NCBI GenBank assembly: GCA_033286805.1
Contig: GCA_033286805.1_4727.1
Length of the DNA: 64,000 bases
Reading direction: 5' to 3' (one strand)
Source of the DNA: a phage
The translations under genes were made by a program, and so were the position numbers. Below the pieces are notes generated by a model, which did not search any database, was not told the DNA's origin, and saw only the letters and a list, made by a program, of their open reading frames with translations. Positions 1 through 64,000 of this stretch are shown here, piece by piece (positions within the stretch are counted from its first letter, which is position 1; every line of letters starts with the position of its first letter).

Positions 1-456
1 AGCGATTGCCAAATTCTGTTTGTATAACGTATTCCCAGTTGTGAAGTCGAATCCAAAACTGTTCCCATACCGTAGGTGCGGTGCCAGCGTTGACGAAGCT
101 TCGAAGCTTTGCGCGATGGGTTTACGACCAACGGCTTTTGTGTAGTGACGGCGGATGTTGCTGAGTTCGAGCTGTAGTGCGCGACTACGATCGATAAACC
201 GTGCGATAAACGCGGTAATGTTCCGCAACGTTGTCCAGATCGCATCGATGATGGCTTTGATGATTTTCATCGCAAGCTGATTGTACGATTCCATCGTGAG
301 GAGATCAGCACTTTCTGTGGTATAACCGGTTGCCGGAATACCGCCTGCTTGCTGATAAATAAGCTGGTGAATTTGTCGTTGCGTTGCTGTCTCTGGCACA
401 GGTAATGTTTTTAACAAGCTTAACGCTTGAATCTGTCCGTCATAGGTCTGCAGCAT
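1..456 (-). CDS. hypothetical protein, 3' end runs off the window edge (begins MLQTYDGQIQAL)
   Basis: ATG at 456-454 preceded by GAGGAAA; frame checked open for ~40 codons towards position 1; start overlaps the end of the upstream gene. Confidence 0.45.
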   Translation of the reverse strand, partial: MLQTYDGQIQALSLLKTLPVPETATQRQIHQLIYQQAGGIPATGYTTESADLLTMESYNQLAMKIIKAIIDAIWTTLRNITAFIARFIDRSRALQLELSNIRRHYTKAVGRKPIAQSFEASSTLAPHLRYGNSFGFDFTTGNTLYKQNLAIA

Positions 457-1741
457 TGCTGGTTTCCTCAAGTTCGAGATGCGCGTCAAGATAATCATTA
501 AGACCGTCGATGACGTCGCAGACAGTTAACAGGAATCGGGCAAAAGCAACCGCCTGGAAGCCGACGACGTTACGCGCGATACCCACACGTTGAACGATAG
601 CGGATGCGGTGGTATCGTCGTTGTCCATCTGTTGTAGCAAACGCTCGTAAGGTTGAATCCATTCGTCCTGGTCGGCAAGGCTTGTTTCAAGACAACGTTT
701 AAATTCCAACTGTCGTAGCGTAGACCATAACGTACTTAATGCGTTGATGATCGCGTTGGTTCCGTCGATAACATCGTTTAACGGTAAGAAACGGAATCCG
801 TCTTTTGCTGATTGGAAAGGTACAGCCTCCCACACAACACTGAACTGCGTTCCTGATGCGTCTTCGATGTTGTGTAATTTAAGGTAGGAAGCACCAACAG
901 GAACGTCAACGACCAGATCGTCTGTTCCGGTAGGTGTTAACGGTTTCTCGCATAACGCATCGTTGATGACTTCGAGGATATTCTCCCAACAGGCTTCGTT
1001 TTCTGCAGCGATACCTTCTTTGTTATCCGCTGATGGTGCTTTTAGTAGCTGCATTAATAACGGATCGAGTTGACGATGCCATGCTGCGAGGATTCCTGTG
1101 TTCGTTACGATGTTTTCTGCGGTTTGTCGTAAATCAGCAATGCTGCTCACCGCACCGCCTTTCGGATGAAGATATCGCCAGTTGTAAGGAAAGTTCTCCC
1201 AGAATGCGTTATCTTCATTAACATCGTATTCGGAAATAGTTTTCAACGCAGCCGCTTTCTTTAATAACGGCTTCACCTGACGAACGAATCGACGATAACA
1301 ACGATTGCAGATATCGATCGCGTAGCGGTATAATTCGTTCATGTAAAGCCATAACGCTCGGGTTGCTTCTTTTGCGGTCTTGTCAAAACTTTCCATGTTC
1401 AAGCTCATCCCGCTGGAAGTTTCCTCTTCCATACCTTCGATGATGTGGTTTGGATCCATCCCCATCCCGGCTGCTGCGGTCGATGCGATATGTTTGATGG
1501 TGTTGATATCGCGTTCCTCGACTTCAGCCATGTTTGGGACAATATCCAGCCTGAGTTTATTTAATGTTTGAAGGTGTTGTTCACCTTCTTTCATCACCGT
1601 GTTTGTTTCGTCGATTGAGTGAAACTGATTCTCAATATTACTGGCATCGAGAATGTTGCCAGCGATACCGAACGATTCTACAGGTTCATCATCAATCCCT
1701 TGAAACAACGATGTCATGGGTTGTTGTAACACGTTTTCCAT
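440..1741 (-). CDS. putative virion/internal protein, paralog family member
   Basis: 433-aa ORF, ATG with GGAG SD; shares a central segment (IIEGM...) with neighbouring paralogs. Confidence 0.65.
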   Translation of the reverse strand: MENVLQQPMTSLFQGIDDEPVESFGIAGNILDASNIENQFHSIDETNTVMKEGEQHLQTLNKLRLDIVPNMAEVEERDINTIKHIASTAAAGMGMDPNHIIEGMEEETSSGMSLNMESFDKTAKEATRALWLYMNELYRYAIDICNRCYRRFVRQVKPLLKKAAALKTISEYDVNEDNAFWENFPYNWRYLHPKGGAVSSIADLRQTAENIVTNTGILAAWHRQLDPLLMQLLKAPSADNKEGIAAENEACWENILEVINDALCEKPLTPTGTDDLVVDVPVGASYLKLHNIEDASGTQFSVVWEAVPFQSAKDGFRFLPLNDVIDGTNAIINALSTLWSTLRQLEFKRCLETSLADQDEWIQPYERLLQQMDNDDTTASAIVQRVGIARNVVGFQAVAFARFLLTVCDVIDGLNDYLDAHLELEETSNAADL

Positions 1742-1767
1742 TTGGGACTCCTACGTAGGAAAATCTT

Positions 1768-1816
1768 GGCGGGTGATCATGTCCGCCATTTACCTTCTGA
1801 ACCGTTGATTCAGAAG
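1768..1816. promoter_or_regulatory. two further hairpins in the same leader (GGCGG...CCGCC and CTTCTGAA...TTCAGAAG)
   Basis: Inverted repeats at 1768-1787 and 1794-1816 between the terminator hairpin and the start at 1741. Confidence 0.4.
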
Positions 1817-1848
1817 TCAAAAGATAACCGGATACCAACGTCATAAAA

Positions 1849-1881
1849 CCTTCCTCCAACCCAACAGGGAAGGAGGAAGGG
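1849..1881. terminator. GC-rich hairpin element CCTTCCTCC-AACCCAACAGGGA-AGGAGGAAGG
   Basis: 9-bp stem read directly; flanked by CATAAAA on the left; 10 nt downstream of the minus-strand stop at 1891. Confidence 0.6.
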
Positions 1882-1890
1882 ATATAGTGG

Positions 1891-3180
1891 TTATGCTTTT
1901 TCGGTTACAGCGTCGAAGTATTTCGCTGCAGCAAATACAGCATCTGCATATTGACGGTTAGCAACACGGAGGATCTTAGCTGCTAATACTGCACTCAAGC
2001 GTGCCATTTCAGAAATGGCGCTTATATAAGGGCGAACGGTTTCACGATCTGCTTCCGGTAGATTGTCGAGCATACCGTCCCATTTAGTTTTAATTTTCAT
2101 ACCGTTTAGTTTAGCAGTACGTTCGACAGTACTCGTTAAACTTTCGGTCTGGCGGAAATATGCAGGGTCAACAATACGAAATACGTTAAGATACGAAGTC
2201 AGTGCGGCTTTCAATTCGTCGTCGTTATTGAAAATGTTCGCGTTTTCGATATTACCGGTCGCGGTTTCTTCAACTTCGATCTGAATATTCTTCACGAGCG
2301 CGCAGGCCTTAATGGTATCTTTCTCAGCCAAAAGAGCGTCAAGACCTTTAACAACATATCGTTTCCCACCGCTTTCTGGTATTTTGAGTCCTTTTAACGC
2401 AGGCTTGATAGCGTAAATATAATCGTCCAGAATATCGGCAAGTGTCGTCAAATCGGTTAGTTTATTAACTTTCTTGTTAATGTCGTCAGTTTGGAGTAGT
2501 AAAAAAGTGGATGCTTGTGTGGATGCCGCTAACTGCTCAATATGTTTACGAATCTCCAACGCGTTAACCGTTTTTGCGTTAGGGAACATGCTAATCATAT
2601 TCCCGGTCGGTTTATTTAGTTGTTTGATGTGACGCTCGCCTTTATTTACAGCGGTTGCAACATCAGTAATTTTTTTATACGCTACAGCAAGGTTTTTGAA
2701 AAGCAGCTGAATCAGTTTACATAACTGTTCAGCCATGTTCGCAATGATTACCCAAACTGCGTATAACGCTTGCGCAGCGCGTTCTTTAAAGCCTTCCAGT
2801 ACGATAGCTTGCCCTTCCACCAAACGATCGTCAGCTTGGAACATGTCTTCATCAGACATCCCCAGGTTTGCTGCTGACGTCGAAGCAATCTGACGGATAA
2901 GGGCGATGTCGCTCGCACGTGCTTCAGGGATCGTAGGTGCGATCATGTACGCGGTATCTTCCAGCGTTGCTGAGGTACGCACCGCAATTTCAGCCAGTTC
3001 GCTGGATTCATCGATTGTCTCGTCGGTACGTCGAATCACCAACTCAACTTCGTCCTCTTCGATTTCTGCGTTGGGATCATTTTGCTCCGCTGGAATTGCC
3101 GCAAGAAGATCTTCGGCGCTGAGCAGTGCGAGTTCGAATGCGTTTTTATTGACGTTATCAAAAAGAGAGATGCGGGCCAT
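1891..3180 (-). CDS. putative virion/internal protein, paralog family member
   Basis: 429-aa ORF, ATG with SD; central motif RLVEGQAIVLEGFKERAAQA paralogous to the 3190-4506 product. Confidence 0.7.
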   Translation of the reverse strand: MARISLFDNVNKNAFELALLSAEDLLAAIPAEQNDPNAEIEEDEVELVIRRTDETIDESSELAEIAVRTSATLEDTAYMIAPTIPEARASDIALIRQIASTSAANLGMSDEDMFQADDRLVEGQAIVLEGFKERAAQALYAVWVIIANMAEQLCKLIQLLFKNLAVAYKKITDVATAVNKGERHIKQLNKPTGNMISMFPNAKTVNALEIRKHIEQLAASTQASTFLLLQTDDINKKVNKLTDLTTLADILDDYIYAIKPALKGLKIPESGGKRYVVKGLDALLAEKDTIKACALVKNIQIEVEETATGNIENANIFNNDDELKAALTSYLNVFRIVDPAYFRQTESLTSTVERTAKLNGMKIKTKWDGMLDNLPEADRETVRPYISAISEMARLSAVLAAKILRVANRQYADAVFAAAKYFDAVTEKA

Positions 3181-3189
3181 GTTAGTTCC

Positions 3190-4506
3190 TTAACCTTTGG
3201 TATAAGCTTTAACGAGAGTGTTGATAAATGAGGTCAATGCACGAAGATATTGGTAAGCGAATTGGTTTTCAATACGGTTCTCTTTACCGCAAAGCAGAAT
3301 CGCGCGCTTAACGAGCTTAGGATAGATCTCAACGTACGGTTGGTAGCTTGCATCAAAATTCTGTTCGTTGAAGCGTTTCATGGTGATTTCCTGGATGCGC
3401 TCCATGGTACGAATTTTATTGCGAGAGAACATCTCAGAGAAAGCACGTCCGCGTTTTGTTACCATCAACAGATCTTTCGCGAACGTCAGTTGTCGAACGC
3501 TACGCAAATCGTCAGGTGTCGGCAGGACGTACGTTTCCGGGTCACTATCCCATTCAACATCTTCAACGACAATATCCAAGTCGAGGTAACGTTTAACCGC
3601 ATCGACGATATTGTCTTTTGATGCGTCGAATTCTTTCAAGAAGACCGCGCCGTTGATGTAACGAATGCGTTTTCCGGAAACCGTTGGAGTGATAACGTCA
3701 GTACCTTCCACGGAACCGCGATTTTCCAGCGTTGATTTGACAGCGTTCAAGAAAGACAGGTAATCAACGGGAAGTTTTTCAACCTTATCTAAATGGAAGT
3801 CGATGATGTTTAACCCCAACCCATCAATAACCGAATAGCCGTCCGATTTAAGGAACATCTGATTGAAGGTATCAATGTTGCTTTTCAGCGTGTCTACACC
3901 ACCAACGTTGTTACGGTTAGGGAAAAGTGTCCGCCACTCCGCTTTAAACGCAACTTCTTTATTTTCCTTGTATTTGCCTTTAGGCATTTGTTCGAGGTCT
4001 GCAACGGCTTTCTGAAAATTGCGCGTCTCGTCGTAAACAAGACGGGTAAGCTTCTCGAAGGCTGCTGCCAAGGTCAGGGCAATATCAACAATGATATCCC
4101 AGATCTTTTTCATGGCTTTTACAACGGTGTCCTTAAACCCTTCAACAACCAAAGCTTCTCCAACTTCAACACGATCGGTTGGAGTCAGCAATGCTTCGGA
4201 GGGTAGACCCAGAGCAATCGATGCGGATTCTTGCACATTACGAACTAATGCAACGTCACTGTAGTTAGCCGATTCGATAGTCGGAGCAACATCAAAACTG
4301 ATTTCCCGTAATGCGGCAACAGCAGGGAAAGCACGATCAAGTGCATCTTCATGTTCGTCGATTGTCGCCAAACGTAATTCAACGCCATCAGCATCGATGA
4401 CATCGGCTGTAGGCTCCACAGCAAGCGCCTCAGCAACAATAGGATCTTTTTCAAACGCCTCAAGGCTGATATCGCCTTGGGTCGCAAATAGCGGTATGTG
4501 TACCAT
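3190..4506 (-). CDS. putative virion/internal protein, paralog family member
   Basis: ORF track starts at TTG 4530; ATG at 4506 has a GGAGA SD. Motif RVEVGEALVVEGFKDTVVKAMKKIW. Confidence 0.7.
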   Translation of the reverse strand: MVHIPLFATQGDISLEAFEKDPIVAEALAVEPTADVIDADGVELRLATIDEHEDALDRAFPAVAALREISFDVAPTIESANYSDVALVRNVQESASIALGLPSEALLTPTDRVEVGEALVVEGFKDTVVKAMKKIWDIIVDIALTLAAAFEKLTRLVYDETRNFQKAVADLEQMPKGKYKENKEVAFKAEWRTLFPNRNNVGGVDTLKSNIDTFNQMFLKSDGYSVIDGLGLNIIDFHLDKVEKLPVDYLSFLNAVKSTLENRGSVEGTDVITPTVSGKRIRYINGAVFLKEFDASKDNIVDAVKRYLDLDIVVEDVEWDSDPETYVLPTPDDLRSVRQLTFAKDLLMVTKRGRAFSEMFSRNKIRTMERIQEITMKRFNEQNFDASYQPYVEIYPKLVKRAILLCGKENRIENQFAYQYLRALTSFINTLVKAYTKG

Positions 4507-4554
4507 GTGTTGTCTCCAGTAATGATTCAAAAGATAAACCTGAGCGGCATAGAA

Positions 4555-4586
4555 CCCTCTCCCAACCCGTCAGGGAAGGGAGAGGG
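4555..4586. terminator. hairpin element CCCTCTCCC-AACCCGTCAGGGAA-GGGAGAGGG
   Basis: Perfect 9-bp stem; flanks CATAGAA and AATATG; between the stop at 4609 and the start at 4506. Confidence 0.65.
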
Positions 4587-4608
4587 AATATGTCAGTTTA
4601 TTAACTGA

Positions 4609-5931
4609 TTACTGCTGTGCTGCGTCAGCCGGTTTCTCAGCCGCCTGGCCGCCGTACTCTTTCAGCATTTTAGCAACGCCATCCAGGACAGCGTTACCTG
4701 CCTGAACACCGTATTTCATCAGACCGGTCTGCGGGTTCACGTAGCAGGAACGTGCGTCTTTCAGCGCAGACAGTACAGCTTGAACACGCTGTTTTTCCTG
4801 AGCGGAAACTTCGCCTTTCTTAGACAGATCGGCTTCCATATCGTCACCGAATTTAACAGCGTCTTTGAAGCCCTGGGATTTCTTACCGATGTTGCCTTTC
4901 AGCGCCAGCAGTTTGTCAGCCAGTACTTCAACACCGCTAACCGCAGCAGCCAGCTGGTTCAGGGACAGGACGGTAGCTTCAACTTCTTTTGCTTCGCCGG
5001 TGCGTTCCCAGGTTACTTTACCATCGTTGGCTTTGAAACCCCAACCTGCCGGACCAGCAACGTCAGCAATCGCCGGAGCGTTCAGTTTATCAGCGTACTC
5101 GGTGTGAGATTTAGCAACAACGGTACCAACGAATTTATCAGCGCGATCGTCAGCAGCCTTCATTGCTTTCTCGAAGGTGTCAGCGATTTTGGTCGCGCCG
5201 GTAACCAGATCGTCGCCACCGATGTAGCCAGAAACGCCGCTACCCAGTTTAACTTTGGTATTTTTAGCAGCGCCTTTACGTTTGGCGATCATTTCTTTCA
5301 GTTTAGCGGCACGTGCTTTCAGCTTGGTTGCGCCGTCGAAGATACGATCCATGAACTTCACGAAGGTTTCCCAGGAAGTCTTCAGGAAGTTCTTGATGGT
5401 TGCCCACAGTTTCTGCCACCATTTTTGTTCTTCCAGGAAGATCATGTTGGTTGCATCGTAGCGGGAAGCGGAACCACCGAAGCTTTCGAAGGACGGCATG
5501 GTTTCCGGCAGTTTGAAACCGATAGTACCGCACAGACGTTTCAGATTACGCATGTGTTCCTGAGCGGTTTGTGCAGACATACCACCGTCTTTCAGGTAGC
5601 TTTCGGTTGCAACAACGGTTTCCGTCAGTTCATCCATGGCTTCGTCCATGGCTTCTGCGGTTTCGTCGTCTTTTGCAATTTCGATAACAACAGCATCAAC
5701 CTGCTCGATATCACCACGAACTTCGATAGCCAGTTCGGTTTCAGCTGCGGTATCTTCAGCGATTTCAGCACGTTCGGTCAGTTCAGCCACAACGGTTTCA
5801 TCCGCTGGTGCAGCATCAGCTGCCGGTTCTGCTTCAACGGTTGCCGCTGCATCCGGATCGATCTCAGCAGCCAGTTGAACCAGCTGTGCGTTAGATGGAT
5901 TTGCGACAAGACGATCAAAAATAGAAGGCAT
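4609..5931 (-). CDS. putative virion protein with acidic Ala/Glu/Asp-rich N-terminal region
   Basis: 440-aa ORF, ATG with AAAGGAAAC SD; the antisense 390-aa ORF is Cys/Phe-rich and was rejected. Confidence 0.7.
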   Translation of the reverse strand: MPSIFDRLVANPSNAQLVQLAAEIDPDAAATVEAEPAADAAPADETVVAELTERAEIAEDTAAETELAIEVRGDIEQVDAVVIEIAKDDETAEAMDEAMDELTETVVATESYLKDGGMSAQTAQEHMRNLKRLCGTIGFKLPETMPSFESFGGSASRYDATNMIFLEEQKWWQKLWATIKNFLKTSWETFVKFMDRIFDGATKLKARAAKLKEMIAKRKGAAKNTKVKLGSGVSGYIGGDDLVTGATKIADTFEKAMKAADDRADKFVGTVVAKSHTEYADKLNAPAIADVAGPAGWGFKANDGKVTWERTGEAKEVEATVLSLNQLAAAVSGVEVLADKLLALKGNIGKKSQGFKDAVKFGDDMEADLSKKGEVSAQEKQRVQAVLSALKDARSCYVNPQTGLMKYGVQAGNAVLDGVAKMLKEYGGQAAEKPADAAQQ

Positions 5932-5971
5932 AATTTGTTTCCTTTACAATAAATTGCACATTAGCTAATGC

Positions 5972-6004
5972 GGCTTAAGTGAACCATCAGCCCACTTAAA
6001 AGCC
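5972..6004. terminator. hairpin TTAAGTG...CACTTAA
   Basis: 7-bp inverted repeat overlapping the 3' end of the 5996-6526 gene. Confidence 0.35.
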
Positions 6005-6526
6005 CTTAAAACCCGGTGCCATAGGTTGCCCAAACACCGCATTCAAAGTACATATGATGTCCTGGATGCCATTGTCCCAATGGAGCCAAGTACGCACCAT
6101 CTCTTCGTCTGACAACGTGATATAACTCATAAGTTTACCGCTGCTTTCCAGACGTTGGTGTGAACTTAACGACTGACGATCTGACCAGTTATCAATCAGT
6201 TGACCAGCAATCTGAACGTTCGTGTCTCGTCTACCCGTGTGAATGAATCGTAGCGTATCACGGATAAACTCCAGACTGGTGAAGTTCAGATTTGGGTTAT
6301 GGCTGTTCATTTCCACCCAATCGGTGATGGGGTACATCAAACGATAAAGGGTAGAAAGAACCTGACGTTCATATTTCCAGTCATCGAGAGGAGTACCGTC
6401 GACCAGACGCTGATACAAACTAACAACGTCACGATCGTAGTTCTCCTGGCGTTTTACGCCGTTAACCGGAAAACCAAAGAACCCGGTACCGTATAATGTT
6501 AAAGGGACGTCACGAAGTGCATTCAT
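5996..6526 (-). CDS. hypothetical protein
   Basis: 176-aa ORF; ATGA start/stop overlap with the upstream gene. Confidence 0.6.
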   Translation of the reverse strand: MNALRDVPLTLYGTGFFGFPVNGVKRQENYDRDVVSLYQRLVDGTPLDDWKYERQVLSTLYRLMYPITDWVEMNSHNPNLNFTSLEFIRDTLRFIHTGRRDTNVQIAGQLIDNWSDRQSLSSHQRLESSGKLMSYITLSDEEMVRTWLHWDNGIQDIICTLNAVFGQPMAPGFKGF

Positions 6527-7425
6527 ACAGCCGCCTCTTCTTTTCGTTTAATATCGTAACGAAGTTTCTTCAGTCGCTCTTCGTGATATTCGATCTGCTG
6601 CTGGATTTTTGGATCGTTGCCCGCATTCTGTTGCTTTTGCTTCAGTGACAAAATCCAATACTCCAACGCTTGGGCTTCTTCTTTGGCTGCTTGTAATGAT
6701 GCTTCTTCACGTTCGCTACGCCAGATGCGATAACGGTAAATAAGCGTGCTGGTCATTTGAGTGTCGGACCATGAGCCCATACGCATCGGGTCAGTATTAC
6801 CCGCGTTGTATAAGCCATTACCAACACCGTCTTCATCAGAAACCACAACATCCGGGATTTTATCCAACCCAGCAAGGATCTGTTGTTTCTGTCCGCACAG
6901 CACCTCGGTGGCAATGGCAAAACCGTACATGTTGGCGGTCAGGTAAGCAATCTCGTTTTTGGTGAAGAACTCACCAAGTGCTTTATCACCACCTGGCATG
7001 CTTTCGCAGATGACCGTTGCACGAAGCAGCGTACGAGCATAGCTAACGTAGAAGCCCAGGGACTCAACAAGACGTACCAGAGCAGCTTCTTTGAAACTTA
7101 GGCCGTCAGCGGCAACATCGATTTCCAGGTTTTTGTTAACACGTTTAACAATTTCTGGAATCAGGTCAACAGCATTACGTAGCGCTAAGTGAACGTTTTC
7201 TACCCAGCTTCCGGAGCGAACGCGGGTTAAACGCTGGTGCAGATCCTTATCAGCAAGTTTCCATAAGGCGCTTTCTCCCTTTTGGAGAAGCGAAGCGGAT
7301 GTCTCGTAGTAAGGAATCGCGGTGTTGTTGATTTCGTCACGGATTGATTCGAGTGCGTCAGCAACACCGGTGCGTTTAAAAAGCGGCTTCAAACCGCGAA
7401 TGAATTCTTTAAAATCGATTGCCAT
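6523..7425 (-). CDS. hypothetical protein
   Basis: 300-aa ORF, ATG with AGGTG SD. Confidence 0.65.
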   Translation of the reverse strand: MAIDFKEFIRGLKPLFKRTGVADALESIRDEINNTAIPYYETSASLLQKGESALWKLADKDLHQRLTRVRSGSWVENVHLALRNAVDLIPEIVKRVNKNLEIDVAADGLSFKEAALVRLVESLGFYVSYARTLLRATVICESMPGGDKALGEFFTKNEIAYLTANMYGFAIATEVLCGQKQQILAGLDKIPDVVVSDEDGVGNGLYNAGNTDPMRMGSWSDTQMTSTLIYRYRIWRSEREEASLQAAKEEAQALEYWILSLKQKQQNAGNDPKIQQQIEYHEERLKKLRYDIKRKEEAAV

Positions 7426-7464
7426 GAGTGAGCACCTATGCTATTTCGAAACAGGTTGCGTGTA

Positions 7465-8571
7465 TTAACGAATCTGTGGGACGTTTCCGGTACGGAGCGC
7501 CTGGAGGATCGTCAGGAGATCGGAACCCGAAGTTGACGAACTGTTGGATTTTTCCAGTTGCTTGAAGCTTACGGTGGTCCCTTGATCCAAGCTGTGGAAA
7601 TAGAAGGTCACCATCTCTTCAGCTTCGTCGATGATGATCAACTGCATTGCGAGGGCTTCAGCCATGACTTTCTGACGTGTGGTATAGTCAGATAAACGAC
7701 GTCCGATCTTACGCTCGATGGCTTCCTGGTTAGCCTTAGAGATGATATAGGTGGAGGCGATGGCTCCAGAAGAAGGGATCTTTGTGCTCGCTGCAGCTTT
7801 TGCGGCATTGATGCGCGCAGCGTTAACAGCCTTACGGATACCCTCTTTATCCATGCGTGAGATTCGTTTATGTTCACGAACCAGATCGCTAAGCAGGATC
7901 ATATCGCTCCAGAAAGATAGCTCACCTGCCATCATGCGATGCCAACGTGCTCGCCAGGTGTTCTGTGGGCCACCGATCGCTAAAATCGATGCAAGCACTT
8001 CCGCCGGTGAACTTGCGATACGCATGCTGATGTTCAACGGCATTTTCATCGTTGCCTGACCATCGGTCAGCGTCACGGTTAAGAACTTGCCGGTAACCGC
8101 GTTCGCATCTTTGTTCAGCAATTCGATCGCAGCGTCGCTGGCTCCAACATCGGCGATATTTTTTTGTTTCCCCTGCAGGTTGAATCCTTTGTCATCAAGG
8201 AAAACAAGGCTTTTGCTATCCGCACTTTCCAGCGCTAATTTAACAGCCTTATCCATCAGGTTAGCGTTACGATTTGGGTTCACACGACCCAGCGTTTTAT
8301 CGACACTGATGTTACCCACCTGCATGATGGTATTCAACGCCAGTAAATAGAACCCGGTATACATGTTTTCAGCGGTGCGCATGCAGTTGCCTAACGCATT
8401 GCGTGCGTCGCTATAATACAACTCACGTTCAAAGATCAACGGCGCGATAACGCGTGAAGGTTGTGAGAGTTCAACCAGCGAACCTGGCTGGATAAGTTTA
8501 TTAACTTCGTAGACTTTAGCGATACCGGACGCAACAACGTTAACAGCGTCGGCAATTTCTGATGCTACCAT
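7465..8571 (-). CDS. hypothetical protein (possibly structural)
   Basis: 368-aa ORF, ATG with AAGGA SD. Confidence 0.65.
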   Translation of the reverse strand: MVASEIADAVNVVASGIAKVYEVNKLIQPGSLVELSQPSRVIAPLIFERELYYSDARNALGNCMRTAENMYTGFYLLALNTIMQVGNISVDKTLGRVNPNRNANLMDKAVKLALESADSKSLVFLDDKGFNLQGKQKNIADVGASDAAIELLNKDANAVTGKFLTVTLTDGQATMKMPLNISMRIASSPAEVLASILAIGGPQNTWRARWHRMMAGELSFWSDMILLSDLVREHKRISRMDKEGIRKAVNAARINAAKAAASTKIPSSGAIASTYIISKANQEAIERKIGRRLSDYTTRQKVMAEALAMQLIIIDEAEEMVTFYFHSLDQGTTVSFKQLEKSNSSSTSGSDLLTILQALRTGNVPQIR

Positions 8572-8605
8572 ATTGAAATCCTTATTTACAAATAAAGGAA
8601 AGAAA

Positions 8606-9811
8606 ATGTCTAATTACTACGACCAAGCTATTCAAACCATTCAGGAGAATAATGCGTCGTTAACACCCGAAGCTGTGGAGGCAGCGGGTAATGCGGTGTT
8701 ATTCACTGATTCGGATTGGGCAATAGCGCGGAAGAATATTCGTACCAGTGTCGGTCAAGGGACATACGAGGACAGTATCGCCAGACGGTATCGGAATGTC
8801 TCACCTATTCCGGGTAACAGTCCGATTCCGATTAACCGCGATCATGCCGGTATTACCTTCTTCACACGACCTAATTTACATCTTACCGACGCGAACTTAA
8901 AACGAGATCGACGTTTGTGGTCGTTACGCACGGATAACCCTAACAGTATTCAGGCTGTTGTCCGCGACTACTTGGACCCTGTGGGTGCCAGAAAGCGGAA
9001 CCATCGAGGACGTGCCATCGTCGATGAGCGCAATCCATTCATAAGTATACTGACGGACAACCTAACGGATATCAGTGGCTTCAACGACATGGAAATGCAG
9101 GTCTATCAGGGCAAACCGGGATTACGCCAAGAAACCGTTGTGATGGCTGACGGTTCGGTGGATATGTTTCAACCCTATAACCTGAACGCGACGTTCAAGA
9201 ACATCATGGGTAACCCCATCATGTTCCTTCATTATATTTGGTTGATTTACATCGCGGGCGTGCATAATGGCGAACTGACGCCAAGCCCTCAGGCCATCAT
9301 TGATAATGAAATGGATTACTGGACAAGATGTTATCGTATCATCTTGGATCCGACTGGGATGTATGTTCGTTATATCTTCGCACCGACCGCGATGTTTCCT
9401 GTCGGACTACCGATTGGTAATATGGCTAACTACAGCATCGATAAACCCTTCACGCAAGATAACGAACGTATCACTATTCCATATCAGGCGGTTGGTAACA
9501 ACGCATTCGATGAGATTCTGAAGGATGAATTCAATCGACTTGTCCTGATGTTCTATTACGGTGAGAACGATACCCGTACGTTCCTTGAAGATGAGGAGCT
9601 GGTACCTATCTCACCCTACGAGCGTCGAATCATGTCGTATCGTGTCGATATGTATCCATTTATTCATCCGTTGACCTCAGAGCTTCTTTGGTTCGTACCC
9701 GCTGATGATTACAACGAATTCTATCTGGATCTTGAGCCGTCGGCGTTACCACCGGATACGTTCAGTCGCGACCTTGTCCGTACCACCATTCCGCAAAATT
9801 ACGAGGGATAA
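8606..9811 (+). CDS. hypothetical protein
   Basis: ORF track start 8573 lacks an SD; ATG at 8606 follows AAAGGAAAG. Confidence 0.65.
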   Translation: MSNYYDQAIQTIQENNASLTPEAVEAAGNAVLFTDSDWAIARKNIRTSVGQGTYEDSIARRYRNVSPIPGNSPIPINRDHAGITFFTRPNLHLTDANLKRDRRLWSLRTDNPNSIQAVVRDYLDPVGARKRNHRGRAIVDERNPFISILTDNLTDISGFNDMEMQVYQGKPGLRQETVVMADGSVDMFQPYNLNATFKNIMGNPIMFLHYIWLIYIAGVHNGELTPSPQAIIDNEMDYWTRCYRIILDPTGMYVRYIFAPTAMFPVGLPIGNMANYSIDKPFTQDNERITIPYQAVGNNAFDEILKDEFNRLVLMFYYGENDTRTFLEDEELVPISPYERRIMSYRVDMYPFIHPLTSELLWFVPADDYNEFYLDLEPSALPPDTFSRDLVRTTIPQNYEG

Positions 9812-9814
9812 TAA

Positions 9815-12808
9815 ATGAGCGTAACCAACAAAGATCTTGCTGAACAGCTCAATCGCTATATGCTTTCACCTATTGAAATGCAGGCTGTTGCAAGCGATAT
9901 GATCCGTTTGGCTTCTGATGGTGAATTAACCCTGGTTGACCCCAGCTGTCCGTTTGTTTATCTGCTGGAGGTTGCAACGGCGACGGCGGCGAACCAGAAC
10001 GCACGGGATGAGTCCCGTGTTCGCGAACTGTATCCAAAACTTGCAACGAACTGGAACCAGCTCTATCGTTGGATGTATGATGAGTCGTACGTCGGACGTT
10101 TCGCAATGCCGGGTAAAACGGAAATCATTTATTCGTTAGGGTATCAGGAAATCCTCGATCGTGCGGTAGAGATTCCCAACACCATCGCCTCCGATGATTT
10201 AAGCCGTTCTTACAGCCGTAAGTTAGTGATACCGCGTACGACGGCGTTTACGGTGGCCGGGATGGATTTCGGGTTGCATTATCCCATCGAAATCCAAGTG
10301 CAAGCGCACGACCAGATACGCGTCGTTTATAACACTGATAACATCAGCCCATTGCAAACCTTGGAGAGTAACCAAGTTGAGTACGGGGTCGTTCGTGTAA
10401 AAGCGGGTAAAGTGTTGGTTATGCGTATCCCGCTGTTCCAGTTTAAAACACTGGTAAAAGATGTGCCGTTTAACAGCGTTCATGGGATGAACAGCAGCAT
10501 TACCTTCGAAGATCAGTTTTACCATTGTCGTGCATACATGTCGTCGGATAACGATACCTGGACGGAGATAGCGACAACACACAGTCAGCAGATTTACGAT
10601 CCGTTAACACCAACCATCGCGTTACAAGTAGAAGGGAACAAACTTAACTGGCGTGTTCCTGAAATTTATTTGTCTCAAGGTACGATGGATAAAAGCACCA
10701 TTCGACTTGAGGTGTTGACGACGAAAGGGAAAATCAGCGTCGACCCGTCTGATTACGACGTGACCGATTGGAAAGATAACTACATCGATCTGTCGCCAAA
10801 AGCCGAACAGAAATACAGTGCGCCGCTAAGTGCATTCAACATTAAAGGGATTTATAGCGAAGGGGCATTGTCGGGTGGACGATCTGCGTTAACGTTCGAG
10901 GAACAACGTGAACGTGTTATGGCGGGTGTGAACAAAACCAAGGTACCAATCACAGGAACGCAGGTCGAGCTGGTGCTTCAAGATGCGGGCTATGGGATGG
11001 TGACCACCATCGACAACGTAACTAATCGTTCGTTCCTGGCAACCCGAGATTTACCGCAATTGAGCGACAGCGTGCCGCAAGCCGGTTCGTTGATGGGGTC
11101 TTTCTATACGTCAGCCGCAGCATTGGTGAAAAGTAAGTTTGTCGCCGATAACGGCGATCGTATTACGATTAAACCTGATTGCTTGTATCGTGACAGTAAC
11201 GGAAGTATCGCGCTGTTGTCAGACGATGAAATTGACCGTATTAATGCAGGCAACTCCGATGCGAAGTTGAATGCGGTAAACAACGCCATGTTGTTCTACA
11301 GTCCGTTTCATTACGTATTAGATGCAACAAGCGATTTCGACATCCATGCTTATTACCTGGATGCCCCTAAGATCGGCACGCAAGCATTCCTCGACGCGAA
11401 CGAGACGATCCCGTTAACCGCTATGGTGACCGGATACCGTCTGGATCGTATCGCTGAAGGATATCGTCTAAGCCTCATTGTAGAAGGTAACGACGCATGG
11501 AAGGCGCTCGACGATAAAAACGTGCATATCCAGCTGGGGTTCAATCCGCGGGGTGAGGGTGATTATGCGACGATGCTAGCATCACCGACAACCGATGAAC
11601 AAGGTCGTCGTTTGTTCACCTTCGATATCACCACGAATTATGATTTTACGCGAATCCTGGCTGATGATTCCACGGCGTATGAACCGTATATCGCATTGAC
11701 GTCGTTCTCGATGTATGAATCAACACCGCGGGATTATTGGGCATCACTGCAGCAGTATTTGGAAATCTTCCATGTGGTGACGGATTACGCACCGGAAGAT
11801 GTCGACGGTATTTTACACAGTGCTTCCGATAATTACCTGGTTAAGAAACTCACGCTTCAAAATGGGTATTGTTTCTACCGTGAACGTCTCACCGCAACCT
11901 TTGGTTACGATCTGGACGGTCTTTGGATGCGCTCACGTACGGTGGCCTCGGAGATTACGTATAAACGTTACACCGAGAACATCCCGTGGGTGTATGACGA
12001 AGATATTCCAGCGACGGATGAGACCGGTTCGGTTATCATCGAACAAGGTGATGATGGTACGTTGTCGGTTAAATACCTGCATCGTAAAGGAGACCCGAAA
12101 TTAAACAGTGATGGAAGCCAAGCCTATCGTTATCTGAAAGGCGACATCATGAAAGATAATTACGGTAATCCGATCCCCGTTGATGAACGTGAGGTTCTGC
12201 GTAACCTGGACATGTTCTTTATCGATGCGTCGTATCTGCTCGCGAACGATACGGACGTGATTGACTATCGTAATGCGATTCCTACGCAGCTTATTGAGTG
12301 GATCCAGAACGATATCAGCACGTTCAGGAATTTCTGTTATGAGGAAACAGAGATTTCATTGTATCCTAAGCAATCGCTGGGGTATGTGGATGTTATTGTG
12401 GAAAACGGATTGGAAACAACGCTTCCTGCTGCCTTATCGTTCAACGTGACGCTTTACTTACCGGCTAAGCAGTACGCAGACTTGGATTTACGTCAAGTCC
12501 TTCAAGCGATGGTATCGAAAGTCATCAATGAATGCTTAACATCACGTACAGTGGCTAAAGCAGAAATGATCGCGATGATTCGTGAGGAGGGCGGTGACGA
12601 CATCCTTAACGTTGAAATCGATGATTTTGGACCAGGTAAGAACCTCAGTGTTTATACCGCGAAGAACGACGGTGTTCGTTGTGCGGTGAAGAAAGAGCTA
12701 TATGTGAAAGCGGATGGTATCTTGTCCGTACGCGAAGCGATTGATGTGAGTTTTGTGAAACACGCACAAAGCAACAGTTCAGCGCTAGCGCAAGGCCTTC
12801 GTGTCTAA
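9815..12808 (+). CDS. large hypothetical protein (997 aa), possibly structural
   Basis: Long ORF starting 4 nt after the upstream stop. Confidence 0.7.
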   Translation: MSVTNKDLAEQLNRYMLSPIEMQAVASDMIRLASDGELTLVDPSCPFVYLLEVATATAANQNARDESRVRELYPKLATNWNQLYRWMYDESYVGRFAMPGKTEIIYSLGYQEILDRAVEIPNTIASDDLSRSYSRKLVIPRTTAFTVAGMDFGLHYPIEIQVQAHDQIRVVYNTDNISPLQTLESNQVEYGVVRVKAGKVLVMRIPLFQFKTLVKDVPFNSVHGMNSSITFEDQFYHCRAYMSSDNDTWTEIATTHSQQIYDPLTPTIALQVEGNKLNWRVPEIYLSQGTMDKSTIRLEVLTTKGKISVDPSDYDVTDWKDNYIDLSPKAEQKYSAPLSAFNIKGIYSEGALSGGRSALTFEEQRERVMAGVNKTKVPITGTQVELVLQDAGYGMVTTIDNVTNRSFLATRDLPQLSDSVPQAGSLMGSFYTSAAALVKSKFVADNGDRITIKPDCLYRDSNGSIALLSDDEIDRINAGNSDAKLNAVNNAMLFYSPFHYVLDATSDFDIHAYYLDAPKIGTQAFLDANETIPLTAMVTGYRLDRIAEGYRLSLIVEGNDAWKALDDKNVHIQLGFNPRGEGDYATMLASPTTDEQGRRLFTFDITTNYDFTRILADDSTAYEPYIALTSFSMYESTPRDYWASLQQYLEIFHVVTDYAPEDVDGILHSASDNYLVKKLTLQNGYCFYRERLTATFGYDLDGLWMRSRTVASEITYKRYTENIPWVYDEDIPATDETGSVIIEQGDDGTLSVKYLHRKGDPKLNSDGSQAYRYLKGDIMKDNYGNPIPVDEREVLRNLDMFFIDASYLLANDTDVIDYRNAIPTQLIEWIQNDISTFRNFCYEETEISLYPKQSLGYVDVIVENGLETTLPAALSFNVTLYLPAKQYADLDLRQVLQAMVSKVINECLTSRTVAKAEMIAMIREEGGDDILNVEIDDFGPGKNLSVYTAKNDGVRCAVKKELYVKADGILSVREAIDVSFVKHAQSNSSALAQGLRV

Positions 12809-12830
12809 AACAAAAATAGCATGAGCATAA

Positions 12831-12862
12831 CCCTCCTCCAACCCGTCAGGGAAGGAGGAGGG
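12831..12862. terminator. hairpin element CCCTCCTCC-AACCCGTCAGGGAA-GGAGGAGGG (bidirectional)
   Basis: Perfect stem between convergent genes (plus gene ends 12808, minus gene ends 12872). Confidence 0.7.
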
Positions 12863-12871
12863 AATATGTTG

Positions 12872-15800
12872 TTATCTTACGTTACTGCTATTCTGCTGTT
12901 CGCTGAACCAACCGTACACCTTGAGATCGGTACCATATCTCAGTGCGATATACGCATTCAGCGCAGCACAGAACAAAGACGCGAATGCCCATATCAGCGA
13001 AGGATCAACATCTTCCGTTACCACTGGGAGAGTATTATCCGGTTCCCATGATGGAGAACTGTCCATGAACGTCGTGTACCATTCCCGCCGTTGTTCTTCA
13101 GTGGTAAAGTCGCTATGGGGTTCCAATGCTTCTTTTGCCAGACGTCGATATTCGAACATATGCGTTGCTAAAGCCGATGAGTTACCAGATTCGCCTTCAT
13201 AGTTCGGATCCACCGCATAACAGAGTTCTGTGGAATCTAACAAAGCGACCGCCTGTGTGATGCTGTCGGCAGTGCCTGCACCATAGAGCTCGATAGACCG
13301 CGAGAGCTTCTCACAGAACGCATTTAACGCGGCAGGATTGGACACCTGAAGGTCAAGGCCTAATGTCCACGGATAGTTACTGAATACACCCGTAAACCGC
13401 GGCATAACACCCAACAGATGTTGTCCGATTACAGCACGGTTATAAACAGCCCGGTTATAGACTTGAAACGCAGCCTCCAGGGCTTGGTTATAATGACGAC
13501 GAAGTTCATCACGCGTGTTGCGGAACCTGTTTGCCGCGAGACTTGTGGCTGCAACGCTACAAACATCGTAATTGGTGGACGAGAGCACAACCTCGTTAAG
13601 ATCGAACGATTCCTGTTTCAATGTTCCGCTAACAGCTGCCGCTTCGCTGTTCGCTTTATCGACAACTGTACTCAAAGCGTTGATGTAACGTTTAGCTCGG
13701 ACCTCCAACCATTGTGCGATGCCGAGAATATCCACCGCAGCTTTAGCAAGATCGCGTGCATTCACGATTTCGTTCTTCAACGCCCCTAAACCTTTATTTT
13801 CAGGCGATGAGGCTTGTTGACGAATCATGCTGTTCAACATGGTAAGCAGATTATCCAACTCATGTCCGCTGACCTTGTTACGCGCATCGGTAATCGGCCC
13901 TTGCAGGAATTTACGGCAACCATCGTTGTATCGAATCAGTTTATCCACATCGATAGATTCGTTCGTAGATTCCTTGAACTGATCCTTCAATTCTTCACGG
14001 TAGTCGTGGATTTCACTTGCGAGATTATCGATAGTGATACCGTCATGTCCAAGAAGAACTTTATTGAAGTTACCTTTCTCGAATGCCAGAGCAAGACCTT
14101 CACGAATCTTAGCGAGTTTATCCTGATCGAGTTCACGACCGTTCGATAGCTCTTTCACTTCCGAGCTGATTAATGCCGAAACGTTACCCAGATTGTCGGT
14201 AACTCCTTTGAACGCTCCCGACCAAATCGTTCCTACTTCAGCATATTTCGCAATGGTCTGAATACCGACGGTGTGTAGCGACGCTAAACGTTTCTTCGTG
14301 CCTTCGGTAAGCAGAGCGTCTTTAGCTCGCGTAAGCTGACTGTTATTAGCTTCCGCCTGCTGAATCGCTGCTTTCGCACTTCCATTACGCCAGCTCTTAA
14401 CCAGCCAATCAACCAAACGTTTTAGGATATTGACGGTGTATTCCATTGTCCGCCGTAACGTTTCCCACGCGCTTTCTGCGGTATAGATGCCGTACCCTTC
14501 CATCTTCAACGCTTTCAAGCTTGTTTGACGTGCCAACCATTCTACCGTTGCAGAGCAAACGTTTACTAATGCTTCCAGGTAGTTGTAATAGACGTCTGTT
14601 GCAGTTGTTTCGTTGAACTTTGAATGCAGATAGAACTGATCGTAAAGTTCGTCGTCATCGCCGAAGGCATCATAGTTCCACAGTTCTGTATCACAACCTG
14701 TACCGCAGAAGACGTCAGCTGTCGTAAACTCTTTAAGCGCTTTAGCTGCGTCATTTGTCAGGAATTTACCTGTTTCAACTACATCGTCAACATTAAGCTT
14801 GGGGAGTTCGTCGGTGACTGGCTCTTCCAACATCAGCATATTGAAGAATGTGCTGTACTTGTATCCGAGCCATTTTGGATAACTGCTTTCAGGGATCGTA
14901 GACAGCGGCTTGATTTTCTTGGCTTCAGCCAATGTGTCTTTTGCGACCTGATATTGGTTTTCCCCAGCCTTGACGCGACGTAATGCTTTTTCTTCCAACT
15001 GCTTAAGCTTGGCATGGCGTGCTTGTGCTGGAGCTTCAACAAGTTTTTGTACCGACCGCATTGCAGAAATCGCTTCTTTTAATACGATCATCGGCATACG
15101 AACTTTACCGTCGTCGAAACTAAGAGCGCGAGCGACACGTTTACTTACGACCGGCTTATCATGGATATTTCGTTCCACCCACGATTTGTTTGCGTAAGTT
15201 TGAGCGATCTGCTGTTGGATATTTTCAAGGTATTTCCAGCTGCTGGATGCTTTATTATCCAAAAGCGGATTCGGTCCCTTCTTATCGAAAAGTTTCAGAA
15301 TCGGACCAAAGAAACCTTCCTGTACGAGTTCGATACGCGTGTATCCGTCAGCCGCTTCGATTTCTTCTTGGGTTTTGTCCCAGAGCTGTTCACTACGGAC
15401 AGCAGTAGCTGTTTCAGATACCGACATAACAAGCTCGGCAACAACTTCAGCGCAGGTCAGTACGGTACGCACGCATTGCAGTAGCATACGCTGGTAAACG
15501 ATACGGGCGTTTTGTAAACGTGCGATAACCGCTAAATAACCGATATTGTCAAGACGTTCGTCGGCTTGAGCAGAGTCAACACGTTCTATCAGTTGTTTAA
15601 CCAGCGCGGCTGTTTCCGGATAATCGTTCACGACGTCACGCATAATTCGTGATGCGAAAACCGCGGTACCTAAAACAGTGAGGAGTGTTTTACTATCCCA
15701 TTCTTTTGGTGTCGCTACCGATTCAGTAGGGATGAGATTTCCCGCCTGGTCGAAGTACGGCATAAGGACATTGATATCAGTAGACGGAACAGCAGTAATT

Positions 15801-16477
15801 GCGTTATACTCTTCATCCGCACCATCGTTGCCAGACGGCTGTAATGCAAGTGCTTGTTCAAGGATTTTGCGGTCAGCGGCATAAAGCGCCGACAGAGCTT
15901 GCGTTGCCGCAACCAAATCAACGATCGGCGACCAGAGCTGTGCGAGCTTACCTTCGTATTTCCGTACAGCGATAGCAAGGTCTTCTTTTACGTCTGGATG
16001 ATTGATTAAACCACCCAATGTTTCATGGATGGCAGAAAAACGTTCGGAATGTGCTTGTGTCAACGCGGTAAAATCGTCAACGTACGACGCATTTTCTTCA
16101 AGGCGTGTAAGTTCCTGCTCCAGGAGATCTTTTACTTGCGTAGCAGATGCGTTTCTCAACTGTTCACCGATAATCGCGATGGCTTTATCGACAACGCGAC
16201 AAGCTTCATTGAAGCCGGTTGTTGAAGGTAACTCGGTCCATAATGCCAGCGGCTTACCTTCCATTGCGTCAGGAAGGGAATATGACAACATTGCTAGTTG
16301 TTGACGTGATACCTGTTTGTCACGATGTAATGTTTCTTTCAACGCCAGAAGCTCATCAAGACCCACACTGCTAGGGATCGTGGGATGTGATACAGCGTTG
16401 ATGTTTTCTGCTAATGACTCAAGAACCAATAAACCATTTTCAGCGGAAGATAACCCTGCTTTAAGGTATTTGTTCAT
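12872..16477 (-). CDS. large putative virion/internal protein (1201 aa), paralog family
   Basis: ATG with GGAG SD; contains RIELVQEGFFGPILKLF, related to the motif in the 430-aa paralogs. Confidence 0.7.
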   Translation of the reverse strand: MNKYLKAGLSSAENGLLVLESLAENINAVSHPTIPSSVGLDELLALKETLHRDKQVSRQQLAMLSYSLPDAMEGKPLALWTELPSTTGFNEACRVVDKAIAIIGEQLRNASATQVKDLLEQELTRLEENASYVDDFTALTQAHSERFSAIHETLGGLINHPDVKEDLAIAVRKYEGKLAQLWSPIVDLVAATQALSALYAADRKILEQALALQPSGNDGADEEYNAITAVPSTDINVLMPYFDQAGNLIPTESVATPKEWDSKTLLTVLGTAVFASRIMRDVVNDYPETAALVKQLIERVDSAQADERLDNIGYLAVIARLQNARIVYQRMLLQCVRTVLTCAEVVAELVMSVSETATAVRSEQLWDKTQEEIEAADGYTRIELVQEGFFGPILKLFDKKGPNPLLDNKASSSWKYLENIQQQIAQTYANKSWVERNIHDKPVVSKRVARALSFDDGKVRMPMIVLKEAISAMRSVQKLVEAPAQARHAKLKQLEEKALRRVKAGENQYQVAKDTLAEAKKIKPLSTIPESSYPKWLGYKYSTFFNMLMLEEPVTDELPKLNVDDVVETGKFLTNDAAKALKEFTTADVFCGTGCDTELWNYDAFGDDDELYDQFYLHSKFNETTATDVYYNYLEALVNVCSATVEWLARQTSLKALKMEGYGIYTAESAWETLRRTMEYTVNILKRLVDWLVKSWRNGSAKAAIQQAEANNSQLTRAKDALLTEGTKKRLASLHTVGIQTIAKYAEVGTIWSGAFKGVTDNLGNVSALISSEVKELSNGRELDQDKLAKIREGLALAFEKGNFNKVLLGHDGITIDNLASEIHDYREELKDQFKESTNESIDVDKLIRYNDGCRKFLQGPITDARNKVSGHELDNLLTMLNSMIRQQASSPENKGLGALKNEIVNARDLAKAAVDILGIAQWLEVRAKRYINALSTVVDKANSEAAAVSGTLKQESFDLNEVVLSSTNYDVCSVAATSLAANRFRNTRDELRRHYNQALEAAFQVYNRAVYNRAVIGQHLLGVMPRFTGVFSNYPWTLGLDLQVSNPAALNAFCEKLSRSIELYGAGTADSITQAVALLDSTELCYAVDPNYEGESGNSSALATHMFEYRRLAKEALEPHSDFTTEEQRREWYTTFMDSSPSWEPDNTLPVVTEDVDPSLIWAFASLFCAALNAYIALRYGTDLKVYGWFSEQQNSSNVR

Positions 16478-16492
16478 AAAACACTCCGTTGA

Positions 16493-16523
16493 CCTAGGTG
16501 GAGGCCAATAACCTCCACCTAGG
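16493..16523. terminator. hairpin CCTAGGTGGAGG-CCAATAA-CCTCCACCTAGG
   Basis: Perfect 12-bp stem between the 16559 gene end and the 16477 gene start. Confidence 0.6.
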
Positions 16524-16558
16524 GTTGAACAACGCGTACGGTTATACGGTACGCACGA

Positions 16559-19357
16559 TTACGCTAATTTACCGAAACCGGCTTTCTGTAGTTTCTCGTT
16601 GATCAGTTTTGCTTCCGCGAAAACATAATCACGATACGCGGTCACTAACCCGTCCACCCGTGAACGCAAGGCTTCTTCGAAGCTATACCACGCAGCGATT
16701 TCACGAATCTGTGCGTTGATATAATCAACGGTTGAGCGAAGCTCGGTTGCGTTTTCTTGCGGGATGGCTTTCACCTGGCGAGCAACGTCATTTAAACGAC
16801 GGAACTGTGTTTCGATTTCTTTAAACTTACTGTCGGCAAGTTTGCTGAATTCGTCACCAGAACGGGTAAATAACAGATAGCTGTTGCCGTCAAGTGCGGT
16901 CGCTAACTGCTGAAGTACGTTGGTGTCCGGATACACAGGAGTACCGCTTTGCAATACTTTCTCACCGAATTCCGCGAAGTCCTTCGGCGGTAAGTGCGCA
17001 GACGTTGTCAATTCGTTGAAACGGAAAGTCAGCGAATTATCATACAGCATCCGGTACGCTTCCATACCCTGTTTCATGGTACCGGCCAGGTTAGCCAGAC
17101 GCGGAGCAATCTCACCCTCTTTAGCGCGTTTCTGATCTTCTAACGCCCCTTCCAGTTCTTTACATTGGTCGTTCAGATACACGATACGATCGGGACGCAG
17201 ACGACGCATCTCACGAAGAATAGTATCCAGCTTGCCTTCCTGGAAATAACCTAACGTTAAAGACGTACACGCTTGCTGAAGACGATCGAAGACCGGTAAA
17301 GTCACCATCTCCTTACGGATACCATCAACAATCGCAGAGACAGCCGAAAGTTTCTGTTCTGTCGTTAATGGAACATCAGAGGCCGACTTGCTGGGTGCAC
17401 CAACAACGTTACGCATTGCGTCGGTATCCTCGGTTTTATCAACCTCTTTACGAACATGCTCATCAGGAACATAAACGTTAGCATTACGTTTCGCCTGCTT
17501 GATGGCGTCGTTGGCCGCTTTTTCGGTGGCTGCTACGCTATCAGCACGTTTCTTCAAGAGTTCAATAATCCAGAGCAACAGACGACGAATCGCAGTATAG
17601 GCCGTCGTGATGATGACACCGATAACAGCCATCTTCATGATACCGAACGATTCCATGGTCGGCTCTAATGCCTGGTCTGGCATATACCGTTCACGCAGTT
17701 CCAGATAGATCTGCTCATCTGGTTTGCTGACCTCACCACGATGCGAAGTACGATAGATGGCTTCGTCAATCTCAACAAGATCTTTGCGGGCCTGACGGTC
17801 TGTTTCGGTCAGATAAGCGCAGCCAGATACGTCGTCTTCAAAACTTTCGAACTTAAAGAAATCGACAACCATCTGGGCAAGCATCTCCTTCTTAGCAGGA
17901 TCGAGTGTCTTCGCATCTTCTTTTTGCTTAGCCGCTGCTTTATCGAATTTCTCTTTGTAATCATTCAGGGGTTTCACTGCTCTTGCTTTCAGTGCCTGAT
18001 AAATGATTTTCCAATCATCGTCACGTTCGAGGATGATGAAATGGTTTTTGAGTTCGAAAGCGCGATAGCGTGCAACGAGCTGTTCCACCTGAATGTGGGC
18101 GAGTTGGATATCCATTAGCCAACGGGACATCGCTGAAATCAAACGACTAAAAGCAAACAGCGCTTGATACGCGAGTTTCATATGCGTCTCGTACAGCTCT
18201 ATATCGCCGCTCCGGATATCGGCTGTTGGATTCATTTCTTTCGTTGCTTTGAAGATCTGCTCTGCTTCTTTCAGCGTCTTTTCGAACTTAACGTCATTAA
18301 ACGCGGTGAATGGTTCAGCGAGCTCATGCATTTTATCATGGAGTTCACGAACCCAAGCTTCCTTGTTGTTGCGGATGACGCTTCCATCGTGAAGTTCGGT
18401 TTGGTGTTTCTGTACCCATTCTTCGACGATATCTGCTGCGGCGACAACACCGACGTTTTTACCAACGAGAGGAACAATGGCTTCAAGTGTGCCGCGTCGG
18501 ACACCCCATAACCGATTTACCGAATCGTAGAATTCTCTGATCTCGGCTATATGTGGAACAATATTTAAGAAGGTGTTCCCGTTATGGCTCATCGATGAAG
18601 CCATTTCCGAGAATTGCTGGAACTTAATGACGACATCAGGGATCGTGTCCATCAGCCATTCTGCAGTATACTTCGCTTTCTCTTTCAGATTTTTGTCAGC
18701 GATTTCTTTAAGGTTAATCGCGCTACCGTATCCTGCAAGTTCGTTGTAGACGTCGTTAACCGTCATCTCTTTATCCAGCATTTCTTTAAAACGTGGATAA
18801 TCTGCACCTAACGCATCGATGACTTCTTGGATGATGTCGTCTGTGGTGGCGATAAATTTATTCGTACCCCCGTAATGTTTCCAGATTTTCTGTAGCGTCT
18901 TCTTAAAGAATTCGAAGACGAATGTCCAGATACGCTTAATGAGTTCCCAGACTTTCTTCGCACCATCGACAAACAGTTTAGAGACCTTGGCAACGAATCC
19001 TTCCTGTACCAACTCAACGCCGTTACGTGATGGGATTTCGGTGAAGAAAGCATCCGGTAGTTGTTTCGGGAACGCATCACCAAGTCGCATACGCAATTCG
19101 GGTACATCGGCACGAGAAATACCACGCGTCGTTAGCTGCTCGTGAAGACGAACGTTTTCTTCACCAGAGGCTACGAATTCGTTAACGTCAAATGAAACCA
19201 GTTCTTGATCTTCGGTGGTAACGACGCTTGAACCGTCACTGGTTTGGATGTCTTCGTCAGGGAATGCCATGAGCATACCGTGACGCATTTCAACCACTCC
19301 GTAATCGGTTGCTAAACCGAATTCGTTGTGGTCTGGGGTAATAACTGGGATACTCAT
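16559..19357 (-). CDS. large putative virion/internal protein (932 aa), paralog family
   Basis: ATG with AAGGAG SD; contains GVELVQEGFVAKVSKLF. Confidence 0.7.
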   Translation of the reverse strand: MSIPVITPDHNEFGLATDYGVVEMRHGMLMAFPDEDIQTSDGSSVVTTEDQELVSFDVNEFVASGEENVRLHEQLTTRGISRADVPELRMRLGDAFPKQLPDAFFTEIPSRNGVELVQEGFVAKVSKLFVDGAKKVWELIKRIWTFVFEFFKKTLQKIWKHYGGTNKFIATTDDIIQEVIDALGADYPRFKEMLDKEMTVNDVYNELAGYGSAINLKEIADKNLKEKAKYTAEWLMDTIPDVVIKFQQFSEMASSMSHNGNTFLNIVPHIAEIREFYDSVNRLWGVRRGTLEAIVPLVGKNVGVVAAADIVEEWVQKHQTELHDGSVIRNNKEAWVRELHDKMHELAEPFTAFNDVKFEKTLKEAEQIFKATKEMNPTADIRSGDIELYETHMKLAYQALFAFSRLISAMSRWLMDIQLAHIQVEQLVARYRAFELKNHFIILERDDDWKIIYQALKARAVKPLNDYKEKFDKAAAKQKEDAKTLDPAKKEMLAQMVVDFFKFESFEDDVSGCAYLTETDRQARKDLVEIDEAIYRTSHRGEVSKPDEQIYLELRERYMPDQALEPTMESFGIMKMAVIGVIITTAYTAIRRLLLWIIELLKKRADSVAATEKAANDAIKQAKRNANVYVPDEHVRKEVDKTEDTDAMRNVVGAPSKSASDVPLTTEQKLSAVSAIVDGIRKEMVTLPVFDRLQQACTSLTLGYFQEGKLDTILREMRRLRPDRIVYLNDQCKELEGALEDQKRAKEGEIAPRLANLAGTMKQGMEAYRMLYDNSLTFRFNELTTSAHLPPKDFAEFGEKVLQSGTPVYPDTNVLQQLATALDGNSYLLFTRSGDEFSKLADSKFKEIETQFRRLNDVARQVKAIPQENATELRSTVDYINAQIREIAAWYSFEEALRSRVDGLVTAYRDYVFAEAKLINEKLQKAGFGKLA

Positions 19358-19794
19358 GCATTCTCTCCTTGCAGTGCGTTAGCGAAAGCCGTTGCGAGTT
19401 GCGCAACCAGTTTCGGATCAACACCTTCGATAACGTCAGGCAGCCCTGCGGTTTCCTGGTCACGAACGGCGGAGGCTAATAACAGCATGGTTTCAGGCGC
19501 GGTTGGCTCATGCACCATGCGGTAACGCAGGCACCAGAAGTAGCGAGCAACGTCTAACGCATCAGCCAGCCCGATAACCAGCACCTTGTTCAGCTTATCC
19601 AACCCTTCACGGATTTTAGGGAGATGTTCACGAACGAAGATGCTGTCCGCAGTCAGATCTTCTTTTTCAGCGAATACCGGCATGCTGTAACCGGCGATGT
19701 AACCAGCGGCAATACTTAATGCGCGGGTCTGTTGTTCGGCTGGGAAGTCACGTACCAGGTCTTTCAGCTGAACGGCGAAATCAGAAATATTCAT
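19354..19794 (-). CDS. hypothetical protein
   Basis: 146-aa ORF, AAAGGAA SD; stop overlaps the downstream start (ATGA). Confidence 0.6.
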   Translation of the reverse strand: MNISDFAVQLKDLVRDFPAEQQTRALSIAAGYIAGYSMPVFAEKEDLTADSIFVREHLPKIREGLDKLNKVLVIGLADALDVARYFWCLRYRMVHEPTAPETMLLLASAVRDQETAGLPDVIEGVDPKLVAQLATAFANALQGENA

Positions 19795-19826
19795 GTTAAA
19801 TTCCTTTATAGTAAAAATAGAAGAGA

Positions 19827-21137
19827 TTAGGCGATAATGGAATCAAGAGTCGCTGCGGTTTTGAACAGATCGCTGTTCATTGTAGAAGAAAGGACTTGCT
19901 GAATTTCTTCCTGTTTAACCGCTTTACGAACCCCAGGACGAAGGATAAGCGTAACCATCTGTGAAAAGGTACGATTATTGTTCATCGCACTCAGCGTTTC
20001 ATCGATTGTTTTGATGGCATCCAGCGTCATGGAACGAACATCGCTTGGGATATCACGATCTTTCAAGCGTATAATTAAATCTTGTTTGATTTTACGGAAT
20101 CGTTCCATGTCGTTATCGTAAATGCTGTATGTCGGATCTAACCAAACAGAAAGCGCGGTTACAGCGACAACAACCAACACGCCGATAGCACCAACAGAAG
20201 CTAAACCTATCGCCATCATAGAAGCTATAGTAGCATCCATGATGAAGGAGAGCCAGAACATCGTTTTGGACTTCACGGAGTCTTTGCTATAAAGCCGATA
20301 CATTTTAGCAAGCCCGCTAACGAGATACTCCCCACCACCATGACGCGTAGCGAACTGATCGGCCATGAATTCGGAAGCAACGTCGGTATATCGTCCAGCG
20401 TTGTTTACATTTCGTAACTGCATTGCTCTGTTAGACACGTAAACCGTGTACCAGACACTACCATCGTCTGAATCACTGATTTTGTCTACGTCGACGTTGG
20501 TATCCAACGTTTTGTTTAACGCTTTCGCCAGTTCGATACGTTTTACCTTATCGGTTGTCCCCAACAGTTCACGCTGTACGGTCATGATTGAGGCTTCGAC
20601 ACGAACCGTTTCCGACAATGTTTCAAGGAAGGTAAATGCGTGCCCGATTTCATGCAGCATTATGGCTGCTTTTTCTTCCGGAAGAAAGGGTTCTGTCGCT
20701 GTTAGCAATTCATACGTGATGGCAGAACGAATCTTCAATTCTTCAAAGATACCGTAAACACGACCTTTTTCTAAATCGACGTAACCGACAGGCGTATCTT
20801 TAATCTTCTTAAGGAGCGTAACGCCATCAGCACCGCGCATCCATAACCGATGATAGTCTGCCAGAATTGTGTTGTTTGTCGAAATATCCGGTGGGTACAC
20901 GTAGGCATTCATTTGGCCCATTTTCACGTCGACCGAGAATTCGATGTTCAACCCCGTATAGCGTTTAACCATCTCGGTTAAACGACCGTCCTTGAAAACG
21001 TTTAAAACCTCTTTTTTATCCAGTCCCTGTTTGCTTCTGAAGAACTCGGTCATTTCCTTGAACAAGGAACCATCTTGAAACTTGATGGCCTCCATCGTTA
21101 ATTCGTCATGACCGTACACGCGTTGTAGTAATGACAT
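19827..21137 (-). CDS. putative zinc metallopeptidase (HExxH) with C-terminal transmembrane segments
   Basis: MLHEIGHAF motif; hydrophobic stretch WLSFIMDATIASMMAIGLASVGAIGVLVVVAVTALSVWL. Confidence 0.5.
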   Translation of the reverse strand: MSLLQRVYGHDELTMEAIKFQDGSLFKEMTEFFRSKQGLDKKEVLNVFKDGRLTEMVKRYTGLNIEFSVDVKMGQMNAYVYPPDISTNNTILADYHRLWMRGADGVTLLKKIKDTPVGYVDLEKGRVYGIFEELKIRSAITYELLTATEPFLPEEKAAIMLHEIGHAFTFLETLSETVRVEASIMTVQRELLGTTDKVKRIELAKALNKTLDTNVDVDKISDSDDGSVWYTVYVSNRAMQLRNVNNAGRYTDVASEFMADQFATRHGGGEYLVSGLAKMYRLYSKDSVKSKTMFWLSFIMDATIASMMAIGLASVGAIGVLVVVAVTALSVWLDPTYSIYDNDMERFRKIKQDLIIRLKDRDIPSDVRSMTLDAIKTIDETLSAMNNNRTFSQMVTLILRPGVRKAVKQEEIQQVLSSTMNSDLFKTAATLDSIIA

Positions 21138-21358
21138 TGTACACTCTCTAAATTTACGTAAATTTAAGGGCTAATGGATCGGCTGGCCGCACCAATCACA
21201 ATGTGTCCGCTGCTATGCAACGGCATTCATAGAAATACCTTTTGACGGTAACATCACCGTTCATAGCCCAAGCAATAAGAGTGGTCGGTTAAAAACAACA
21301 GAACGTGGGGATGATATAGAAAATCACCTTTTAACACTTATTACGAGTTTATCAAGCC

Positions 21359-23110
21359 ATGAGCGAACAAGAACGAAAACCTAAGAAGAAACTGCTCGGT
21401 ATTCAATGTCGACACATCAGCTATAACGAAGCGAACGATGGCAGCAAGAACGACCTCATGATCGCAAAAGAGATCATGTTCTTCGATGATAATACGCAAG
21501 CGACGAATCTTCGCTTCTTCGAGAATTACAAACGTCCGTTTTGGGTGACGGTAGAGAGTAAACGTAAGAACAAATATAAAAAGGAAAGCGAGAAGCTCTC
21601 GCATGTGCGTCGCTATGATGTCCGCCAAAGTGAACTGGTTGAAAAGATCAGTTCGGTGCTTTATAAAAGACGTGCTGATGACAACACCCGTCTACAGCAG
21701 CTTGCACGGAGTCCATACCTCTATGGCACGGACGTTAGCGCCAGCTGTTATTTAAAAACCCAGTACAACACAAAATGGCCGGAATACGTCGATAAATTAC
21801 CCGCTTCCATTGCCTGTTTCGATATCGAAACCGACGTTGTCCACGGGCACGGTAAGATCGTCTGTATGTCTATTACAATGGGATACAATGCGATACTTTG
21901 CTATACCAAGGACTTCGTTGGTCATATTCCGAATGCGATTGAGAAAACCCATGAGAAGATTCGATATTACCTGGCCGAACGTCTGAATACCAAAGAAGAT
22001 CCTCATGCGTTCGAAAAATATCATTACGATGTGCGAATCGTAGAAAGTCCGGCGCAAGCAGTCATCCAGTGCATGCAGAAGGTTCACGAATGGCAGCCGG
22101 ATTATCTCCTTGGCTGGAATATCGCGTTCGATATTCCGCGCATGCTCCAGGCACTGAACGAGGAAGGGTATCGTCCCGAGGATGTTTTCTCCGATCCTCG
22201 TGTACCACCTAAATATCGTATTGCTCGCTGGGTACCACCGAAGACAGACAAGGTATCTGCTTCAGGTCGTAAAACCAACCTTACCCTTGAGCAGACCTGG
22301 CCGATGTTTTATACGATGGCCACATACCAGGTTATGGATGCGATGTGCGGTTATAAGTTCGTTCGTTTAGGAAGACCGGATGAAGGACGCTATTCACTCG
22401 ATGCGGTGTTAGAGCGAAATAAATGCCATACGAAATTAAAAGCGATTCCTGGTACAGAGGGGTTCACGGAGCTTGCGTGGCACGAAGAGATGCAAACGAA
22501 CCATCAAATCGACTACGGCGTATATAACCTTTGGGATAACCAGGGTATCGAGGCGTTGGACCAGAAAACAAAAGACTATTCGATGACCATCCCTATTCGT
22601 TTGGCGGCGTCGGATTTGAAAGATTTCAGTTCTAACCCTAAACGTATCTGTGACAAACTTTTCTTCGTTTATCTTAACCGTGGGGAAGTCATGGGATGCA
22701 CTGCCGACGACATGACCCAGGAAGAAGATAAGTGGGTTATCTCACGAACCGGACATATCGTCACATTACCGTGCGATCTCATGGCGGACAACGGCATTCA
22801 TCTCTTCTGGGATATGCCGAACCTGAGAAGTTATATCCGTCTATTCGTTGCAGACCTCGACATTAGCAGTTCATACCCAAACGGGCAGATCCTGTTGAAT
22901 TTATCCAGAGCATGTGTTTTTCGTGAGCTCTCGCGCATTGAAGGCGTCTCTGACTATCAATTCAGGAAGTTAGGTATCAACTTTATTACCGGAGGTAAAA
23001 CGAACGCTGTAGACTTCTGTAGAATCGTTTATAAAGCACCATCGATGTTCGAACTCTTAGAACATTTCGATGCAACGCGTCCAAAAGGGGAAGCGCGGAC
23101 CATCGAATGA
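21359..23110 (+). CDS. family-B DNA polymerase N-terminal fragment (3'-5' exonuclease domain plus palm motif A)
   Basis: Exo I CFDIETD, Exo II GWNIAFD, Exo III YNLWD, motif A DLDISSSYP; ends ~75 aa after motif A with no motif B or C. No SD before the ATG. Confidence 0.6.
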   Translation: MSEQERKPKKKLLGIQCRHISYNEANDGSKNDLMIAKEIMFFDDNTQATNLRFFENYKRPFWVTVESKRKNKYKKESEKLSHVRRYDVRQSELVEKISSVLYKRRADDNTRLQQLARSPYLYGTDVSASCYLKTQYNTKWPEYVDKLPASIACFDIETDVVHGHGKIVCMSITMGYNAILCYTKDFVGHIPNAIEKTHEKIRYYLAERLNTKEDPHAFEKYHYDVRIVESPAQAVIQCMQKVHEWQPDYLLGWNIAFDIPRMLQALNEEGYRPEDVFSDPRVPPKYRIARWVPPKTDKVSASGRKTNLTLEQTWPMFYTMATYQVMDAMCGYKFVRLGRPDEGRYSLDAVLERNKCHTKLKAIPGTEGFTELAWHEEMQTNHQIDYGVYNLWDNQGIEALDQKTKDYSMTIPIRLAASDLKDFSSNPKRICDKLFFVYLNRGEVMGCTADDMTQEEDKWVISRTGHIVTLPCDLMADNGIHLFWDMPNLRSYIRLFVADLDISSSYPNGQILLNLSRACVFRELSRIEGVSDYQFRKLGINFITGGKTNAVDFCRIVYKAPSMFELLEHFDATRPKGEARTIE

Positions 23111-23158
23111 ATCAAGTATGTTGATCCTCGTTTAACAAAAAAGAAAACGCATGCGAAG

Positions 23159-23190
23159 CCCCTCCCCCTGGCGGAAGCCGGAGGGAGGGG
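23159..23190. terminator. GC-rich compound hairpin with flanking T/A runs (bidirectional)
   Basis: CCCCTCCC...GGGAGGGG stem followed by TTTT on plus and preceded by an A-run; between convergent genes. Confidence 0.65.
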
Positions 23191-23208
23191 TGGAGGTTTT
23201 ATGTGTTT

Positions 23209-23655
23209 TTAATTATTGTTGGTGGGGTTATCGTCCGGTTTATATTCAATGCCGTAGGCGACGTAACGGTCTGTTGTATGGACGACAAGCGAGATAGGGA
23301 AATCATAATGCATAGTTTTGTCTCGAACGAGCTGAGTAAAGAGATCCATATAACGTATTAAGTCTTCACTGGTGTAATCAGAAGGGAAGAAGACATCGAT
23401 GGTTATTGAATCTTCATAGAGGCGTATGACCAACTTATCCAGAAGGTCGGCATATTGGTTAGCCGGGGTGACGTCCAGCTGACAGATGTCACGATCTCCT
23501 TCGTCTCGCGATACCCACATCGTGGTATCCTGTAATGAGGTTTCAAGGATCTCGAAAACACATTTTGCTGTAAGTCTTAGTTTATTTGTTACGTCATGGT
23601 TAGGTGAATAATGGTCACGGATGTTTTTCACTGCGTCTTTGATAGAGAAAGTCAT
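23209..23655 (-). CDS. small paralog-array protein (family member A)
   Basis: Start moved to the ATG with AGGAA SD (MTFSIKDAVKNI); C-terminal DFPISLVVH...YGIEYKPDD shared with the neighbouring paralogs. Confidence 0.6.
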   Translation of the reverse strand: MTFSIKDAVKNIRDHYSPNHDVTNKLRLTAKCVFEILETSLQDTTMWVSRDEGDRDICQLDVTPANQYADLLDKLVIRLYEDSITIDVFFPSDYTSEDLIRYMDLFTQLVRDKTMHYDFPISLVVHTTDRYVAYGIEYKPDDNPTNNN

Positions 23656-23686
23656 TGTTGCTGTTCCTGTTATAGTCAACATATAG

Positions 23687-23717
23687 CCCTTCCCTAGCCG
23701 TCAAGGCCGGGGAAGGG
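23687..23717. terminator. hairpin CCCTTCCC...GGGAAGGG
   Basis: 8-bp stem flanked by ATATAG and TATG; between paralog genes. Confidence 0.55.
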
Positions 23718-23732
23718 TATGTTTACGTGTAA

Positions 23733-24128
23733 TTACTTTTTGGCGTCCGTTGGTGATTCAGTATGTTTCTCGCTGCTGGTGTACCAGAGTAGGTATGTCG
23801 GGAAAAGATTAACCTCTAAGCTAAACGGGATATTATATTTTTCTTCCATTTTGCAGAGATGTTCTTTAAGTAAATCCCTTGCTTCTTTGTTACGGCGAGC
23901 GGAGTGCCAATGTAGTTCTTCGTTCTCCTTTACCAGTACTTCTACAATGATACGCTGCTCGTGAACCTCGGTTTTCACAATAGCAAGTAAATCGTTACTA
24001 TCGAAACGGGTAAAACGAATGTACGAACCAGGCGTTTTTTCTTGTTTAACGATATCGATCATAGTAGAAATGTGTGGGTGATCGATGTTGTCGTTAACTG
24101 CTTTAACGATGGAATCTACAACGCTCAT
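23733..24128 (-). CDS. small paralog-array protein (divergent member)
   Basis: N-terminus MSVVDSIVKAVN resembles the paralog N-termini; AAGGA SD. Confidence 0.55.
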   Translation of the reverse strand: MSVVDSIVKAVNDNIDHPHISTMIDIVKQEKTPGSYIRFTRFDSNDLLAIVKTEVHEQRIIVEVLVKENEELHWHSARRNKEARDLLKEHLCKMEEKYNIPFSLEVNLFPTYLLWYTSSEKHTESPTDAKK

Positions 24129-24168
24129 TTTTTTTTATCCTTAATGTTATCGGTTTAGAAATAATATT

Positions 24169-24933
24169 TTATTTGCTGTTATCTTTATCGACAGTTGTTA
24201 CCCATGATGGGAAAGCCGGATGGAAACAGAGCGTGAACGTAACCTTCGTATCGTATTTAAACGCACGGTCCACTAGCCGAGTATCGAACGTTTCCCTTAG
24301 ACCGTCATCATCGTTATCGATGACAGCCATATCCCTTAATATCCCAAGCACGTTAACGCCATCTGGTGTCTGGGTTACAACAAGTCGTCGTAATGGTCCG
24401 CATGTATAATCACGTACGTATCCTTTCTTCGGGTCCGATACTCTATTTAACGCATCGTGATTTTCGATGAATTCATCGGCAATACGAGTGATGTGTTCCC
24501 TTGCTTTATCTGGATCGTATTCTGCTAATAGTTCCTTCGTGTCGAATGTTATCGCGTTATTAGCATTCGATTCAGAAGGGAAACATAAAACTAAACGAAC
24601 AGGGTATTCGTATTGATCTGTTCTTGTTTCGAAAGCATTAGCTAAACACGGCTTGTATGCCTTTGCGTCGACATTGTCCAAACACGGATGCAATAATGCA
24701 TGAATAACGGCACCATCATCAGTTAAACCGAATTCCATAAATTGTGTTTCATCGGTGTCTGTTACGGTTTTCTGAAGGTACGCTTTACCGTTAACAATAT
24801 CGGTATCCCACATATCGTCGTTTAACGATTCTTCAAACTTATCGAATATATGGTTTACGAGATTGACGAGTTCATCAATACGGCACTGTTGGTTGAATTC
24901 GATTAATCGTTGAACTTTATCTTTGATAGACAT
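24169..24933 (-). CDS. small paralog-array protein, apparently duplicated domain (254 aa)
   Basis: MSIKDKVQRL N-terminus; internal YEYPVRLVLCFP and VTFTLCFHP repeats; AGGAG SD. Confidence 0.6.
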   Translation of the reverse strand: MSIKDKVQRLIEFNQQCRIDELVNLVNHIFDKFEESLNDDMWDTDIVNGKAYLQKTVTDTDETQFMEFGLTDDGAVIHALLHPCLDNVDAKAYKPCLANAFETRTDQYEYPVRLVLCFPSESNANNAITFDTKELLAEYDPDKAREHITRIADEFIENHDALNRVSDPKKGYVRDYTCGPLRRLVVTQTPDGVNVLGILRDMAVIDNDDDGLRETFDTRLVDRAFKYDTKVTFTLCFHPAFPSWVTTVDKDNSK

Positions 24934-24935
24934 GA

Positions 24936-25394
24936 TTACCCATTAGCTCCTTCTTCGTCTGGAGAGTATTCCATCGTGTAGAATTCATAACCGTCGGAAA
25001 ACTTGAGTGTTAATGTAATAGGGAAATCGCACGGCATAGCTGATTTCGTAAATGCGTTATTAGCAACATCAGCCAACCGACGTATAGCATCAGTCCCGCT
25101 GACGCTGAATGGTAGTTGTATGTTGATAAGGATGCGGTGCTTGTAAACATAGAAAACAACGGTGCTGTCAAGATAAACGCTATGGAACGGTATTGTTGGG
25201 ATGCGTTCCACGATGGTAAAATACGTCCCGTCATTATCGCTATGTCCCACCGACCAAATATCGGATTTGCGTAGATTTTGTTTGAGAGATTCGATACTTC
25301 GAGTGACGGTATCAGCAACAGGTGCGACGTAAGCGTCTTTATGCGAGTCGAAAAGTTCGTTGACGTTAGATTCGAATGAATACATTGTTGCCAT
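24936..25394 (-). CDS. small paralog-array protein
   Basis: C-terminal DFPITLTLKFSDGYEFYTMEYSPDEEG; GAGGT SD. Confidence 0.6.
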   Translation of the reverse strand: MATMYSFESNVNELFDSHKDAYVAPVADTVTRSIESLKQNLRKSDIWSVGHSDNDGTYFTIVERIPTIPFHSVYLDSTVVFYVYKHRILINIQLPFSVSGTDAIRRLADVANNAFTKSAMPCDFPITLTLKFSDGYEFYTMEYSPDEEGANG

Positions 25395-25460
25395 TATTCT
25401 ACCTCAATGGTTTAACCGATACGTGCCCCACCTAACAAGGGACACGTTATCGTTGATTAA

Positions 25461-25955
25461 TTACTCTTCTGTGTTTTCATTGTCTGGATCGTAGTGGAAT
25501 TCGAACAGCCCTGAACCGTCGTGCCCGTTGATTGTTAGTATAACGGGCATATCGAATCCTCGGACACGCGAATGAAAACACTGTGCTAATTTTAGTTTGG
25601 CATATGCCGCTATTTCATTGATGGCAATACACGACTCACCTGTTATACTCAGTATAACGTCGATACTAATGATGTTATCATGCAACGCAAAACGCCAGCG
25701 ATCGATACGATTATTATCTTTATCGGTTGTCTCGTTTACGAGATAGACTTTATCATCAACCGACAAAGCGGGACTCCAGCAACGTTCGTTTATTAAATTC
25801 GCCTGGAGTTTTAGTATCGTCTGATCGATAATATCCCAACACGTAACCAGCGTGGTGTCAGGCACTGAGTAGAGAAGGGCGTGCACTTTATCCTTTATTT
25901 TAAGTGCTTCCGCAGGACGTCCGCAAATACCATGCATTTCAACTTTCTTATTCAT
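25461..25955 (-). CDS. small paralog-array protein
   Basis: C-terminal DMPVILTINGHDGSGLFEFHYDPDNE; ORF-track start is GTG 25961, ATG at 25955 preferred. Confidence 0.55.
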   Translation of the reverse strand: MNKKVEMHGICGRPAEALKIKDKVHALLYSVPDTTLVTCWDIIDQTILKLQANLINERCWSPALSVDDKVYLVNETTDKDNNRIDRWRFALHDNIISIDVILSITGESCIAINEIAAYAKLKLAQCFHSRVRGFDMPVILTINGHDGSGLFEFHYDPDNENTEE

Positions 25956-25998
25956 ATTCACTTCTTTCTTAATCTAAATGTTAGTTGGGGTGGGATGC

Positions 25999-26601
25999 TT
26001 ACATGCTTTCTAGCATATTGACGATCATGGAACCCATACCGAAACTCGGTCTTTCACCGATGTACTCAGCAAGCTGGCGATGGACGTCTTTTGGATTTCC
26101 TTCTTCACCATCGGCATCGATGTAAACCGAAAAAGAAACCGAATCGGAATCCACGCTGATAACCAGACGACGTTCATTGCGTTCCTTGAGCGTGTCGACG
26201 ATAGATGCTTTCAGTACCGGGATCGCATTCATCGCGTGCAAGATATCTCCATCGGGTTTCGGCAGATCGATCTTTTCTTTCAGGTCGATATTGATGTTGG
26301 TTACAATTGGGTTGAGGTCGACCTTGACGTAATCGTTAGGGTACATGCGAATAATCGCACGATCAATATCTGAACCGTAAAAGTCAACACGTGGCTTTAA
26401 CACTTCTTTGTTTGGATCCATGTTTTCATCCATACCTGCCTGCAAGAAACGTTCTACGTTATCCAGTTCACGATAAACTGACGCTTCGATTTCTTTCAGA
26501 TAGTTGGCTGCGGTTTCATGTTCTTTGCGCAGCTCGTCTTTAAGGAGCTGTACGGTGGTTTCACTGGAACGGATGCTGTTCGCGAATTGGGTAATTGACA
26601 T
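25999..26601 (-). CDS. hypothetical protein
   Basis: 200-aa ORF, AAGGAA SD. Confidence 0.6.
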   Translation of the reverse strand: MSITQFANSIRSSETTVQLLKDELRKEHETAANYLKEIEASVYRELDNVERFLQAGMDENMDPNKEVLKPRVDFYGSDIDRAIIRMYPNDYVKVDLNPIVTNINIDLKEKIDLPKPDGDILHAMNAIPVLKASIVDTLKERNERRLVISVDSDSVSFSVYIDADGEEGNPKDVHRQLAEYIGERPSFGMGSMIVNMLESM

Positions 26602-26649
26602 ATCGAATTCCTTAAATTATCTTGAGTTCAATTAATGATGAAAAGCTGT

Positions 26650-26675
26650 AAAAAAAAGGTGGGGCGAACCCCACC
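26650..26675 (-). terminator. rho-independent terminator (minus strand)
   Basis: GGTGGGG-CGAA-CCCCACC preceded on plus by A8, so a U-tract follows on the minus transcript; just past the stop at 26701. Confidence 0.75.
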
Positions 26676-26700
26676 AAAACGTCAGACACACGCAGGAAAA

Positions 26701-27126
26701 TTAATTCAGTGATGCATATAACGCGTAACGACTGTAGATCTCAACCGCCGGTCCGTTATGCGTTAACAGACCATCCTGGTTGTAATATTGGAAAAATGAA
26801 TAACGTTTGTCGAAGTGATAAACAAAAGCAATGTCTTTGCTGCCAAGACCTGTGATGCGTGGTCTGTTTTTATCTAGCAGAGCTTTGACTTTTAACAGTG
26901 TTGCCGCACGTGCTTTAACGTTAGGGATCAAGCCATCACAATCGATATAAACTGTGTAACCTGTTTCAGATGTTGCGACGGTTGTATTACGATTGACGCG
27001 GAAGATTTTTGTTTCGTATGTACTATCTTCAAGAATTGGGTTTTGTTTTTCGTATTTTCGTTTACGTAGAAATTCTACAACGGTGATATAGTTAGCGGTG
27101 ATATGTCCGGTTATAGCTTGTAACAT
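26701..27126 (-). CDS. hypothetical protein
   Basis: 141-aa ORF; AAGAGGA SD lies inside a conserved leader element. Confidence 0.6.
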   Translation of the reverse strand: MLQAITGHITANYITVVEFLRKRKYEKQNPILEDSTYETKIFRVNRNTTVATSETGYTVYIDCDGLIPNVKARAATLLKVKALLDKNRPRITGLGSKDIAFVYHFDKRYSFFQYYNQDGLLTHNGPAVEIYSRYALYASLN

Positions 27127-27244
27127 CTTGACATCCTCTTATATCGGATTGATTACAGTTATCTTAAATAGGCGATAAGATATTTTGCTCTTATCACTAA
27201 GGTAATGTAGTCGCGAAATAAACTGCGTTAAAACGAAATAAAAC
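27127..27244 (-). promoter_or_regulatory. conserved leader/promoter-like element, copy 1
   Basis: 30 nt directly upstream of the ATG are 27/30 identical to 53683-53712, with a second conserved block ~90 nt upstream (ctaaggtaatgtagtcgcgaaataa). Confidence 0.5.
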
Positions 27245-27254
27245 AGCATAGAAA

Positions 27255-27297
27255 CCTCCTCCCCCATCCTTCAAGAGGACGGTGGGAAGAGGGAGAG
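27255..27297. terminator. imperfect GC-rich hairpin
   Basis: CCTCCTCCCCCATCC...GGTGGGAAGAGGGAGAG directly after the stop at 27299; left flank CATAGAAA. Confidence 0.5.
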
Positions 27298-27298
27298 A

Positions 27299-27700
27299 TT
27301 AAATGTCGTGGACGGCAATGCCGTTTAACCAGCAATACAGCTTAACGCGACAGGAATACCGCTTCGTTGCGGCAACCATTTCATCGCGTAAACGCTGGTA
27401 GATTTCATCCTGGTGTTCACGATCAATGGGGTAATCAGCCCAACATTCGATCATGACGTCACCATTCGTCAGAATCGTCGTACGCATCCTGTCCTGGATA
27501 CGGCGGTCTTTCCCGGCATTAGGGAAATACATTCCTTCAGTACGAATAAGGTCGCCGCAGGGCATGACTAACCATTCGTTCGTTTTGCCGGTATTCTTAT
27601 AATCCATTACAGCTTGCATTGCGGTGTCAACGCTAAAAGAAACATAATTCCAAACGGATGTCCAACGATAGATTGCGGGTTGTTCGAGTGTTTCGTTCAT
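27299..27700 (-). CDS. hypothetical protein
   Basis: 133-aa ORF flanked by hairpin elements. Confidence 0.55.
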   Translation of the reverse strand: MNETLEQPAIYRWTSVWNYVSFSVDTAMQAVMDYKNTGKTNEWLVMPCGDLIRTEGMYFPNAGKDRRIQDRMRTTILTNGDVMIECWADYPIDREHQDEIYQRLRDEMVAATKRYSCRVKLYCWLNGIAVHDI

Positions 27701-27754
27701 GGAGTGCTTGTCCTATTTTTATTTTCTGCACAGGATAAATTCAACGGCATAAAG

Positions 27755-27786
27755 CCCTTCCCTGCCCTTATATGGGGCGGGAAGAG
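27755..27786. terminator. hairpin CCCTTCCCTGCCC-TTATAT-GGGGCGGGAAG
   Basis: Flanks CATAAAG and TTTATG; in the 214-bp intergenic region. Confidence 0.5.
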
Positions 27787-27914
27787 TTTATGACCGCAAT
27801 GAGAATCTCTCACGACAAGCTCACGACGATTATCGCATCACCCCGCGAGTGAGGGAGATCAGGATCACCTCCTACGTCGTAACGACAGCAATCCCGTTAA
27901 CGCCACCTTAGGCA

Positions 27915-28541
27915 TTATGCAAAGCGACGCATGTAACCTGCCAGATAGTTACGCGTATCGAAGTAGGCAATTTCAGGAATTGCGATATTAAGGTCGATAG
28001 CACGGATTTCAACTTGGCGACGGCTTTCATCATAGATCGCATCCATCAGACGCAGTACTGTCAGGAAAGCCATGCGGGTATGGTAGTCCAGCGGCATGTT
28101 ATCGATACCGCGATACAGATAACGGTTTGCGTTAAATGCCCCTTCGCTGTTATCTTTCCAGATCTTCAGAATATCAGCAAAGGCGGTGCGGAAAACCTCA
28201 GGATTATCCACATCCAGTAACGCACGGAAAGCAGACATTAAAGACCGCTGATGACGGATCAACGACTGCGGCGTTTGCGGCATGGTCGGACCCATTTCTT
28301 CCGCATATTTCTGGAACGGAGCAACCAGGGTTGCGGCACGAGAAGCCACGATAGAAATAACAGGCGATTCTTTCACCACCGGTTTCGCAGGCTTTTCTTC
28401 AACAACGGTTTCCTTCTTCTCAACAGCGACCGTTTCCGGCTGTGCTACAACATCACTAACCGGAGCATCGGCAACGGTGGTTTCTACCGCAGTAATCTCC
28501 TCGTCCATTTTTGCAGAACGTTGGTCTTTATTCTTGCTCAT
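27915..28541 (-). CDS. hypothetical protein with low-complexity N-terminal region
   Basis: 208-aa ORF, AAAGGAAA SD. Confidence 0.6.
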   Translation of the reverse strand: MSKNKDQRSAKMDEEITAVETTVADAPVSDVVAQPETVAVEKKETVVEEKPAKPVVKESPVISIVASRAATLVAPFQKYAEEMGPTMPQTPQSLIRHQRSLMSAFRALLDVDNPEVFRTAFADILKIWKDNSEGAFNANRYLYRGIDNMPLDYHTRMAFLTVLRLMDAIYDESRRQVEIRAIDLNIAIPEIAYFDTRNYLAGYMRRFA

Positions 28542-28566
28542 GTTTATTTCCTTTCATTTAACAAGG

Positions 28567-29868
28567 TTAACTAATATAAAGTTCAGGATCGTAAGGCGCT
28601 AACGATACACTGGCGTTATGCATTGCTTTCATCATAGTGTTCATGAAAACGTTGTTTACACCGGTGATCTCTGCCCCGATCGCGTCTGGGGTTGGAGCCA
28701 TCGCGTTACCGCAACAGGTAGCACAGTATTCCAATGGGCCTGCTTTACAACGTTGAGGATCACGTAACTTGATGGTTTGTCCTTCCAAGGAAGCAAGTAA
28801 TTCAGCATCAATAAGTTTAAGCGCCGCGCCGTCGATCATGTAACGACCGACAAGCAGCTTATCTTTGACATGATCGCGGTTTACCGTGAACAGAATATGT
28901 TCGTGGGTACCACAGTCGTCCATCGTGATTTTAAGGTTCTGTGTCGCACGCTGTGATTCTTTCGCCGTCTGTCCCGCTAAAGCGGTCAGTGCGCCACGTG
29001 AGAACGAACCTGCACGTGCACTGTTGTTGTACTCCGCCCAATGGTCGACACGCATCCCTTCAGCCAGGCTGTGTGTGATAACGTTACGTTTACCAGGGTC
29101 AACGAAGTCGGCTTCAACCCCCATCATGATGTGCGTTTTCTTTCGAGTATTACCGAAACTCTTGCCAGGGTTAATATAAAACCCTTCCGATTCATCACCC
29201 TTAAAGGATTCCTTATCCATTTTGGTTAGCGTGGCTTCGAGTTTGATCAGTTCTTCAGGTGTGAACTTACCTTCCTCTTGTAAGCGTGCTAACTCTTTAT
29301 CACGATAGGCAATAATATCATCATCGACCGTTAACGCTTTATCGCTCATCGATGGGACAATTAAACGGTTGATAGCGGTTAACGCACTGATATTGTTGGT
29401 GAATTTCTTCACTTCGCTTGCGTACAGCGGGCCAATAGGACGTTCGTTAGGATCGGGTATCCCCTCTTCGGGATCGTCCGCTACGCGTGGCGCAATCAGT
29501 GATTCCAGTGTACCGCTGGTCAACCGCCCTGCCTGATATTCAATCTGAATACCAAAAGCATCATAAAGGACGTACATATTGAACAACGCTTCACCGAAGG
29601 TTGTGGTGGTCGTATTCTTAACCGACGGTAGATCACCAGGTGCAAGCTCCAATGGCTCCCAGAAACTCAACAGGGGTTTTGTTGGCTCGGTTTCCCATTG
29701 GTGTTCTTCACCGTCGATGGTAACCGTAACGACGTTACCTTGACGACGTAATTTAGGCTGATACTTCTCAGCGCCGCCTTCCGTAAAAGCAAATGCGTCG
29801 TTAATCCATTCAAGATAACGGTAGTGCCCTTCACGCATCGCGTAAAGGAAATATTCACGAGGTGTCAT
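28567..29868 (-). CDS. putative multisubunit RNA polymerase beta-prime fragment
   Basis: By-eye match to the E. coli beta-prime region: bridge-helix-like SRGALTALAGQTAKE, then DCGT, then CKAGPLEYCATCCG (cf. C..CAHCYG zinc motif), then AIG...TMMKAMH (cf. GEAIGV...TMRTFH). No NADFDGD motif. AAGGAG SD. Confidence 0.45.
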   Translation of the reverse strand: MTPREYFLYAMREGHYRYLEWINDAFAFTEGGAEKYQPKLRRQGNVVTVTIDGEEHQWETEPTKPLLSFWEPLELAPGDLPSVKNTTTTTFGEALFNMYVLYDAFGIQIEYQAGRLTSGTLESLIAPRVADDPEEGIPDPNERPIGPLYASEVKKFTNNISALTAINRLIVPSMSDKALTVDDDIIAYRDKELARLQEEGKFTPEELIKLEATLTKMDKESFKGDESEGFYINPGKSFGNTRKKTHIMMGVEADFVDPGKRNVITHSLAEGMRVDHWAEYNNSARAGSFSRGALTALAGQTAKESQRATQNLKITMDDCGTHEHILFTVNRDHVKDKLLVGRYMIDGAALKLIDAELLASLEGQTIKLRDPQRCKAGPLEYCATCCGNAMAPTPDAIGAEITGVNNVFMNTMMKAMHNASVSLAPYDPELYIS

Positions 29869-29881
29869 GTAACAACTCCTT

Positions 29882-30754
29882 TTAAACCCGGGTCAGGTCA
29901 CCGTGACATGAAACGAACTCTGATAGCGCTCGGGTTGCTTCTTTGGATTCTTCAGCCATCGGGAAGTTTGCGGTAATAAGTTCTCGTAAGACAGGGACGA
30001 GTTCATTATCTTCGAGATCGGAAGCTAAGGCGAATGCAATCAGTTCTTGGGTGTATGCATACGGTTGCTGACGTAATGCAGTAAGCTGATCCCGACACTG
30101 CGACATTAGCAGGTCCAGTGGAACCGCTATCGTACCCCCTTCATCAATATACTGGCTGAACACCGGTGGGAACGCATCGCTGATGACACGAATACGTCGA
30201 CGAATATGATCCGGAATCTGGACGTTTTCTTCGTCAGCGACGTTTTCGCTATCTTTCTCCAGCTTCTTGGTCAGTACCTGTTGGATGCGTGGGAGCAAGC
30301 TTGAATGCACGAAACCGATTAATGGGGTTACGTTAACAGCATCAACGCCGTAAATATGACGCACGCATTCCGCCAGCGCTTCAGCTGTGGTGTAGTCTTC
30401 ATCTTCAACGATAGCGAGTAGAAAAGCGGTATCGTCGTGTGTTTCCAGGTCTAATAACGTAGACGCTAGTGCATGAAGATATTTCAGGCTATCCAGAGTT
30501 AGCTGTCCTTCGTTAATTCGGATCCCGAAGGCAAGCAATTGTTGTTTATAAAGTTCGATACATCCGTTTGTTAAAATGATATCTAATTCGTTTAAATCGT
30601 ATTGTTCCCCAGCACCTGATAACATCGTACTGCAGAACGTTTCCAGTTGTTCACATTTAAAATCTTGGTATAAACGATGCATGCAGTGCTGTAACAGCGT
30701 ACGCCTTGTTTCAGGGATCTTACCTTCTAACAAAGCCAAGACGGAATCAATCAT
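29882..30754 (-). CDS. hypothetical protein
   Basis: ORF-track start is GTG 30760; ATG at 30754 with GGAGTGG SD. Confidence 0.6.
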   Translation of the reverse strand: MIDSVLALLEGKIPETRRTLLQHCMHRLYQDFKCEQLETFCSTMLSGAGEQYDLNELDIILTNGCIELYKQQLLAFGIRINEGQLTLDSLKYLHALASTLLDLETHDDTAFLLAIVEDEDYTTAEALAECVRHIYGVDAVNVTPLIGFVHSSLLPRIQQVLTKKLEKDSENVADEENVQIPDHIRRRIRVISDAFPPVFSQYIDEGGTIAVPLDLLMSQCRDQLTALRQQPYAYTQELIAFALASDLEDNELVPVLRELITANFPMAEESKEATRALSEFVSCHGDLTRV

Positions 30755-30850
30755 ATCCACTCCGATGCGGTAAATGTCTACTAGCTCTCATAATCTATTG
30801 AAGAAACTACCAGCTTACGCCAACTTAGATTAATCAGGAGTAACCATCCC

Positions 30851-31324
30851 ATGCCAGTTTCATCCAAACCAAGAAAAAAATCCGTAGGAAACCCTAAAGC
30901 TCAGGAAACAACAGCGATTCGTTGGGACGAGTTACGTGAACCTATCGAAAACTGCGAATTGTTGTTGGGCACCCTGGGTGCGGCTATTTACCAAGCGACG
31001 CAACCCTGTCGTTTACGATTAACCCAAAACAAACGTGATGAGTTCGTTGCGTTATCAACAAGCACGAATAAAGATCTGACCGAACTTCAAACCGAGTTGA
31101 CGACGATCAAGAACTCCATTACGCCGATGTACGGTAAAGAAGTTGATGAACAAAGTATTCTGTTACAGTACAACTACGGGATGTCGTTAATGAACATCCT
31201 GGAACGCGCATCCGATATTCTGCGTCCTGACGTTGCACGCCTAAGCCAACTGCGTGTCGAAGGGATGGAGAACCAGATCCGATTCGCTAACAGTGTTAAA
31301 TCTCAAGGAGCCACCGAAGCATGA
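30851..31324 (+). CDS. hypothetical protein
   Basis: 157-aa ORF, AGGAG SD; stop overlaps the next start (ATGA). Confidence 0.6.
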   Translation: MPVSSKPRKKSVGNPKAQETTAIRWDELREPIENCELLLGTLGAAIYQATQPCRLRLTQNKRDEFVALSTSTNKDLTELQTELTTIKNSITPMYGKEVDEQSILLQYNYGMSLMNILERASDILRPDVARLSQLRVEGMENQIRFANSVKSQGATEA

Positions 31325-33006
31325 GCGAACAAGAAAAAGAAGTCGTGACGAATCAGGAAGCCGTCGAGCGTTCAGAGTCGTCCGTTGAAACCACGATTCC
31401 GGCAAGTTCCGAGCCTGTTGGTTCCACACAGCAGGAAAGTAAAGACGAAGTCAGCACGACTAAAGAAGATGTAGCGGCTCCAGAAGCAACCCGTGAAGAA
31501 GAACCATCACATCCACCGCTGGTTGATTTCTCGAAAGCAACGATACGTTTCCAATGCGAAGACATTCGTCCTAAGAGCCCGAAGAAAACAAAACGCCAGC
31601 CGCTGGTGTTACCGCTGTATTCTCCGCGTGTACAAACAGCGTATTACAAGGAATACATCAACGAAGCAATGGATACCGTACAAGCCATTGTCGCTCAACG
31701 CGGTAAACCTTCGGACGAGCAATTTGATAAATTCAGTAAAGCGGTAGTGCAATCGGTTGCTGATGGGCAATACCAACCGCGTGGCCCAGCTCACGATCGC
31801 GCCTTGGAACGTAAGGGCAGTCAGTGGACTAACGTACCCGTAGACTCATCGGGTGTTGGTCGCGTTATTCCTGGCATTCCACAACCGAATCATATTCCTG
31901 ATGATGTCGAAGCGCCGCTGACAGGAACCGATGCGATCTATTTTGCAATCCGCAATACGAAATCGGGCGCACCTGCGGTAATGCCGTTATGGCATAGCGG
32001 TATTAAGCTGCAGTTCAATCCACCGTCAAATGAACGTGTCGCAATTATGCATGAACGTATTGCACGCGATAAAATCCTGGGTGGACGTGATAGTACCGGT
32101 TTCCTGTTTTCGGCAACCTCGATTATCACCATGAAGCACGCAATCGAATTAGCATTAGAATGCTGCTACATGGCCAACGTACCGAACCTGGATATCCAGC
32201 GTTTGAAAGACATTATTCCGGTTACCGATGTTCCAGCACTGTTGTTGAACGTGCTGGTAACCATGTATCCGTACGGATATCCTTACGTACAGACCTGCTA
32301 TCAGAATCCAGAAACCTGCGACTATCGTGTTGAAGATACCGTAAGCTTTGCGAAGCTCTATCAAGTTGACAACAGTGCGATTACCAAACGTATGCGACAG
32401 ATCATGACCGAAGGTCCGGTCATGACCGATGAACTTTTGCGTGAGTATGCAAACGAACTGGGTGAAACAAACTCCCGTACGCTGGATCTGTCCGACAACG
32501 GTTCTGTTATCATTGAACTTGAAGTACCGAAGATCTCACGACAAATCGCCATGGGCGAGCGCTGGTTAAGCGATACCCTGGAAGATCTGCGTGATATTCT
32601 ATCGCGTCCGTCAATGACCGAAGAAGAGCGCGATCGTGTTATTCGTGAACGTCAGTTCTATAGCTGGATGCGTCAGTATGATGCATGGATCAAATCGATG
32701 CATGTGTCAGTAAACGGCACCATGCGTCGTGTAAGCGATGCGGATACAGCAACGGTATTAGCGCAGCTGTCTCGTGATAGTGATCTTCGTGAACGCTATA
32801 TCGATGGGTTGATGCAATTCATCGGTGATTCGACGATTGCGCTCGCAGCAATGCCTGCCTGGAAATGTCCGAAATGTAATGCCGATATTGCTGACAATCT
32901 GCGTGACCAGAAATACTACGATCTGATTGCTTTGGATGTACCCCAGCTTTTTTTTACCCTAAACTCCGTCCAATCTCTTCAGGAGGGGATGGACGCGGTA
33001 TTCTAA
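31321..33006 (+). CDS. hypothetical protein with acidic Ser/Thr/Glu-rich N-terminus (561 aa)
   Basis: AAGGAG SD; a T8 run at 32948-32955 lies near the 3' end. Confidence 0.65.
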   Translation: MSEQEKEVVTNQEAVERSESSVETTIPASSEPVGSTQQESKDEVSTTKEDVAAPEATREEEPSHPPLVDFSKATIRFQCEDIRPKSPKKTKRQPLVLPLYSPRVQTAYYKEYINEAMDTVQAIVAQRGKPSDEQFDKFSKAVVQSVADGQYQPRGPAHDRALERKGSQWTNVPVDSSGVGRVIPGIPQPNHIPDDVEAPLTGTDAIYFAIRNTKSGAPAVMPLWHSGIKLQFNPPSNERVAIMHERIARDKILGGRDSTGFLFSATSIITMKHAIELALECCYMANVPNLDIQRLKDIIPVTDVPALLLNVLVTMYPYGYPYVQTCYQNPETCDYRVEDTVSFAKLYQVDNSAITKRMRQIMTEGPVMTDELLREYANELGETNSRTLDLSDNGSVIIELEVPKISRQIAMGERWLSDTLEDLRDILSRPSMTEEERDRVIRERQFYSWMRQYDAWIKSMHVSVNGTMRRVSDADTATVLAQLSRDSDLRERYIDGLMQFIGDSTIALAAMPAWKCPKCNADIADNLRDQKYYDLIALDVPQLFFTLNSVQSLQEGMDAVF

Positions 33007-33068
33007 TCGATCCGCGATACGGGTTACATGACGGACAACTTGTTCGTAATGATGGAAAAATCTGGGAA

Positions 33069-33428
33069 TTGCTGTTAGCGCGTAAAGGCGATGGTGGCAT
33101 GAAATTGAACATCGAAATGGGTATTGCGTACGATACCATGTTTGGTTTGTACGATCGGGTTAACGACTGGACGCCGTTGAAATGGGTGGCTCAGCACCCC
33201 GCTGAAGATCCCTGGGACAGATTAGGGATTAAACCCTTAATCGAGGATTATGTCCGATTCGGTATTAAAGAGTTCATGACGCTGGATGCGTTTTTAAAAG
33301 CACCGTATCCTTACGCGCAAACGGTACTCAAAATCGCACAAGACGAACTGCGGAAACGTAGTGCGGTACTGGACGACGATGAGGACAAGTTACGACGAGA
33401 AGAAGAACGTTTACGAAACGGAAAATAA
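33069..33428 (+). CDS. hypothetical protein; possibly the C-terminal continuation of 31321-33006 after a -1 shift
   Basis: This frame is open from 32907 with no ATG/GTG/TTG until TTG 33069 and ATG 33099; translation upstream of 33069 looks protein-like. Confidence 0.45.
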   Translation: MLLARKGDGGMKLNIEMGIAYDTMFGLYDRVNDWTPLKWVAQHPAEDPWDRLGIKPLIEDYVRFGIKEFMTLDAFLKAPYPYAQTVLKIAQDELRKRSAVLDDDEDKLRREEERLRNGK

Positions 33429-33429
33429 A

Positions 33430-33939
33430 ATGGCAAGATTTACCAGTTTGATTGGATTGGACATTTGGGAAACACCGGCTGACGTTCGGGTTATTCCTGT
33501 CAACACCGTCGGTGTGATGGGACGTGGTCTTGCCAAGCAGGCAGCCGATCGTGTGCCCGGTCTTCTTGAAGCGTACCGTAAGCAATGTCAAGATGGGTTT
33601 AAGGTGGGCGAAGTCGTGTCATATCAGCATGGCGAGAACGATCAGCTCACTTACGTGTTGTTTCCATCAAAATCGGATTGGCGTGAAAGAACACGACGCG
33701 AGTATATCGTTAACGGTTTACTGGCGTTAAAAGCATGGTTATTGGAGCTTCAGTTCGAAAGAGATGGCTTCTCATACCACCGTCCGGCTGAACCGTTGAT
33801 TGTCGCAATTCCTCCGGTTGGTTCTGGTTGCGGTAATATCGGTTACGGACAATCCGAAACAATCCAGCCTCAGTGGGTACGCGCACAAATCAAACAGTAT
33901 CTTGCCACCGTGCCGAACGTTCATTTCTACTTGTTCTAA
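33430..33939 (+). CDS. macrodomain protein, DarG/TARG1-like (putative ADP-ribosyl hydrolase)
   Basis: IPVNTVGVMGRGLAKQ (cf. VNTVNxVGVMGKGIA), FPSKSDWRER with candidate catalytic Lys, AIPPVGSGCGNIGYG. ATG 2 nt after the upstream stop; start moved from ORF-track 33361. Confidence 0.6.
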   Translation: MARFTSLIGLDIWETPADVRVIPVNTVGVMGRGLAKQAADRVPGLLEAYRKQCQDGFKVGEVVSYQHGENDQLTYVLFPSKSDWRERTRREYIVNGLLALKAWLLELQFERDGFSYHRPAEPLIVAIPPVGSGCGNIGYGQSETIQPQWVRAQIKQYLATVPNVHFYLF

Positions 33940-33955
33940 CGCAACGGTAACATAA

Positions 33956-33987
33956 CCCTCTCCCAACCCAGCAGGGAAGGGAGAGGG
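33956..33987. terminator. hairpin element CCCTCTCCC-AACCCAGCAGGGAA-GGGAGAGGG (bidirectional)
   Basis: Perfect stem between convergent genes (33939 and 34005); flanks CATAA and CTTATG. Confidence 0.7.
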
Positions 33988-34004
33988 CTTATGCTGTTAT
34001 GCTA

Positions 34005-34379
34005 TTAATGTTCGTTCCAGATGGCATCTTCCGGTGGAACAATAGGATCTTTCTTCGGCATTGATGGCACTTCATGACGATGTTTACGGAACTGCCTATC
34101 AATAACCTCACGAAGCCGGTACGCGTCAACCCATGTTGATTTATTGAACAGCTCCAATGTCACAGTTAATCGTGTTCTTGACATTGAATAGCTTTTCTTT
34201 GCAATCAAATTGGGATAATTCAGTTGAGCGAACCACGCACGTATTTGTGCTTCGGTAAAAGCGATGCTGTAATAACTAAGTTTACCGTCATTAAAATCGT
34301 GCGCGTGGGTGTAGCGTCCAGCGTAACGCCAGACAAGATGCACATTCAGATCGATCCATGGTGGGGTGGTATCAGCCAT
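34005..34379 (-). CDS. hypothetical protein
   Basis: 124-aa ORF, GAGGG SD. Confidence 0.55.
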   Translation of the reverse strand: MADTTPPWIDLNVHLVWRYAGRYTHAHDFNDGKLSYYSIAFTEAQIRAWFAQLNYPNLIAKKSYSMSRTRLTVTLELFNKSTWVDAYRLREVIDRQFRKHRHEVPSMPKKDPIVPPEDAIWNEH

Positions 34380-34388
34380 GTGTTACCC

Positions 34389-34958
34389 TCAACGATTCTT
34401 CATCACTTTACCCAGGCTTTCGATATTATCCCAAAAGCGATTTTTACTTGGCGCATCGCCAACGATAACCGACATCAAATCGCGACGTTCGCGACTGATG
34501 ATGCCCTGTGATTTCCAGATCACCATCGTCCAGCAAGCTGCCAGAACGAACAGATGGTTAATGCTCGGTTTGGTTTGCGCGATGAACGCAAGCCATGCCC
34601 AGATACCGGTGTATACTATCGTCACTAAAAAGAGCGAGATTGTTGCAACGACAACAACGAAGTTTTGGACAGCGGGTTGATTAGCGTTATCATGAATAGC
34701 GGTAAGATCAGGAAGGTTACCTTCAACTGAACTCGTTTCATCGATTTCCAATTCTTCGATTTCTTTTCGTGTGTCGGGAGCTAATCCGGCATCATCAAGA
34801 TGCTTTTTTAACCGCTGTATACTTAATCGTTGACCGACAGGAATGTTGATGTTGTCGTAACTATTAAGCGCATCAACCAGGGAGCGTCCATCAACGAGAA
34901 CCAAGCTCGCGGTACCCATCGTTTGCGGTTTTATTTTGTAAAGGTCTTTTACTTTCAT
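34389..34958 (-). CDS. hypothetical membrane protein (C-terminal TM helices)
   Basis: Hydrophobic VVVVATISLFLVTIVYTGIWAWLAFI; GGAGGTGG SD. Confidence 0.6.
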   Translation of the reverse strand: MKVKDLYKIKPQTMGTASLVLVDGRSLVDALNSYDNINIPVGQRLSIQRLKKHLDDAGLAPDTRKEIEELEIDETSSVEGNLPDLTAIHDNANQPAVQNFVVVVATISLFLVTIVYTGIWAWLAFIAQTKPSINHLFVLAACWTMVIWKSQGIISRERRDLMSVIVGDAPSKNRFWDNIESLGKVMKNR

Positions 34959-34979
34959 GTAGACACCACCTCCAACGTG

Positions 34980-37592
34980 TTAAGCGTCCGGCGTAAAATC
35001 AAAAGGAATGTCCGTACGAATGATATCGTAACGTTTTCCTAGGAAATAAAACTCTTCGGGAACCTGACCAGGAATAATGCTATCGCCGATGAACTGCGGA
35101 TACGCCCAGATGTACTGAGTGAGTCCTTCGAACATATCCAGGTTATTTGCATGGTTACCCATGATACGTTTCCAGAGTTCGCGTTTATACGGTGTTTTAA
35201 CATCGAATCCATAAAGCGGTGCAAGATCTTCACCAGGAACAAATCCCAGGTAATAATGGATCTGACTAACCGGGAAACCAAGCGTATCTCGCGGAATGGT
35301 GATCGCTTGCTCTGCCTTGGTGACATGCGTCTCAATAATCCAGTCGTAGCACTCCGAATAGAACCGGTCGAATTTCTCTGGGTTATACCACGCTTTGGGA
35401 AGATTGAGTTTCTCCGTGAACGCGTTCGACATGATCGTCGGCAAGAACGGAAGAACACCGGTTTTGATCTGCGTGTATTTCGATTTTACCCGATTAACCA
35501 AATTCCAGCAACTGTATCCTAACTGTTCGTTACAAAACTCAACGTAGAGATCGTAGTCACCACCGGATAATGGGTTGTTAATATCACCGATGTCTGCGGC
35601 ATATTTGTTGGGATATCGGTTATTGAAAGCCAGTTTGGTTTGGTAATCGTAGATACACGGTTTGTTGTTCGCTGTATTGATCCACCACCAGGGTTCACCT
35701 ACTTGCACACAAATGTCCTGGACATGGGGGTAGATGATATCAGCAAACGCGGTTAACACATCCCCTAACCACGCCATCGCCTGTTGGTTACATGGAGACA
35801 GCAACCAGGACGGTGGTGTGTATCCGGTTGCTGCGATGTTTCCTTCCCAATCCTGCTGCGCCCACTCGAACGGGCAGGCTGTACTCATCAATTCGTAACT
35901 TAAACTGATGGTGACAGAGAAATGGTGTTTTGCGGCGTATGCAGCGAAAGCTTCATGCCATGCGATACAGGGTGGATTTAATACATCCGTGGTGTTCACC
36001 AGTAACTTACCTGCACTTGGCGTCCAGACAGTATCGTAGAAATGCGACATTCCAACATAGTGCACTAATTCATCCTGATATCCAGCATAAACCAGGTTTT
36101 CAAATACACGCTCTGGCGTGATGTTGTAATGGTCATCATAAGCGGTTATCGCACGAAGTTCGTGTGGCGTACAATGATGGCGATTAACCGTCATTTCCTG
36201 ATACACCCCATCGATAGGAAGAATCTCGAGGGTTAAACCAAGATCGATCGGTGTTTCCAGATAGGTCGTTTCTGTAGCACCTTCTTTATAATGTCGAGAA
36301 CTCATGCTGAACATCAACGACGTTACCGATTCGAGTTCGATAGGCTCGTCAGCATAGAACCCCGCCATTGCGTCATTGAAATCGATCGTTACGATTGCGC
36401 TTCTACCGTCTTCAGAGACATCGGTGGCGTATCGGGTTAATGAGATATACTGACGGCTATCGTCTTTGTGTACGACGGTTAAAACCGGCGGGTTTTCGGT
36501 ATCTGCAAAGTTACGCTGATCGCCAGTAAACGTGATCTTCGCTTTAAAGATCAAACCGAATAACGACGTCATGGGATCATACGCAATACAACCGTGATCC
36601 AGCGTATCCGTTGTCCGCCATTCTATCCCGACCAACCCGTTAGCGGTATGGCATCGCATATACGCATTAAGGACCATGTCTTCACTGACAACCGCGAAGT
36701 TCTCTGTTGACTGACCGTTGATAATCCAATACATCGGTTGCCAGAGGTTACGCGTACCTTTTGCGTAGCGGTAGGTTGGCGCGCCTTTAGGGTTGCCGTT
36801 ATTAAGATGGAATACAGCAGTACCTTGATAATGGTCGTTCGTATTAATCGGAACACTGTAAGCATCACCGAGATCCGTACGTTCCACCTTCTTGACTGTT
36901 GCGTTTTCAAATAACCCACGCAGCGCGGGTAAACCGATATCATCAGGCGCGTTTTCTCGACGAATCGCATCCGCGATGCGGTGGGCTAGGGCGGGGTAAA
37001 TGGTCTCACCCTGTTGTAGGTTTGCAAGACCTACAAAGCGATCGGGAGCGATGCCAGCAATCAATAACTCAACATCACCCTTCGTTCTATCGTCATTAAG
37101 ATATTTCAGTCCGGTAAGGTCAAGATGCTGAATAAGCGACAACAGGTTGTATTTACGGTTTTCAACAGTTAGTACAAGATCGCCTGCCCAAACCAAACTT
37201 CCCTCATCCGCTGTTACTTTAACGGATTGTCGGCCTGTGGTAGACGTTGTTGTCGTTTTATTTAATTGTCCTTGTAGGAAGTCGGTTGCGAGGTCAAAGG
37301 CAATACCGTAACGGTCAGCGACCGCTTGCATGATTTCACGTAACTGGGTATCTTCTTCAATGATAATCTTGACAGGTATTCCCAAGAACGCTTTAGCGAG
37401 GTCTCGTTTAACCAACGAGACGAATACGGATTTGTAGTATCGGCTTCCATCTTTCCCTTTAAAAAGAATGGAGGTTGTTTCGGGTGCCGATAGAACACGT
37501 GCAAATACAACATCGTCGGAAGTAAGAGAAAGTCCGTTTTTCTCGTTGACCAATCTTAGTATTTCATTTTGCGCGGTTTCATGTAACTTCAT
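34980..37592 (-). CDS. putative tail fibre/tailspike-like protein (870 aa) with shared N-terminal domain
   Basis: N-terminal ~110 aa (RDLAKAFLGIPVKI) paralogous to the 43326-43853 and 47669-48499 products. Confidence 0.55.
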   Translation of the reverse strand: MKLHETAQNEILRLVNEKNGLSLTSDDVVFARVLSAPETTSILFKGKDGSRYYKSVFVSLVKRDLAKAFLGIPVKIIIEEDTQLREIMQAVADRYGIAFDLATDFLQGQLNKTTTTSTTGRQSVKVTADEGSLVWAGDLVLTVENRKYNLLSLIQHLDLTGLKYLNDDRTKGDVELLIAGIAPDRFVGLANLQQGETIYPALAHRIADAIRRENAPDDIGLPALRGLFENATVKKVERTDLGDAYSVPINTNDHYQGTAVFHLNNGNPKGAPTYRYAKGTRNLWQPMYWIINGQSTENFAVVSEDMVLNAYMRCHTANGLVGIEWRTTDTLDHGCIAYDPMTSLFGLIFKAKITFTGDQRNFADTENPPVLTVVHKDDSRQYISLTRYATDVSEDGRSAIVTIDFNDAMAGFYADEPIELESVTSLMFSMSSRHYKEGATETTYLETPIDLGLTLEILPIDGVYQEMTVNRHHCTPHELRAITAYDDHYNITPERVFENLVYAGYQDELVHYVGMSHFYDTVWTPSAGKLLVNTTDVLNPPCIAWHEAFAAYAAKHHFSVTISLSYELMSTACPFEWAQQDWEGNIAATGYTPPSWLLSPCNQQAMAWLGDVLTAFADIIYPHVQDICVQVGEPWWWINTANNKPCIYDYQTKLAFNNRYPNKYAADIGDINNPLSGGDYDLYVEFCNEQLGYSCWNLVNRVKSKYTQIKTGVLPFLPTIMSNAFTEKLNLPKAWYNPEKFDRFYSECYDWIIETHVTKAEQAITIPRDTLGFPVSQIHYYLGFVPGEDLAPLYGFDVKTPYKRELWKRIMGNHANNLDMFEGLTQYIWAYPQFIGDSIIPGQVPEEFYFLGKRYDIIRTDIPFDFTPDA

Positions 37593-37614
37593 TAAAAACC
37601 TCAGCCCTTTAGAA

Positions 37615-38256
37615 TTAAATGTACTGCTTACCGCCCACGAAGGAAGTTAACCAGTTCCCGCTGACGAGTTGTGATACCCAGCCTGGAACGGCTCTACCAT
37701 TCTGGCTCATGATGTTACCACACCAACCAGGGAATCCGGGACGGATGTAATAGAAAGTTAAATTGTAGAGATGGCAATTCCATACCGCAACGTTATGTTT
37801 ACCAGAAACCGCTTTAAAGACAAACGCGACAGGTAACGGAGACGATAACAATTCGGTCACAGGGACGGCTGACCAGTTCGCATTCGCGTTCCATGGCTGC
37901 CAGGTATGGCTACGCGAGTCACCGTTAACGTTACCGTTGCTACCGCGTCCGCCCGCGTTCCACCATAGCGACGGACTCATGTTCTTAAGTGAGGTAAATT
38001 GCTGTGGTGGAATATTCGGAATGATAACAGGGTTGGTACCTTGTCCGTGTTTCTTTTCTTTTGCGTTCACATACCCGCTTATCGATTCCAGGTATTTGGT
38101 ACCAGGATAATTGTTCTGGACTTGTGTCGCAATATCACGAACGTCGAACGTCCAGCAGATCATGGTGTTGTAGTAAGCGTCGGTGTTATCGTGCCATGAG
38201 TTACCATCTTGTAAACGTGCGCCGCTATTCGGTGTTTTATCTGTGCTTATAGCCAT
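37615..38256 (-). CDS. hypothetical protein, possibly tail-fibre associated
   Basis: 213-aa ORF with Trp/Gly/Asn-rich segments, next to the fibre module. Confidence 0.5.
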   Translation of the reverse strand: MAISTDKTPNSGARLQDGNSWHDNTDAYYNTMICWTFDVRDIATQVQNNYPGTKYLESISGYVNAKEKKHGQGTNPVIIPNIPPQQFTSLKNMSPSLWWNAGGRGSNGNVNGDSRSHTWQPWNANANWSAVPVTELLSSPLPVAFVFKAVSGKHNVAVWNCHLYNLTFYYIRPGFPGWCGNIMSQNGRAVPGWVSQLVSGNWLTSFVGGKQYI

Positions 38257-38438
38257 GGTGTTGTCCTATACGTTGGTGGTTGAGGTGGCGGATATCGGAT
38301 GCGTGTTGTCGTCAGGTAATACATACAGAAACGCCCACTGATAAAACAGTAGCTTCTTTTAAATGGAATTTAGATATCGCGTATTTCTACCTCGTTTCTA
38401 TTCTCAAAAAGGAAATTTCATACGATGACGCCATAGCA

Positions 38439-38468
38439 GCTCCTCCTTCCCTGACGGGTTGGAGGAGC
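38439..38468. terminator. hairpin element in inverted orientation (GCTCCTCC-TTCCCTGACGGGTT-GGAGGAGC)
   Basis: Same stem and loop as the 12831 element, reverse-complemented; 9 nt past the lipoprotein gene stop. Confidence 0.65.
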
Positions 38469-38476
38469 ATACTTAA

Positions 38477-38983
38477 TTACTTACTGATAACCTCAACGGA
38501 GTTGGGATCAGCGATCAATGCACGGTCGGTAGAACAATTGAAGAAGACCGTACCAACACCATCACCGTTCGAGTTCAGGGTTGAACTTGCGTAAGACAGG
38601 GTTGGTTTATTCATGCGGTAGAAGCGTTCGCTGGTTGCGGTATTGAACCCCAGGTCAACGTAGTCTTTCACCGTGGTATACAACTGGGTGGACTCGAAAA
38701 CGGTTACCGGAGAGTCGACGGTAAATTGACTGCCTTCGTCCACAACCAGAACTTTATCGTTCCAGATTTCAGTGGTTGAGAACTTCGGTTTCCAATGTTC
38801 GAATTCCTGGGTTGCACCCCAGCAAGAATACACAGCGAGATTGCTGTTCTTCTCGACAGGTTTCAACCCCACCAGTTGTGTCAGGTCTTTATCCAGGTTC
38901 GGTAAACCTTCCAGCGTAGCACACCCACCCAGAGAAAGCACCATTAGCATACCAAGAACGATCGCGCAAAGTTTCTTTGTCAT
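38477..38983 (-). CDS. putative lipoprotein
   Basis: Signal peptide with lipobox LSLGG-C (MTKKLCAIVLGMLMVLSLGGCAT); GAGGAAA SD. Confidence 0.65.
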   Translation of the reverse strand: MTKKLCAIVLGMLMVLSLGGCATLEGLPNLDKDLTQLVGLKPVEKNSNLAVYSCWGATQEFEHWKPKFSTTEIWNDKVLVVDEGSQFTVDSPVTVFESTQLYTTVKDYVDLGFNTATSERFYRMNKPTLSYASSTLNSNGDGVGTVFFNCSTDRALIADPNSVEVISK

Positions 38984-39024
38984 CGGATTTCCTCATGTGT
39001 TAACGGGAGTGATTTCCATAGTAA

Positions 39025-39441
39025 TTACACAGTTGTAGGAAATTCCGGCCAATCGATATTTGGTGCAGCATCGGTATCGACAGCAGTCACCGCATCAGTG
39101 TAATCCAAAACAGCATTAAGTCGGGTCGTTTCTTCCTGAGTCAGTTTTCGCCCAGCCCGTAATTTTAACTGAATAAGATCGATGGAAGCCAGCGCAGAAT
39201 CAATCAAAGATTGTTTTATCTGTTCTGCCTCGGCGACGAGATCTTCGTGTTGCCGCTCGGGTTCCGGAGGTGCGGTAAACTCACCATTTGAGTATGACCA
39301 ACCTATTCCAGGTGACACAGCCTCCTTATCGTCGATATGAACCAACTGCTGATTGTCGAATATATCGAGCTCTGCTTCACCGTCGTAAACAATCGTGTTT
39401 ACTACCACCCCATTTTCAATAACAGCGTATGATGTACTCAT
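39025..39441 (-). CDS. tail fibre assembly protein (Tfa-like chaperone)
   Basis: C-terminal NIDWPEFP resembles the Tfa C-terminus; TAATG overlap with the fibre gene; start moved to ATG 39441 with GAGGAG SD. Confidence 0.7.
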   Translation of the reverse strand: MSTSYAVIENGVVVNTIVYDGEAELDIFDNQQLVHIDDKEAVSPGIGWSYSNGEFTAPPEPERQHEDLVAEAEQIKQSLIDSALASIDLIQLKLRAGRKLTQEETTRLNAVLDYTDAVTAVDTDAAPNIDWPEFPTTV

Positions 39442-42400
39442 TACATAAACTCCTCGATGATGCAAATCCCATTAGCACCACGCCCACCAGGCTTAGCGGT
39501 TCCTGAGTAAGAGTTATCGTAAGCACCGCCACCACCCGAACCAGGCGCGAGGCCGTTATGGGCGGTGCCAACACCAGCGCGACCGCCACCGCCCCAATAT
39601 GACGCACCCCCACATCCACCGACGGCAAGAGTACCGGCTTGTCCATCGTTACCGTCTCCGCCCGGAATGCGTATATCCCCGGTAGTAGGTACGCCCCCAT
39701 AGCCACCGCCAGTGTTTGTGACAGTTGTTTTTCCTGCGCCTTGCCCGCCGGGAGCAGTTAGCAGGGATGCAAATTTACTATCCCCACCCCCGTTCCCAGA
39801 CGTCGCCCCAGAGCCACCGGAACCACCAGAACCAATTACAACAGAATAACTAGCAGCTGTTACCGTTATAACCGAAATTACTGTTCCGCCAGCGCCTCCC
39901 CCAGCGCCAAAAAACGTTTCGCTGTTGGAATAAGCCTGACAGCCACCGCCGCCACCGCCGCCACCGGTTATTGTTACTCTAATCCGTTTTGTTCCTTGTG
40001 TTGGGGTGTACGTCCCTGACGATGTGAAAACACGCATGTTCAGTAAACGTCCGACATATCCGCTAGAATCGGCTAAACCAAGATCTTTAGCTGCTAACGT
40101 GATATTAGCTGTACCGTCAAACGGTTTACCGTTAATCGTGCGCGCGGTCTGCAACTTCGTCGCCGTTGCTGCGTTTCCTGATGTGTTCTGGTTCCCCGCA
40201 GCGTTAACACCCGGCAGATTGATGTTCGCACTACCGTCGAAAGATACCCCACCAATGGTGCGGGCTGTTTTCAGTTTTGTCGCCGTGGCAGCATTACCGG
40301 TTGTGTCTTGGTTACCGGTGGTGTTTACCCCAGGCAGGTTGATATTTGCCGTTCCGTTAAATGAAACACCGCCAATCGTCCTTGCTGTTTGAAGCCTCGT
40401 CGCGGTAGCGGCGTTACCCGTCGTGTTCTGGTTTCCGGTTGTGTTCACACCAGGGATACTATCTTTCGAGGTGTAGATCTGTGCCCATTCTGACCAGTTC
40501 GAATCGGCCGCATCACGACGTGAACGTAGGTAAGCTGGAGCGTATGCACCTGAGGTACCTGACCACCCAATGAGGATTTCACCTTCACCGACCGATGAAG
40601 CCCCTTTAAGATGAATGACGTTACCATAAGCGGTGGGATACCCGTTATTGTACGCTTCATACATCTGGATGCCCGCATTGCTGCCCTGAGCCGTGTTAGC
40701 TAATGCCGTAACACGACCTTTGGAGGCGAGAGCGGTAATACTGAAGCTAATATCCTTAGTACCGTCAAAGGCGACCCCATTAATCTTCCGTGCTGTTTGG
40801 AGTTTCGTGGCGGTAGCCGCATTACCAGAGGTACTCTGATTACCTGCTTTGTTCACGCCAGGCAAATCAATGTTGGCTGTTCCATCAAAGGACACGCCCC
40901 CTATGGTTCTCGCTGTCTGGAGTTTTGTTGCTGAGCCAGCGTTTCCGGAAGTGCTTTGATTACCTGCCGCGTTGACACCTGGTAGGTTAATGCTAGCAGA
41001 GCCATCAAAAGAAACTCCACCGATCGTGATTGGTGTTTTCAATTTCGTGGCTGTCGCAGCATTACCCGTCGTATTCTGATTGCCAGCCGCATTAACGCCT
41101 GGTAATGCGATATCGGTCGTACCATCGAACGCGACACCACCGATTTTACGGGCAGTCTGTAGCTTGGTCGCTGTAGCCGCGTTGCCGCTGGTATTTTGCG
41201 TGCCCGCTTTATTTACGCCTGGTAAATCAATGTTCGCAGTACCATCAAAAGAAACACCCCCGATGGTTCTCGCGGTCTCAAGTTTGGTTGCGCTTCCTGC
41301 GTTTCCGCTGGTGTCTTGGTTTCCCGCTGCATCAACACCCGGTAGACTGATGCTGGCCGAACCATCGAAACTCACACCACCGATCGTAACAGCGGTTTTC
41401 AATTTCGTAGCGGTTGCAGCGTTCCCCGTGGTATTTTGGTTACCTGTCGCATTCACACCCGGTAATGCAATATCCGCTGTTCCGTCAAAGGCAACGCCAC
41501 CGATTCTACGTGCAGTTTGTAGCTTGGTTGCACTAGCAGCGTTACCGCTGGTATTCTGGGTGCCAGCTTTGTTAACACCAGGGAGATCGATGTTAGCAGA
41601 ACCATCGAAGCTAACGCCACCTATCGTTCTTGCAGTAGCAAGTTTAGCTGCTGTAGCAGCGGCGTTACCGACTTTTAACCATTCGCCCCATGGACCATCC
41701 TGGCCGTTCCATGATGCCGTTAAACTACGTACGTAAATATTGCCGGTACATACAGTGTAACGTTGCGTTCCACCGAATTGCCCGGTTGGGAGCACTTCAA
41801 TGTAACCTGCGGCATTTGCTTCAGGGAAATTGTGGGCGACGTCCGCGTTCGTTGATACTGGTTTAGACCAAATACCCACAGACGCTTCAACCGGACCGTA
41901 CGTATTCAGATTTGCGTCGGTGGGAAGTTGTCCTCGAAAACGCTGGAATTGTGTTGCCGATAACCCCAACGTTGTTTGCATGCTTTCAATGCTGGATTGC
42001 TGAAGTAACGTCCGTGCTGTCGACGTAATCACGGTAAGCGCAACTTTATTAACACCGGTGAAATACGGGAGTTTGTCTGCTGATGTCGCTAAACCTGAAA
42101 AGGCGGTCAGTAATGCGTTAAGGGGCTGCTTCCCAGCTAACGCATTTGTTACCGTCGTTGCGAAATTAGGATCACTTCCTATAGCTCGAGCCAGCTTATT
42201 AAGCGTATTTAGCGTCGCTGGTGACGAGTCGATCAGCGCCGTGATCGCACGCATCACAAATTCCGTGTTGGCTATCTGTCGACTGCTATTGTTAACTGCT
42301 GCGGTGGGCGCTGCTGGCGTACCAGTGAATACAGGGCTATTAAGATCCGCCTTGAGGGCGATGAGACGTTTAAGCGCTTCAACATCAACTTTCAGGTTTT

Positions 42401-43319
42401 CCCATCCGATGAGAGAACCACCACTGTTGGTATGATAACGGTTGTACCAGAAGTCACCGTTAACGCCAAAAAAGAATATACATTTCTCTTCGTTTTGTGG
42501 ACCGGAACTATTTCGTGATGAGTCGATATATTTGATTTCAATAAGACCGCTAAACACCACTCCTGGGATTATATTGTTGTCTCCAGCTGATTGTGATACT
42601 TGGTACATCCCCGGGGTTGCAGCTTTAACCCACGTTAAGAATTCTGTTACTCCAGCGTTACCGCTGAAACGCTTAACGTCGGTAAGTATCGCCCCATAAC
42701 CGAACATACCGGGTAAAGCAACTCGCCCATCGGTACGGTCACGAATATCTGTTGCAACAACAGGCAATTGTTTACGAACGGCATTAACCGCTTTAGGCGT
42801 GGCCGATTTTGTCTCGTCGTCGCTATCGGTTTCATTACTTAGAATAGTTAAACCGCGTGTAGTAGTAGTTGCATCAGGAAGAAATGCGTTATCCAACACC
42901 TTAAGCTGTACTGCACTCGTATTACTAACAACGACATGCACTTGACAGTTAAGAACGCTGGTTGCGCCTTCGGCAGGCGTAGGCTTATATCTTTCTGGTG
43001 CACTGCAGACGGCAATCAGAACACCTTGGTCGTCATACAGACCGATCTCACGTACCCAGAACCCACCTTGACCAGCAGGAATAATACCCTCAACGATAAT
43101 CCTAGTTGTGCTATCACCATCCGCATGGATATTAGAAACTTCCCCACGATAAACTTCGTGAACAAGCGCTGTTTGGCTGGCGGTAGGGGTTGGGATCGAG
43201 CCGTTACCATCACCAACGGCAAAGTGTGTGATTTTTAGTTTCTCACCGTCGGGAAGTAACGCAGCGGTGATACGTTCTGCTCCTTTATCGGTAACTACCG
43301 TTATATATGCTGTACTCAT
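39441..43319 (-). CDS. tail fibre protein (1292 aa) with tandem repeats and glycine-rich C-terminus
   Basis: N-terminal KITHFAVGDGNGSIPTPTASQTALV (P2 H / side-tail-fibre-like); more than 10 repeats ending GNAATATKL; Gly-rich C-terminus; Tfa gene immediately downstream. Confidence 0.8.
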   Translation of the reverse strand: MSTAYITVVTDKGAERITAALLPDGEKLKITHFAVGDGNGSIPTPTASQTALVHEVYRGEVSNIHADGDSTTRIIVEGIIPAGQGGFWVREIGLYDDQGVLIAVCSAPERYKPTPAEGATSVLNCQVHVVVSNTSAVQLKVLDNAFLPDATTTTRGLTILSNETDSDDETKSATPKAVNAVRKQLPVVATDIRDRTDGRVALPGMFGYGAILTDVKRFSGNAGVTEFLTWVKAATPGMYQVSQSAGDNNIIPGVVFSGLIEIKYIDSSRNSSGPQNEEKCIFFFGVNGDFWYNRYHTNSGGSLIGWENLKVDVEALKRLIALKADLNSPVFTGTPAAPTAAVNNSSRQIANTEFVMRAITALIDSSPATLNTLNKLARAIGSDPNFATTVTNALAGKQPLNALLTAFSGLATSADKLPYFTGVNKVALTVITSTARTLLQQSSIESMQTTLGLSATQFQRFRGQLPTDANLNTYGPVEASVGIWSKPVSTNADVAHNFPEANAAGYIEVLPTGQFGGTQRYTVCTGNIYVRSLTASWNGQDGPWGEWLKVGNAAATAAKLATARTIGGVSFDGSANIDLPGVNKAGTQNTSGNAASATKLQTARRIGGVAFDGTADIALPGVNATGNQNTTGNAATATKLKTAVTIGGVSFDGSASISLPGVDAAGNQDTSGNAGSATKLETARTIGGVSFDGTANIDLPGVNKAGTQNTSGNAATATKLQTARKIGGVAFDGTTDIALPGVNAAGNQNTTGNAATATKLKTPITIGGVSFDGSASINLPGVNAAGNQSTSGNAGSATKLQTARTIGGVSFDGTANIDLPGVNKAGNQSTSGNAATATKLQTARKINGVAFDGTKDISFSITALASKGRVTALANTAQGSNAGIQMYEAYNNGYPTAYGNVIHLKGASSVGEGEILIGWSGTSGAYAPAYLRSRRDAADSNWSEWAQIYTSKDSIPGVNTTGNQNTTGNAATATRLQTARTIGGVSFNGTANINLPGVNTTGNQDTTGNAATATKLKTARTIGGVSFDGSANINLPGVNAAGNQNTSGNAATATKLQTARTINGKPFDGTANITLAAKDLGLADSSGYVGRLLNMRVFTSSGTYTPTQGTKRIRVTITGGGGGGGGCQAYSNSETFFGAGGGAGGTVISVITVTAASYSVVIGSGGSGGSGATSGNGGGDSKFASLLTAPGGQGAGKTTVTNTGGGYGGVPTTGDIRIPGGDGNDGQAGTLAVGGCGGASYWGGGGRAGVGTAHNGLAPGSGGGGAYDNSYSGTAKPGGRGANGICIIEEFM
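40094..41654 (-). repeat. in-frame tandem coding repeats (~42 aa / ~126 bp units) within the tail fibre gene
   Basis: Repeated TARTIGGVSFDGSANIDLPGVNxxGNQNTSGNAATATKLQ units in two blocks; mirrored by antisense repeat ORFs. Boundaries approximate. Confidence 0.7.
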
Positions 43320-43325
43320 GGTGTT

Positions 43326-43853
43326 TTATCCTGGATAAATAGTGATGATATCACCAATGACGGTTGTGGCACCGGCGTAAAGATGAGCCGGAGATACATC
43401 ATGTTGGTTTGTCACAGTAAGATCCAATCGACCACGCCAAACCATGGAGGTATTCGCGATGGGGATAGAAATCTTTTTGGATATATCGTCACGAAAATCA
43501 ATAACAGTGGCAAGGGTAACCGCATCAAAATCAACATCGGGATCAAAGACGAACCCGTATTGATCTGAAATCGCCCGAATAATGGCATGTATAGTTGTTG
43601 TCTCAACAGACTCTAAAACGATTTTTACCGGTATTCCTAAAAATGCCTTCGCGATATCGCGTCGGGCGTAAACGATAAAGCATTCACCGCACCACTTTGT
43701 TCCTTCATTTGCTGTGACGATCACTTTTGCCCTGTTAGCACCAGAACTCCCATCCAAGGTTAATGTAAGATCGGAGTTGCTGAACACGCTACCGTTACGT
43801 TGGTTTATCAACGTAATCAGTTCGTCTTTCCATGGTGGGTAAAGTGAACGCAT
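43326..43853 (-). CDS. hypothetical tail protein with shared N-terminal domain
   Basis: RRDIAKAFLGIPVKI segment; start moved to ATG 43853 with GGAGGAGGG SD. Confidence 0.55.
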   Translation of the reverse strand: MRSLYPPWKDELITLINQRNGSVFSNSDLTLTLDGSSGANRAKVIVTANEGTKWCGECFIVYARRDIAKAFLGIPVKIVLESVETTTIHAIIRAISDQYGFVFDPDVDFDAVTLATVIDFRDDISKKISIPIANTSMVWRGRLDLTVTNQHDVSPAHLYAGATTVIGDIITIYPG

Positions 43854-43894
43854 AAGCGCACCCTCCTCCAACAATCAAATTAAGATATATAACT

Positions 43895-43998
43895 CCTCGA
43901 AACCAAAGTGCGATTCGAGGTAAGCGTAAACAGTCCAGACGACCGCATAAAATTCCGCGCATATTACCCCTCTACCCCGACAAAGCGAGATAGAGGGG
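43895..43998. terminator. two hairpins (CCTCGAA...TTCGAGG and CCCCTCTA...TAGAGGGG)
   Basis: Inverted repeats at 43895-43920 and 43967-43998 in the 184-bp intergenic region. Confidence 0.5.
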
Positions 43999-44058
43999 AG
44001 GTTAATACGATTATGCTATTGCACTCCAAAGTTCATGGGGCGGTAACCGCCCCATCGG

Positions 44059-47000
44059 TTAAATTGTCGGTTTTACATCACGTAATAAGGCAATATAATA
44101 GCCTAATCCTCGGAGGATCTCCCCACTCCAGAAACCAAAATACATTCCGTCTCTGCCGAGATTAGCGCTATCTGGTGCGGGACTCCACCCACCGTTCATT
44201 ACGTCATCAACGGTGTAGCGGTTGATGTAGTTCTCAACGATTTCGTTATACGCATTAACAGCAACAGAATAGCCTTTATCGTTGGGATGTCCGTACAACA
44301 TTGCTAACGACGCACCAGCCAACCATAATCCTGCCATGTGACCAGTAAAGTCATTAGGGATAAAAGCAGGGGGTTTATCCATCGGAAAATCCGTAGGAGA
44401 TTGATAGGCGTTTTCCTGTTGATACGTAAACAAGAAATCAATCCAATGACTGATGTAAGTGGTTAATTTCTCAGGGACGGCTAAACCACGATCAAGCAGT
44501 CCAGCATAAAGCCGCACCGCTGAAAAGAAAGCCCTCGGCTGATAACCAGACCATGCTGTCTGATCGCCGAAATGGTACATCGTAAAATCATTAACTTTTG
44601 ATCCGCTTGGCGCATCCCAACGATCCCACACGTACGCACTTGCCCCTGGCCCTAAAACCCCGAATTTCTGATAATACCACTGCTGCGAGTCATACCAGAA
44701 ATTCACAACATTCTGAATCATGAGGTCACGTCGTTCAGCCGATACGTCCATATCCAGGAAGACCCATGGATGTTGGTAGCCGGGATAAGGCTGACCACGC
44801 CAACTGTCGAACGTCGGTGCGTTAGGGATATAGTTGTTAGAGAACGGAATAATACCCGGAGTATAAGGCAATGGATCCAGACGTTGGTTGACAATCGTAC
44901 AATCGCCAACACGTAATGTTCCCTCCGCCTCAAAGGTTGCTTTTAACGTAAACAGCATGGTATATCCGTCATCCGTGGTGTAAGTTGACGGTGGATTGTT
45001 GATAGCGTAAAGCTTAAATACCCCTTCAGCGATATCGCTGTCATCAGGCAAGAACAGAATTTCAGTTGAGCCATCACCCCACACAGGTGCAGAAGGTTTA
45101 GGGTCAGTGTCAACATGGTTCGGTTGATACCCTGAGAGCGTCCACCCATTCGCCGAAAGCGTCAATGTATTTCTTGCTGTGGTGGCCGGTAGCATATACC
45201 ACCATCGCCAACCATTTGCATCTTCTACACGAACGTTGTAGTCAATCGACGCGAAATAACTGACCTGCCTTACGATCTGTTTTGCGGTTGGATTGAATTC
45301 AAATTGCCCGCCTGCCGCAGTAAGCTGCGCTTTTAGGAACAACCCATCCCAGGAATCTTCCACCGCTTCGCTGAATTCTGTTGTAATTGCGACATCGTCT
45401 TTCCAGCCGACTTTATCAGCCGATATCAACACAGAACCTGTAACAGCATCGCCGGTTGGCGTTGAAGCTTCATCAACCGCATCAGCAGGAATCAACGAGC
45501 CTATTTTGAAATCCCATTCTTTCGGCTCAGCACTGGAAGGTAATACCAGCTTGTATGTTTTGGCTTTCGCTTCGGTTTTGTCCAAAGAAAGCGATAATGA
45601 GATCTCAACCGGAATTGCAATACCTGCCGTATCCTTACCTCCGCAGGTTACACGAAGAATTGAATTACGATTGACACGGAACGGAATGGCCTGCTGTTCA
45701 AGATAAATTTGTGCTGAAGATGCTTGAATCACGATCCAGCCATCGGTATCACGTGTGATTGTGAACGGTGCTTTCGATGGGTACGTATACGTGTAAGCGA
45801 TACCGTCGGTGTCGTAACGATCGGTTCCTTTTACTTGACGGAAGAACTTATCGTTGGCGTCAATACGGGTATATTCTTCAATCGTAAACAAAGATGCCTT
45901 GTACGCTTTCTGATAACGCTCCTGCTGCGTTAAACGATATAAGGTGTAGGCTGCTTCACAAAACCATTGTTCGGCGTCTGACGCGTTTCCCATGTAGTCT
46001 CTGGTGACCGGCACCTGGATCGGTCGGTTATGCTGACACTCGTTCGTTTTGATGAGGTATCCGCCATATTCAACAGGAACACGCGGTGCCCATGCAACCA
46101 AGTAAGAACCGCTGACGGATTTATCTTTGAGTACGATGGTACCTACCTCATCGTCAGTACACGCTTCAAGATCGTCTCCGTCAGCACTTACGTAACGTTT
46201 TGTGCGTAACGCAACTTTCTCGATAGGGAACACCGTACCCTTTGTATCCCAGTCAATCGTCCCATCATCATTGGTTTTGAACACATCGGCGTTCAAATTC
46301 TGCCAGCCGAGTTTACCCTCATAGACCTGAACAACAAGATCCATGTATTCCCCGAACGTTGGTGCCCCATGTGTTATTTTTCCAATACCGTTGGTGAATG
46401 TAACCGCTGTGTCATGGAAACCGCCATGTGTTGGGTAATCGTCTTTTGCAAGAGGATAATGGGCCAACACAGGTTGTTTACCATTAACAATCCAGTTAGC
46501 GATCCAGCGTGTCGGTGTATCCGGTGGTTCAAGGCCTGCATAGAACGCTTTTATATACGCATCGAACGATGTCTCTGCTAATGTGAGATAATGCGCTTTA
46601 AGCTTGGTGTCATCCGTTGTATGACTGAATATACCCGCACCCAGAATTAACAACGACTGTCCTTCTGTTGTTGCGTCACCATCCGGTTGTGCTTCTTGTC
46701 GTGTTGCTGCAATGAAATGACGGTTGTTTACCATGACCCCGCTTTCATTTAACACGTAATGATCGGTTTCTGGGTCGGTAAACGTTCCTGTGTTTCGGGT
46801 TAAGAATCTTGCATGGCCATAACCAACGAAATTAACCGGCGACGCTGTAATCACCCATTTACCGATAAGTTGAGCAACATCATTATAACGCTCGGATGCG
46901 GTGATTTGTTTCACGTACCAGTCTTTATGGTTAAATGTCCAAAGCAGGAAGTAATAAGTTGTATCGATTTCCATCACTGGGAACGTCGGCGTTAACGGCT

Positions 47001-47655
47001 CCAGCATTAAGTAGTTGCTCCAGTCAATCTGTCCGCCAACAACCGATGGGGTAATCTCTAATAACTGACACCATTCATAACGGTCCGGTACACTACTGTA
47101 CGTTGTTGGTAAAGGTAACTTGTATACGCCAGTACGATTCAGATCGAACGCTTTTCTAGCCGATCCTAAATCAACATAAATACTCGACGATGTGCTTGCA
47201 TCAGATGCCTCCAAAGCACCTAACGTTGACCGATACATTGAGATGAACAACGTATCTTTCCAGTAAGGGTTATCCTTGATTGGTTCTAAAGCGATTTGTG
47301 CGGAGATGCTGTTCTGTGTCCCTAACTGGTATGTTGCATTTAAAGATTCTTCTGTGAAATAACTTTCTGCAATCGTCAGATGGAACTGCTCGTTCAATAA
47401 CGCGAGTGCGGCGCGGCCAGTAACATCCTCGTTACCGGTTTCTTTTTTCACGATCGCGCCGAACGGAAACAGTGTCGCGAATGACCGTTTTGGTTTATTA
47501 ACCGTAACCGTCCCTGTGTAATTTCCAACACCGTCAAGTTTTTGACTATCGCCAACAGCAGTGACTGCGATACCATCAGCCGGGATATTTGTTTTATTTA
47601 GCACATTGAGTTGGTCAACCAGATCCTGCTTATCGTCAGGTAAGAATGTCGCCAT
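44059..47655 (-). CDS. large tail-associated protein (1198 aa)
   Basis: Long ORF, AAGGTGGAG SD, located within the tail-fibre module. Confidence 0.6.
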   Translation of the reverse strand: MATFLPDDKQDLVDQLNVLNKTNIPADGIAVTAVGDSQKLDGVGNYTGTVTVNKPKRSFATLFPFGAIVKKETGNEDVTGRAALALLNEQFHLTIAESYFTEESLNATYQLGTQNSISAQIALEPIKDNPYWKDTLFISMYRSTLGALEASDASTSSSIYVDLGSARKAFDLNRTGVYKLPLPTTYSSVPDRYEWCQLLEITPSVVGGQIDWSNYLMLEPLTPTFPVMEIDTTYYFLLWTFNHKDWYVKQITASERYNDVAQLIGKWVITASPVNFVGYGHARFLTRNTGTFTDPETDHYVLNESGVMVNNRHFIAATRQEAQPDGDATTEGQSLLILGAGIFSHTTDDTKLKAHYLTLAETSFDAYIKAFYAGLEPPDTPTRWIANWIVNGKQPVLAHYPLAKDDYPTHGGFHDTAVTFTNGIGKITHGAPTFGEYMDLVVQVYEGKLGWQNLNADVFKTNDDGTIDWDTKGTVFPIEKVALRTKRYVSADGDDLEACTDDEVGTIVLKDKSVSGSYLVAWAPRVPVEYGGYLIKTNECQHNRPIQVPVTRDYMGNASDAEQWFCEAAYTLYRLTQQERYQKAYKASLFTIEEYTRIDANDKFFRQVKGTDRYDTDGIAYTYTYPSKAPFTITRDTDGWIVIQASSAQIYLEQQAIPFRVNRNSILRVTCGGKDTAGIAIPVEISLSLSLDKTEAKAKTYKLVLPSSAEPKEWDFKIGSLIPADAVDEASTPTGDAVTGSVLISADKVGWKDDVAITTEFSEAVEDSWDGLFLKAQLTAAGGQFEFNPTAKQIVRQVSYFASIDYNVRVEDANGWRWWYMLPATTARNTLTLSANGWTLSGYQPNHVDTDPKPSAPVWGDGSTEILFLPDDSDIAEGVFKLYAINNPPSTYTTDDGYTMLFTLKATFEAEGTLRVGDCTIVNQRLDPLPYTPGIIPFSNNYIPNAPTFDSWRGQPYPGYQHPWVFLDMDVSAERRDLMIQNVVNFWYDSQQWYYQKFGVLGPGASAYVWDRWDAPSGSKVNDFTMYHFGDQTAWSGYQPRAFFSAVRLYAGLLDRGLAVPEKLTTYISHWIDFLFTYQQENAYQSPTDFPMDKPPAFIPNDFTGHMAGLWLAGASLAMLYGHPNDKGYSVAVNAYNEIVENYINRYTVDDVMNGGWSPAPDSANLGRDGMYFGFWSGEILRGLGYYIALLRDVKPTI

Positions 47656-47668
47656 TATTTACTCCACC

Positions 47669-48499
47669 TTAATCGTAACTAAAATAAAGTTTGCTGCTGA
47701 CGCCGCTATCGGAATGAGGTTTTAATACCAGAACAGAGCTTCCGAACGACGGAAGTATTGGAACATCTAAATCGTTCGCATCGGCAACTTTTCCATTATA
47801 AACGACATTGGCTGTTGTGATGAGTTCCCAAGCTAAGGTATAACTCATTGAAATCAGCGACGAGGCTAAACGGAATGCGTTGTATCCTTCTGGAGTATCT
47901 CCAACCGACATCGAACGTATCGCATCTTGCGGTGGTAAATTTAGCTTGATGCCGTAGGTGCTGAATGTGTGGAAATCCCCTTGTTTACTATCTTCTGGAT
48001 AATACGAGGTTAGCGGTTCTCGCACCGTAATCAGTTCGCTAATATCGGTACTTACATCTTTTCGTGCGAGGAATTGAAACGTACCGTGCCATGATGCCGA
48101 TGCGTCAGAACGAACGGGAACAGATATGGTTTTCTCGCCGCTTTCAAATTTAACCTGTGATGCTAACGCTGAAGAATCAAAGATCGTTAAATCGATCTTC
48201 AACCCATATTTCTTAAACAGCTGCGTTAAGCAGTCTGCTATCGTCGTCTTATCAGCAACGACAATAAAAGGTTGGTGTTTGATAAAGAGCTTATTAATGT
48301 CTCGACGTTGAAGATAAACCTGTACGGGGTCTTCGACGTAGTAAACCGATTGTGGTGCGGGGGCTATAGAAAGGCGTAACCGACCCGATGCACCATACCA
48401 GGCTGGCGTTAACGTAACGTCTGACAGGGACAACGGATGCTGGAGATAGGCGTTTATTTTAGATAACACTTCCTCCTGCCATGATGCTTCAGGATACAT
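47669..48499 (-). CDS. hypothetical tail protein sharing the N-terminal domain
   Basis: N-terminal segment (LQRRDINKLF) weakly paralogous to the 34980 and 43326 products. Confidence 0.5.
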   Translation of the reverse strand: MYPEASWQEEVLSKINAYLQHPLSLSDVTLTPAWYGASGRLRLSIAPAPQSVYYVEDPVQVYLQRRDINKLFIKHQPFIVVADKTTIADCLTQLFKKYGLKIDLTIFDSSALASQVKFESGEKTISVPVRSDASASWHGTFQFLARKDVSTDISELITVREPLTSYYPEDSKQGDFHTFSTYGIKLNLPPQDAIRSMSVGDTPEGYNAFRLASSLISMSYTLAWELITTANVVYNGKVADANDLDVPILPSFGSSVLVLKPHSDSGVSSKLYFSYD

Positions 48500-48560
48500 G
48501 CTGACCTCATAGATGATCGTTGATAGGAAAGAGACCTAATTCATACCATGGGAACCTCAA

Positions 48561-48614
48561 AAAAAAAAACGAAAAATAGGGAAACGGTGTTCATCCTTTT
48601 TAGGGATGAACACC
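48561..48614 (-). terminator. rho-independent terminator (minus strand)
   Basis: Perfect stem CGGTGTTCATCC/GGATGAACACCG with loop TTTTTA; plus-strand A11 run gives a U-tract on the minus transcript. Confidence 0.75.
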
Positions 48615-48635
48615 GCGTACCGTTATATCGAACGA

Positions 48636-49211
48636 TTAGTAAGGAATCAGATCGTTAAGCTTTTCTTCTTCAACGACAAAGAAGTTGTTCTGGTCGTCTA
48701 AATCTGTTAACAGGACTTGTCCGACAGTAAAGCAGGTGCCGCCCTTCTTAGGTATCCATACCGGCTCATTCGTTACCTTATCGGGATACCATTTGAAACG
48801 ATTGGTATCCAAGAAGAACGCTGCTTTGTTCGCTTTATCGGTTGAACGATAGCTAACCAACGCAGGCCACTCAATCCAGGTGTTTGTGCATGGTACATGT
48901 AAAGGATACCATGCGCGCCAGCGTTTGCCTGGGTTGCTAGGATCAACCCAATACTCGGCAGTCAATACAGCATCTTTATAATGTTTCTGCATTAACATTT
49001 CGAGCACAAGCTCATTACCTTTTGATGCATCTAAAGTCACTTCCGTCATATAAAGAGATTTAGGTAACTCAGACTGTTTTGCGGGTGTTACAACACCGGT
49101 AACCAACGGTCTGCTCGGTTTACGTTTCTGTTCTTTCCGACGTGTGTAAAAGAATAGTCCGACAGATACAGCAACAAGTACAATAAACAACACTACCTTA
49201 ATCCAATTCAT
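48636..49211 (-). CDS. hypothetical membrane-anchored protein (N-terminal TM helix)
   Basis: MNWIKVVLFIVLVAVSVGLFFYTRRK; ATGA overlap with the upstream gene. Confidence 0.6.
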   Translation of the reverse strand: MNWIKVVLFIVLVAVSVGLFFYTRRKEQKRKPSRPLVTGVVTPAKQSELPKSLYMTEVTLDASKGNELVLEMLMQKHYKDAVLTAEYWVDPSNPGKRWRAWYPLHVPCTNTWIEWPALVSYRSTDKANKAAFFLDTNRFKWYPDKVTNEPVWIPKKGGTCFTVGQVLLTDLDDQNNFFVVEEEKLNDLIPY

Positions 49212-49948
49212 TCGTCAATGTCTCCTTCTGCAAACAGGGTCAATTTGATTTCGGGATCATAGAACATGGTGATCACACCATCTCGCTCTGCTGAACGCTG
49301 TGCTGTCCATATTAACTGTTCATCCCGAATATCAAACTTATACCGTTCGTCGCTAACCACCGCTTCCGCATCGACATAGTGATAAATGCCACCTTCAGGA
49401 TTCTCAATCCAACCACGTACCATCAGACGGTCTTTCTGCTTACGTGTGAAGAATCTATACGGATCTTCGCAGGTTTGCCAAACGTCACCGCTCTCGCTTA
49501 CCAGTTCGTCATACACCTTCGAAAGCTCGTCAGGCACTGGAATCAAAATGTTATCCTGATAGCCTGACCAGAAACGACGTACGTCTTGTAATAGATCGTC
49601 GCTTTGTAGTTTAACCACATGCGTGTGATTCGCAAAATCAGTTTTTGATTCGCTGAACCAAAACGCTTTTTCGTTCCCTACAACGACATCGATTCGATCA
49701 TGTTGAACACAAACCCACCCATAAATCCATCCGTAACCATCAACGTTATATAACGTTGTTTGGTAACTGACAATATCGATATCATCAAACGATGCTAATA
49801 AAGCTTTAGCCGCTAGAAGCGGGGAGAAGTTTTTCGATTGCGATGCTTTACGGATGTCTTCTTTGATGAGTAATTTACCGTGAATTGGATGTTCAATAAC
49901 AAAACCACAGGAGAGCATGATGCTTCCTTGATAACGTGCTTCTTGCAT
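49208..49948 (-). CDS. hypothetical protein
   Basis: 246-aa ORF, GAGGAA SD. Confidence 0.6.
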   Translation of the reverse strand: MQEARYQGSIMLSCGFVIEHPIHGKLLIKEDIRKASQSKNFSPLLAAKALLASFDDIDIVSYQTTLYNVDGYGWIYGWVCVQHDRIDVVVGNEKAFWFSESKTDFANHTHVVKLQSDDLLQDVRRFWSGYQDNILIPVPDELSKVYDELVSESGDVWQTCEDPYRFFTRKQKDRLMVRGWIENPEGGIYHYVDAEAVVSDERYKFDIRDEQLIWTAQRSAERDGVITMFYDPEIKLTLFAEGDIDE

Positions 49949-50065
49949 TTCTATTCCTCAAATAAAGATTGTCTTTTAACGCGACATGATTACAAGTACA
50001 CAGGTTACTGGATTTCTGTAAAAGTTAATTTTCGTAAACTAAAAGAAAATGTATCCGTGTTTCTT

Positions 50066-50102
50066 GGTTCTTCCCCTCCACAGCCTCAGGAAGAGAAGAA
50101 CC
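50066..50102. terminator. hairpin GGTTCTTC...GAAGAACC
   Basis: Inverted repeat downstream of the 50123-50380 gene. Confidence 0.5.
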
Positions 50103-50122
50103 GTTTGCTAAGTTGTTATGTA

Positions 50123-50380
50123 TTAAAATGCATTGATTGGACTGCTCAACGCTTTATCGCGGATTTGAATCGCCGCCAGCATTGCTTTCTGGTACGAATC
50201 GTAAGCATCAACAGAAACCGTCATATCAACCAATTTCTCTAATACGGATTCAGCCGCTTTTACACGAACGCGGAACTTGGTGATTGCGTTATCTTTGTTA
50301 CGATAAACCGTGATGTGGTGCAGCGGTTGAACGTTAGTTTTATTGGTTTTAACGGATTTAGTTGCTTTGATCGTTTTCAT
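50123..50380 (-). CDS. small basic hypothetical protein
   Basis: 85-aa ORF with strong GAAGGAAA SD. Confidence 0.5.
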   Translation of the reverse strand: MKTIKATKSVKTNKTNVQPLHHITVYRNKDNAITKFRVRVKAAESVLEKLVDMTVSVDAYDSYQKAMLAAIQIRDKALSSPINAF

Positions 50381-50434
50381 GATGATTTCCTTCTTTATTA
50401 GGATGATTACATTTAGTCAGTTTAACAGCATAAA

Positions 50435-50459
50435 CCCTTCCCGCCTTACGCAGGAAGGG
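50435..50459. terminator. hairpin CCCTTCC...GGAAGGG
   Basis: Left flank CATAAA; downstream of the endolysin gene stop. Confidence 0.55.
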
Positions 50460-50473
50460 CATACGGATTTGTT

Positions 50474-50971
50474 TTACGTGTGTCGTCGTTTACCAAAGAA
50501 AATGTGGCTGTCTACCACGGTGATATTGGTAGCATGTTTTCTGAAATGTTTAGGGCGAAGATGTTTCGCGTTAAAGAATACGGCTCCTCGTGTTGGGTCG
50601 GCTTTATGGTAAGCCGCAATGTCAGTATAACGTAATGTTGCGACCTCTCGTGCTATTGCTCTTGCTCGCTCAAAAGCAGCATGATCGCGTATGACAATAC
50701 GCCTTTGTTTTGTCCAGGGGAATTGACCTCTTTGCAGTACGACGTCTCTGACGTTCGTAGGGAATCGGTAGTCCATAGATCGATTATGTATTAAAAACGC
50801 CACGGAGTATTGCCCTTTTACAGATTCGCCTCTGGCTTCCATATACACCGCACATGCGACGATCTCTTTCCGGCAATCGATTCTAGGCCCTGCGTTCACT
50901 GATGCTTGACTGAACGGTGTAATAAGCAGCATAACAAGCCCTAAAATCAACGTGTGTAAAATACCTTGCAT
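50474..50971 (-). CDS. SleB-type cell wall hydrolase (putative endolysin) with N-terminal signal/SAR-like segment
   Basis: AVYMEARGE...SVAFLIHNR...DVVLQRGQF...GAVFFN matches the SleB/Hydrolase_2 signature; hydrophobic N-terminus MQGILHTLILGLVMLLITPFSQA. Confidence 0.75.
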   Translation of the reverse strand: MQGILHTLILGLVMLLITPFSQASVNAGPRIDCRKEIVACAVYMEARGESVKGQYSVAFLIHNRSMDYRFPTNVRDVVLQRGQFPWTKQRRIVIRDHAAFERARAIAREVATLRYTDIAAYHKADPTRGAVFFNAKHLRPKHFRKHATNITVVDSHIFFGKRRHT

Positions 50972-51223
50972 CTTAATAACCTCACGATAAGGTGCTGTCC
51001 ACTGGCGTCTTGATAACGCATCCCGTCATCGGGTTGTTCTATTCAGCGGGCAGCAGGTTAGCGTCAGATGTTTGCCCGACATCCACGACAGAAATAAACG
51101 GTACTGAAAATACGGTCTCCTCTGGTTTGGCAATAAACATAACGTTGGATAACAGAACCCATTTCCCGCATCCAACGCGGTAAAGGTGTACATCGTTTGA
51201 ATTCATATAGTTTCTCAAAGATG

Positions 51224-51535
51224 TTAACCTCTACCGTCGAGCCATAGGTTGTATTTATCCCGAATGTACGGATCACGATAAATACGTCGATAGACTTGAT
51301 GCGGTATAAACTTGCAATGTACGAGTTCGTCGCTTAATTTATGCCGTCGCTCCATACCGTTGTGAATACGACGTATCTCCCGGATATTAAAGGTTGTTTT
51401 ATTCAAGAGAATAGACATAATGGCGGATCGATGATCCAGATTAAAGATCGCCATCACGCTTCGTATCTCGCGTAAAACAACTTCTCTATCGACAAGGATG
51501 CGATTAGTTAACTTAAGATTCTCCGTGATACCCAT
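51224..51535 (-). CDS. hypothetical basic protein (start uncertain)
   Basis: ORF-track 134-aa ORF overlaps the upstream gene by ~116 nt; an internal ATG at 51535 with GAGG SD gives 103 aa. Confidence 0.35.
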   Translation of the reverse strand: MGITENLKLTNRILVDREVVLREIRSVMAIFNLDHRSAIMSILLNKTTFNIREIRRIHNGMERRHKLSDELVHCKFIPHQVYRRIYRDPYIRDKYNLWLDGRG

Positions 51536-51884
51536 AACCTTCATCCTCGACACGTCGACACATCGGTAAAAATAAACACCAGCTTGTTGCACTGAGGATC
51601 GCCGTTGCGATGATATTTGCGATATCACTCAATCGAGCATCGGCTTGCCACATAACAAGCATGAAAAGAACGTACGCGAACCCATACACGACAAACCGTC
51701 TGATGTTACGCGTCGACCACGTACAAATATACAAAAGGGGAAGCTGCCCTATAACACAAACGATGGTTCGGATAACGTAATAAACGCGTTCCGTCGTTGT
51801 TTCAAAATCGATATTCGTTGCAGAAATCCCAATCATTATAAAAGTGAAAATGAAATAGATTTTTGCGTATGTCTTTAAACTCAT
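51513..51884 (-). CDS. multi-pass membrane protein, holin candidate
   Basis: 123 aa with 3-4 hydrophobic segments, next to the endolysin. Confidence 0.5.
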   Translation of the reverse strand: MSLKTYAKIYFIFTFIMIGISATNIDFETTTERVYYVIRTIVCVIGQLPLLYICTWSTRNIRRFVVYGFAYVLFMLVMWQADARLSDIANIIATAILSATSWCLFLPMCRRVEDEGYGYHGES

Positions 51885-51900
51885 GGCTTTTCCCGATCGT

Positions 51901-52134
51901 TTATTTGTGTTTTCCTACATTCCTCAACAAGGTAACGATAACGAATACCGCTATCATCAAGAAGACGAACCATAACCCTACGTTAATTCGGGCAGCAGGT
52001 TCATCGACCATGAAGAACATCATCCCACAAAACCCAATGACCATCCATGCTAGAACCATCCCCGTTAATCCCCGTAGTAGCATATGTCCCATCATGAACT
52101 CCTTCTTACTTTTTCTGATAAAGCGATGATTCAA
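51901..52134 (-). CDS. small two-TM membrane protein, holin/antiholin candidate
   Basis: 77 aa, two hydrophobic helices, basic C-terminus. Confidence 0.5.
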   Translation of the reverse strand: MNHRFIRKSKKEFMMGHMLLRGLTGMVLAWMVIGFCGMMFFMVDEPAARINVGLWFVFLMIAVFVIVTLLRNVGKHK

Positions 52135-52268
52135 ATTTTAGAAACACCGCTAACGCGAATGCGAGTAATAACGCACGTACCCACATACCTCCTTGACAAC
52201 TGTTGTACAACATAAAGACCAGAGCAATGCCGCCCATATGTAGGCGGCACTTATCGAACAATGTTGGT

Positions 52269-52478
52269 TTATACATAAGAGATTAAACGTTGAATGATTT
52301 TTACTTTGCCTTTACCTGGACCTTTCTTGCGGCGATTCAACAGTCGGATACTGTTTCCAGTTACGGTGTCGCCATCATAATCAGCCCGGAACTGTGATAA
52401 AAAAGCAGGCTGTATCGGATCGACACCAGGATTGCTGTGGAAAGGATTGAGACTTAAAAGAGGGTTAGCTGGAATCAT
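52269..52478 (-). CDS. small hypothetical protein
   Basis: ORF-track start is TTG; ATG at 52478 with AAGGA SD gives 69 aa. Confidence 0.35.
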   Translation of the reverse strand: MIPANPLLSLNPFHSNPGVDPIQPAFLSQFRADYDGDTVTGNSIRLLNRRKKGPGKGKVKIIQRLISYV

Positions 52479-52496
52479 CGTATTGTCCTTACTCAA

Positions 52497-52847
52497 TTAT
52501 TTACCCAGATAGAGATATTCACCGCCCTGAACAACACCGGTTGCAGGATCAACAAGTATACGAACCCGCGCGTAGGTCTTGAAAGAGGGGTTGAAAACTT
52601 CGAAGTCTGCCACTTTCAATTTCACGCTGGGGTTGGTAGGGTTCTTAACTCCGGGAAGTTCTTTCGGGGTACCGAAATCAACACCGCATTCTTCAAGGTC
52701 TGCTGGCGTCATGCTCTCCATGGCCATGTAGATTGCTTTCGCTTTATCGTAAACTTCTGGGCTATCCAGCAATCCAGCCTGCGCTGAACCGACAACACTA
52801 CCGAACAGAATAGCAACAGCAACAAACAATTTAGTTAACGTTTTCAT
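52497..52847 (-). CDS. secreted/periplasmic hypothetical protein
   Basis: Signal peptide MKTLTKLFVAVAILFGSVVGSAQA; GAGGAAAA SD. Confidence 0.6.
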   Translation of the reverse strand: MKTLTKLFVAVAILFGSVVGSAQAGLLDSPEVYDKAKAIYMAMESMTPADLEECGVDFGTPKELPGVKNPTNPSVKLKVADFEVFNPSFKTYARVRILVDPATGVVQGGEYLYLGK

Positions 52848-52883
52848 GATATTTTCCTCGAAAGTAAAATGTTACAATACTTA

Positions 52884-53306
52884 TTAACGTACGGCCGCCA
52901 CACTGTTAGCGCATGCCTGAATATCATCGGTATTTACGATGATGGTTTCGTTAAACGCACGAATACGCGCACGACGTGCTTCTTTAAGGCTGGCGATTGC
53001 GCTAGCAGCTTGATCTGTATTCGCAAGGCTAATAACCGGGATCAAACGCATGTCAGGACTGCAGATATTCAATGCTTGGTATACACGTCCATTGATTCCT
53101 ACGGTATCAGACATCGGATAGTGCGCACGGCATTGAAATTGACCCATGACAACAAGCGAACGATCGGAGATACCAATCTGATAACGACCGTCTTCGCTGT
53201 AGGCGTAGCAGTTATTCCCACGAGCCATCCAGTTAGCCTGTGCTTGCGTGCTAACAAAAGCCAGGGTGGTGACGATAGCGAATACGATATTTTTGAACAG
53301 TTTCAT
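52884..53306 (-). CDS. secreted/periplasmic Cys-containing hypothetical protein
   Basis: Signal peptide MKLFKNIVFAIVTTLAFVSTQAQA; AAGGA SD. Confidence 0.6.
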   Translation of the reverse strand: MKLFKNIVFAIVTTLAFVSTQAQANWMARGNNCYAYSEDGRYQIGISDRSLVVMGQFQCRAHYPMSDTVGINGRVYQALNICSPDMRLIPVISLANTDQAASAIASLKEARRARIRAFNETIIVNTDDIQACANSVAAVR

Positions 53307-53341
53307 GATAAAGATCCTTATTGAAATAAAATCGGTATAAA

Positions 53342-53361
53342 GGCCCCCATTTAGGGGGACC
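53342..53361. terminator. hairpin GGCCCCC-ATTTA-GGGGGACC
   Basis: Left flank TATAAA; between the 53365 gene end and the 53306 gene start. Confidence 0.5.
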
Positions 53362-53364
53362 TGA

Positions 53365-53682
53365 TTAGTTTGCGCGTAAGAAATGACCCAGAACCGTTAC
53401 GATTGGAAACAGCCCTGTAACAGTATCATCGCCCGAAAACATCATCATTGTTCCGTTAACGGTGATGAAACGGATGTCGGTTGCGGACCCATCGATAGCG
53501 ACAAAACGCATCGAGTTCGGTGGAAGGTCCTCAACCACTTCCACGAGATACTCGCGATTATCAAAGGCTTCTTTAACACGACGCATGAAACGAATCAGTG
53601 TTCCTTCCGCGTCGGCTTCCAAATGACCTAAGATATCGCGATTATTACGAATAGCAAATACAGCCATTTTAAACATACACAT
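53365..53682 (-). CDS. hypothetical protein
   Basis: 105-aa ORF directly preceded by a conserved leader element. Confidence 0.55.
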   Translation of the reverse strand: MCMFKMAVFAIRNNRDILGHLEADAEGTLIRFMRRVKEAFDNREYLVEVVEDLPPNSMRFVAIDGSATDIRFITVNGTMMMFSGDDTVTGLFPIVTVLGHFLRAN

Positions 53683-53790
53683 CTTGACATCCTTTTATAT
53701 TGGATTGATTGCTAATAATTCAAGGTGAAGCTGATTACTGTATTGCTTCACCTAGGTAATATAGCCGTGAAAATTAATGTATTAACCTAT
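53683..53790 (-). promoter_or_regulatory. conserved leader/promoter-like element, copy 2
   Basis: cttgacatccttttatattggattgattgc ... cctaggtaatatagccgtgaaaattaa, matching the 27127-27244 copy. Confidence 0.5.
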
Positions 53791-54747
53791 TCACGCTTTT
53801 GCTGAGTAGGGTTGGATCTCATTAATTCGTTTAACCACAACCTCAGGGAAAAGTTTGAGTATCTCATCAGGTGGTATCGCACCTTCTGTCCAACGATAAC
53901 GTTCAACCATCTCGATGCGTGGACTCCCTCCGACGTCAGCGATACGAAAGATGCAGGCGATGCCTAAATCGAAGCATACGCTGTAAATATCTTCCGTACC
54001 TCCTTTATCTGCAAGTATTTTCGCAAAATGCTCGTTATCAGGAAGAATGGCTAAATTACGGATACACCAAACATTATTCCCCATTTCTTCAAGTTTTGGG
54101 TAGGTTAAAGTGTGCCCGTATTGTGTTAACCATCGATGATTTTCGAGGTAGAAGTCCTTATCTCCGGGTCGATAACTCCGTAACACCGCCGTGTAGAAGA
54201 GATTGGGCATATCGAGCAGTTCTTGAATCGTTGGACCCGTATGCTCCCAGAGACAGATTTGTTTACGGTCTATATCGTAATCTGTGACGTTACTCACCTC
54301 CCAACTTATCGTAAGTTCATCGGCAACATGCCAACCTAAAGCCTGTTCACCACCAAGCAGATTAACAATGGCTGTTATTTCATACTTGTCAAATACGCCT
54401 AAATTACGCGGCGGCTGCATCGTACGTAATGGCTCCCACAGCACACTGTAATCATAGAGCAAATGGCGACATAAACTTTTTGTTAGAGGTGTCTGTTCAG
54501 TGAACAGTGGAAGAATCACCGTATCCAATAACGGGCGTAACGGATGACCATTCGGTGGTAACGGGGCAGCCAGCCGACCTCCTTCTTTGGGGTAATCGAA
54601 ACCAAACCCGTAACGCTCCGAAATGAGTGCAATCAGCACTTTTGCTACGCGGTTACGTAGCATGCGATGGATGTCATCACTGTAACTGAATTTCGGTTTA
54701 TTACCGCAAACGAAGGTGAAGTATCTGGGCGTTAGCGCAGCCATCAT
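53791..54747 (-). CDS. hypothetical protein
   Basis: 318-aa ORF, GAGGGAAAG SD. Confidence 0.6.
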   Translation of the reverse strand: MMAALTPRYFTFVCGNKPKFSYSDDIHRMLRNRVAKVLIALISERYGFGFDYPKEGGRLAAPLPPNGHPLRPLLDTVILPLFTEQTPLTKSLCRHLLYDYSVLWEPLRTMQPPRNLGVFDKYEITAIVNLLGGEQALGWHVADELTISWEVSNVTDYDIDRKQICLWEHTGPTIQELLDMPNLFYTAVLRSYRPGDKDFYLENHRWLTQYGHTLTYPKLEEMGNNVWCIRNLAILPDNEHFAKILADKGGTEDIYSVCFDLGIACIFRIADVGGSPRIEMVERYRWTEGAIPPDEILKLFPEVVVKRINEIQPYSAKA

Positions 54748-54754
54748 CTTTCCC

Positions 54755-55201
54755 TCAATCTAAATAGTACGTGATGGATAGGTCTTTTCCATCGAATACG
54801 ATATCCGTGCAATCGTGGATCGTCGGTAATACCATTTTTGCTGCTATTGGGACGTATGCCTGCAGTTCCATGAAGTTATTCATGCGGAACGCACGACGTA
54901 CCATCAGCGGTGTTAGTGTAAACGTTACGCTGACGTTACCGCTTGGGAGCAGGTGCATTATCGCATGCCCGTGATCGCACCAGCAATGGTTTTCGATCCA
55001 TCCGGTGTAAATCAGAATATCTTTATCTTCGTCGTAATAAGCAATGCCGGTCTGCTTTAAGTGGCTGGTAAATCGAGAGGCTTGCTCGTAGCCTGCACGC
55101 AACATTCGAGCAACCAGTCGAGTATTGTTGGCGATTCGATTCTGTTCGTTGGTTTTTGTGGTTTTGAAAATTTCGATACGTTCTGCTTTTGTAATTTGCA
55201 T
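54755..55201 (-). CDS. hypothetical protein
   Basis: 148-aa ORF, AAGGA SD. Confidence 0.6.
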   Translation of the reverse strand: MQITKAERIEIFKTTKTNEQNRIANNTRLVARMLRAGYEQASRFTSHLKQTGIAYYDEDKDILIYTGWIENHCWCDHGHAIMHLLPSGNVSVTFTLTPLMVRRAFRMNNFMELQAYVPIAAKMVLPTIHDCTDIVFDGKDLSITYYLD

Positions 55202-55283
55202 GATTACTGTCCTTTTGAAATATGTTTAGATAAGGAGGATTTACCGGGTATTAAAAAGTTATTTGGTATGTAATGTTTTTTTT

Positions 55284-55883
55284 TTACTTAGGTTCCAGTA
55301 TTGGTCCGAACAACCAGAATGTCAGACGCTGGTAAACCTGTTCGATGACTGCGGCTTCTGTTTGCTCTTCTAGCGCTTTCCCTTTCTTATGTTGTATTTC
55401 TGGCGGGATGTCGCCGTTGTAAACATACCCTGCTGAGAAGTCCCACGCCAGCCGTTTACCGAAAGTAGGTAAGAACACCTCTTCGAATCGGAACGCTTTC
55501 GAATTCCAATGAAGCAGCTGATCGGATTCAACATGTAAAGCTTTATTACGTTTGCTTGGCATGTTTCCGAAGTACTGAACGATAGCTGATTTCATAACCC
55601 GATCTGCGAAGTCTTTGGCTTCGACCTCATCGAGGGGAGGCAGACGATGCGATAGATTCAGCTTGCGTTGTTCAACATCTATCTTACGCATCGCTTTAAT
55701 CAAATCACCAGGAACGATTTTACCCTTATGGCCTTCCTGTCGGTGTATGAAACACCCCTGGAATAGCACGCAAAGTTCTTGAGGTGCTGTACTTTCCATT
55801 CGTCCGTAAGCAACGATCACCGAACGACGACGATCAATAACTTCGCGGATAAACCGCGGCTCAGTAATACTCACCACTGTCAT
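55284..55883 (-). CDS. hypothetical protein
   Basis: 199-aa ORF, AGAGGG SD. Confidence 0.6.
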   Translation of the reverse strand: MTVVSITEPRFIREVIDRRRSVIVAYGRMESTAPQELCVLFQGCFIHRQEGHKGKIVPGDLIKAMRKIDVEQRKLNLSHRLPPLDEVEAKDFADRVMKSAIVQYFGNMPSKRNKALHVESDQLLHWNSKAFRFEEVFLPTFGKRLAWDFSAGYVYNGDIPPEIQHKKGKALEEQTEAAVIEQVYQRLTFWLFGPILEPK

Positions 55884-55927
55884 TTAAAGCCCTCTTTATC
55901 TTTTTCCATTTCTCTTTACATAACCAC

Positions 55928-56614
55928 TTAAGACGTTGCCATCTTATCTTCCAGAGACTTCTTCGGTAAACCATGGATAACTCCTTCCGGGGTTAAGAAC
56001 ACACAGTCTGGATTCTGCGTTCGCGAACGGTCTTCTGGGCTGTTCAACGAGAACAGCAACGCAGAAATACCTTTTGTCCGATTTAACGTTGCGACGATCA
56101 CATCAAGCTGCCGTAGCGCATCCGATACCGTTCGATGAGGAACGATTCGCGACTGTTTGAAGCTGGCTAACCGCCAAGTCTCGAACAAACAACGCAGTTT
56201 AAACACGTCGGACGGAATAGCTGTAGATCCCTGTTCGATAACCTCAACCCGATCAGCTTCAGGATAACCTACAGCAACCGCACTAAAGTGTCTTACCCCA
56301 TTATGAAAATCATTGATAGACGCTTCGGCGTATTTACATACCGTACCAGAAACGACCATCACTTTTGCTAAACCGCGATAATTGATCGTTAACGGAATAC
56401 GAAATACACGTAAAGCATGTTCCGGATTTAATGAGACGTCATTCACTTTCGCAGATACCAGCGCACCTCGTTCATATCGAGCTTTGAACGGCAGCCCATT
56501 ATAAACGGGGTTGATTACAACGCCCCCTGGGGAGGCGTTAGCGTTAAGATGAGTGTTAAGCCAATCGGATACTTCCTGCCTGCTGGTTACGATTAACATA
56601 AAACGGTCCTCCAT
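55928..56614 (-). CDS. hypothetical protein
   Basis: Start moved to ATG 56614 with GAAGGAAAAG SD, avoiding overlap with the methyltransferase gene. Confidence 0.55.
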   Translation of the reverse strand: MEDRFMLIVTSRQEVSDWLNTHLNANASPGGVVINPVYNGLPFKARYERGALVSAKVNDVSLNPEHALRVFRIPLTINYRGLAKVMVVSGTVCKYAEASINDFHNGVRHFSAVAVGYPEADRVEVIEQGSTAIPSDVFKLRCLFETWRLASFKQSRIVPHRTVSDALRQLDVIVATLNRTKGISALLFSLNSPEDRSRTQNPDCVFLTPEGVIHGLPKKSLEDKMATS

Positions 56615-56624
56615 TTCTTTTCCT

Positions 56625-57275
56625 TCATTCATGGCGCATATCTTCCAAATCATCCTTTTGTTTTGTAAATTCTGATTGCTTGCGATAAACCTCCCATGAG
56701 TCGTATATACCGTAAAAGTTCAAATGGCGTGCATTTAAGTTCACAGTAAATTCTTCCACAGAGGCAAAATCCGAACGAAGCATCGAATGGAAGGTGTCAT
56801 CTCCAGTGCAGCCTCCGTATCCTTCACCCTGATAGACCAAAAGCTGGTGAGGTTGGATACGTGCGGCAACCAATGCAGCTTGTGGTTCGTCGTAAGGTGG
56901 CCATGACAGTAGAATAACGTCGTACTGTGAAAGATCGATGTTTGTGTAGTCGGCTTGCTGAATGTCCTCGATAAACGGGTGGGGATGTAATTCCGTATCG
57001 TAAGCGGTAATGTCCTCAACACCAAGTTTACGCAACACATAGGTCAGGTAACCTGTCCCACAACCCAGGTCAGCAACACGTCGCCCGTAACAGATGTTCG
57101 CTAACTGGAGTGCGGTATCCATGGTTAACAACGACCATCCAACGTGCTGGGTATATTCTTCACGGACAATCCATTGTTGATGGTGCGTCATCGGTTCTAA
57201 GATAGCAGCAAGCTGCTGGTACGGCAACGGCATTTTGGTTTCGCCTTGCGTGAGTAATGCGATAACATCGTTCAT
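56625..57275 (-). CDS. SAM-dependent methyltransferase (GxGxG plus PPY motif)
   Basis: VADLGCGTGYLT (SAM motif I) and ILLSWPPY (xPPY-like); ORF-track start 57308 lies in a terminator hairpin loop, ATG 57275 has AAAGGAAA SD. Confidence 0.6.
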   Translation of the reverse strand: MNDVIALLTQGETKMPLPYQQLAAILEPMTHHQQWIVREEYTQHVGWSLLTMDTALQLANICYGRRVADLGCGTGYLTYVLRKLGVEDITAYDTELHPHPFIEDIQQADYTNIDLSQYDVILLSWPPYDEPQAALVAARIQPHQLLVYQGEGYGGCTGDDTFHSMLRSDFASVEEFTVNLNARHLNFYGIYDSWEVYRKQSEFTKQKDDLEDMRHE

Positions 57276-57298
57276 TTTGTTTCCTTTTATCGGCATAA

Positions 57299-57319
57299 GC
57301 CCTCCCATGTCGGGAGGGT
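57299..57319. terminator. hairpin GCCCTCCC-ATGTC-GGGAGGG
   Basis: Left flank CATAA; just past the 57324 gene stop; overlaps the ORF-track start of the methyltransferase. Confidence 0.55.
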
Positions 57320-57323
57320 ACGA

Positions 57324-57752
57324 TTATTCATTTTCAATAACTTTAAGATTCGGTGTACCGAGCGTTTTCTTCACCAACGCCTCAGCGACGCGTTTCTCGA
57401 TGAAATCGGTCGCATTGCTTCCGTCTATCGTACGCATATCACCACGGAAATTGTTGAAGACCATAAACAAGTCACAACCGTCGATAGGTATCGCAAGATC
57501 ATAACTGACTTGTGATGCGGTGAAATGGACACCCACGACAACGGCGGGAACGAATTTAACCGCTGTGTTATCTCCTTCTTCTCCGGTTCCGAACGGAAGC
57601 TCAACACGATCACCGATAGAGAACTGTGAGACATCATTAATCGCGTGAGTTAGTGCGATTCGTTGCATGTCGGCGATCTTTTCCTTATTCGCGTCGCAAG
57701 GTAGGTCCAAGACTTCTTCCAACGTGAAGAATTTACGATCGAACCAGCTCAT
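57324..57752 (-). CDS. hypothetical protein
   Basis: 142-aa ORF starting 2 nt after the GNAT gene stop. Confidence 0.6.
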   Translation of the reverse strand: MSWFDRKFFTLEEVLDLPCDANKEKIADMQRIALTHAINDVSQFSIGDRVELPFGTGEEGDNTAVKFVPAVVVGVHFTASQVSYDLAIPIDGCDLFMVFNNFRGDMRTIDGSNATDFIEKRVAEALVKKTLGTPNLKVIENE

Positions 57753-57753
57753 G

Positions 57754-58287
57754 TTAAGCTCCTTTGTGTTTTACGGACGATGTTAACCAGGACGATCTTA
57801 CCGTGAAACCCTCAGACTCGTAGAACGCCTGGGCTTCAGCGTTATCAGCACGAACATCCAGACCAATAGAATGCCCGCCGCATCGGTAAGCGATGTTGCG
57901 CGCTTCATTCATCAAGGCATGACCGATCCCACGTCCGCGATATTCGGGTTTTACAATAATCGATGTAACGTCATGAATGCCCATATGGCTCTCTGTATTC
58001 ACTTCCAAGAGGCCTACCGGTATCGAAGCGATAGCATCGATCATAACGACCAACATTGCAGTATCTGGTAAACGCTTTTCTAATTCTAAAGCATCGTACT
58101 CGCGTTTTAAATCGGGGATATTCTCAAACATAAACGTGGTAGCCCATGCCTCTGATTCTACATCGTCGAGAATACGGTACAGCTCACGAATCTGTCGTTT
58201 ATGTGGGTAAAGGTGTGGATCGGCAGCCGTTGAGGCGATAACGCAATAGAACTGTCGTTCATTAATAACTACTGTTTTGATGCTCAT
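57754..58287 (-). CDS. GNAT-family N-acetyltransferase
   Basis: Acetyl-CoA motif VKPEYRGRGIGHALM and AQAFYESEGF; GAGGGAA SD; ATGA overlap with the upstream HTH gene. Confidence 0.75.
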   Translation of the reverse strand: MSIKTVVINERQFYCVIASTAADPHLYPHKRQIRELYRILDDVESEAWATTFMFENIPDLKREYDALELEKRLPDTAMLVVMIDAIASIPVGLLEVNTESHMGIHDVTSIIVKPEYRGRGIGHALMNEARNIAYRCGGHSIGLDVRADNAEAQAFYESEGFTVRSSWLTSSVKHKGA

Positions 58288-58790
58288 GCTAAAATTCCCT
58301 CATTACCTAACAGTCGATTACGATGACGTCGGTACATTTGACAAAGTGTTGTGATTTGATAATGTTTGTTGTAACGTACCTCGATACGTTTTTGCACCTC
58401 TTTCCATGGAAGTTTATCGTATTGCCGATAACGATGGATTTCATTTAACATACGAAGACGAGTAGGATCGGTGTTCTTTATCGTCGTGAGCTTCACACGT
58501 TGATATCCACGCTGTAGTCCTGATTCGGAATACGTGACGTCAAACTCATCTTGAATGATGGTAATGATCTCCCGCCACCGACGGTTCTCGCCGTCACGTA
58601 AATGGACAACCCGCGATAAGATATCGTTCCGATTACGATGACTCAGTTTAATGTTAAGCATTGAAGCAATCGCGCTAATTGCTCTCTGACTCCGTCCTAA
58701 CGCTTCACCTATTTCTTTCGATGTCATGACGCCCGCGTTTCGGCGTATGAATGCGATTTCGGTTGTTGTGTATTCTTTACCTGCTGCCAT
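58284..58790 (-). CDS. HTH DNA-binding protein, tandem paralog 1
   Basis: YTTTEIAFIRRNAGVMTSKEIGEALGRSQRAISAIASML helix-turn-helix-like repeat. Confidence 0.6.
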   Translation of the reverse strand: MAAGKEYTTTEIAFIRRNAGVMTSKEIGEALGRSQRAISAIASMLNIKLSHRNRNDILSRVVHLRDGENRRWREIITIIQDEFDVTYSESGLQRGYQRVKLTTIKNTDPTRLRMLNEIHRYRQYDKLPWKEVQKRIEVRYNKHYQITTLCQMYRRHRNRLLGNEGILA

Positions 58791-59254
58791 TTCTTACCAC
58801 GTGTGTTATAATAGTAACGCTGACAAAGATGTGTGTGACGGTACTCCCGTTTGAACTCGACGCTGATAATGCGAGCAACTTCTCTCCAGTTAACTCCTTC
58901 ATGCCGAAGTGCTGTAATACGGTCTGAAATTTTGCACCATTCATCTGGGTCGTATCGTCGTAGCTTGAGTCGTCGTATTACGGAGGCGACACTCGCTCTC
59001 GATCGGCCAAGATGATTTGACAGTTGTTTAACCGAGTATCTGTGGATATTGTCGCGAATATAGGAAATCTCGTTGTTCGTATATGCCTCATTGGTTCTCG
59101 ACGAAGGGAACAGCATATACAACTTATTCTTAATCGCGCTTTCTGTGCGTTGAAATACAATAGCCAGATCACTAACCGGTGGTCTGGGTATCTGATCCGC
59201 GTAACTCTCGAGGCGTGAGAGTTCCTCATCTGTCCAGCGACGGTATTTGCGCAT
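58724..59254 (-). CDS. HTH DNA-binding protein, tandem paralog 2
   Basis: Start moved to ATG 59254 (MRKYRRWTDEELSRL) with AAGGAG SD; two HTH-like repeats. Confidence 0.6.
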   Translation of the reverse strand: MRKYRRWTDEELSRLESYADQIPRPPVSDLAIVFQRTESAIKNKLYMLFPSSRTNEAYTNNEISYIRDNIHRYSVKQLSNHLGRSRASVASVIRRLKLRRYDPDEWCKISDRITALRHEGVNWREVARIISVEFKREYRHTHLCQRYYYNTRGKKWQQVKNTQQPKSHSYAETRAS

Positions 59255-59729
59255 AGGCAACTCCTTTGTTTTTCGTGTAGTAACACCAACGTTGATACAA
59301 CGCATGTTTATTCGTTGTAATCCCAAATTTAACAACAACGTCGTATGTGATAACATTCCAATTTTGGGTAACGTTAAGTCGTTCCGCGATAAACGCGATA
59401 ATCGCTTCCCGTTCTTGCTTGGTGAGCGCACGACGAATTCCATTAAGCCGTATAAACTGACGAACCGAGTCATACGAACGGTTTAAATCGTACGCAATCT
59501 CACGCAGCGATTTTTGTTTGATTACGGACTTGATGTACGCGCGTTCTTCTTCCGTATAAGGTCGATGCTTTTGGCGTTGACGTATTCCCAAACGTCCCAG
59601 ACGCGCGTCGATGCTGGCGCGTGTTCGTCCTGTCCGTTGTGCGATTTCATCAATCGTCATCGATGTGTTTAAGTACAGATGCGTGACGTCTTTCAGCTCG
59701 TCGTCACGCCATGGTTGAGATCGTCCCAT
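59226..59729 (-). CDS. HTH DNA-binding protein, tandem paralog 3
   Basis: WRDDELKDV...MTIDEIAQRTGRTRASIDARLGRLGI plus a second repeat; start/stop overlaps with neighbours. Confidence 0.65.
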   Translation of the reverse strand: MGRSQPWRDDELKDVTHLYLNTSMTIDEIAQRTGRTRASIDARLGRLGIRQRQKHRPYTEEERAYIKSVIKQKSLREIAYDLNRSYDSVRQFIRLNGIRRALTKQEREAIIAFIAERLNVTQNWNVITYDVVVKFGITTNKHALYQRWCYYTKNKGVAYAQIPSLDR

Positions 59730-60207
59730 CTTGTATCCCTCTTTTCTTTCTATGATGCCACCAACGCTGATAGACAGCCTGCTTCGTACGTGTTATACCG
59801 AAATGCGCATTAACCCGTTCAGCAATGTGGTGCCAATCCTGTGTTTCTTCCAACAATGTATCAACGAAGGCTACGAAGATCTTAGTATCAGCCTCGCTTA
59901 ACCGCTTGAAACCATGACGGTGTGCTATCGTTCTAATACTGTTTGGATCCCTGTTTAAATCGCGTGCGAGTTGTTTGTAACTTTTGTGTTTGCAGTGTGC
60001 TCTGATATATTCCAACTCATCGACACTGAAACGTTTATGCGGTTTACGACGTTCAACATTTAAGTATATCAACCTCGATTTAATTGCACCGTACGTTGTT
60101 TCCATGATTTCTGCGATTTCACGGATTTTTAATTTCGGGTGACGATAGTACAATTCCAGCAACTGTTCATCATCCTTACGATTCCATCGTCGTACTGGAG
60201 GTTTCAC
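59704..60207 (-). CDS. HTH DNA-binding protein, tandem paralog 4
   Basis: RRWNRKDDEQLLELY...IREIAEIMETTYGAIKSRL plus a second repeat. Confidence 0.65.
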   Translation of the reverse strand: MKPPVRRWNRKDDEQLLELYYRHPKLKIREIAEIMETTYGAIKSRLIYLNVERRKPHKRFSVDELEYIRAHCKHKSYKQLARDLNRDPNSIRTIAHRHGFKRLSEADTKIFVAFVDTLLEETQDWHHIAERVNAHFGITRTKQAVYQRWWHHRKKRGIQDGTISTMA

Positions 60208-60220
60208 AACGAGATTTCTC

Positions 60221-60688
60221 CTATTCTGCGCGTTTTAATGCTTGAGTGTAGTAGAGGCTATGAACACCGCTTAACGTGTAATGGGTGTTAAATTCGTTAT
60301 TGATGATATTCCGTATTCTCTCCCAGGTGTTATTCTCTTTTCTAAGGGTGTGTATTCGATAATAAATCATCTCTCGACGTTGCGCTTTGCATGCAACAAT
60401 ACCGTAACGGTAGCAGAGTTTAGCGATTGCATCCACGCTACGATTGAACATCACTGCGGCTTCTTTTACGCTATGCGTCTTAAGATAATCAGCTAACATC
60501 ACGCGTTCTTCGAAACAGCAATAGCGGTGACGCGACGTGAGTTTCCAACGCTTGCGATTACGGTTAATTCGACCTTGAACAGAGCCTTCTGTTCGGTCAA
60601 GCCGTGCCGCAATCTCTTGCATCGGGATACCGTTTCGGTACAGAGTAATCAATATCGCGTCTTCTTCGGGTGTCCAGTCCTTGACCAT
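60221..60688 (-). CDS. HTH DNA-binding protein, tandem paralog 5
   Basis: WTPEEDAILITLYRNGIPMQEIAARLDRTEGSVQGRI resembles the GcrA N-terminal / Myb-like HTH. Confidence 0.65.
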   Translation of the reverse strand: MVKDWTPEEDAILITLYRNGIPMQEIAARLDRTEGSVQGRINRNRKRWKLTSRHRYCCFEERVMLADYLKTHSVKEAAVMFNRSVDAIAKLCYRYGIVACKAQRREMIYYRIHTLRKENNTWERIRNIINNEFNTHYTLSGVHSLYYTQALKRAE

Positions 60689-60700
60689 AGTGCCACCCCA

Positions 60701-63364
<2,664 letters not shown>

Positions 63365-63471
63365 GTTGTCGTTTCCTCCATACGAAACCAAAAAATTGTC
63401 AAAATGTACATCAGCATAACGCCCGTGCCCGCCCGCGATGGGAGGGACACAGGCAATACGCTTTTATTTCA

Positions 63472-64000
63472 TCAAGACTTCACAACACATTCGACTTCGT
63501 CGTTCATATAAGCTTCGTATAACGACAGCACTTCCTTCATTTTAATTTCAGGTAGCGCGACGGAACGAATCGCTTTCAGGATATTCCGTGTTTGATGGTG
63601 TTTAACCTTCGCTTCACGTAGTTTACAGAATTGACGGATGCAGGTATTAACCTTACCCCCTTCCGCACGTTCGAGGGCGACATGCAGTTTCAGGTCCAGT
63701 AATACTTCCGTGAGTTCCTGGGTGGCAGGATCGTTACGAATAAGCCGTACTGTACGTTCATCCGGATTCAGCATCTCGAGATACTGAAGCTTGATATGTT
63801 CAGGTACGGGTTTCGTGTTCATCATGATGGCATCAAGCTGTTCCTTAACACCCAACTCATTGAACACGTAACGTTCGATGTTTACGACATGTGCTTTTCC
63901 TGACTCACCATAAACCGCCATCGCACGATAGTCATCAAACAGCACAGCATACAACAAATCCTGTTCCGGTCCGATGGTACCATCGATGAGCTTCGGCGCA
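63472..64000 (-). CDS. hypothetical protein, 5' end beyond the window
   Basis: Reading frame remains open upstream of the ORF-track TTG start to position 64000. Confidence 0.5.
   Translation of the reverse strand, partial: APKLIDGTIGPEQDLLYAVLFDDYRAMAVYGESGKAHVVNIERYVFNELGVKEQLDAIMMNTKPVPEHIKLQYLEMLNPDERTVRLIRNDPATQELTEVLLDLKLHVALERAEGGKVNTCIRQFCKLREAKVKHHQTRNILKAIRSVALPEIKMKEVLSLYEAYMNDEVECVVKS

Follow-up and report, generated by a model that had tools for sequence, protein, structure and literature searches.

Do the Glu-Gly-Phe strings that recur along a run of minus-strand genes in this phage mark the bonds at which a head protease trims proteins packed into the capsid? The window (the whole stretch of 64,000 nucleotides analysed) is 95.8% identical to phage Goslar and belongs to a Goslar-like jumbo phage of E. 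coli that forms a nucleus (Chimalliviridae). Based on this identity, gene-by-gene orthology, notes on phiKZ ORF087-089, and matches to PF12699 and PhiKZ_gp91, the region is a conserved head-internal gene block, syntenic with phiKZ gp84-97 and SPN3US gp45-54 (Table 1). Goslar gp53-gp58, gp64, and gp65 are direct orthologues in identical gene order; identity is 97-99% for gp55-58 and 91% for gp65, while the gp64-like protein is 98% identical to Goslar gp64 over the C-terminal 540 residues and differs from it by a divergent N-terminus (~45% over 387 residues) and a 273-residue cassette. The Goslar study (Basu et al. 2026, bioRxiv 10.64898/2026.04.21.720040) includes neither cleavage-site mapping nor a description of a junction motif.

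Table 1. Genes of the head-internal block and their candidate junctions; the arrow follows the Glu after which a cut would fall.
Feature	Position	Strand	Candidate junctions (nt)	Basis or remark
gp54-like, N-terminal 152 codons, PF12699-type internal head protein	1..456	-	LTME↓SY (283-300)	gene exits the window's left end; compared to Goslar gp54 sequence
gp55-like minor internal head protein, 433 aa	440..1741	-	LNME117↓SF (1385-1402); HIIE102↓GM (1430-1447)	97.2% identical to Goslar gp55; virion mass spectrometry of orthologue
gp56-like minor internal head protein, 429 aa	1891..3180	-	IVLE129↓GF (2788-2805)	orthology, paralogue BLASTP, junction alignment
gp57-like minor internal head protein, 438 aa	3190..4506	-	LVVE↓GF, residues 119-124 (4135-4152)	ATG at 4506; match P0121, 99% over 1-438
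gp58-like major internal (inner-body/ejection) protein, 440 aa, PF12699	4609..5931	-	IFLE167↓EQKWW (about 5428-5445); PSFE149↓SF (5479-5496)	99.1% identical to Goslar gp58
gp59-like, PhiKZ_gp91 vertex-binding protein	5996-6526	-		motif-free context
gp60-like	6523-7425	-		motif-free context
gp61-like, phiKZ gp89 / SPN3US gp50 head protein	7465-8571	-		motif-free context
two baseplate or tail-tube-initiator genes	8573-9811, 9815-12808	+		motif-free context
gp64-like virion protein, 1201 aa, putative polyprotein, three junction motifs	12872..16477	-	LVQE387↓GF (15311-15328); LKME660↓GY (14492-14509); LKQE956↓SF (13604-13621)	
cassette, residues 388-660 of gp64-like	14498..15316	-		alignment of alleles
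gp65-like vertex-binding-complex protein, 932 aa, structural homologue of phiKZ gp86	16559..19357	-	LVQE119↓GF (18995-19012); PTME569↓SF (17645-17662)	
gp66-like vertex-binding-complex protein, phiKZ gp85 homologue	19354..19794	-		motif-free context

All five pentapeptides quoted in an initial sequence-only reading were located in minus-strand ORFs: IIEGM at residues 100-104 of 440-1741, (I)VLEGF at 126-131 of 1891-3180, (L)VVEGF at 127-132 of 3190-4530, and LVQEGF at both 384-389 of 12872-16477 and 116-121 of 16559-19357. The mechanically called gp57-like ORF (3190-4530) begins at a TTG codon at 4530. That reading counted at least six genes and left the sixth string unspecified; the generalised pattern E-[GS]-[FY] is present in seven, which take in the gp58-like gene and the truncated gp54-like gene. 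These seven internal-head genes contained 13 instances in 4,047 residues, as compared to 2.1 expected from composition-preserving shuffles (none of 5,000 reached 13), and the other 56 ORFs of the window contained 11 in 15,859 residues (Fisher p = 2.6e-4). The segments had been described as central, but they are N-terminal (13-32% of protein length) and close an acidic N-terminal region; these pro-regions consist of 19-22% Asp plus Glu with a net charge of -15 to -26, and the mature parts are about neutral or basic. Similarly, the strings had been matched to the hydrophobic-x-Glu pattern (L/I-x-E) of T4, but the conserved hydrophobic residue is P4, not P3: P4 is Leu or Ile in 10 of the 13 sites (binomial p about 1e-6, with paralogous sites not independent), while P3 takes V, K, T, N, S, P, or A and is Val in only four. 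The consensus cut would read (L/I)-x-(M/Q/hydrophobic)-E↓(G/S)-(F/Y). Because P3 is variable here, the motif misfits the published protease specificities, S/A/G-x-E for phiKZ (Thomas et al. 2012, cited through PMC9026906 and PMC11297242) and 201phi2-1, and A-x-E for SPN3US (PMC10052503).

The proposal of one paralogous family was borne out for the gp55-, gp56-, gp57-, and gp58-like proteins, while the 1201- and 932-residue proteins share the junction only. By BLASTP, the gp55-, gp56-, and gp57-like proteins can be recognised as paralogues from their sequences (E 1e-8 to 4e-18), gp58-like is a clear PF12699 member (76 bits), and gp57-like matches PF12699 at 22.5 bits, below threshold, over the pro-region and junction; the two large proteins did not match the PF12699 profile and have in common only ~35 residues around the motif (E 0.03). 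In a MAFFT alignment of the PF12699 paralogues, the motif Glu occupies an invariant column together with SPN3US gp53 AQE125↓GW and gp54 ARE137↓SL, both maturation sites mapped by mass spectrometry (PMC10052503), and with the (I/V)-S-x-E sites of phiKZ gp92-96; the Glu of the gp54-like junction also aligned with the mapped SPN3US sites. A BLASTP match of SPN3US gp54 (133-229) to Goslar gp53 (823-911) placed E137 opposite E827. Remote homologues of gp56-like, at ~30% identity, retain L-V-[LM]-E↓G-F, and the N-terminal 129 residues of this protein carry a net charge of -21 and no Trp. No S/A/G-x-E site was found within 30 residues upstream of the gp57-like junction. In gp55-like, the homologous site is LNME117↓SF and not, as had been proposed, the IIEGM string 15 residues upstream; the latter is a possible second site. 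An upstream candidate, E149, also precedes the aligned junction of gp58-like.

In the gp65-like vertex protein, E119 and E569 are invariant among 85-99% variants, while a third E↓SF is variable; E569 is followed by a hydrophobic helix (572-590; Kyte-Doolittle 19-residue mean 1.68). The deposited Goslar gp65 cryoEM chain (PDB) comprises residues 134-934, without residues 1-133, and thus starts 14 residues past the motif; the PDB chain for Goslar's major capsid protein comprises 158-740. VQE119↓GF and its Trp-rich helix resemble phiKZ gp86 SQE↓AVMATIINTLKTW (mapped site SQE-122↓AV; Thomas et al. 2012, as cited in PMC9026906 and PMC11297242) in N-terminal distance, gene synteny, and helices, and PTME569↓SF with its hydrophobic helix resembles SPN3US gp47, in which ALE↓SW is followed by a predicted transmembrane helix; sequence alignment supports neither pairing, and the gp47 match is by resemblance only.

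The borders of the gp64-like cassette coincide exactly with two junction motifs (E387 and E660). This cassette, which shows weak PF12699 similarity, is absent from Goslar gp64, and its presence or absence differs among alleles; it is a new feature, a strain-specific extra module. Homologues occur in other jumbo phages, likewise flanked by x-x-E motifs, and carry (I/V/L)-x-x-E at both ends in four lineages. A published semi-tryptic peptide of Goslar gp64, ANSEAAAVSGTLKQE, ends at LKQE (LKQE↓AF), the equivalent of E956, and its area (14,100) exceeds that of the tryptic form (5,460). Cutting probably divides the gp64-like protein into several modules.

The Goslar orthologues (gp55-58, gp64, and gp65) were all detected in purified virions by mass spectrometry; estimated copies per virion are ~70 for gp54, ~50 for gp55-57, ~2,150 for gp58, ~110 for gp64, and ~76 for gp65, gp53-gp58 are PF12699-fold virion proteins, and gp58 was reported as injected (Basu et al. 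2026). These data are from Goslar, whose gp64 is without the cassette, and the published peptide list covered A to ELK, with G- or S-initial peptides outside it; no N-terminus opening with G/S-F/Y was observed. Within this list, the pro-region peptides of gp57 (3/3) and gp56 (1/1) were absent, while mature-region peptides were present; pro-region peptides of gp58 and gp65 showed ~1-4% of the mean peptide area, a level similar to that of the control, the major capsid protein's propeptide. Counting against processing, pro-region peptides of gp55 and gp64 were detectable at moderate levels. Intact Goslar gp53 peptides span two motif instances (EIRPEIKDEYIMESYK, area 17,600; EIGPDNFQGNVEATEIAMEGFMDTVK, weak, area 541), showing that some motif instances are uncut or incompletely cut.

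The protease gene is not in the 64-kb window; the Goslar gp212 orthologue is encoded outside it. Goslar gp212 and phiKZ gp175 are homologues (E 9e-25), and SPTME197↓GF of gp212 aligns with SPALE210↓NY of gp175, which presumably cuts itself at E210; C-terminal peptides of gp212 were absent from virions. The autocleavage argument is ambiguous, because in the SPN3US protease the bond of self-cleavage falls, once aligned, ~10 residues downstream of TME↓GF in gp212.

Given the motif enrichment, the aligned mapped sites, the detection in virions, the gp65 chain start, and the LKQE peptide, the interpretation of these proteins as protease-matured therefore holds, with four corrections; the observation behind it is partly confirmed and the processing interpretation is supported. 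We consider it likely that the Glu-Gly-Phe motif is the point at which a head protease trims capsid-packed proteins. This analysis or published work shows that orthologues are present in virions, that the Glu is conserved in columns where cleavage has been mapped, that composition switches at the junction, and that the deposited gp65 chain is without residues 1-133; that cleavage would occur at exactly these bonds in this phage is what we infer. Each motif-bearing protein would comprise an acidic, Trp-free pro-region, which may direct it into the core of the prohead or onto its inner shell, and a mature part opening with G/S-F/Y and an amphipathic, Trp-containing helix; the bond behind the conserved Glu is most likely cut by a gp21/gp175-type prohead serine protease (the Goslar gp212 orthologue). 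Once mature, the PF12699 domains of the gp54- to gp58-like proteins would stay in the DNA-filled head and be ejected with the DNA, and the gp65-like product would remain at the inner vertex complex. Cut junctions would yield semi-specific starts (GFK, GFVAK, SFDK, GYGIYTAESAWETLR, SFGIMK, and EQKWWQK), and uncut junctions intact spanning peptides (LVEGQAIVLEGFK, VEVGEALVVEGFK, NGVELVQEGFVAK, and YDATNMIFLEEQK).

Chance or compositional coincidence among unrelated genes might be invoked, as the strings are short and similarity between the two large proteins and the small ones is not otherwise detectable, but it is effectively refuted by the six-fold enrichment, reached in none of the shuffles, by the P4, P2′, and downstream Trp helix common to the sites, and by retention of the motif at 30% identity. 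It is also unlikely that E-G/S-F/Y is conserved for structure only, as the cap and initial turn of the amphipathic helix that opens the mature fold, with the true cuts at canonical S/A/G-x-E sites elsewhere in the pro-region. The P3 mismatch, the gp53 spanning peptides, and canonical small-residue sites nearby (e.g., MSDE111 in gp56-like; GCE150 or SEE153 in Goslar's major capsid protein) would fit such a role; however, the same column is the mapped bond in SPN3US gp53 and gp54 and a canonical S-x-E in five phiKZ paralogues, gp57-like offers no alternative site in the interval searched, a non-tryptic C-terminus is seen at LKQE↓AF, and the gp65 chain begins shortly past the motif.

Somewhat more plausible, though still doubtful, is that only the N-terminal junctions are cut, the internal motifs (gp64-like E660 and E956, gp65-like E569, and the extra gp53 sites) being uncut relics of domain fusion or duplication, and gp64 and gp65 single chains. 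The listing of the gp65 chain as one span and the gp53 spanning peptides favor this, whereas the semi-tryptic end at the equivalent of E956, the invariant E569 site with its likeness to the mapped SPN3US gp47 site, and the bounding of cassette homologues on both sides in four lineages speak for internal cuts.

Processing after the motif Glu would have parallels in known systems. T4 IPI-III and Alt carry capsid-targeting sequences cut by gp21 at L/I-x-E; the likeness lies in a prohead protease that takes off an N-terminal targeting peptide after Glu and in a mature protein injected with the DNA, while the T4 peptides are shorter (10-20 residues, as compared to ~117-387 here), their hydrophobic residue is at P3 rather than P4, and the substrates are without sequence homology. 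Comparison with jumbo phages, proposed in the sequence-only reading, found counterparts among the internal head and ejection proteins of phiKZ and SPN3US. SPN3US gp53 and gp54 (paralogue family A) and gp47 belong to an ejection-protein set cut by prohead protease gp245, with propeptides of ~110-140 residues removed by a cut after Glu (PMC10052503, PMC5694885). Gene order is syntenic and, in gp53 and gp54, P1′ is likewise G/S and P2′ aromatic or hydrophobic (AQE↓GW, ARE↓SLW); however, SPN3US uses A-x-E with Val or Ala at P4, as compared to a variable P3 and Leu or Ile at P4 here, and sequence identity is near the detection limit. In phiKZ, gp92-97 (PF12699, phiKZ_IP) and gp86 are processed by gp175 (Thomas et al. 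2012, as cited in PMC9026906 and PMC11297242); gp58-like belongs to the same family, the operon is syntenic, and gp92-96 share the Glu column. In contrast to phiKZ, the Goslar-type sites are without a small P3 residue, Goslar cryoEM showed no inner body (Basu et al. 2026), and Goslar is dominated by one paralogue (gp58) rather than several at ~100-200 copies each. The locus is ordinary biology for phiKZ-like phages with a variant cleavage motif: an arrangement already known from this group, to which the present phage brings an unusual motif and a single strain-specific module.

The gene block at 440-19357 had one match by megablast, Escherichia phage vB_EcoM_Goslar (95.8% identical across 90% of the query), a nucleus-forming jumbo phage of the Chimalliviridae; gpNN-like denotes here the orthologue of Goslar gpNN. 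Most genes are 97-99.7% identical to Goslar, the exceptions being gp65 (91%) and gp64 (78%, counting the aligned part). Synteny links the block to phiKZ gp84-97 and SPN3US gp45-54; genes of the PF12699 type lie beside homologues of phiKZ gp84-91, and the adjoining homologues of gp87, gp88, gp89, and gp91 keep the relative order found in phiKZ and SPN3US. All of the orthologues in question (gp54-58, gp64, and gp65) were detected in purified virions according to a published LC-MS/MS table, which describes Goslar and not the phage studied here (bioRxiv 10.64898/2026.04.21.720040); injection was reported for Goslar gp58 only, and this preprint is without cleavage-site mapping (bioRxiv 10.64898/2026.04.21.720040). 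Given this published virion presence and the correspondence to a known chimallivirus system, the sequence-only reading, which proposed that these genes may encode proteolytically matured internal or ejection proteins, is correct in substance.

Genes of the internal-head block, their Goslar counterparts, and residues around the Glu shared in the family alignment (↓, predicted cut after Glu)
Product	Coordinates	Strand	Goslar counterpart	Junction in the Glu column
gp55-like	440-1741	minus	gp55	LNME↓SF
gp56-like	1891-3180	minus	gp56	IVLE↓GF
gp57-like	3190-4530	minus	gp57	LVVE↓GF
gp58-like	4609-5931	minus	gp58	IFLE↓EQKWW
gp59-like	5996-6526	minus	gp59	
gp60-like	6523-7425	minus	gp60	
gp61-like	7465-8571	minus	gp61	
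gp62-like	8573-9811	plus	gp62	
gp63-like	9815-12808	plus	gp63	
gp64-like	12872-16477	minus	gp64	
gp65-like	16559-19357	minus	gp65	
gp66-like	19354-19794	minus	gp66	
gp54				LTME↓SY
gp53				IAME↓GF

Assemblies of E. coli, Salmonella, and Shigella, as well as metagenomes, contain many near-identical genomes of approximately 237 kb. ARAGORN identified no tRNA genes in the 64-kb window. The DNA polymerase ORF at 21359-23110 (plus strand) is uninterrupted (583 aa) and represents an endonuclease-free allele; Goslar and a 99%-related ENA contig carry approximately 1.7 kb with a NUMOD1/HNH homing endonuclease after DNA polymerase codon 499. The segment at 23204-24949 (minus strand) has apparently been replaced, as its small ORFs (23209-23682, 23733-24128, and 24169-24933) have no Goslar counterpart by megablast. 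The tail-fibre gene region (40134-41918) is 84-88% identical to Goslar, as compared to approximately 95-96% elsewhere, which likely reflects a difference in host range. Goslar segments of approximately 0.5, 0.39, and 0.71 kb are missing near 50030-50060, 55233-55284, and 61025, respectively; the last of these includes Goslar gp120.

The five strings quoted in the sequence-only reading (VLEGF, VVEGF, LVQEGF twice, and IIEGM) were located in the window as described; the segments that contain them, which had been called central, are N-terminal, at 13-32% of the protein length. The motif E-[GS]-[FY] occurs 13 times per 4,047 residues in seven internal-head ORFs (the five of that reading, the gp58-like ORF, and a truncated gp54-like ORF at 1-456, with the genes of the entire window called crudely) and 11 times per 15,859 residues in the other 56 ORFs of the window (Fisher p = 2.6e-4). 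Shuffles of the seven proteins that kept composition gave a mean of 2.1 instances, with 13 reached in 0 of 5,000. A Trp within 30 residues downstream, in an amphipathic helix, accompanies 9 of the 13 internal-head instances, as compared to 4 of the 11 in the rest of the window.

For a site profile, 13 candidate sites were anchored on the Glu, ten from the window and three from Goslar gp53, which is encoded outside it; P4-P1 are the residues before the putative cut (P1 = Glu) and P1′-P2′ those after it. Leu or Ile occupies P4 in 10 of 13 sites (background L+I 15%; binomial p about 1e-6, for sites that are non-independent). P2 is Met in six sites and Gln in four, P1′ is Ser (seven) or Gly (six), and P2′ is Phe (11) or Tyr (two). 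P3 is more varied (V 4, K 3, T 2, and one each of N, S, A, and P), and the T4-type L/I-x-E pattern proposed from sequence does not fit these sites, since Leu or Ile stands at P3 in none of the 13, even Val in only four, and the preference for these residues falls at P4. The published rule for relatives (phiKZ, 201phi2-1, and SPN3US) calls for a small residue (S/A/G) at P3, which is found in 2 of 13 sites. The enrichment and the site profile together establish that the motif is real and wider than the pentapeptide. Goslar gp53 (27118-30495 of its own sequence record, outside the window) is a 1125-residue PF12699 protein with four motif instances.

Against the PF12699 gathering score of 27 bits, the gp58-like protein scored above (76 bits) and the gp57-like protein below (22.5 bits); a Pfam model search gave zero PF12699 matches for the gp55-, gp56-, gp64-, and gp65-like proteins. 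A PF12699 fold has been proposed for Goslar gp54-57 from AlphaFold models (bioRxiv 10.64898/2026.04.21.720040). Of the six proteins held by the sequence-only reading to be paralogous, the gp55-, gp56-, and gp57-like proteins are indeed linked by BLASTP (E 1e-8 to 4e-18); this detectable paralogy does not extend to the 1201-residue gp64-like and 932-residue gp65-like proteins, where the shared similarity amounts to approximately 35 residues around the motif (BLASTP, E 0.03). When the small proteins of the window were aligned with Goslar gp53 and gp54, SPN3US gp53 and gp54, and phiKZ gp92-96 (MAFFT L-INS-i), one column contained Glu in all sequences. This column places the junction Glu, at the border of the acidic N-terminal pro-region and the mature part, opposite E125 of SPN3US gp53 (AQE125↓GW) and E137 of SPN3US gp54 (ARE137↓SLW), both maturation cleavages mapped by semi-tryptic peptides (PMC10052503), and opposite the canonical S-x-E of the phiKZ paralogues, which has I/V at P4 (ISLE↓D, ISQE↓E, ISTE↓D, VSLE↓D, and VSTE↓D). 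Independently, BLASTP aligned SPN3US gp54 133-229 with Goslar gp53 823-911. Upstream of the junction, the proteins are Trp-free, with 19-22% D+E and a net charge of -15 to -26; the downstream parts range from neutral to basic. A HMMER search of 1.84 billion representatives returned six relatives of the gp57-like protein, in which conservation of the motif is visible, though they are too few for a logo; relatives at approximately 30% identity retain PLVLE↓GFQE, SLVME↓GFKE, and QLVLE↓GFKK.

Based on the Glu column, the homologous gp55-like site is NME117↓SF. IIE102↓GM, located 15 residues upstream, was rejected as the homologous site and may represent an additional propeptide site; extra propeptide sites are common in this family. 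PSFE149↓SF was likewise rejected as the gp58-like maturation site, in favor of IFLE167↓E, by family alignment.

BLASTP gave no match for phiKZ gp86 or SPN3US gp47, and hhalign comparisons of gp64 and gp65 segments, as single sequences, with PF12699, phiKZ gp86, and SPN3US gp47 were all negative; the relationship between gp65 and gp86 therefore rests on synteny and on the published structural comparison, which identified Goslar gp65 as a structural homologue of phiKZ gp86, a component of the inner vertex-binding complex (bioRxiv 10.64898/2026.04.21.720040). Cleavages have been mapped at SQE-122 in phiKZ gp86 and at SQE-113 in 201phi2-1 gp148 (PMC5694885; PMC11297242). The site reads TISQE↓AVMATIINTLKTWFEKL in RefSeq phiKZ gp86, and the first gp65-like site, ELVQE119↓GFVAKVSKLFVDGAKKVWELIKRIW, closely resembles it in position, synteny, and similar downstream helices, a parallel drawn without sequence alignment. 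After the second gp65-like site, PTME569↓SFGIMKMAVIGVIITTAYTAI, comes the 19-mer with the highest hydrophobicity in the protein (Kyte-Doolittle mean 1.68); this site resembles, in ways other than by alignment, the mapped SPN3US gp47 site IVALE↓SWANAGKVGLVVLIMTAII, located ahead of a predicted transmembrane helix (PMC10052503; PMC5694885). In the composite Goslar PDB entry, the modelled gp65 chain spans residues 134-934, so that the first 133 residues are missing from the model; the major capsid protein chain spans 158-740, in agreement with the reported absence of its residues 1-157 (bioRxiv 10.64898/2026.04.21.720040).

A word-indexed search with gp65 returned matches that were all at least 85% identical. 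Goslar-like gp65 variants agree over residues 1-142 and at both junctions, with a hypervariable region at residues ~143-510; one variant has lost a third E↓SF, located at residue 504. Over 17828-18931 (minus strand), which encodes gp65-like residues ~143-510, identity drops to 18 of 48 positions in one stretch between invariant flanks. The hypervariable middle domain suggests that this internal capsid protein has undergone diversifying selection or recombination.

The gp64-like protein carries three junction motifs (LVQE387↓GF, LKME660↓GY, and LKQE956↓SF) and has 1201 residues as compared to 930 in Goslar; identity to Goslar is 98% over the C-terminal 540 residues and approximately 45% over the N-terminal 387. 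Exactly between VQE387↓GFF and KME660↓GYG lies an in-frame cassette of 273 residues (residues 388-660; 14498-15316, minus strand). This cassette is absent from Goslar, a 99%-related ENA contig, and IMGVR_UViG_3300011560_000001, all of which read LVQEGFFDPTKMEGYG there, as well as from most relatives; it is present in IMGVR_UViG_3300045988_173921. The N-terminal 387 residues (15317-16477, minus strand) are 96% identical to IMGVR_UViG_3300011560_000001; the gp64-like gene is therefore a mosaic in which recombination has joined two or more allele types. No match came from an exact look-up with the 1201-aa sequence, from a search of E. coli complete genomes with the variant gp64 segment, or from word-indexed searches queried with the cassette or its Erwinia homologue.

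Distant cassette homologues were found in three other jumbo phages (Erwinia, Klebsiella, and Serratia-type). In Erwinia phage pEa_SNUABM_54, two tandem copies follow a nucleoside-deoxyribosyltransferase-like domain (Nuc_deoxyri_tr2), with VSQE↓GLL and ASTE↓GFFD ahead of the copies; Klebsiella phage Eowyn has a stand-alone 306-residue cassette gene with a 17-residue leader ending in SVSME↓GL; and in phage KpGz_1 a 19-residue leader ending in VSLE↓Q is followed by the cassette and then by the same nucleoside-deoxyribosyltransferase-like domain. All copies end in (I/V/L)-x-x-E, and the cassette has a conserved G-x-G-C-D-x-x-x-W motif. Since the GFFD start belongs to the cassette module, the short alleles seem to have arisen by deletion. 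Profile comparison shows a weak similarity of the cassette to PF12699 (54% probability by hhalign; sub-threshold Pfam match of the Eowyn homologue, E 0.0013); a single-sequence AlphaFold2 model of it was unusable (pLDDT 38.8).

A tblastn search identified no homologue of the phiKZ prohead protease gp175 within the 64-kb window. Goslar encodes one, gp212, which is annotated as a head maturation protease and is 30% identical to gp175 (E 9e-25); in Goslar coordinates, its gene lies approximately 80 kb past the right end of the window. SPTME197↓GF of gp212 aligns with SPALE210↓NY of gp175, where E210 is the phiKZ autocleavage site; this correspondence is ambiguous, because the mapped SPN3US protease site AQE203↓S aligns approximately 10 residues further on than the gp212 TME↓GF.

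Predicted peptides were compared with the Table S4 entries of the Goslar preprint that begin with A through ELK, and the following counts and areas refer to these entries. As a control, the major capsid protein pro-region peptide AAALIMLAHGNPVEYAK was detected with an area of ~1,300-2,200 as compared to a protein mean of ~61,000, so residual propeptide fragments can be seen. Within this range of entries, pro-region peptides are depleted for gp58 (areas of 4,880 and ~900-2,500 vs. a mean of ~124,000), gp65 (ADVPELRMR, 451 vs. ~19,800), gp57 (none of three found), and gp56 (the single one not found), with mature-region peptides of both gp57 and gp56 present. The depletion is not clear for gp55 or for gp64, which has two of six N-terminal peptides (8,390 and 2,420) and six of seven C-terminal peptides (up to 75,300) among the entries. 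For virion gp212, none of three searchable C-terminal peptides is among the A-ELK entries and mature peptides are strong, which agrees with the known processing of this protease family at the C-terminus.

Departure from the S/A/G-x-E rule means either that specificity has drifted in the Goslar lineage or that the conservation is partly structural, and the same entries bear on cleavage at individual sites. A semi-tryptic gp64 peptide, ANSEAAAVSGTLKQE, has a larger area than its tryptic form (14,100 vs. 5,460) and ends exactly at Goslar LKQE685↓AF, the equivalent of LKQE956↓SF; the fragment expected downstream, AFDLNEVVLS, is not among the A-ELK entries. In this part of the table, two Goslar gp53 sites are spanned by intact peptides, YIME456↓SY with an area of 17,600 and IAME827↓GF with a weak 541, and these argue against universal cleavage. 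An abundant Goslar gp53 peptide in the same entries has a non-tryptic start two residues after GPME441↓SF. It is possible, if rather doubtful, that protease recognition has shifted to L/I at P4 with G/S-F/Y on the prime side, that gp64 and gp65 are true polyproteins, that the cassette is released as a separate, strain-variable protein that is packaged and injected, and that cassettes delimited by sites allow swapping of injected cargo.

For the family as a whole, the acidic pro-regions would bring the proteins into the assembling prohead, as T4 capsid-targeting sequences, SPN3US gp47 genetics (PMC5694885), and phiKZ gp93 and gp162, which line the shell with their N-terminal parts (PMC11297242), suggest by analogy. 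A gp212-type protease would then cut after the junction Glu, at sites where the conserved features are L/I at P4 and G/S-F/Y at P1′-P2′, and would yield peptide starts such as GYGIYTAESAWETLR; the helical mature parts would remain at the vertices or associated with the DNA, and would exit together with it.

The presence of the orthologues in virions is already published; new here are the family-wide junction, the SPN3US equivalence by alignment, the positional correspondence with phiKZ gp86, the departure from S/A/G-x-E, the cassette polymorphism, and the partial support drawn from the published peptide data and the deposited models. None of these findings overturns current understanding. The roles of packed and injected PF12699 proteins are considered a key unsolved question in the chimallivirus life cycle (bioRxiv 10.64898/2026.04.21.720040), and knowing where the mature forms start defines which constructs should be expressed, tagged, or mutated. 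If confirmed, the motif would make cleavage sites predictable from sequence across Goslar-like phages and would show that a family of prohead proteases has changed its specificity. A cassette that is present or absent between cleavage motifs suggests a simple way in which packaged cargo could be gained or lost, relevant to strain-specific early infection functions and to engineered protein delivery via phage heads.

Follow-up and report, generated by a model that had tools for sequence, protein, structure and literature searches.

The 64,000-nucleotide stretch of phage DNA analysed here (the window) contains 13 hairpins of very high stability in which the 5' arm consists solely of pyrimidines (CCYCC type) and the 3' arm of purines. 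As judged from their sequence, these elements are the Goslar-lineage version of the C-rich hairpin-TTATG terminators of phiKZ, a kind of signal that is already known. The window is syntenic with Escherichia phage Goslar, a jumbo phage of the phiKZ-like, nucleus-forming type, at 91-97% identity. By analogy, the elements very probably act as factor-independent terminators, as in phiKZ-like (Chimalliviridae) phages that have their own multisubunit RNA polymerases; this function would carry over from phiKZ and 201phi2-1, two phages whose proteins show only a distant relationship, and the mechanism in the window phage would be intrinsic. In phiKZ, the motif BCCYCCCC-HWWD-GGGRRGG-B-YTTATKYYGT describes 61 terminators defined by ONT-cappable-seq 3' ends (Putzeys et al. 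2024, PMC10914365), and the same motif was recovered as motif A in phage 201phi2-1 (PMC11512511), with the qualification that 3' ends mapped in these two phages do not by themselves separate termination from trimming to a protective hairpin.

A scan of the window for perfect GC-rich stems with a 5'-arm pyrimidine fraction of at least 0.85 recovered ten, all of them intergenic, and the imperfect elements at 27255, 27755 and 63421 showed the same arm polarity and were likewise intergenic. All 13 elements are hence intergenic and none falls within coding sequence, which occupies ~93% of the window; the similar motif frequency inside coding regions that the initial annotation had named as an argument against its own reading was not observed. 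An energy-threshold folding scan (50-nt windows, -14 kcal/mol) gave 280 matches and was set aside in favour of the stem-composition scan as too unspecific, and a scan of the entire window against Rfam matched 0 families at the gathering score. Hairpins were present at every coordinate given in the initial annotation, with corrected stems at 1849 (CCTTCCTCC) and 38439 (GCTCCTCC); the looser CCCTTCC-type hairpins at 23159, 23687, 27255, 27755, 43967, 50435 and 57299 were confirmed, and a further element was found at 63421-63454. The strict pattern CCCTCYYCC-N-GGRRGAGGG had three matches compared with 0.00 in shuffles. Across the window elements, stems are 7-9 bp long and loops 5-16 nt, often with a nested CCC/GGG mini-stem. 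A sub-family with the loop AACCCNNNNGGGAA, whose 4-nt tip varies (AACA, GTCA, GTCA, AGCA), comprises the hairpins at 1849, 4555, 12831 and 33956 and, in inverted form, that at 38439. In these five copies the loop has the form AA-CCC-NNNN-GGG-AA, in which a 3-bp stem nested within the loop is capped by a tetraloop. At least five copies share an almost identical 14-nt loop, which is not explained by a need for stability alone. A second motif candidate, ATATAACNGTACGC, lying beside hairpins at 16534 and 48615, had three matches compared with 1.7 expected and was rejected as not significant.

The elements mostly lie 5-22 nt past the upstream stop codon, with larger distances at 43967 (60 nt) and 27755 (130 nt), and occupy all three of the convergent junctions at 12808/12872, 23110/23209 and 33939/34005, in agreement with the placement past stops and between convergent genes that had been noted initially. 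At the first of these, the focal element (12826..12868, both strands) consists of CATA(A) at 12826-12829, a hairpin at 12831-12862 and TATG at 12865-12868, and separates a plus-strand gene ending at 12808 from a minus-strand stop codon at 12872-12874. Its hairpin comprises 9 bp, an AA/AA internal loop, 3 bp of CCC/GGG and the tip GTCA; the element folds at -31.8 kcal/mol on the plus strand and -28.6 on the minus strand (z -6.0 and -4.3), and the loop tip is the sole difference from its Goslar orthologue. The element at 33951..33993 (both strands) has the same arrangement, with CATA(A) at 33951-33954, a hairpin at 33956-33987 and TATG at 33990-33993 between a plus-strand gene end at 33939 and a minus-strand stop at 34005, and the counterpart of this hairpin in the Goslar GenBank record (93445..93476) is annotated as a 'putative transcriptional terminator'. 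The third (23159..23203, plus strand) has a hairpin at 23159-23190 (CCCCTCCC/GGGAGGGG, inner stem) and the plus-strand tail TGGAGGTTTTATGTG with TATG at 23200-23203, between the end of a DNA-polymerase-like plus-strand gene at 23110 and a minus-strand stop at 23209; its minus-strand flank has a T-rich run and no TATG, and homology to Goslar stops at 23199, at this element.

The remaining ten elements lie at tandem junctions, and three of them carry tails on both strands. The element at 4548..4592 has a hairpin at 4555-4586 (CCCTCTCCC/GGGAGAGGG) with the minus-strand tail TTCTATGCCG (CATA 4548-4551) and the plus-strand tail AATATGTCAG (TATG 4589-4592), and is situated 22 nt past the stop of the minus-strand gene 4609..5931 and ~42 nt upstream of the next minus-strand start at 4506 (Goslar annotation). 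That at 23680..23721 (hairpin 23687-23717, CCCTTCCC/GGGAAGGG; tails CTATATGTTG on the minus and TATGTTTACG on the plus strand) is found 15 nt after the stop codon of the minus-strand gene 23733..24128, and that at 27748..27792 (hairpin 27753-27786; tails CTTTATGCCGTTG on the minus and AGTTTATGACCG on the plus strand) lies ~48 nt upstream of the minus-strand gene start at 27700. The other seven are oriented on the minus strand. The element at 1842..1880 (hairpin 1849-1880, CCTTCCTCC/GGAGGAAGG, of the AACCCNNNNGGGAA loop family) has the tail TTTTATGACGTTGG with CATA at 1842-1845 and no TATG on its plus side, 10 nt beyond the stop codon of gene 1891..3180; that at 27247..27292 is an imperfect hairpin (27255-27292) with the tail TTTCTATGCTGTTTT, 6 nt past the stop of 27299..27700; and that at 38432..38468 (hairpin 38439-38468, the flipped member of the loop family) has the tail TGCTATGGCGTC, 8 nt past the stop of 38477..38983, and is the first element in a 220-nt region upstream of the genes 37615..38256 and 34980..37592, the latter being capsid-like. 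The element at 43960..43998 (hairpin 43967-43998, CCCCTCTA/TAGAGGGG) has the tail TAATATGCGCGG, and that at 50429..50459 (hairpin 50435-50459) has the tail TTTATGCTGTTAAA, 14 nt past the stop of 50474..50971. The element at 57294..57318 (hairpin 57300-57318, CCCTCCC/GGGAGGG with a 5-nt loop; tail CTTATGCCGAT), which is the nearest to the phiKZ form within the window, lies 5 nt past the stop of 57324..57752 with the next start 20 nt downstream, and that at 63415..63454 is an imperfect hairpin (63421-63454) with the tail GTTATGCTGATG, 17 nt past the stop of 63472..63957.

The flanking tail tracks gene ends. CATA was found 1-4 nt left of the stem in 12/13 elements, equivalent to a minus-strand TATG 0-5 nt after the stem (binomial p = 5.8e-20; background 0.34% per position), and a plus-strand TATG within 5 nt of the stem in 5/13 (p = 3e-7), with further plus-strand copies at 9 nt at 23159 and 13 nt at 43967. 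The initial description of a hairpin followed by TATG on each strand is accordingly accurate for the minus strand but holds, given the plus-strand count, for only about half of the elements. At convergent junctions the tail is present on 5/6 flanks (plus-strand TATG within 5 nt at 2/3), compared with 3/10 antisense flanks at tandem junctions, where seven elements are sense-only; the proposal that the elements are bidirectional is therefore retained for the convergent junctions and the three tandem sites with TATG on both sides, but not for the seven sense-only sites. Additional Goslar DNA displayed the same tracking of gene ends by the tail. Alignment of 18 window flanks on TATG gave T at -1 in 10, Y at +4 in 15, Y at +5 in 16, G at +6 in 11 and T at +8 in 12, and TATG ends in a G that hardly varies. 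These 18 flanks and 12 phiKZ flanks have the tail consensus T-TATG-Y-Y-G-T-T in common. As a perfect palindrome is identical on both strands, direction would be set by the flank that bears the tail. Exceptions to this sense-strand rule exist within the family: a 50-kb sample of phiKZ contained two tandem hairpins with TTATG on the antisense flank only.

Stable folding was predicted for the hairpins both alone (-13.5 to -27.6 kcal/mol) and with flanks (z-scores -2.9 to -6.7). In four tandem elements the sense strand was 4-7 kcal/mol more stable owing to G·U pairs, as for the minus strand at 27255 (7 kcal/mol); the minus strand at 43967 was also 7 kcal/mol more stable, and an antisense advantage never exceeded 1 kcal/mol. 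Structure was conserved, with 98.8% of cells paired, double changes at 5/12 pairs and 0/500 shuffles reaching this level, and at the 33956 site two relatives carry the stem CCCTCCTCC/GGAGGAGGG, a double compensatory change. Three loops are inverted between the window and Goslar while the stems are intact, with the loop at 23687 the exact reverse complement of the Goslar copy and that at 50435 flipped relative to Goslar, which fits a structure-only requirement for the hairpin. The compensatory stem changes and sense-strand G·U pairs are evidence for the elements being transcribed RNA hairpins. A separate hairpin at 16493 also has compensatory stem changes. The promoters of the phage N4 virion RNA polymerase, with a 5-7 bp stem and a 3-nt loop, are recognised as extruded DNA hairpins, and resemble the present elements in that a palindrome adjoins a possible start site in a phage with its own polymerase; however, that polymerase is single-subunit, the window stems are much longer and lie at gene 3' ends, and the sense-strand G·U pairs point to pairing in RNA rather than in DNA.

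The correspondence with phiKZ terminators extends to the pyrimidine 5' arm and purine 3' arm (13/13 window elements), the T-TATG-YYG-T tail directly after the stem (12/13 sense flanks), the intergenic position past genes and the two-sided CATAA ... TTATG layout between convergent genes, in a phage of the same family that likewise has its own RNA polymerases. The same layout was seen in phiKZ DNA, for example at the convergent junctions GGCATAAACCCCTCTCC-GCAT-GGAGAGGGGCTATG and AACATAATGCCCTCCC-ATTAC-GGGAGGGCTTATG. Further afield, Salmonella phage SPFM16, Erwinia phage Ea35-70 and Vibrio phage pTD1, which have only 26-32% protein identity to the window, show a C-rich hairpin and TTTAT at the orthologous convergent junction, which follows the gp87-like gene; in Ea35-70 it reads CATAAG ... 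TTTATGCCG. The terminator reading of the initial annotation is thus supported by the match of stem polarity and 3' tail to the phiKZ motif, by the position past stops and by the Goslar annotation of 33956-33987. There are also differences from phiKZ, in which the stem is 8 bp with a tetraloop and the tail position K is G or T, whereas in the window stems of 7-9 bp enclose loops of 5-16 nt and the corresponding G hardly varies. The tetraloop HWWD that closes the stem in the phiKZ consensus was not seen in this position in the window. As the loop given in the consensus is a description, this mismatch is read as a lineage variant of the hairpin and not as grounds for excluding the elements.

Canonical intrinsic terminators are similar in having a GC-rich RNA hairpin followed by a U-containing stretch, and some are bidirectional at convergent genes, but they differ from the window elements, which have a fixed-sequence tail with a conserved G and strict arm polarity. 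Without a U-tract after the stem, the elements fall outside a rule of at least five T in eight, and those at 1849, 4555 and 12831 were not reported by a consensus terminator scan of positions 1-20000. Canonical terminators also occur in the window, e.g. at 26658-26675 (minus strand, T8), and sigma-70-like sites in the consensus scan were fewer than in shuffles. In the most likely mechanism, a very stable RNA hairpin, with an all-pyrimidine CCYCC 5' arm and an all-purine GGRGG 3' arm, would be followed directly by a short, U-rich fixed tail, (Y)UUAUG-YYGU(U), that substitutes for the long U-tract of ordinary bacterial terminators, with release of the polymerase inside the tail, ~5-9 nt past the stem. 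Tails on both flanks (CATAA-hairpin-TTATG) would make the element at convergent pairs a two-way terminator, and at most tandem junctions a tail on the sense flank only would confine termination to that direction.

The tail of the putative terminators coincides with a promoter element. The core of the late promoters of the phiKZ non-virion RNA polymerase is TATG, with G at +1 (PMC4666361; PMC12809450), as the initial annotation had correctly stated; the beta-like subunit binds positions -3 to +1, the TATG, as single-stranded non-template DNA (PMC12809450), and there is no conservation downstream of TATG in these promoters (PMC4666361). It is possible, though doubtful, that the two signals are combined, such that the hairpin ends one transcript and the adjoining TATG (G = +1) is a start site of the non-virion polymerase. 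Such a role would be compatible with termination as an added function by which tandem junctions insulate and restart transcription. In its favour, TATG with G at +1 is the necessary core to which the beta-like subunit binds, and six tandem TATGs lie 20-52 nt upstream of the next start, a normal leader length and a plausible distance by comparison with the phiKZ late promoter P119L (~47 nt), with which the TATG is identical. Further, the 220-nt region, the only sizeable intergenic one upstream of the block ending in the capsid-like gene 34980..37592, opens with the 38439 hairpin and TGCTATGG, which resembles TTGCTATGT of P119L. Sense TATG is also ~3-fold enriched in tandem intergenic DNA (23 vs 9 antisense), although several of the 23 are mere start codons.

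However, a co-directional downstream gene is present at the ten tandem junctions and absent for the five TATG-bearing convergent flanks, at which TATG is nevertheless kept and initiation would yield antisense RNA only. The conservation past TATG (YYGT(T)) is that of a phiKZ terminator and not of a late promoter, P119L has no upstream hairpin, and upstream of phiKZ orf143 a terminator tail, TTATAA, and a separate GCTATG stand 8 nt apart. Because TATG goes with the ends of genes and persists even where there is no downstream gene, a promoter role is unproven, though conceivable at tandem junctions, and the suggestion in the initial annotation that TATG may double as a promoter is unsupported as its main function. 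BLASTP of phiKZ gp123, the TATG-binding subunit, against the ORF 28567-29868 and two RNA-polymerase-like ORFs of Goslar gave no match, gp123 homologues being extremely divergent.

A further, speculative and rather unlikely proposal is that the terminator tail and the late-promoter core form a single signal, recognised by one pocket of the phage polymerase. A polymerase that has transcribed the hairpin and UUAU would present TATG in the register in which the beta-like subunit binds it; this binding may pause the enzyme 5-7 nt past the stem, allowing the hairpin to free the RNA without a U-tract, and the same G could then be a transcription start at tandem junctions, while at convergent ones it would give rise to antisense RNA. 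If true, a shared pocket would help to account for the conserved G in the tail and for the 4-nt promoter being 'necessary but not sufficient'. No discussion of the overlap between terminator tail and late promoter was found in the literature searched, a scope that stopped short of Ceyssens et al. 2014.

Use of TTATG as a translation start appears from the sequence to be confined to a half copy of the element at 43851..43872 (minus strand), which consists of GTTGGAGGAGGG (the 3' arm and loop edge of the 12831 type), TGCGC and TTATG, without a 5' arm. GTTGGAGGAGGG has just two exact matches, at 12831-12842 and at 43861-43872, each of them on the minus strand, and three matches were found when up to one mismatch was allowed (0.12 expected). 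The ATG of the half element (43853-43851) is the start codon of the minus-strand gene 43326..43853, which fits the length of Goslar gene 00091, and the earlier suggestion that a truncated copy provides the Shine-Dalgarno sequence for the 43853 start is plausible given the GTTGGAGGAGGG match followed by TGCGC and TTATG. Mini-ORFs starting at the ATG of TTATG were considered as a general reading of the elements because GGAGG, 6 nt and ATG resemble a ribosome site; this reading was rejected, since the two examples examined by eye were only 7 codons long and the purine arm is taken up by base pairing within the hairpin.

An improbable alternative to termination is that transcription reads through and the hairpins protect or process RNA 3' ends, either by blocking 3' exonucleases or through endonuclease cleavage of the AU-rich tail, which would leave stable 3' ends at the stem. 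Hairpins of -13.5 to -27.6 kcal/mol directly after stop codons and the missing U-tract would suit this, and published 3'-end maps would look the same under either process. An exonuclease block, however, does not call for 9-10 nt of conserved sequence after the stem, and the orientation of the tail follows the direction of transcription at convergent junctions. The same tail is moreover conserved among Pseudomonas, Escherichia and Erwinia phages, which implicates machinery of the phage itself. Highly improbable is a selfish REP- or MITE-like palindromic repeat that spread through the genome with no role in transcription, as suggested by at least five near-identical copies in both orientations with more in Goslar and two related metagenomic contigs, by the almost identical copies at 1849 and 4555 beside paralogous genes that are only 18-29% identical, and by the hairpins carried at the edges of non-homologous blocks. 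Against it, all 13 elements have Goslar counterparts (12 colinear, while that of 23687 falls within a rearranged block), and their inverted CATAA/TTATG flanks are not the direct repeats of a target-site duplication. The elements are found strictly at the 3' ends of genes, carry a strand-specific tail and have G·U pairs on the sense strand, and the same motif marks RNA 3' ends in phiKZ. No presence/absence polymorphism of the elements was seen between the window and Goslar, and in an IMG/VR scan with CCAACCCNNNNGGGAAGG, which gave mostly single chance matches, multiple copies were confined to Goslar and a pair of Goslar-like contigs of 237.5 kb and 182.9 kb.

The elements themselves are ordinary for the phiKZ-like phage family, and their reading as terminators provides a practical rule by which a C-rich hairpin with TTATGYYGT, oriented by the flank that carries the tail, marks the ends of transcription units in Goslar-like phages, for which the public Goslar annotation covers just 1/13 sites. 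The phiKZ terminator grammar is retained on both sides of a very deep divergence within the family (protein identity ~30%), and its tail coincides with the TATG core of the late promoter. If one pocket reads both, then termination, pausing and initiation would be linked in these sigma-less polymerases, which would bear on how a 4-nt promoter achieves specificity.

Each hairpin named in the initial annotation was present at its site. A scan for perfect GC-rich stems recovered ten hairpins with a pyrimidine-rich 5' arm, all intergenic, and the imperfect members at 27255, 27755 and 63421 are likewise intergenic, giving 13 elements that all lie between genes in a window that is ~93% coding. Folding energies of the hairpins by themselves range from -13.5 to -27.6 kcal/mol, stability with flanks is well above that of shuffles (z -2.9 to -6.7), and in most cases 5-22 nt separate the upstream stop codon from the element start. 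The observation is genuine and far above chance. On the minus strand, TATG lies 0-5 nt past the stem in 12 of 13 elements (p = 5.8e-20 against 0.34% per position as background), and on the plus strand in 5 of 13 (p = 3e-7), with two more at 9 and 13 nt; the initial description of TATG on both sides holds for roughly half of them. Hairpins occupy all three convergent junctions (12808/12872, 23110/23209 and 33939/34005), with TATG after the hairpin on five of six flanks. Among the ten tandem minus/minus junctions, all have TATG on the sense flank and three have it on the antisense flank. The same flank pattern was observed in a further 32 kb of Escherichia phage vB_EcoM_Goslar outside the window. 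By these counts, TATG goes with a gene that ends upstream on the strand in question and not with one that starts downstream. Alignment of 18 window flanks on TATG further revealed a longer conserved tail, T-TATG-Y-Y-G-T-T.

Goslar, a phiKZ-like, nucleus-forming jumbo phage, was the sole megablast match to window 9000-17000, and whole-window comparison showed colinearity with Goslar 59.2-125.1 kb in blocks at 91-97% identity, interrupted by a small number of indels and of segments that have been replaced. After Goslar, the best relatives of one window protein were only ~33% identical. The phiKZ terminator motif, 5'-BCCYCCCCHWWDGGGRRGGBYTTATKYYGT-3', was obtained from ONT-cappable-seq 3' ends and marks 61 terminator regions; six regions located between convergent genes are bidirectional (PMC10914365). 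It is the same as motif A of 201phi2-1 (PMC11512511) and shares with the window elements a 5' arm of pyrimidines, a 3' arm of purines and then YTTATG-YYGT. Within 50 kb of phiKZ DNA, intergenic regions hold, for example, GCCTTCCC-TCAG-GGGAAGGC-TTTATGTCGT, convergent junctions hold GGCATAAACCCCTCTCC-GCAT-GGAGAGGGGCTATG and AACATAATGCCCTCCC-ATTAC-GGGAGGGCTTATG in the CATAA-hairpin-TTATG layout seen in the window, and the extended tail of 12 phiKZ flanks is that of the window flanks. Salmonella phage SPFM16, Erwinia phage Ea35-70 and Vibrio phage pTD1 have, at 26-32% protein identity, a syntenic counterpart of the convergent junction 3' of the gp87-like structural gene (9815-12808), and in all three it bears a hairpin that is C-rich in its 5' arm and has TTTAT after it. 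The Ea35-70 junction reads CATAAG ... TTTATGCCG, and the SPFM16 and pTD1 tails (TTTTATTT or TTTATTT) have no G, so that the tail core is a U-rich TTAT, with a strong preference for the G in the Goslar, Ea35-70 and phiKZ lineages.

The elements are very probably factor-independent terminators of the phiKZ type, serving the phage's own polymerases; we infer this function here from the 3' ends mapped in phiKZ and 201phi2-1. The hairpin, stable and of C-rich/G-rich polarity, would precede a short fixed tail, UUAUG-YYGU, standing in for a long U-tract, and the flank or flanks bearing the tail would decide between one-way and two-way termination. The initial proposal of bidirectional terminators is supported by the phiKZ motif match, with bidirectionality upheld only where both flanks carry the tail. 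A canonical promoter/terminator scan of 1-20000 did not pick up the elements there (1849, 4555 and 12831), which lack a T-run, Rfam returned no match in the window, and the public Goslar record labels one of the 13 a putative terminator. In window 1-20000, sigma-70-like promoter matches were scarcer than in shuffled sequence (16 vs 26.6 ± 5.2), which fits with host-polymerase-independent transcription, and nearly all window genes lie on the minus strand.

Alignment of the AACCC-NNNN-GGGAA sub-family (14 copies from the window, Goslar and two Goslar-like metagenomic contigs) was 98.8% paired, with double (compensatory) changes at 5 of 12 pairs, a result matched by no shuffle; in two relatives the 33956 orthologue has CCCTCCTCC/GGAGGAGGG in place of CCCTCTCCC/GGGAGAGGG. 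In tandem elements 27255, 43967, 50435 and 63421 the sense strand is more stable by 4-7 kcal/mol because its G·U pairs become A·C mismatches on the other strand, and no element has an antisense advantage above 1 kcal/mol, a pattern characteristic of a hairpin in transcribed RNA and not of a DNA cruciform. The convergent-junction stems at 12831 and 33956 are perfect Watson-Crick and functional as a fold on either strand, and in that at 23159 each strand forms one G·U pair.

The TATG core initially named for phiKZ late promoters is correct: its G is +1, it is necessary but not sufficient, and nothing is conserved past it (PMC4666361). Within window genes TATG occurs 198 times in sense and 103 in antisense, a sense-strand frequency at which it cannot suffice alone as a promoter, in agreement with the biochemistry (PMC4666361). 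Promoter activity is not supported as the main role, given the YYGT tail and the convergent junctions, and a dual role may exist at tandem junctions. That the same TATG also starts transcription there is possible but unlikely. In its favour, six TATGs stand 20-52 nt from the next start codon, as is usual for a leader, and the 220-nt region 5' of a two-gene block ending in a capsid-like gene opens with hairpin 38439 and then TGCTATGG, a sequence resembling the phiKZ reference late promoter P119L. A main role as promoter is opposed by P119L itself (TTGCTATGTAG), which lies in a divergent region with no upstream hairpin, by the TATGs retained at convergent junctions, by their terminator-like YYGT extension and by a phiKZ case, 5' of orf143, in which the terminator tail TTATAA and a distinct GCTATG stand 8 nt apart. 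In the promoter complex, a pocket of the beta-like subunit holds non-template TATG, positions -3 to +1. A polymerase fresh from hairpin-UUAU would have TATG in promoter register, 5-7 nt past the stem, where its recognition could produce a sequence-specific pause allowing the hairpin to terminate without a U-tract. That this pocket reads the terminator-tail TATG and so causes the pause is speculative, and no discussion of such an overlap was found in the literature searched.

A role in 3'-end protection or processing instead of termination is improbable, as it leaves unexplained a conserved downstream tail common to phages of differing hosts. A selfish REP/MITE-like repeat is highly implausible, given that every copy has a Goslar counterpart (colinear in 12 of 13), that the flanks are inverted and not direct, and that placement is strict with strand-specific features. 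Elements 1849 and 4555, which follow the second and third of three adjacent minus-strand genes (440-4506; 433, 429 and 438 aa), are nonetheless near-identical despite the 18-29% identity of these distant paralogues, and a 14-nt loop is common to at least five copies, suggesting some sequence selection or exchange between copies beyond stability. At 23687-23717, 48585-48615 and 50435-50459 the loops are reverse-complemented relative to Goslar (~95% identical), with the same stems and flanks (TAGCCGTCAAGGCCG vs CGGCCTTGACGGCTA; TTTTTAG vs CTAAAAA; CGCCTTACGCA vs TGCGTAAGGCA, one mismatch). Spacers between the inverted arms appear to invert frequently, a process with which the flipped 38439 copy is also consistent.

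Goslar homology ends at terminator hairpin 23159-23190 (23159-23199), and the next 1.75 kb (23200-24950) has no Goslar counterpart save a 66-nt island comprising hairpin 23687 and the adjacent gene leader, which places terminator hairpins at the edges of swapped gene modules. Elsewhere, a 1.78-kb Goslar insertion (81186-82967; site at window ~22854-22874), encoding the NUMOD1/HNH homing-endonuclease-like protein Goslar_00069 within the DNA-polymerase exonuclease-domain gene, is absent from the window, where a 583-aa ORF (21359..23110) is uninterrupted. Window 14507-16179, inside a 1201-aa ORF (12872..16477; Goslar counterpart 930 aa), has no Goslar match, which makes it a large indel or replacement in a structural-region gene. 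The tail-fibre-like gene 39441..43319 (1292 aa) contains diverged internal repeats (40092-41921) that cross-match several positions in its Goslar homologue at 65-84% identity.

Further intergenic hairpins form a second set outside the TTATG class: canonical minus-strand terminators at 26658-26675 (GGTGGGGTTCGCCCCACC then T8) and 48585-48615 (tail with T11), a hairpin without tail at 16493-16523 that adjoins the next ribosome site and shows several compensatory changes relative to Goslar, one at 53341-53360 with variant tail TTTATACCG, and others at 44035-44055 and 50066-50102. The 100-nt leader between element 1849 and the start at 1741 (1742-1848) has two further hairpins, 1767-1788 (a putative terminator in the Goslar annotation) and 1794-1816, and may serve as a leader with regulatory function or as a short RNA akin to those reported in phiKZ 5' UTRs. 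The only two exact matches to GTTGGAGGAGGG, at 12831-12842 and 43861-43872, are on the minus strand; the latter lacks the 5' arm and precedes TGCGC-TTATG, whose ATG (43853) matches the start of Goslar gene 00091. This site can reasonably be read as a degenerate half element recruited for ribosome binding, and the truncated copy initially proposed there is plausible.

The elements are a real, cleanly organised feature of known type, newly recognised in the Goslar lineage and with a lineage-specific hairpin shape, and the candidate overlap of terminator tail and promoter core adds slightly to an otherwise moderate-to-low interest.

Follow-up and report, generated by a model that had tools for sequence, protein, structure and literature searches.

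The stretch of DNA analyzed here, hereafter the window, comprises 64,000 nt of contig GCA_033286805.1_4727.1 (assembly GCA_033286805.1), and its source is a Goslar-like E. coli chimallivirus. On its minus strand, an open reading frame (ORF) for a 436-aa protein lies at the end of a block of virion genes, next to a divergent DNA polymerase gene. A preliminary description of this DNA had proposed that the ORF encodes a membrane-anchored HExxH metallopeptidase. The locus contains the following features:

12872-16477, minus strand: 1201-aa gene downstream of the ORF, a mosaic relative of Goslar gp064 (tblastn)
16559-19357, minus strand: 932-aa gene, downstream, ortholog of Goslar gp065 (phiKZ gp86), vertex-binding complex
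19354-19794, minus strand: 146-aa gene, downstream, ortholog of Goslar gp066 (phiKZ gp85), vertex-binding complex, inner capsid surface
19827-21137, minus strand: whole ORF, 436 aa plus stop, ATG-started in the ORF listing
19830-20120, minus strand: conserved C-terminal helical domain, aa 340-436 (alignments; predicted helices 343-435)
20139-20264, minus strand: hydrophobic helical hairpin, aa 292-333, predicted to insert into a membrane (hydropathy and AlphaFold helices)
20292-21089, minus strand: predicted M48-like (gluzincin) catalytic domain, aa 17-282, made up of an N-terminal mixed beta/alpha region and, after it, two long helices bearing the putative active site
20337-20372, minus strand: EFMADQFATRHG, aa 256-267, with the putative M48-type third-zinc-ligand motif E-x-x-A-D (conservation and ZMPSTE24 alignment)
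20640-20654, minus strand: HEIGH, aa 162-166, predicted to provide two zinc-binding His and the catalytic Glu; invariant in 188/188 relatives apart from residue 164
21090-21137, minus strand: N-terminal propeptide, aa 1-16, MSLLQRVYGHDELTME, ending in x-x-E, a phiKZ-type serine prohead protease site
21359-23110, plus strand: DNA polymerase gene, upstream and divergent, end of the virion block (PHROG 3011, E 4.7e-178)

The 436-aa ORF with its ATG start on the minus strand is real, as first listed. Its position at the end of a virion block was borne out by three co-directional downstream virion orthologs (gp066, gp065 and gp064) and by the upstream polymerase, whose Goslar counterpart gp068 occurs at the background-control level of ~0.3 copies per virion (Goslar Table S4). 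The order polymerase, protease, gp85-type and gp86-type gene is the same in the window, Goslar, PA7, phiKZ and SPN3US, the family's synteny being a DNA polymerase gene, the protease gene, a vertex-complex gene of ~146-150 aa and large virion proteins. At the gp066 ortholog, the Goslar locus and the window share ~94% nucleotide identity. BLASTP of the 146-aa product against phiKZ gp85 found no similarity; we equate the two on the basis of synteny and of the structural assignment of gp66 to the vertex-binding complex in the Goslar cryo-EM preprint. The adjoining 932-aa gene overlaps the 146-aa gene by 4 nt. In tblastn, the 1201-aa product matched Goslar gp064 at 48% over aa 1-392 and at 98% over aa 658-1201, with no match in gp064 for aa 393-657. 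Goslar gp064 is a virion protein present in ~110 copies (Goslar Table S4), and the 1201-aa gene fills a variable slot that, in the SPN3US gene order, holds gp47. A scan for sigma-70 promoters and intrinsic terminators from 12.5 to 23.5 kb gave counts at or below the shuffle expectation, an expected and uninformative outcome for a phage with its own RNA polymerases.

The 932-aa and 1201-aa products showed no detectable paralogy to each other, and the paralogous small ORFs sit across the polymerase gene from the protease gene. Given the position of these ORFs beyond the polymerase gene and the attribution of all SPN3US cleavage sites to a different protease, gp245, the earlier idea that the enzyme processes neighboring virion paralogs is unlikely.

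Sequence comparison identifies the product of 19827-21137 as an ortholog of Goslar gp067, phiKZ gp84 and SPN3US gp45 and as a member of PHROG 2767. This ortholog family constitutes the Chimalliviridae core gene cg22 (PMC10299810 supplement). The window protein is 92% identical to Goslar gp067, with 37 positions differing, and matched phiKZ gp84 and SPN3US gp45 in BLASTP with E values of 6e-25 and 3e-25, respectively; the PHROG 2767 match covered aa 12-432, approximately the full length, at E 2.6e-82. RAY gp286 is a further direct ortholog. All four orthologs match the window protein in length and in the arrangement of domains (propeptide, M48-like domain, hairpin and C-terminal domain), do not differ from it in kind and are detected in heads. 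Using tblastn with the window protein, we retrieved 218 jumbo-phage records, 188 of them with at least 80% query coverage, while a profile search returned 1,742 cluster representatives at E ≤1e-30. Conservation was assessed in an alignment of 188 relatives, representatives from 50%-identity clusters, which diverge to ~20-25% identity outside the catalytic motifs.

Neither the family nor its peptidase motif is new. In comparative genomics published in 2021, Iyer, Anantharaman, Krishnan, Burroughs and Aravind reported a conserved zincin-like metallopeptidase in group 1 (phiKZ-like) jumbo phages, exemplified by AMR59696.1, and proposed it to perform additional maturation cleavages (PMC7824862). 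We infer that this enzyme is very probably the cg22 family; like cg22, it is a zincin-type peptidase that phiKZ-like phages retain as part of their structural gene set. Our literature searches found no functional study of phiKZ gp84, of a chimallivirus metalloprotease or of a jumbo-phage M48 protein, and across the literature searched, Goslar gp67 and phiKZ gp84 are named in tables only.

The HEIGH motif highlighted in the preliminary description withstood closer analysis. It is the single HExxH of the window protein, against a chance expectation from composition of 0.003, and H162, E163, G165 and H166 are invariant in all 188 aligned relatives, as are E256 and D260 of a second motif, E256-F-M-A-D260. 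A chance occurrence of HExxH is ruled out by this conservation. AlphaFold places HEIGH within a predicted helix (153-193). The family profile matched ZMPSTE24 at E 0.0026 with both zinc-ligand motifs aligned, HEIGH to HELGH 335-339 and the E256 motif to E415-FQAD, whose E415 is a zinc ligand in the ZMPSTE24 structures. HExxH and the putative third ligand are 90 aa apart in the window protein versus 76 aa in ZMPSTE24; the extra spacing corresponds to a weakly conserved helical insert, aa 181-248.

The evidence for the fold is remote. The family profile finds ZMPSTE24; the window protein itself scores 10.7 bits against Pfam M48 (PF01435), below the cut-off of 20.3 (E 0.47). Among relatives, 15 of 23 are matched by Pfam M48 at E ≤1 (best 2.5e-5). 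NCBIfam yielded traces only, such as HtpX for SPN3US gp45 (E 0.045), and structural neighbors in BFVD carry M48, BepA or zincin protease annotations. Structural alignments to M48 proteins have 14-18% identity; a Foldseek search of the predicted structure against PDB gave no significant match, and a single-sequence search of the window protein against PDB sequences gave no match. Because the protein falls below the Pfam threshold and leaves only traces elsewhere, we classify it, from motifs and profiles, as a remote relative of M48-type (gluzincin) zinc metallopeptidases and not as a curated M48 member. Its conserved residues suggest zinc-dependent catalytic activity.

The members of MEROPS M48 (Ste24/ZMPSTE24, HtpX, Oma1 and BepA) are very remote in sequence from the window protein and also differ from it in architecture. 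Ste24 forms a chamber from seven helices and HtpX is anchored N-terminally, whereas the window protein has predicted hydrophobic helices solely downstream of its catalytic domain, arranged in one hairpin. Unlike M48 members, it further possesses a phage-specific N-terminal propeptide and a C-terminal helical domain, and its family is packaged in the virus particle. A remote homolog is gp051 of Bacillus phage AR9, annotated as 'zincin protease' or Pfam M48, which was detected by hhalign (probability 97%, aa 243-385) and by Foldseek against the predicted structure of the window protein (E 2e-7). The two have the C-terminal domain up to ~aa 385 in common, while AR9 gp051 is devoid of the long double hydrophobic stretch. 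Because this homolog occurs in a phage that is not a chimallivirus, the putative catalytic function is not tied to the early-infection (EPI) vesicle or the phage nucleus. In metagenomic fusion proteins, the N-terminal extensions gave weak matches only (P0148 to phrog_8131), with no solid match for those of P0150 and P0178.

The long hydrophobic segment noted previously is real, with Kyte-Doolittle 19-residue means of up to 2.57 at aa 292-333, but it lies in the C-terminal third rather than at the C terminus and is followed by ~100 conserved hydrophilic residues (aa 340-436). Within this 42-aa stretch, the 32 residues from aa 302 to 333 are without charge. AlphaFold models two helices, 291-313 and 317-332, at pLDDT 60-80 (moderate model confidence), so that the proposed membrane anchor holds as a membrane-type element, in the form of an internal hairpin rather than a single C-terminal anchor. 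All 188 relatives have the hydrophobic stretch (median 40 aa), which is predicted to insert into a membrane, and 144 of them carry a net positive charge on its N-terminal flank. Its sequence is the least conserved of the protein among the 188 relatives, and amino-acid changes between near-identical phages concentrate there; aa 283-333 account for 24 of the 37 positions at which the window protein and Goslar gp067 differ. The C-terminal domain, in turn, has conserved residues at Y340, R346, K359, Q413, L424 and F425. As a side observation, the Pfam scan also gave spurious SCAMP and CASP matches on the hydrophobic stretch.

At the N terminus, E16 is present in 185 of the 188 relatives, and 177 have S, A, T or G at P3. 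The propeptide is identical at 16/16 positions even in relatives with 48% overall identity, and the first 89 aa are identical between the window protein and Goslar gp067. SPN3US gp45, whose E20 aligns with E16 of the window protein, is a head protein from which gp245 removes a 20-aa propeptide, likened by the authors to the T4 CTS (PMC5694885, PMC10052503). We consider aa 1-16 of the window protein to be probably a capsid-targeting sequence. Consistent with cleavage, the Goslar virion peptide list contains the semi-tryptic AIKFQDGSLFKEMTEFFR, which starts at A17 directly after the E16 site and was identified by one match of modest score (-10lgP 48, 13.7 ppm). It also contains the tryptic AAIMLHEIGHAFTFLETLSETVR, which covers the HEIGH region (Table S4). 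An uncleaved N terminus of Goslar gp067 would give the peptide VYGHDELTMEAIK.

In Goslar virions, gp067 is represented by 19 peptides with 47% coverage and an estimated ~48 copies (range 32-76; Goslar Table S4). Its phiKZ counterpart gp84 is annotated as 'structural head protein' in a RefSeq note and was detected in infected cells in the phiKZ SEC-MS supplement. Both proteins are absent from the ordered capsid models of Goslar and phiKZ. The orthologs of the window protein are packaged head proteins and substrates of the serine prohead protease; the preliminary description had not recognized the protein in this capacity. That description did correctly separate it from the serine prohead protease, since phiKZ gp175 and SPN3US gp245 belong to MEROPS S80 (PMC5694885). 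These T4 gp21-like serine proteases are likewise phage-encoded and head-associated but unrelated to the window protein in fold and catalytic type, and because gp245 cleaves the SPN3US ortholog, the HExxH protein is a substrate of this protease and not its equivalent.

Comparable cargo is known from other phages. T4 IPI-III and Alt as well as the P1 Dar proteins are head-packaged, ejected effectors, among which Alt and DarB are enzymes. As in the cg22 family, they have a short N-terminal propeptide that is cut by the prohead protease, and the T4 internal proteins and P1 Dar proteins are present in tens of copies or more in the head, outside the shell. They have no sequence relationship to the cg22 family, and we know of no ejected T4 or P1 protein that is a protease or bears a transmembrane hairpin. 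A further difference is that the T4 and P1 proteins are ejected, whereas for the cg22 family we infer ejection.

Our preferred interpretation, to which we assign a rough probability of 45%, is that the window protein acts as an enzyme that is packaged, then ejected, and that lodges its hairpin in the membrane around the incoming genome. It would be synthesized late as a precursor, be targeted to the prohead by its 16-residue propeptide, which is strictly conserved in the Goslar clade, and lose this propeptide to the serine prohead protease after E16, with ~50 mature copies then remaining inside each head, outside the ordered shell. At infection, the protein would exit the head with the DNA, as other internal 'ejection' proteins do, and the 40-residue hairpin would enter the bilayer around the genome, which may belong to the inner membrane or to the EPI vesicle. 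Insertion of the hairpin would put the catalytic and C-terminal helical domains on the same face, where the zinc site could cut membrane-proximal substrates, be they host proteins or co-ejected phage proteins; the preliminary description, too, had named host envelope or phage proteins as possible targets. Other chimallivirus virion proteins provide a context for such a route. SPN3US gp47, encoded at the neighboring locus, is essential, contains a transmembrane helix and is a candidate for ejection, and Goslar gp58, gp60 and gp61 are co-packaged, injected and localize to EPI vesicles. In the case of Goslar gp208 and gp209, by contrast, the tag reportedly remains with the empty capsid at the cell exterior.

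The best-surviving alternative, which we hold to be rather unlikely, is that the protein works at the inner membrane in head assembly or maturation. Its hairpin would tether it and the nascent prohead core to the membrane, and the zinc protease would perform a second processing step that frees the prohead from the membrane or cuts proteins spared by the serine protease; copies in virions would be leftovers from assembly. Chimallivirus capsids indeed assemble on the inner membrane (PMC12908238), so that a role in assembly accounts for a membrane hairpin just as well. The extra maturation cleavages proposed by Iyer et al. (PMC7824862) agree with this scenario, as do the adjacency and shared direction of the gene with the genes for gp65 and gp66 of the vertex-binding complex and the presence of unassigned density beside gp65 in the Goslar map. 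The ~48 copies (32-76) are compatible with 55, that is, five per non-portal vertex. In phiKZ, no insertion was left in orf84 once the transposon data had been trimmed (PMC12676376 Table S2), a gap that would also suit an assembly factor and is subject to polar effects, as orf85-86 are also without insertions yet deletable. Against an assembly function, the serine protease gp245 is credited with all 14 cleavage sites that were mapped across nine head proteins of SPN3US, which leaves no orphan cleavages for a second protease, and the protein is missing from the ordered capsid models of phiKZ and Goslar. A membrane-integrated protein would moreover need extraction from the bilayer to reach the head interior, and a short CTS-like propeptide in T4 is a mark of internal ejected proteins rather than of assembly factors.

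For a packaged and ejected enzyme, a more far-reaching version can be formulated, which we regard as improbable: the protease might be one, or even the sole, virion-delivered membrane factor of the EPI vesicle, where an M48-type activity would be needed. This activity would help either to generate the vesicle out of the inner membrane, or to open it or hand it over for genome passage to the chimallin nucleus. For either step, the substrates would be proteins of the host inner membrane or phage proteins injected alongside. Under such a scenario, the long hairpin would be a chimallivirus-specific addition, because it is absent from the AR9 homolog, and the speed at which its sequence changes would be a sign of adaptation to the membranes or the defences of the host.

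Reviews of nucleus-forming phages raise the questions of EPI vesicle formation, of molecular traffic across the vesicle membrane and of genome passage from the vesicle into the phage nucleus (PMC12908238). The cg22 protease is a concrete candidate for an EPI-vesicle step or for a membrane-bound stage of capsid assembly because it is family-wide, present in ~50 copies, covered by the phiKZ insertion gap (with the caveat of polar effects) and equipped with both a predicted protease site and a hairpin. Its role would be ordinary if it were only a maturation accessory. Tools in the field already exist in the form of GFP-tagged virions, CRISPRi-ART, antisense oligomers, Cas13 selection and cryo-electron tomography.

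More doubtful still is a function as an intracapsid clean-up peptidase that would degrade large propeptides (100-250 aa) to shell-escaping fragments before DNA packaging. M48 enzymes act on unfolded proteins or peptides, the extensive head proteolysis in chimalliviruses frees long propeptides and the protein is packaged together with these potential substrates. However, mature SPN3US virions still contain detectable fragments of propeptides such as that of gp47, which means that any clean-up would be incomplete, and neither the universal hydrophobic hairpin nor the ~50 copies kept in the mature head would be explained.

We give little credence to a catalytically dead structural protein, in which a peptidase-like fold would serve only as head building block or cargo. 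Its enzyme status is a prediction and databases label the family only 'virion structural protein', but H162, E163, H166, E256 and D260 are invariant in the 188 representatives, whereas pseudo-enzymes lose catalytic residues; a pseudo-enzyme was rejected on these grounds. A membrane-type hairpin plus a protease domain would also suit a lysis-related or, as suggested at the outset, superinfection-exclusion protease acting from the membrane of the infected cell, a reading that we consider negligible because cg22 is a family-wide core gene inside the structural gene block, because its products are packaged at ~50 head copies and processed by the prohead protease in the orthologs, and because phiKZ orf84 has no surviving transposon insertions, whereas superinfection-exclusion proteins are typically early, non-virion, accessory and variable.

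Database entries of the cg22 family are currently labeled 'hypothetical' or 'virion structural protein'; a possible new label would be 'head-packaged M48-like zinc metallopeptidase, substrate of the prohead protease'.

The ORF listing confirms a real gene at 19827..21137 (minus strand) with an ATG start and a product of 436 aa, in a region whose DNA is 92.5% identical to that of Escherichia phage vB_EcoM_Goslar, a nucleus-forming jumbo phage of the Chimalliviridae. The encoded protein, hereafter the window protein, shares 92% identity with Goslar gp067, labelled 'hypothetical'. Pairwise BLASTP also linked it to SPN3US gp45 (E 3e-25) and to phiKZ gp84 (E 6e-25), whose head location is taken here solely from its RefSeq note, 'structural head protein'. 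Relatives were detected by tblastn in 218 phage records, every one a jumbo phage. Those listed comprised phiKZ-like Pseudomonas phages and phages of Erwinia, Salmonella, Serratia, Ralstonia, Vibrio and Xanthomonas; most relatives carried the label 'virion structural protein' and two 'beta-barrel assembly-enhancing protease'. PHROG 2767 ('unknown function') matched the whole protein (E 2.6e-82), and Prichard et al. 2023 include Goslar gp067, phiKZ gp084 and RAY gp286 in their supplementary list of core genes under cg22, a 'putative virion structural protein' (PMC10299810). Profile searching among 1.84 billion cluster representatives yielded 3,746 relatives at E ≤1e-3 and 1,742 at E ≤1e-30. Because nearly all of the best 150 were full-length (410–460 aa), the family architecture is very stable. 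As an ortholog of a protein already deposited and of a core gene already listed, the window gene is ordinary.

The preliminary description had proposed a membrane-anchored HExxH metallopeptidase among virion genes. A single HExxH is present (HEIGH, aa 162–166), against a chance expectation of 0.003 from the protein's own composition. Across an alignment of 188 family members, representatives of clusters at 50% identity, residues H162, E163, G165, H166, E256 and D260 are invariant, even with overall identity down to about 20–25%. The second motif, E256-F-M-A-D260-Q-F-A-x-R-x-G, corresponds to the 'E-x-x-A-D' helix of M48-type enzymes. When PDB sequences were searched, the family profile matched human ZMPSTE24 (E 0.0026), aligning HEiGH to HELGH 335–339 and sEflADqFAtRhG to E415-FQADAFAKKLG; E415 is, as we take it from published structures, the third zinc ligand of ZMPSTE24. 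Scanned singly, 15 of 23 relatives matched Pfam Peptidase_M48 (best E 2.5e-5). The window protein itself stayed below that threshold (10.7 vs 20.3 bits) and is therefore not a curated Pfam M48 member. An AlphaFold2 model built from a 23-sequence alignment (pTM 0.76, mean pLDDT 74) gave nothing significant in Foldseek against the PDB. Against predicted viral structures, Foldseek recovered chimallivirus orthologs and, more distantly, 'Peptidase M48 domain-containing protein', 'Beta-barrel assembly-enhancing protease' and 'Zincin protease [Bacillus phage AR9]'. Sequence motifs and remote structural matches thus favor a peptidase fold around the HExxH, against the refuting case named in the preliminary description, an HExxH outside such a fold. 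From motifs and model, the window protein is a remote M48-like gluzincin, with remote structural similarity and predicted catalysis.

A peptidase nature was already on record in silico, as AR9 gp051 (locus L005 40783-42060) is annotated 'zincin protease, pfam01435', not 'virion structural protein', and an ortholog is called a BepA-type protease in two GenBank records. The hhalign comparison of gp051 with the family profile gave 97% probability over aa 243–385, a span that takes in the Glu helix and the beginning of the C-terminal domain. The HExxH and the E-x-x-A-D are both kept in gp051, as is, with the alignment running to aa 385, at least a portion of the C-terminal domain; in this single comparison, it lacks the long double hydrophobic stretch. 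To our knowledge, AR9, a Bacillus jumbo phage, encodes no chimallin. AR9 has two remote structural homologs of the window peptidase, the second being a 'zincin protease' in BFVD. The zincin-like peptidase of Iyer et al. (PMC7824862) probably represents the same family. Family and peptidase motif are therefore known and the function is uncharacterized; our literature search found no paper on the function of phiKZ gp84, Goslar gp67 or SPN3US gp45. The present analysis adds a specific M48 assignment, predicted from both ligand motifs, a family-wide x-x-E site tied to a peptide in public Goslar data, a hydrophobic hairpin that is universal in the family, fast-changing and absent in AR9, and an explicit set of competing functional models.

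The hydrophobic stretch spans about aa 292–333, with Kyte–Doolittle 19-residue means up to 2.57 and no charge in aa 302–333. The segment had been described as C-terminal; it does lie in the last third of the protein, but about 100 conserved, mostly hydrophilic residues follow it. AlphaFold2 modelled it as two helices, 291–313 and 317–332, forming a hairpin. A hydrophobic stretch occupies this position in all 188 relatives, and its median length of 40 aa (10th–90th percentile 30–49) leaves room for two membrane-spanning helices; in 144 of the 188, the flank on its N-terminal side carries a net positive charge. The hairpin is also the least conserved region, with a mean column identity of 0.25 vs 0.61–0.63 for the active-site helices. 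Of the 37 substitutions that separate the window protein from Goslar gp067, 24 fall within aa 283–333, where nucleotide divergence (window 20139–20291) reaches 31%, compared to 5–11% in the rest of the gene, and codon changes comprise 24 non-synonymous and 6 synonymous ones. The pattern recurred at each divergence level examined. Hydrophobicity that is kept while the sequence is free to vary is the behavior expected of a lipid-embedded segment, and membrane insertion of the hairpin is predicted on this basis. Between two phages that are 92–95% identical elsewhere, this region stands out as a divergence hotspot, which may reflect relaxed constraint, diversifying selection or a small recombination patch.

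SPN3US gp45 is a head protein cut by the serine prohead protease gp245, as identified by mass spectrometry, and its N-terminal propeptide is short, with 20 residues 'of comparable length to the T4 CTS sequences' (PMC5694885, PMC10052503). Reported cleavage sites in SPN3US head proteins follow a small-residue-x-Glu pattern, for example, AVE-79 and ALE-111 (PMC5694885). E16 of the window protein aligns with E20 of gp45; 185 of the 188 relatives keep this Glu and 177 have S/A/T/G at P3, which fits this pattern. Thomas et al. are said to have described S/A/G-x-E as the phiKZ cleavage motif in 2012, and the family x-x-E16 site agrees with it. Goslar virion peptides include the active-site peptide AAIMLHEIGHAFTFLETLSETVR and a semi-tryptic peptide, AIKFQDGSLFKEMTEFFR, that starts at A17 right after E16 (a single identification of modest score). 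Since Goslar gp067 and the window protein do not differ over aa 1–89, the same cut after E16 is expected in the latter. The propeptide, MSLLQRVYGHDELTME, is identical at 16/16 positions even in relatives with only 48% overall identity; such conservation would fit a targeting signal required to match the assembly core. In Goslar virions, gp067 was covered by 19 peptides (46.8% coverage) with an estimated 48 copies (range 32–76), compared to 0.3 copies per virion for the adjoining DNA polymerase; Table S4 of that study lists gp067 as unmodelled, without comment (preprint 10.64898/2026.04.21.720040). The ortholog is absent from the capsid models of both phiKZ and Goslar, so the protein is either disordered cargo or within unassigned density.

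In three metagenomic cluster representatives (P0148, P0150 and P0178), the peptidase forms the C-terminal part of a longer protein (825–1237 aa), with the join falling precisely on the conserved x-x-E|(G/S)I cleavage site, although a gene-calling artefact is possible. With the join at this site, the prohead protease would free the peptidase from a polyprotein. The P0148 extension weakly matched the SPN3US gp47 family (phrog_8131, E 5e-5).

We favor a head-packaged, ejected membrane enzyme, with a probability of roughly 0.45. The propeptide would bring the precursor to the prohead core, where the serine protease would trim it; about 50 copies would be carried inside the head and exit together with the DNA. 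The hairpin would then enter the inner membrane or that of the early-infection (EPI) vesicle around the incoming genome, leaving both soluble domains on one face, and the zinc site would cut proteins close to the membrane, either those of the host or phage proteins ejected alongside it. Of these elements, orthology, packaging, cleavage, copy number and the fold with its motifs come from the present data or the cited papers, and we infer targeting, ejection, insertion, activity and substrates. In T4, a CTS-like propeptide is the signature of ejected internal proteins, a parallel that would support these steps by analogy. Further support comes from the Goslar cargo proteins gp58, gp60 and gp61, which are injected and mark EPI vesicles, and from SPN3US, where every head cleavage is accounted for by the serine protease (PMC10052503). 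That complete account speaks against the main rival, which we consider less likely and in which the hairpin is a tether at the inner membrane and the enzyme a second maturation protease, a role suggested by Iyer et al. (PMC7824862) and compatible with assembly of chimallivirus capsids on that membrane (PMC12908238). Speculatively, a vertex-associated location would fit a copy estimate close to 55 (five at each non-portal vertex), the adjoining vertex-complex genes and unassigned density beside gp65. Other rivals to the ejected enzyme would make the protein a clean-up peptidase, a catalytically dead structural component, or a factor for exclusion or lysis. The window protein is a concrete candidate for questions on the EPI vesicle or on capsid assembly at the membrane.

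The window gene is the first of four co-directional minus-strand genes, and its neighbors are as follows:
19354..19794, minus strand, 146-aa ORF, ortholog of the vertex-complex protein Goslar gp066
16559..19357, minus strand, 932-aa ORF, ortholog of the vertex-complex protein Goslar gp065, with a 4-nt overlap with the 146-aa ORF
12872..16477, minus strand, 1201-aa ORF, mosaic relative of Goslar gp064
21359..23110, plus strand, DNA polymerase, divergent, upstream of the peptidase gene across a 222-bp gap

Residues 1–392 of the 1201-aa product are 48% identical to Goslar gp064, a virion protein of about 110 copies (preprint 10.64898/2026.04.21.720040), residues 393–657 have no Goslar counterpart and residues 658–1201 are 98% identical. 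By gene order, this ORF occupies the slot of SPN3US gp47, a candidate ejection protein that is essential, carries a transmembrane helix and is described as highly divergent between related phages (PMC5694885). BLASTP detected no overall paralogy between the 932-aa and 1201-aa products. Visual inspection showed that both carry the short module ELVQEGF in near-identical form, with an amphipathic or hydrophobic helix after it, an arrangement that resembles an x-x-E|G prohead-protease site with a membrane-active helix. Transposon sequencing of phiKZ left 0 insertions in orf84 after trimming; a polar effect is possible because orf85–86 are also insertion-free yet deletable.

The Goslar DNA polymerase gene contains a 1,785-bp insertion with the NUMOD1/HNH homing-endonuclease gene gp069 (locus L001 14658-16443). 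At the insertion point (22851–22874), the window polymerase is uninterrupted, forming one 583-aa ORF vs 499 aa annotated in Goslar, a pattern suggestive of a polymorphic mobile intron or homing endonuclease, present in one of two close relatives and missing from the other. Past the polymerase lie three small, mutually paralogous minus-strand ORFs (BLASTP E 2e-8 to 2e-3) at 23209..23682 (157 aa), 24936..25394 (152 aa) and 25461..25961 (166 aa); the ortholog of the first, Goslar gp070, numbers about 166 copies per virion (preprint 10.64898/2026.04.21.720040).

Follow-up and report, generated by a model that had tools for sequence, protein, structure and literature searches.

The exonuclease and the polymerase of phiKZ-like phages have been placed on separate chains (Kazlauskas & Venclovas 2011; PMC3201878), and later accounts refer to a 'split subunit DNA polymerase' (Thomas 2016; PMC5105663) and to a divergent family-B polymerase (PolB) without a fused exonuclease (Iyer et al. 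2021; PMC7824862). For Escherichia phage vB_EcoM_Goslar, a recent preprint describes a three-subunit polymerase complex formed by DNAPN, DNAPC and Rhc (Rani et al. 2026; PMC13648698). The existence of a split polymerase is already known, including in this close relative of the phage studied here, where it is being investigated experimentally, and a two-gene PolB is found in all nucleus-forming jumbo phages. Goslar itself is one of these, a member of the Chimalliviridae (phiKZ-like).

The T4-related Aeromonas phages 25 and 44RR likewise encode their PolB in two cistrons, 43A and 43B, whose products co-purify and are active according to Petrov et al. (2010), as cited in PMC2988022. These cistrons are adjacent, with a short untranslated insert or a seg endonuclease gene between them, and their separation is recent and confined to a single lineage, whereas the genes for DNAPN and DNAPC lie about 95 kb apart and are divided family-wide. 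The PolB of Methanothermobacter thermautotrophicus is also split into two non-covalent chains, with a different break position and in an unrelated lineage. Activity is also retained by a Pfu polymerase that was engineered into a split form (PMC3061061); it too consists of two non-covalent PolB polypeptides, but its break lies at the finger tip and its lineage is unrelated.

The 64-kb stretch of phage DNA analysed here (the window) is colinear over its whole length with positions 59.2–125.1 kb of Goslar, at 94–97% identity. The open reading frame (ORF) at positions 21359–23110 (plus strand, ATG start, 583 aa), whose DNA is 96% identical to that of Goslar, is very probably the gene for DNAPN, N-terminal subunit of the replicative, heteromeric PolB of Chimalliviridae; DNAPC would be a separate gene product, the active site would be composite and the split ancient. 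Sequence comparison identifies the ORF as orthologous to gp068 of Goslar, sharing its neighbours and orientation and identical to the spliced gp068 product at 582 of 583 residues, and points to gp244 as the partner, DNAPC. The placement of motif A in DNAPN, an unannotated intron in Goslar and a family-wide hotspot for such introns may be details new to the literature.

Domain content of the DNAPN gene

DNAPN is composed of an N-terminal domain, a 3'–5' exonuclease domain and a first palm segment containing motif A. The exonuclease active-site motifs (21821–22537, plus strand) align with Exo I–III of RB69 gp43 and are all present, in order: Exo I (DxE) is FDIETD (D155/E157), Exo II (Nx2-3F/YD) is WNIAFD (N254/D258) and Exo III (Yx3D) is YNLWD (Y389/D393). 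Palm motif A (codons 499–508; 22853–22882, plus strand) reads ADLDISSSYPN, with the core LDISSSYPN, which corresponds to the general pattern DxxSLYPS and lies opposite FDLTSLYPS of RB69. Residues D155, E157, N254, Y389, D393, D499, D501, Y506 and P507 are invariant across 96 homologues, and D258 is conserved in 99% of them. The ORF ends 75 aa past the Asn of motif A, and motif B (KxxxNSxYG) and motif C (YGDTDS) are both absent from the polypeptide. The original prediction, made from the letters of the sequence, had read the gene in just this way, with three exonuclease motifs and motif A followed after about 75 aa by a stop, and without motif B or C.

Assignment to PolB required family profiles: Pfam gave only a sub-threshold match to DNA_pol_B_exo1 (E = 0.011), and a single-sequence search of the PDB returned only an intein match without significance (E = 0.51), located at residues 386–465 within the exonuclease domain. 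When a profile built from 96 homologues was compared with the PDB, RB69 gp43 was matched in three colinear pieces (E = 6.8e-6); the piece containing motif A is weak on its own in hmmsearch (1.3 bits). In hhalign, the same profile aligns with gp43 residues 106–433 as a single continuous match that extends from Exo I to motif A (probability 97.2%, E = 4.5e-11), and the consensus 'hvaDLDVsstYPn..ilNiSkeTT' aligns D501 with the catalytic D411 of RB69. The profile comparison proposed at the outset, against PolB exonuclease and palm domains, hence supports the assignment, with the motifs in register. The N-terminal domain, Exo I–III and motif A are colinear with about 106–433 of the single-chain gp43 of RB69 and T4, but sequence identity is only about 13–20%. 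Moreover, gp43 runs on in one chain through the fingers, motif C and the thumb, whereas DNAPN ends near the equivalent of gp43 residue 433 and carries an extra tail of about 60 aa.

The AlphaFold model of DNAPN (pLDDT 88.3, pTM 0.83) is confident for residues 10–450 and poor for residues 460–583, with pLDDT below 50 between residues 499 and 523. Low confidence in the tail is what would be expected of a segment that folds against a partner. Foldseek comparison of the model recovers only family-B polymerases: the top 50 PDB matches are all PolB, including RB69, T4, Pol epsilon and Pol II, with E-values of 1e-12 to 1e-9 over about 450 columns.

The ORF also matches PHROG 3011 ('DNA polymerase') over its full length (profile positions 5–568 of 576, E = 5e-178). 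It is therefore a complete conserved subunit and a whole member of its family; the earlier description as an isolated PolB fragment is right about PolB and overstates the rest. On its own, a PolB that ends after motif A and before motif B does resemble a truncation, and a remnant of a full-length gene (left by a frameshift, a nonsense mutation, disruption by a mobile element or an assembly artefact) would account for it. The same end point, at about 555–600 aa, is nevertheless shared by hundreds of divergent homologues, and the DNA downstream of the gene consists of a terminator followed by unrelated minus-strand genes. Motifs B and C were found in no frame of the window, and Rfam detects no intron anywhere in its 64 kb. 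We regard a truncated remnant as extremely improbable.

The homologue set gives a consistent account of the age of the split. The two halves are distinct proteins in the best 120 of 209 DNAPN cluster matches and in all 112 DNAPC clusters. An exhaustive profile search returned 613 DNAPN representatives at E <= 1e-30, and the best 150 of these, all of about 450–900 aa, include none fused to a polymerase half. One homologue of 894 aa (P0233) appeared to be a candidate fusion, and its additional 330 aa proved to be an acidic low-complexity tail without polymerase motifs. This distribution indicates that the split is an ancient, fixed and family-wide gene architecture and not a recent disruption.

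The partner subunit and the position of the break

The original prediction placed the missing C-terminal part in a separate gene, and Goslar, 96% identical, contains such a gene about 95 kb from gp068. This is gp244 (174,314–176,467; 717 aa), the second annotated 'DNA polymerase' of that genome, which is a neighbour of the chimallin shell gene and of an SH3-domain gene and, at E = 2e-204, matches Pfam PF20286 ('Divergent Family B DNA polymerase'). Across 111 homologues, K152, N156 and G160 of its motif B (KLDNNSLSG), D405-T406-D407-S408 of its motif C (LSDTDS) and K484 and Y486 of a KKRY-like KHY motif are invariant. Another Goslar protein annotated as 'polymerase', gp039 (PHROG 2943, no Pfam match), was considered as the partner and rejected since it contains neither DTD nor motif B, whereas gp244 fits fully.

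The gp244 gene lies outside the Goslar stretch that the window matches (59–125 kb). A six-frame regular-expression scan of the entire window, which had been proposed as a check, yielded no credible motif of the KxxxNSxYG or YGDTDS type. The sole match to the motif B pattern (near 43151) falls in a reading frame that stop codons interrupt, and none of the four bare DTD matches has motif C surroundings. We infer the presence of a DNAPC gene in the genome of this phage from Goslar and from near-identical metagenomic genomes: a DNAPC of 99% identity is encoded on metagenomic contigs of 182–235 kb.

The DNAPC profile aligns with RB69 residues 437–505 and 705–767 and with the motif B region of the vaccinia polymerase; hhalign against RB69 adds residues 616–767, at a probability of only 37.5%. 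The DNAPC model has a pLDDT of 92.4, and its best fold matches are the gp43 proteins of T4 and RB69. These matches are weak (E about 1e-3, TM about 0.25), probably because of a large helical insert and the arrangement of the domains. Homology to RB69 thus ends at about residue 433 for DNAPN and spans about 437–767 for DNAPC, so the chain would be broken inside the palm, after motif A and before the fingers. The alignments place the break about 20–25 residues after the motif A aspartate, at RB69 433–437. Both sides of the break carry conserved residues without a counterpart in RB69: DNAPN ends with about 60 of them and DNAPC starts with about 77, and these probably form the subunit interface. 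The DNAPN tail (aa 509–583; 22883–23107, plus strand) contains the conserved residues N514, T519, E523, N541, N549 and P561; its first 15 or so residues align with RB69 424–433, and the part beyond this RB69-like portion is a proposed docking segment for DNAPC.

The additional residues that flank the break also invite a comparison with split inteins, which rejoin the halves of Nanoarchaeum PolB and cyanobacterial DnaE by protein trans-splicing. If the two polymerase halves were joined after translation in this way, the marginal PDB match to an intein (E = 0.51) might be relevant. That match, however, is not significant and sits in the exonuclease domain. No conserved Cys or Ser nucleophile follows the last PolB-homologous residue of DNAPN, and the N-terminus of DNAPC, which lacks a conserved His-Asn plus Cys/Ser/Thr, is modelled with confidence within the body of the protein. 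The 2026 preprint also treats DNAPN and DNAPC as separate subunits (PMC13648698). Rejoining by a split intein is highly unlikely on these grounds. An intron, intein or homing-endonuclease signature at the break, for which the original prediction suggested a check, was not found by conservation at the junction or by Rfam over the window, and introns occur only in relatives, where they interrupt motif A and not the break; the split itself is old and family-wide.

Instead, DNAPN and DNAPC are envisaged as subunits that associate non-covalently. DNAPN would supply the N-terminal domain, the proofreading 3'–5' exonuclease and the first palm segment with the metal-binding residue D501. From DNAPC would come the fingers with motif B, a second segment of the palm with the DTD of motif C, the thumb, and a KKRY-like motif for primer binding. 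The polymerase active site is probably composite, built from both chains, since each would contribute one catalytic aspartate; this conclusion draws on sequence and profile alignments together with the two monomer models.

This arrangement differs from an earlier model of the phage EL polymerase, in which both catalytic aspartates (D229 and D398) were placed in the polymerase chain, described as comprising palm, fingers and thumb (Kazlauskas & Venclovas 2011; PMC3201878). Our alignments put the motif A aspartate in DNAPN and not in the polymerase chain. Under the EL model, the ORF would be a stand-alone proofreading exonuclease with a vestigial motif A-like stretch, and the exonuclease has indeed been called a stand-alone protein encoded elsewhere (Iyer et al. 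2021; PMC7824862). A relic would not be expected to retain D499, D501, Y506 and P507 in 100% of 96 diverse DNAPN sequences. In addition, the hhalign match continues without interruption through motif A to RB69 433, and homology in DNAPC begins only at 437. An alignment of 111 DNAPC sequences contains no invariant acidic residue upstream of motif C that could complete the site within that chain; the best column, Asp in 94% of sequences, is Asn in the Goslar lineage and helical in the pLDDT-92 model. We consider a stand-alone exonuclease unlikely. The break apparently leaves motif A on one side and motifs B and C on the other, a point of importance to any reconstitution or mutagenesis of the enzyme.

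A group I intron at motif A in Goslar and relatives

Goslar gp068 is annotated as a protein of only 499 aa, followed by an HNH/NUMOD1 gene (gp069). Nucleotide identity between the window and Goslar stops at about nucleotide 1493 of the ORF and resumes 1.78 kb later. Between the two Goslar exons, Rfam detects a group I intron core (E = 1.5e-9) whose score of 44.7 bits is just below the gathering score of 50. Joining positions 7497 and 9260 of the Goslar locus (L001), which correspond to 81186 and 82949 of NC_048170, restores a frame of 583 aa that is identical to the window protein at 582 positions. The junction so defined has U as the last exon nucleotide and G as the last of the intron. The intron, of 1762 nt, lies between the codons for D499 and L500 in motif A and encodes the HNH/NUMOD1 gene. 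It is not annotated in the Goslar record, which is why gp068 is recorded as a truncated protein; the window provides the uninterrupted sequence. The corresponding empty insertion site in the window is at 22855–22856 (plus strand), and the window holds the allele free of the intron; in Goslar, a presumed self-splicing group I intron, which codes for an HNH endonuclease, interrupts the gene.

The two alleles also differ in the sequence that surrounds the site. Of 85 nucleotide differences between the coding sequences of the window and Goslar, 29 fall within nucleotides 1441–1560, around the insertion site (binomial p = 1.7e-13). All 29 are synonymous, including AGY/TCN serine switches, and the cluster suggests either a co-conversion tract or a homing site that has been recoded.

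Insertion at this position is not restricted to Goslar. At least 17 other homologue clusters end exactly at HVAD, HVADLD or HVADLDV, and in three of three such relatives that were examined (38–41% identity) a group I intron-like RNA lies between exon 1 and a detectable exon 2. One contains an ORF-less intron of about 420 nt and a second contains a 2.4-kb intron with an HNH/NUMOD ORF; the third additionally has a duplicated 3' exon next to a minus-strand HNH gene. These sequences suggest that the motif A site is a recurrent group I intron target across the DNAPN family. Group I introns typically target indispensable sequence, so repeated homing into motif A independently supports its functional importance and again argues against a vestigial motif.

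Comparable insertions are known from other phages. Group I introns with HNH endonucleases occur in the DNA polymerase genes of SPO1/SP82 and of Bastille (I-BasI). Within the chimalliviruses, the PhiPA3 gp210 intron interrupts an RNA polymerase gene (PMC11620839). The Goslar allele likewise has its intron at a catalytic motif, and the window is the intron-minus form.

Taken jointly, the observations somewhat favour a reading in which the catalytic centre is composite, with the motif A Asp from DNAPN and the motif C Asps from DNAPC, and in which motif A is a family-wide hotspot that introns enter in three or more registers. On this reading, the window and Goslar would be a natural intron-minus/intron-plus pair whose homing site is heavily recoded. 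Were this so, the pair could be used for testing interference competition by the intron endonuclease between E. coli chimalliviruses, and the intron-less allele and the map of recurrent motif A insertions would be relevant to intron-mediated competition between phages.

Genome context and transcription unit

DNAPN is the sole plus-strand ORF between long minus-strand blocks, as originally described. Its upstream neighbour (19827–21137) and its downstream neighbour (23209–23682) in the ORF list are both on the minus strand, and this synteny is conserved in Goslar. The divergent region that separates the gene from its upstream neighbour spans 21138–21358, in agreement with the predicted 221 bp. 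Promoters are presumably located here. The region contains no sigma-70-like site, which would be in keeping with transcription by phage RNA polymerases; the sigma-70 scan, whose site count was below that of shuffled sequence, is itself uninformative here.

The predicted bidirectional terminator is plausible. The 98-bp convergent spacer downstream of DNAPN contains a GC-rich hairpin (23143–23210) flanked by an A-run and a T-run, with a folding energy of -40.8 kcal/mol (z = -5.8) that is reached by none of 200 shuffled sequences. The hairpin is a probable bidirectional terminator, and DNAPN would form a monocistronic plus-strand transcription unit with its end at this element. A simple terminator scan missed the hairpin, which was revealed by folding.

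The Goslar DNAPN gene and its intron

The Goslar gene for DNAPN, the N-terminal subunit of the split family-B DNA polymerase, contains an unannotated group I intron of 1762 nt (positions 7498-9259 of Goslar locus L001; NC_048170 81187-82948), which encodes the HNH/NUMOD1 protein gp069. Because the intron is unannotated, RefSeq gp068 is a truncated CDS of 499 aa that leaves the ∼84 codons of exon 2 without annotation. A second Goslar protein, gp039, is annotated simply as ‘polymerase’ and lies outside the window (positions 39828-41624 of Goslar locus L002). It matches PHROG 2943 (E = 7e-120), and neither a Pfam match nor PolB motifs were found in it.

Sequence changes around the intron site

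The window DNAPN gene differs from the spliced Goslar gene at 85 nucleotides, 29 of which fall within window 22799-22918 (ORF nt 1441-1560), ∼60 nt to each side of the empty intron site (P = 1.7e-13 for the clustering). All 29 clustered differences are synonymous and include switches between AGY and TCN serine codons, a pattern suggesting either co-conversion of this tract or recoding of the homing site. In a distant relative (locus L014), the 3' exon of DNAPN is present twice: once at 6838-7032, following the intron, and again at 8114-8296, beyond a minus-strand HNH_3 gene (7081-8043). The arrangement looks like a homing-endonuclease-associated partial duplication.

The upstream spacer and regions that vary from Goslar

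The divergent spacer that precedes DNAPN (21138-21358; 221 bp) has no sigma-70-like promoter, and a sigma-70 scan of window 21000-23400 gave fewer sites than shuffled sequence. The lack of such a promoter fits transcription by phage-encoded RNA polymerases.

Megablast of window 23203-24950 against the corresponding Goslar region returned no match; this segment is therefore a variable cassette. A run of six small minus-strand ORFs (23209-26601; 131-254 aa), to which this segment belongs, is probably a paralogue array, judging from the similar, acidic C-termini of several members (…YKPDDNPTNNN, …YSPDEEGANG and …YDPDNENTEE). At window ∼61024, immediately before the gene for the NAD-dependent ligase on its upstream side, the alignment skips from Goslar 121,394 to 122,106, and a counterpart of the hypothetical protein gp120 (121,396-122,103) is absent. 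Within the minus-strand ORF at 12872-16477 (1201 aa; Goslar counterpart gp064, 930 aa), nucleotide similarity to Goslar is lost across 14507-16179, and the middle section of this gene is divergent or expanded.
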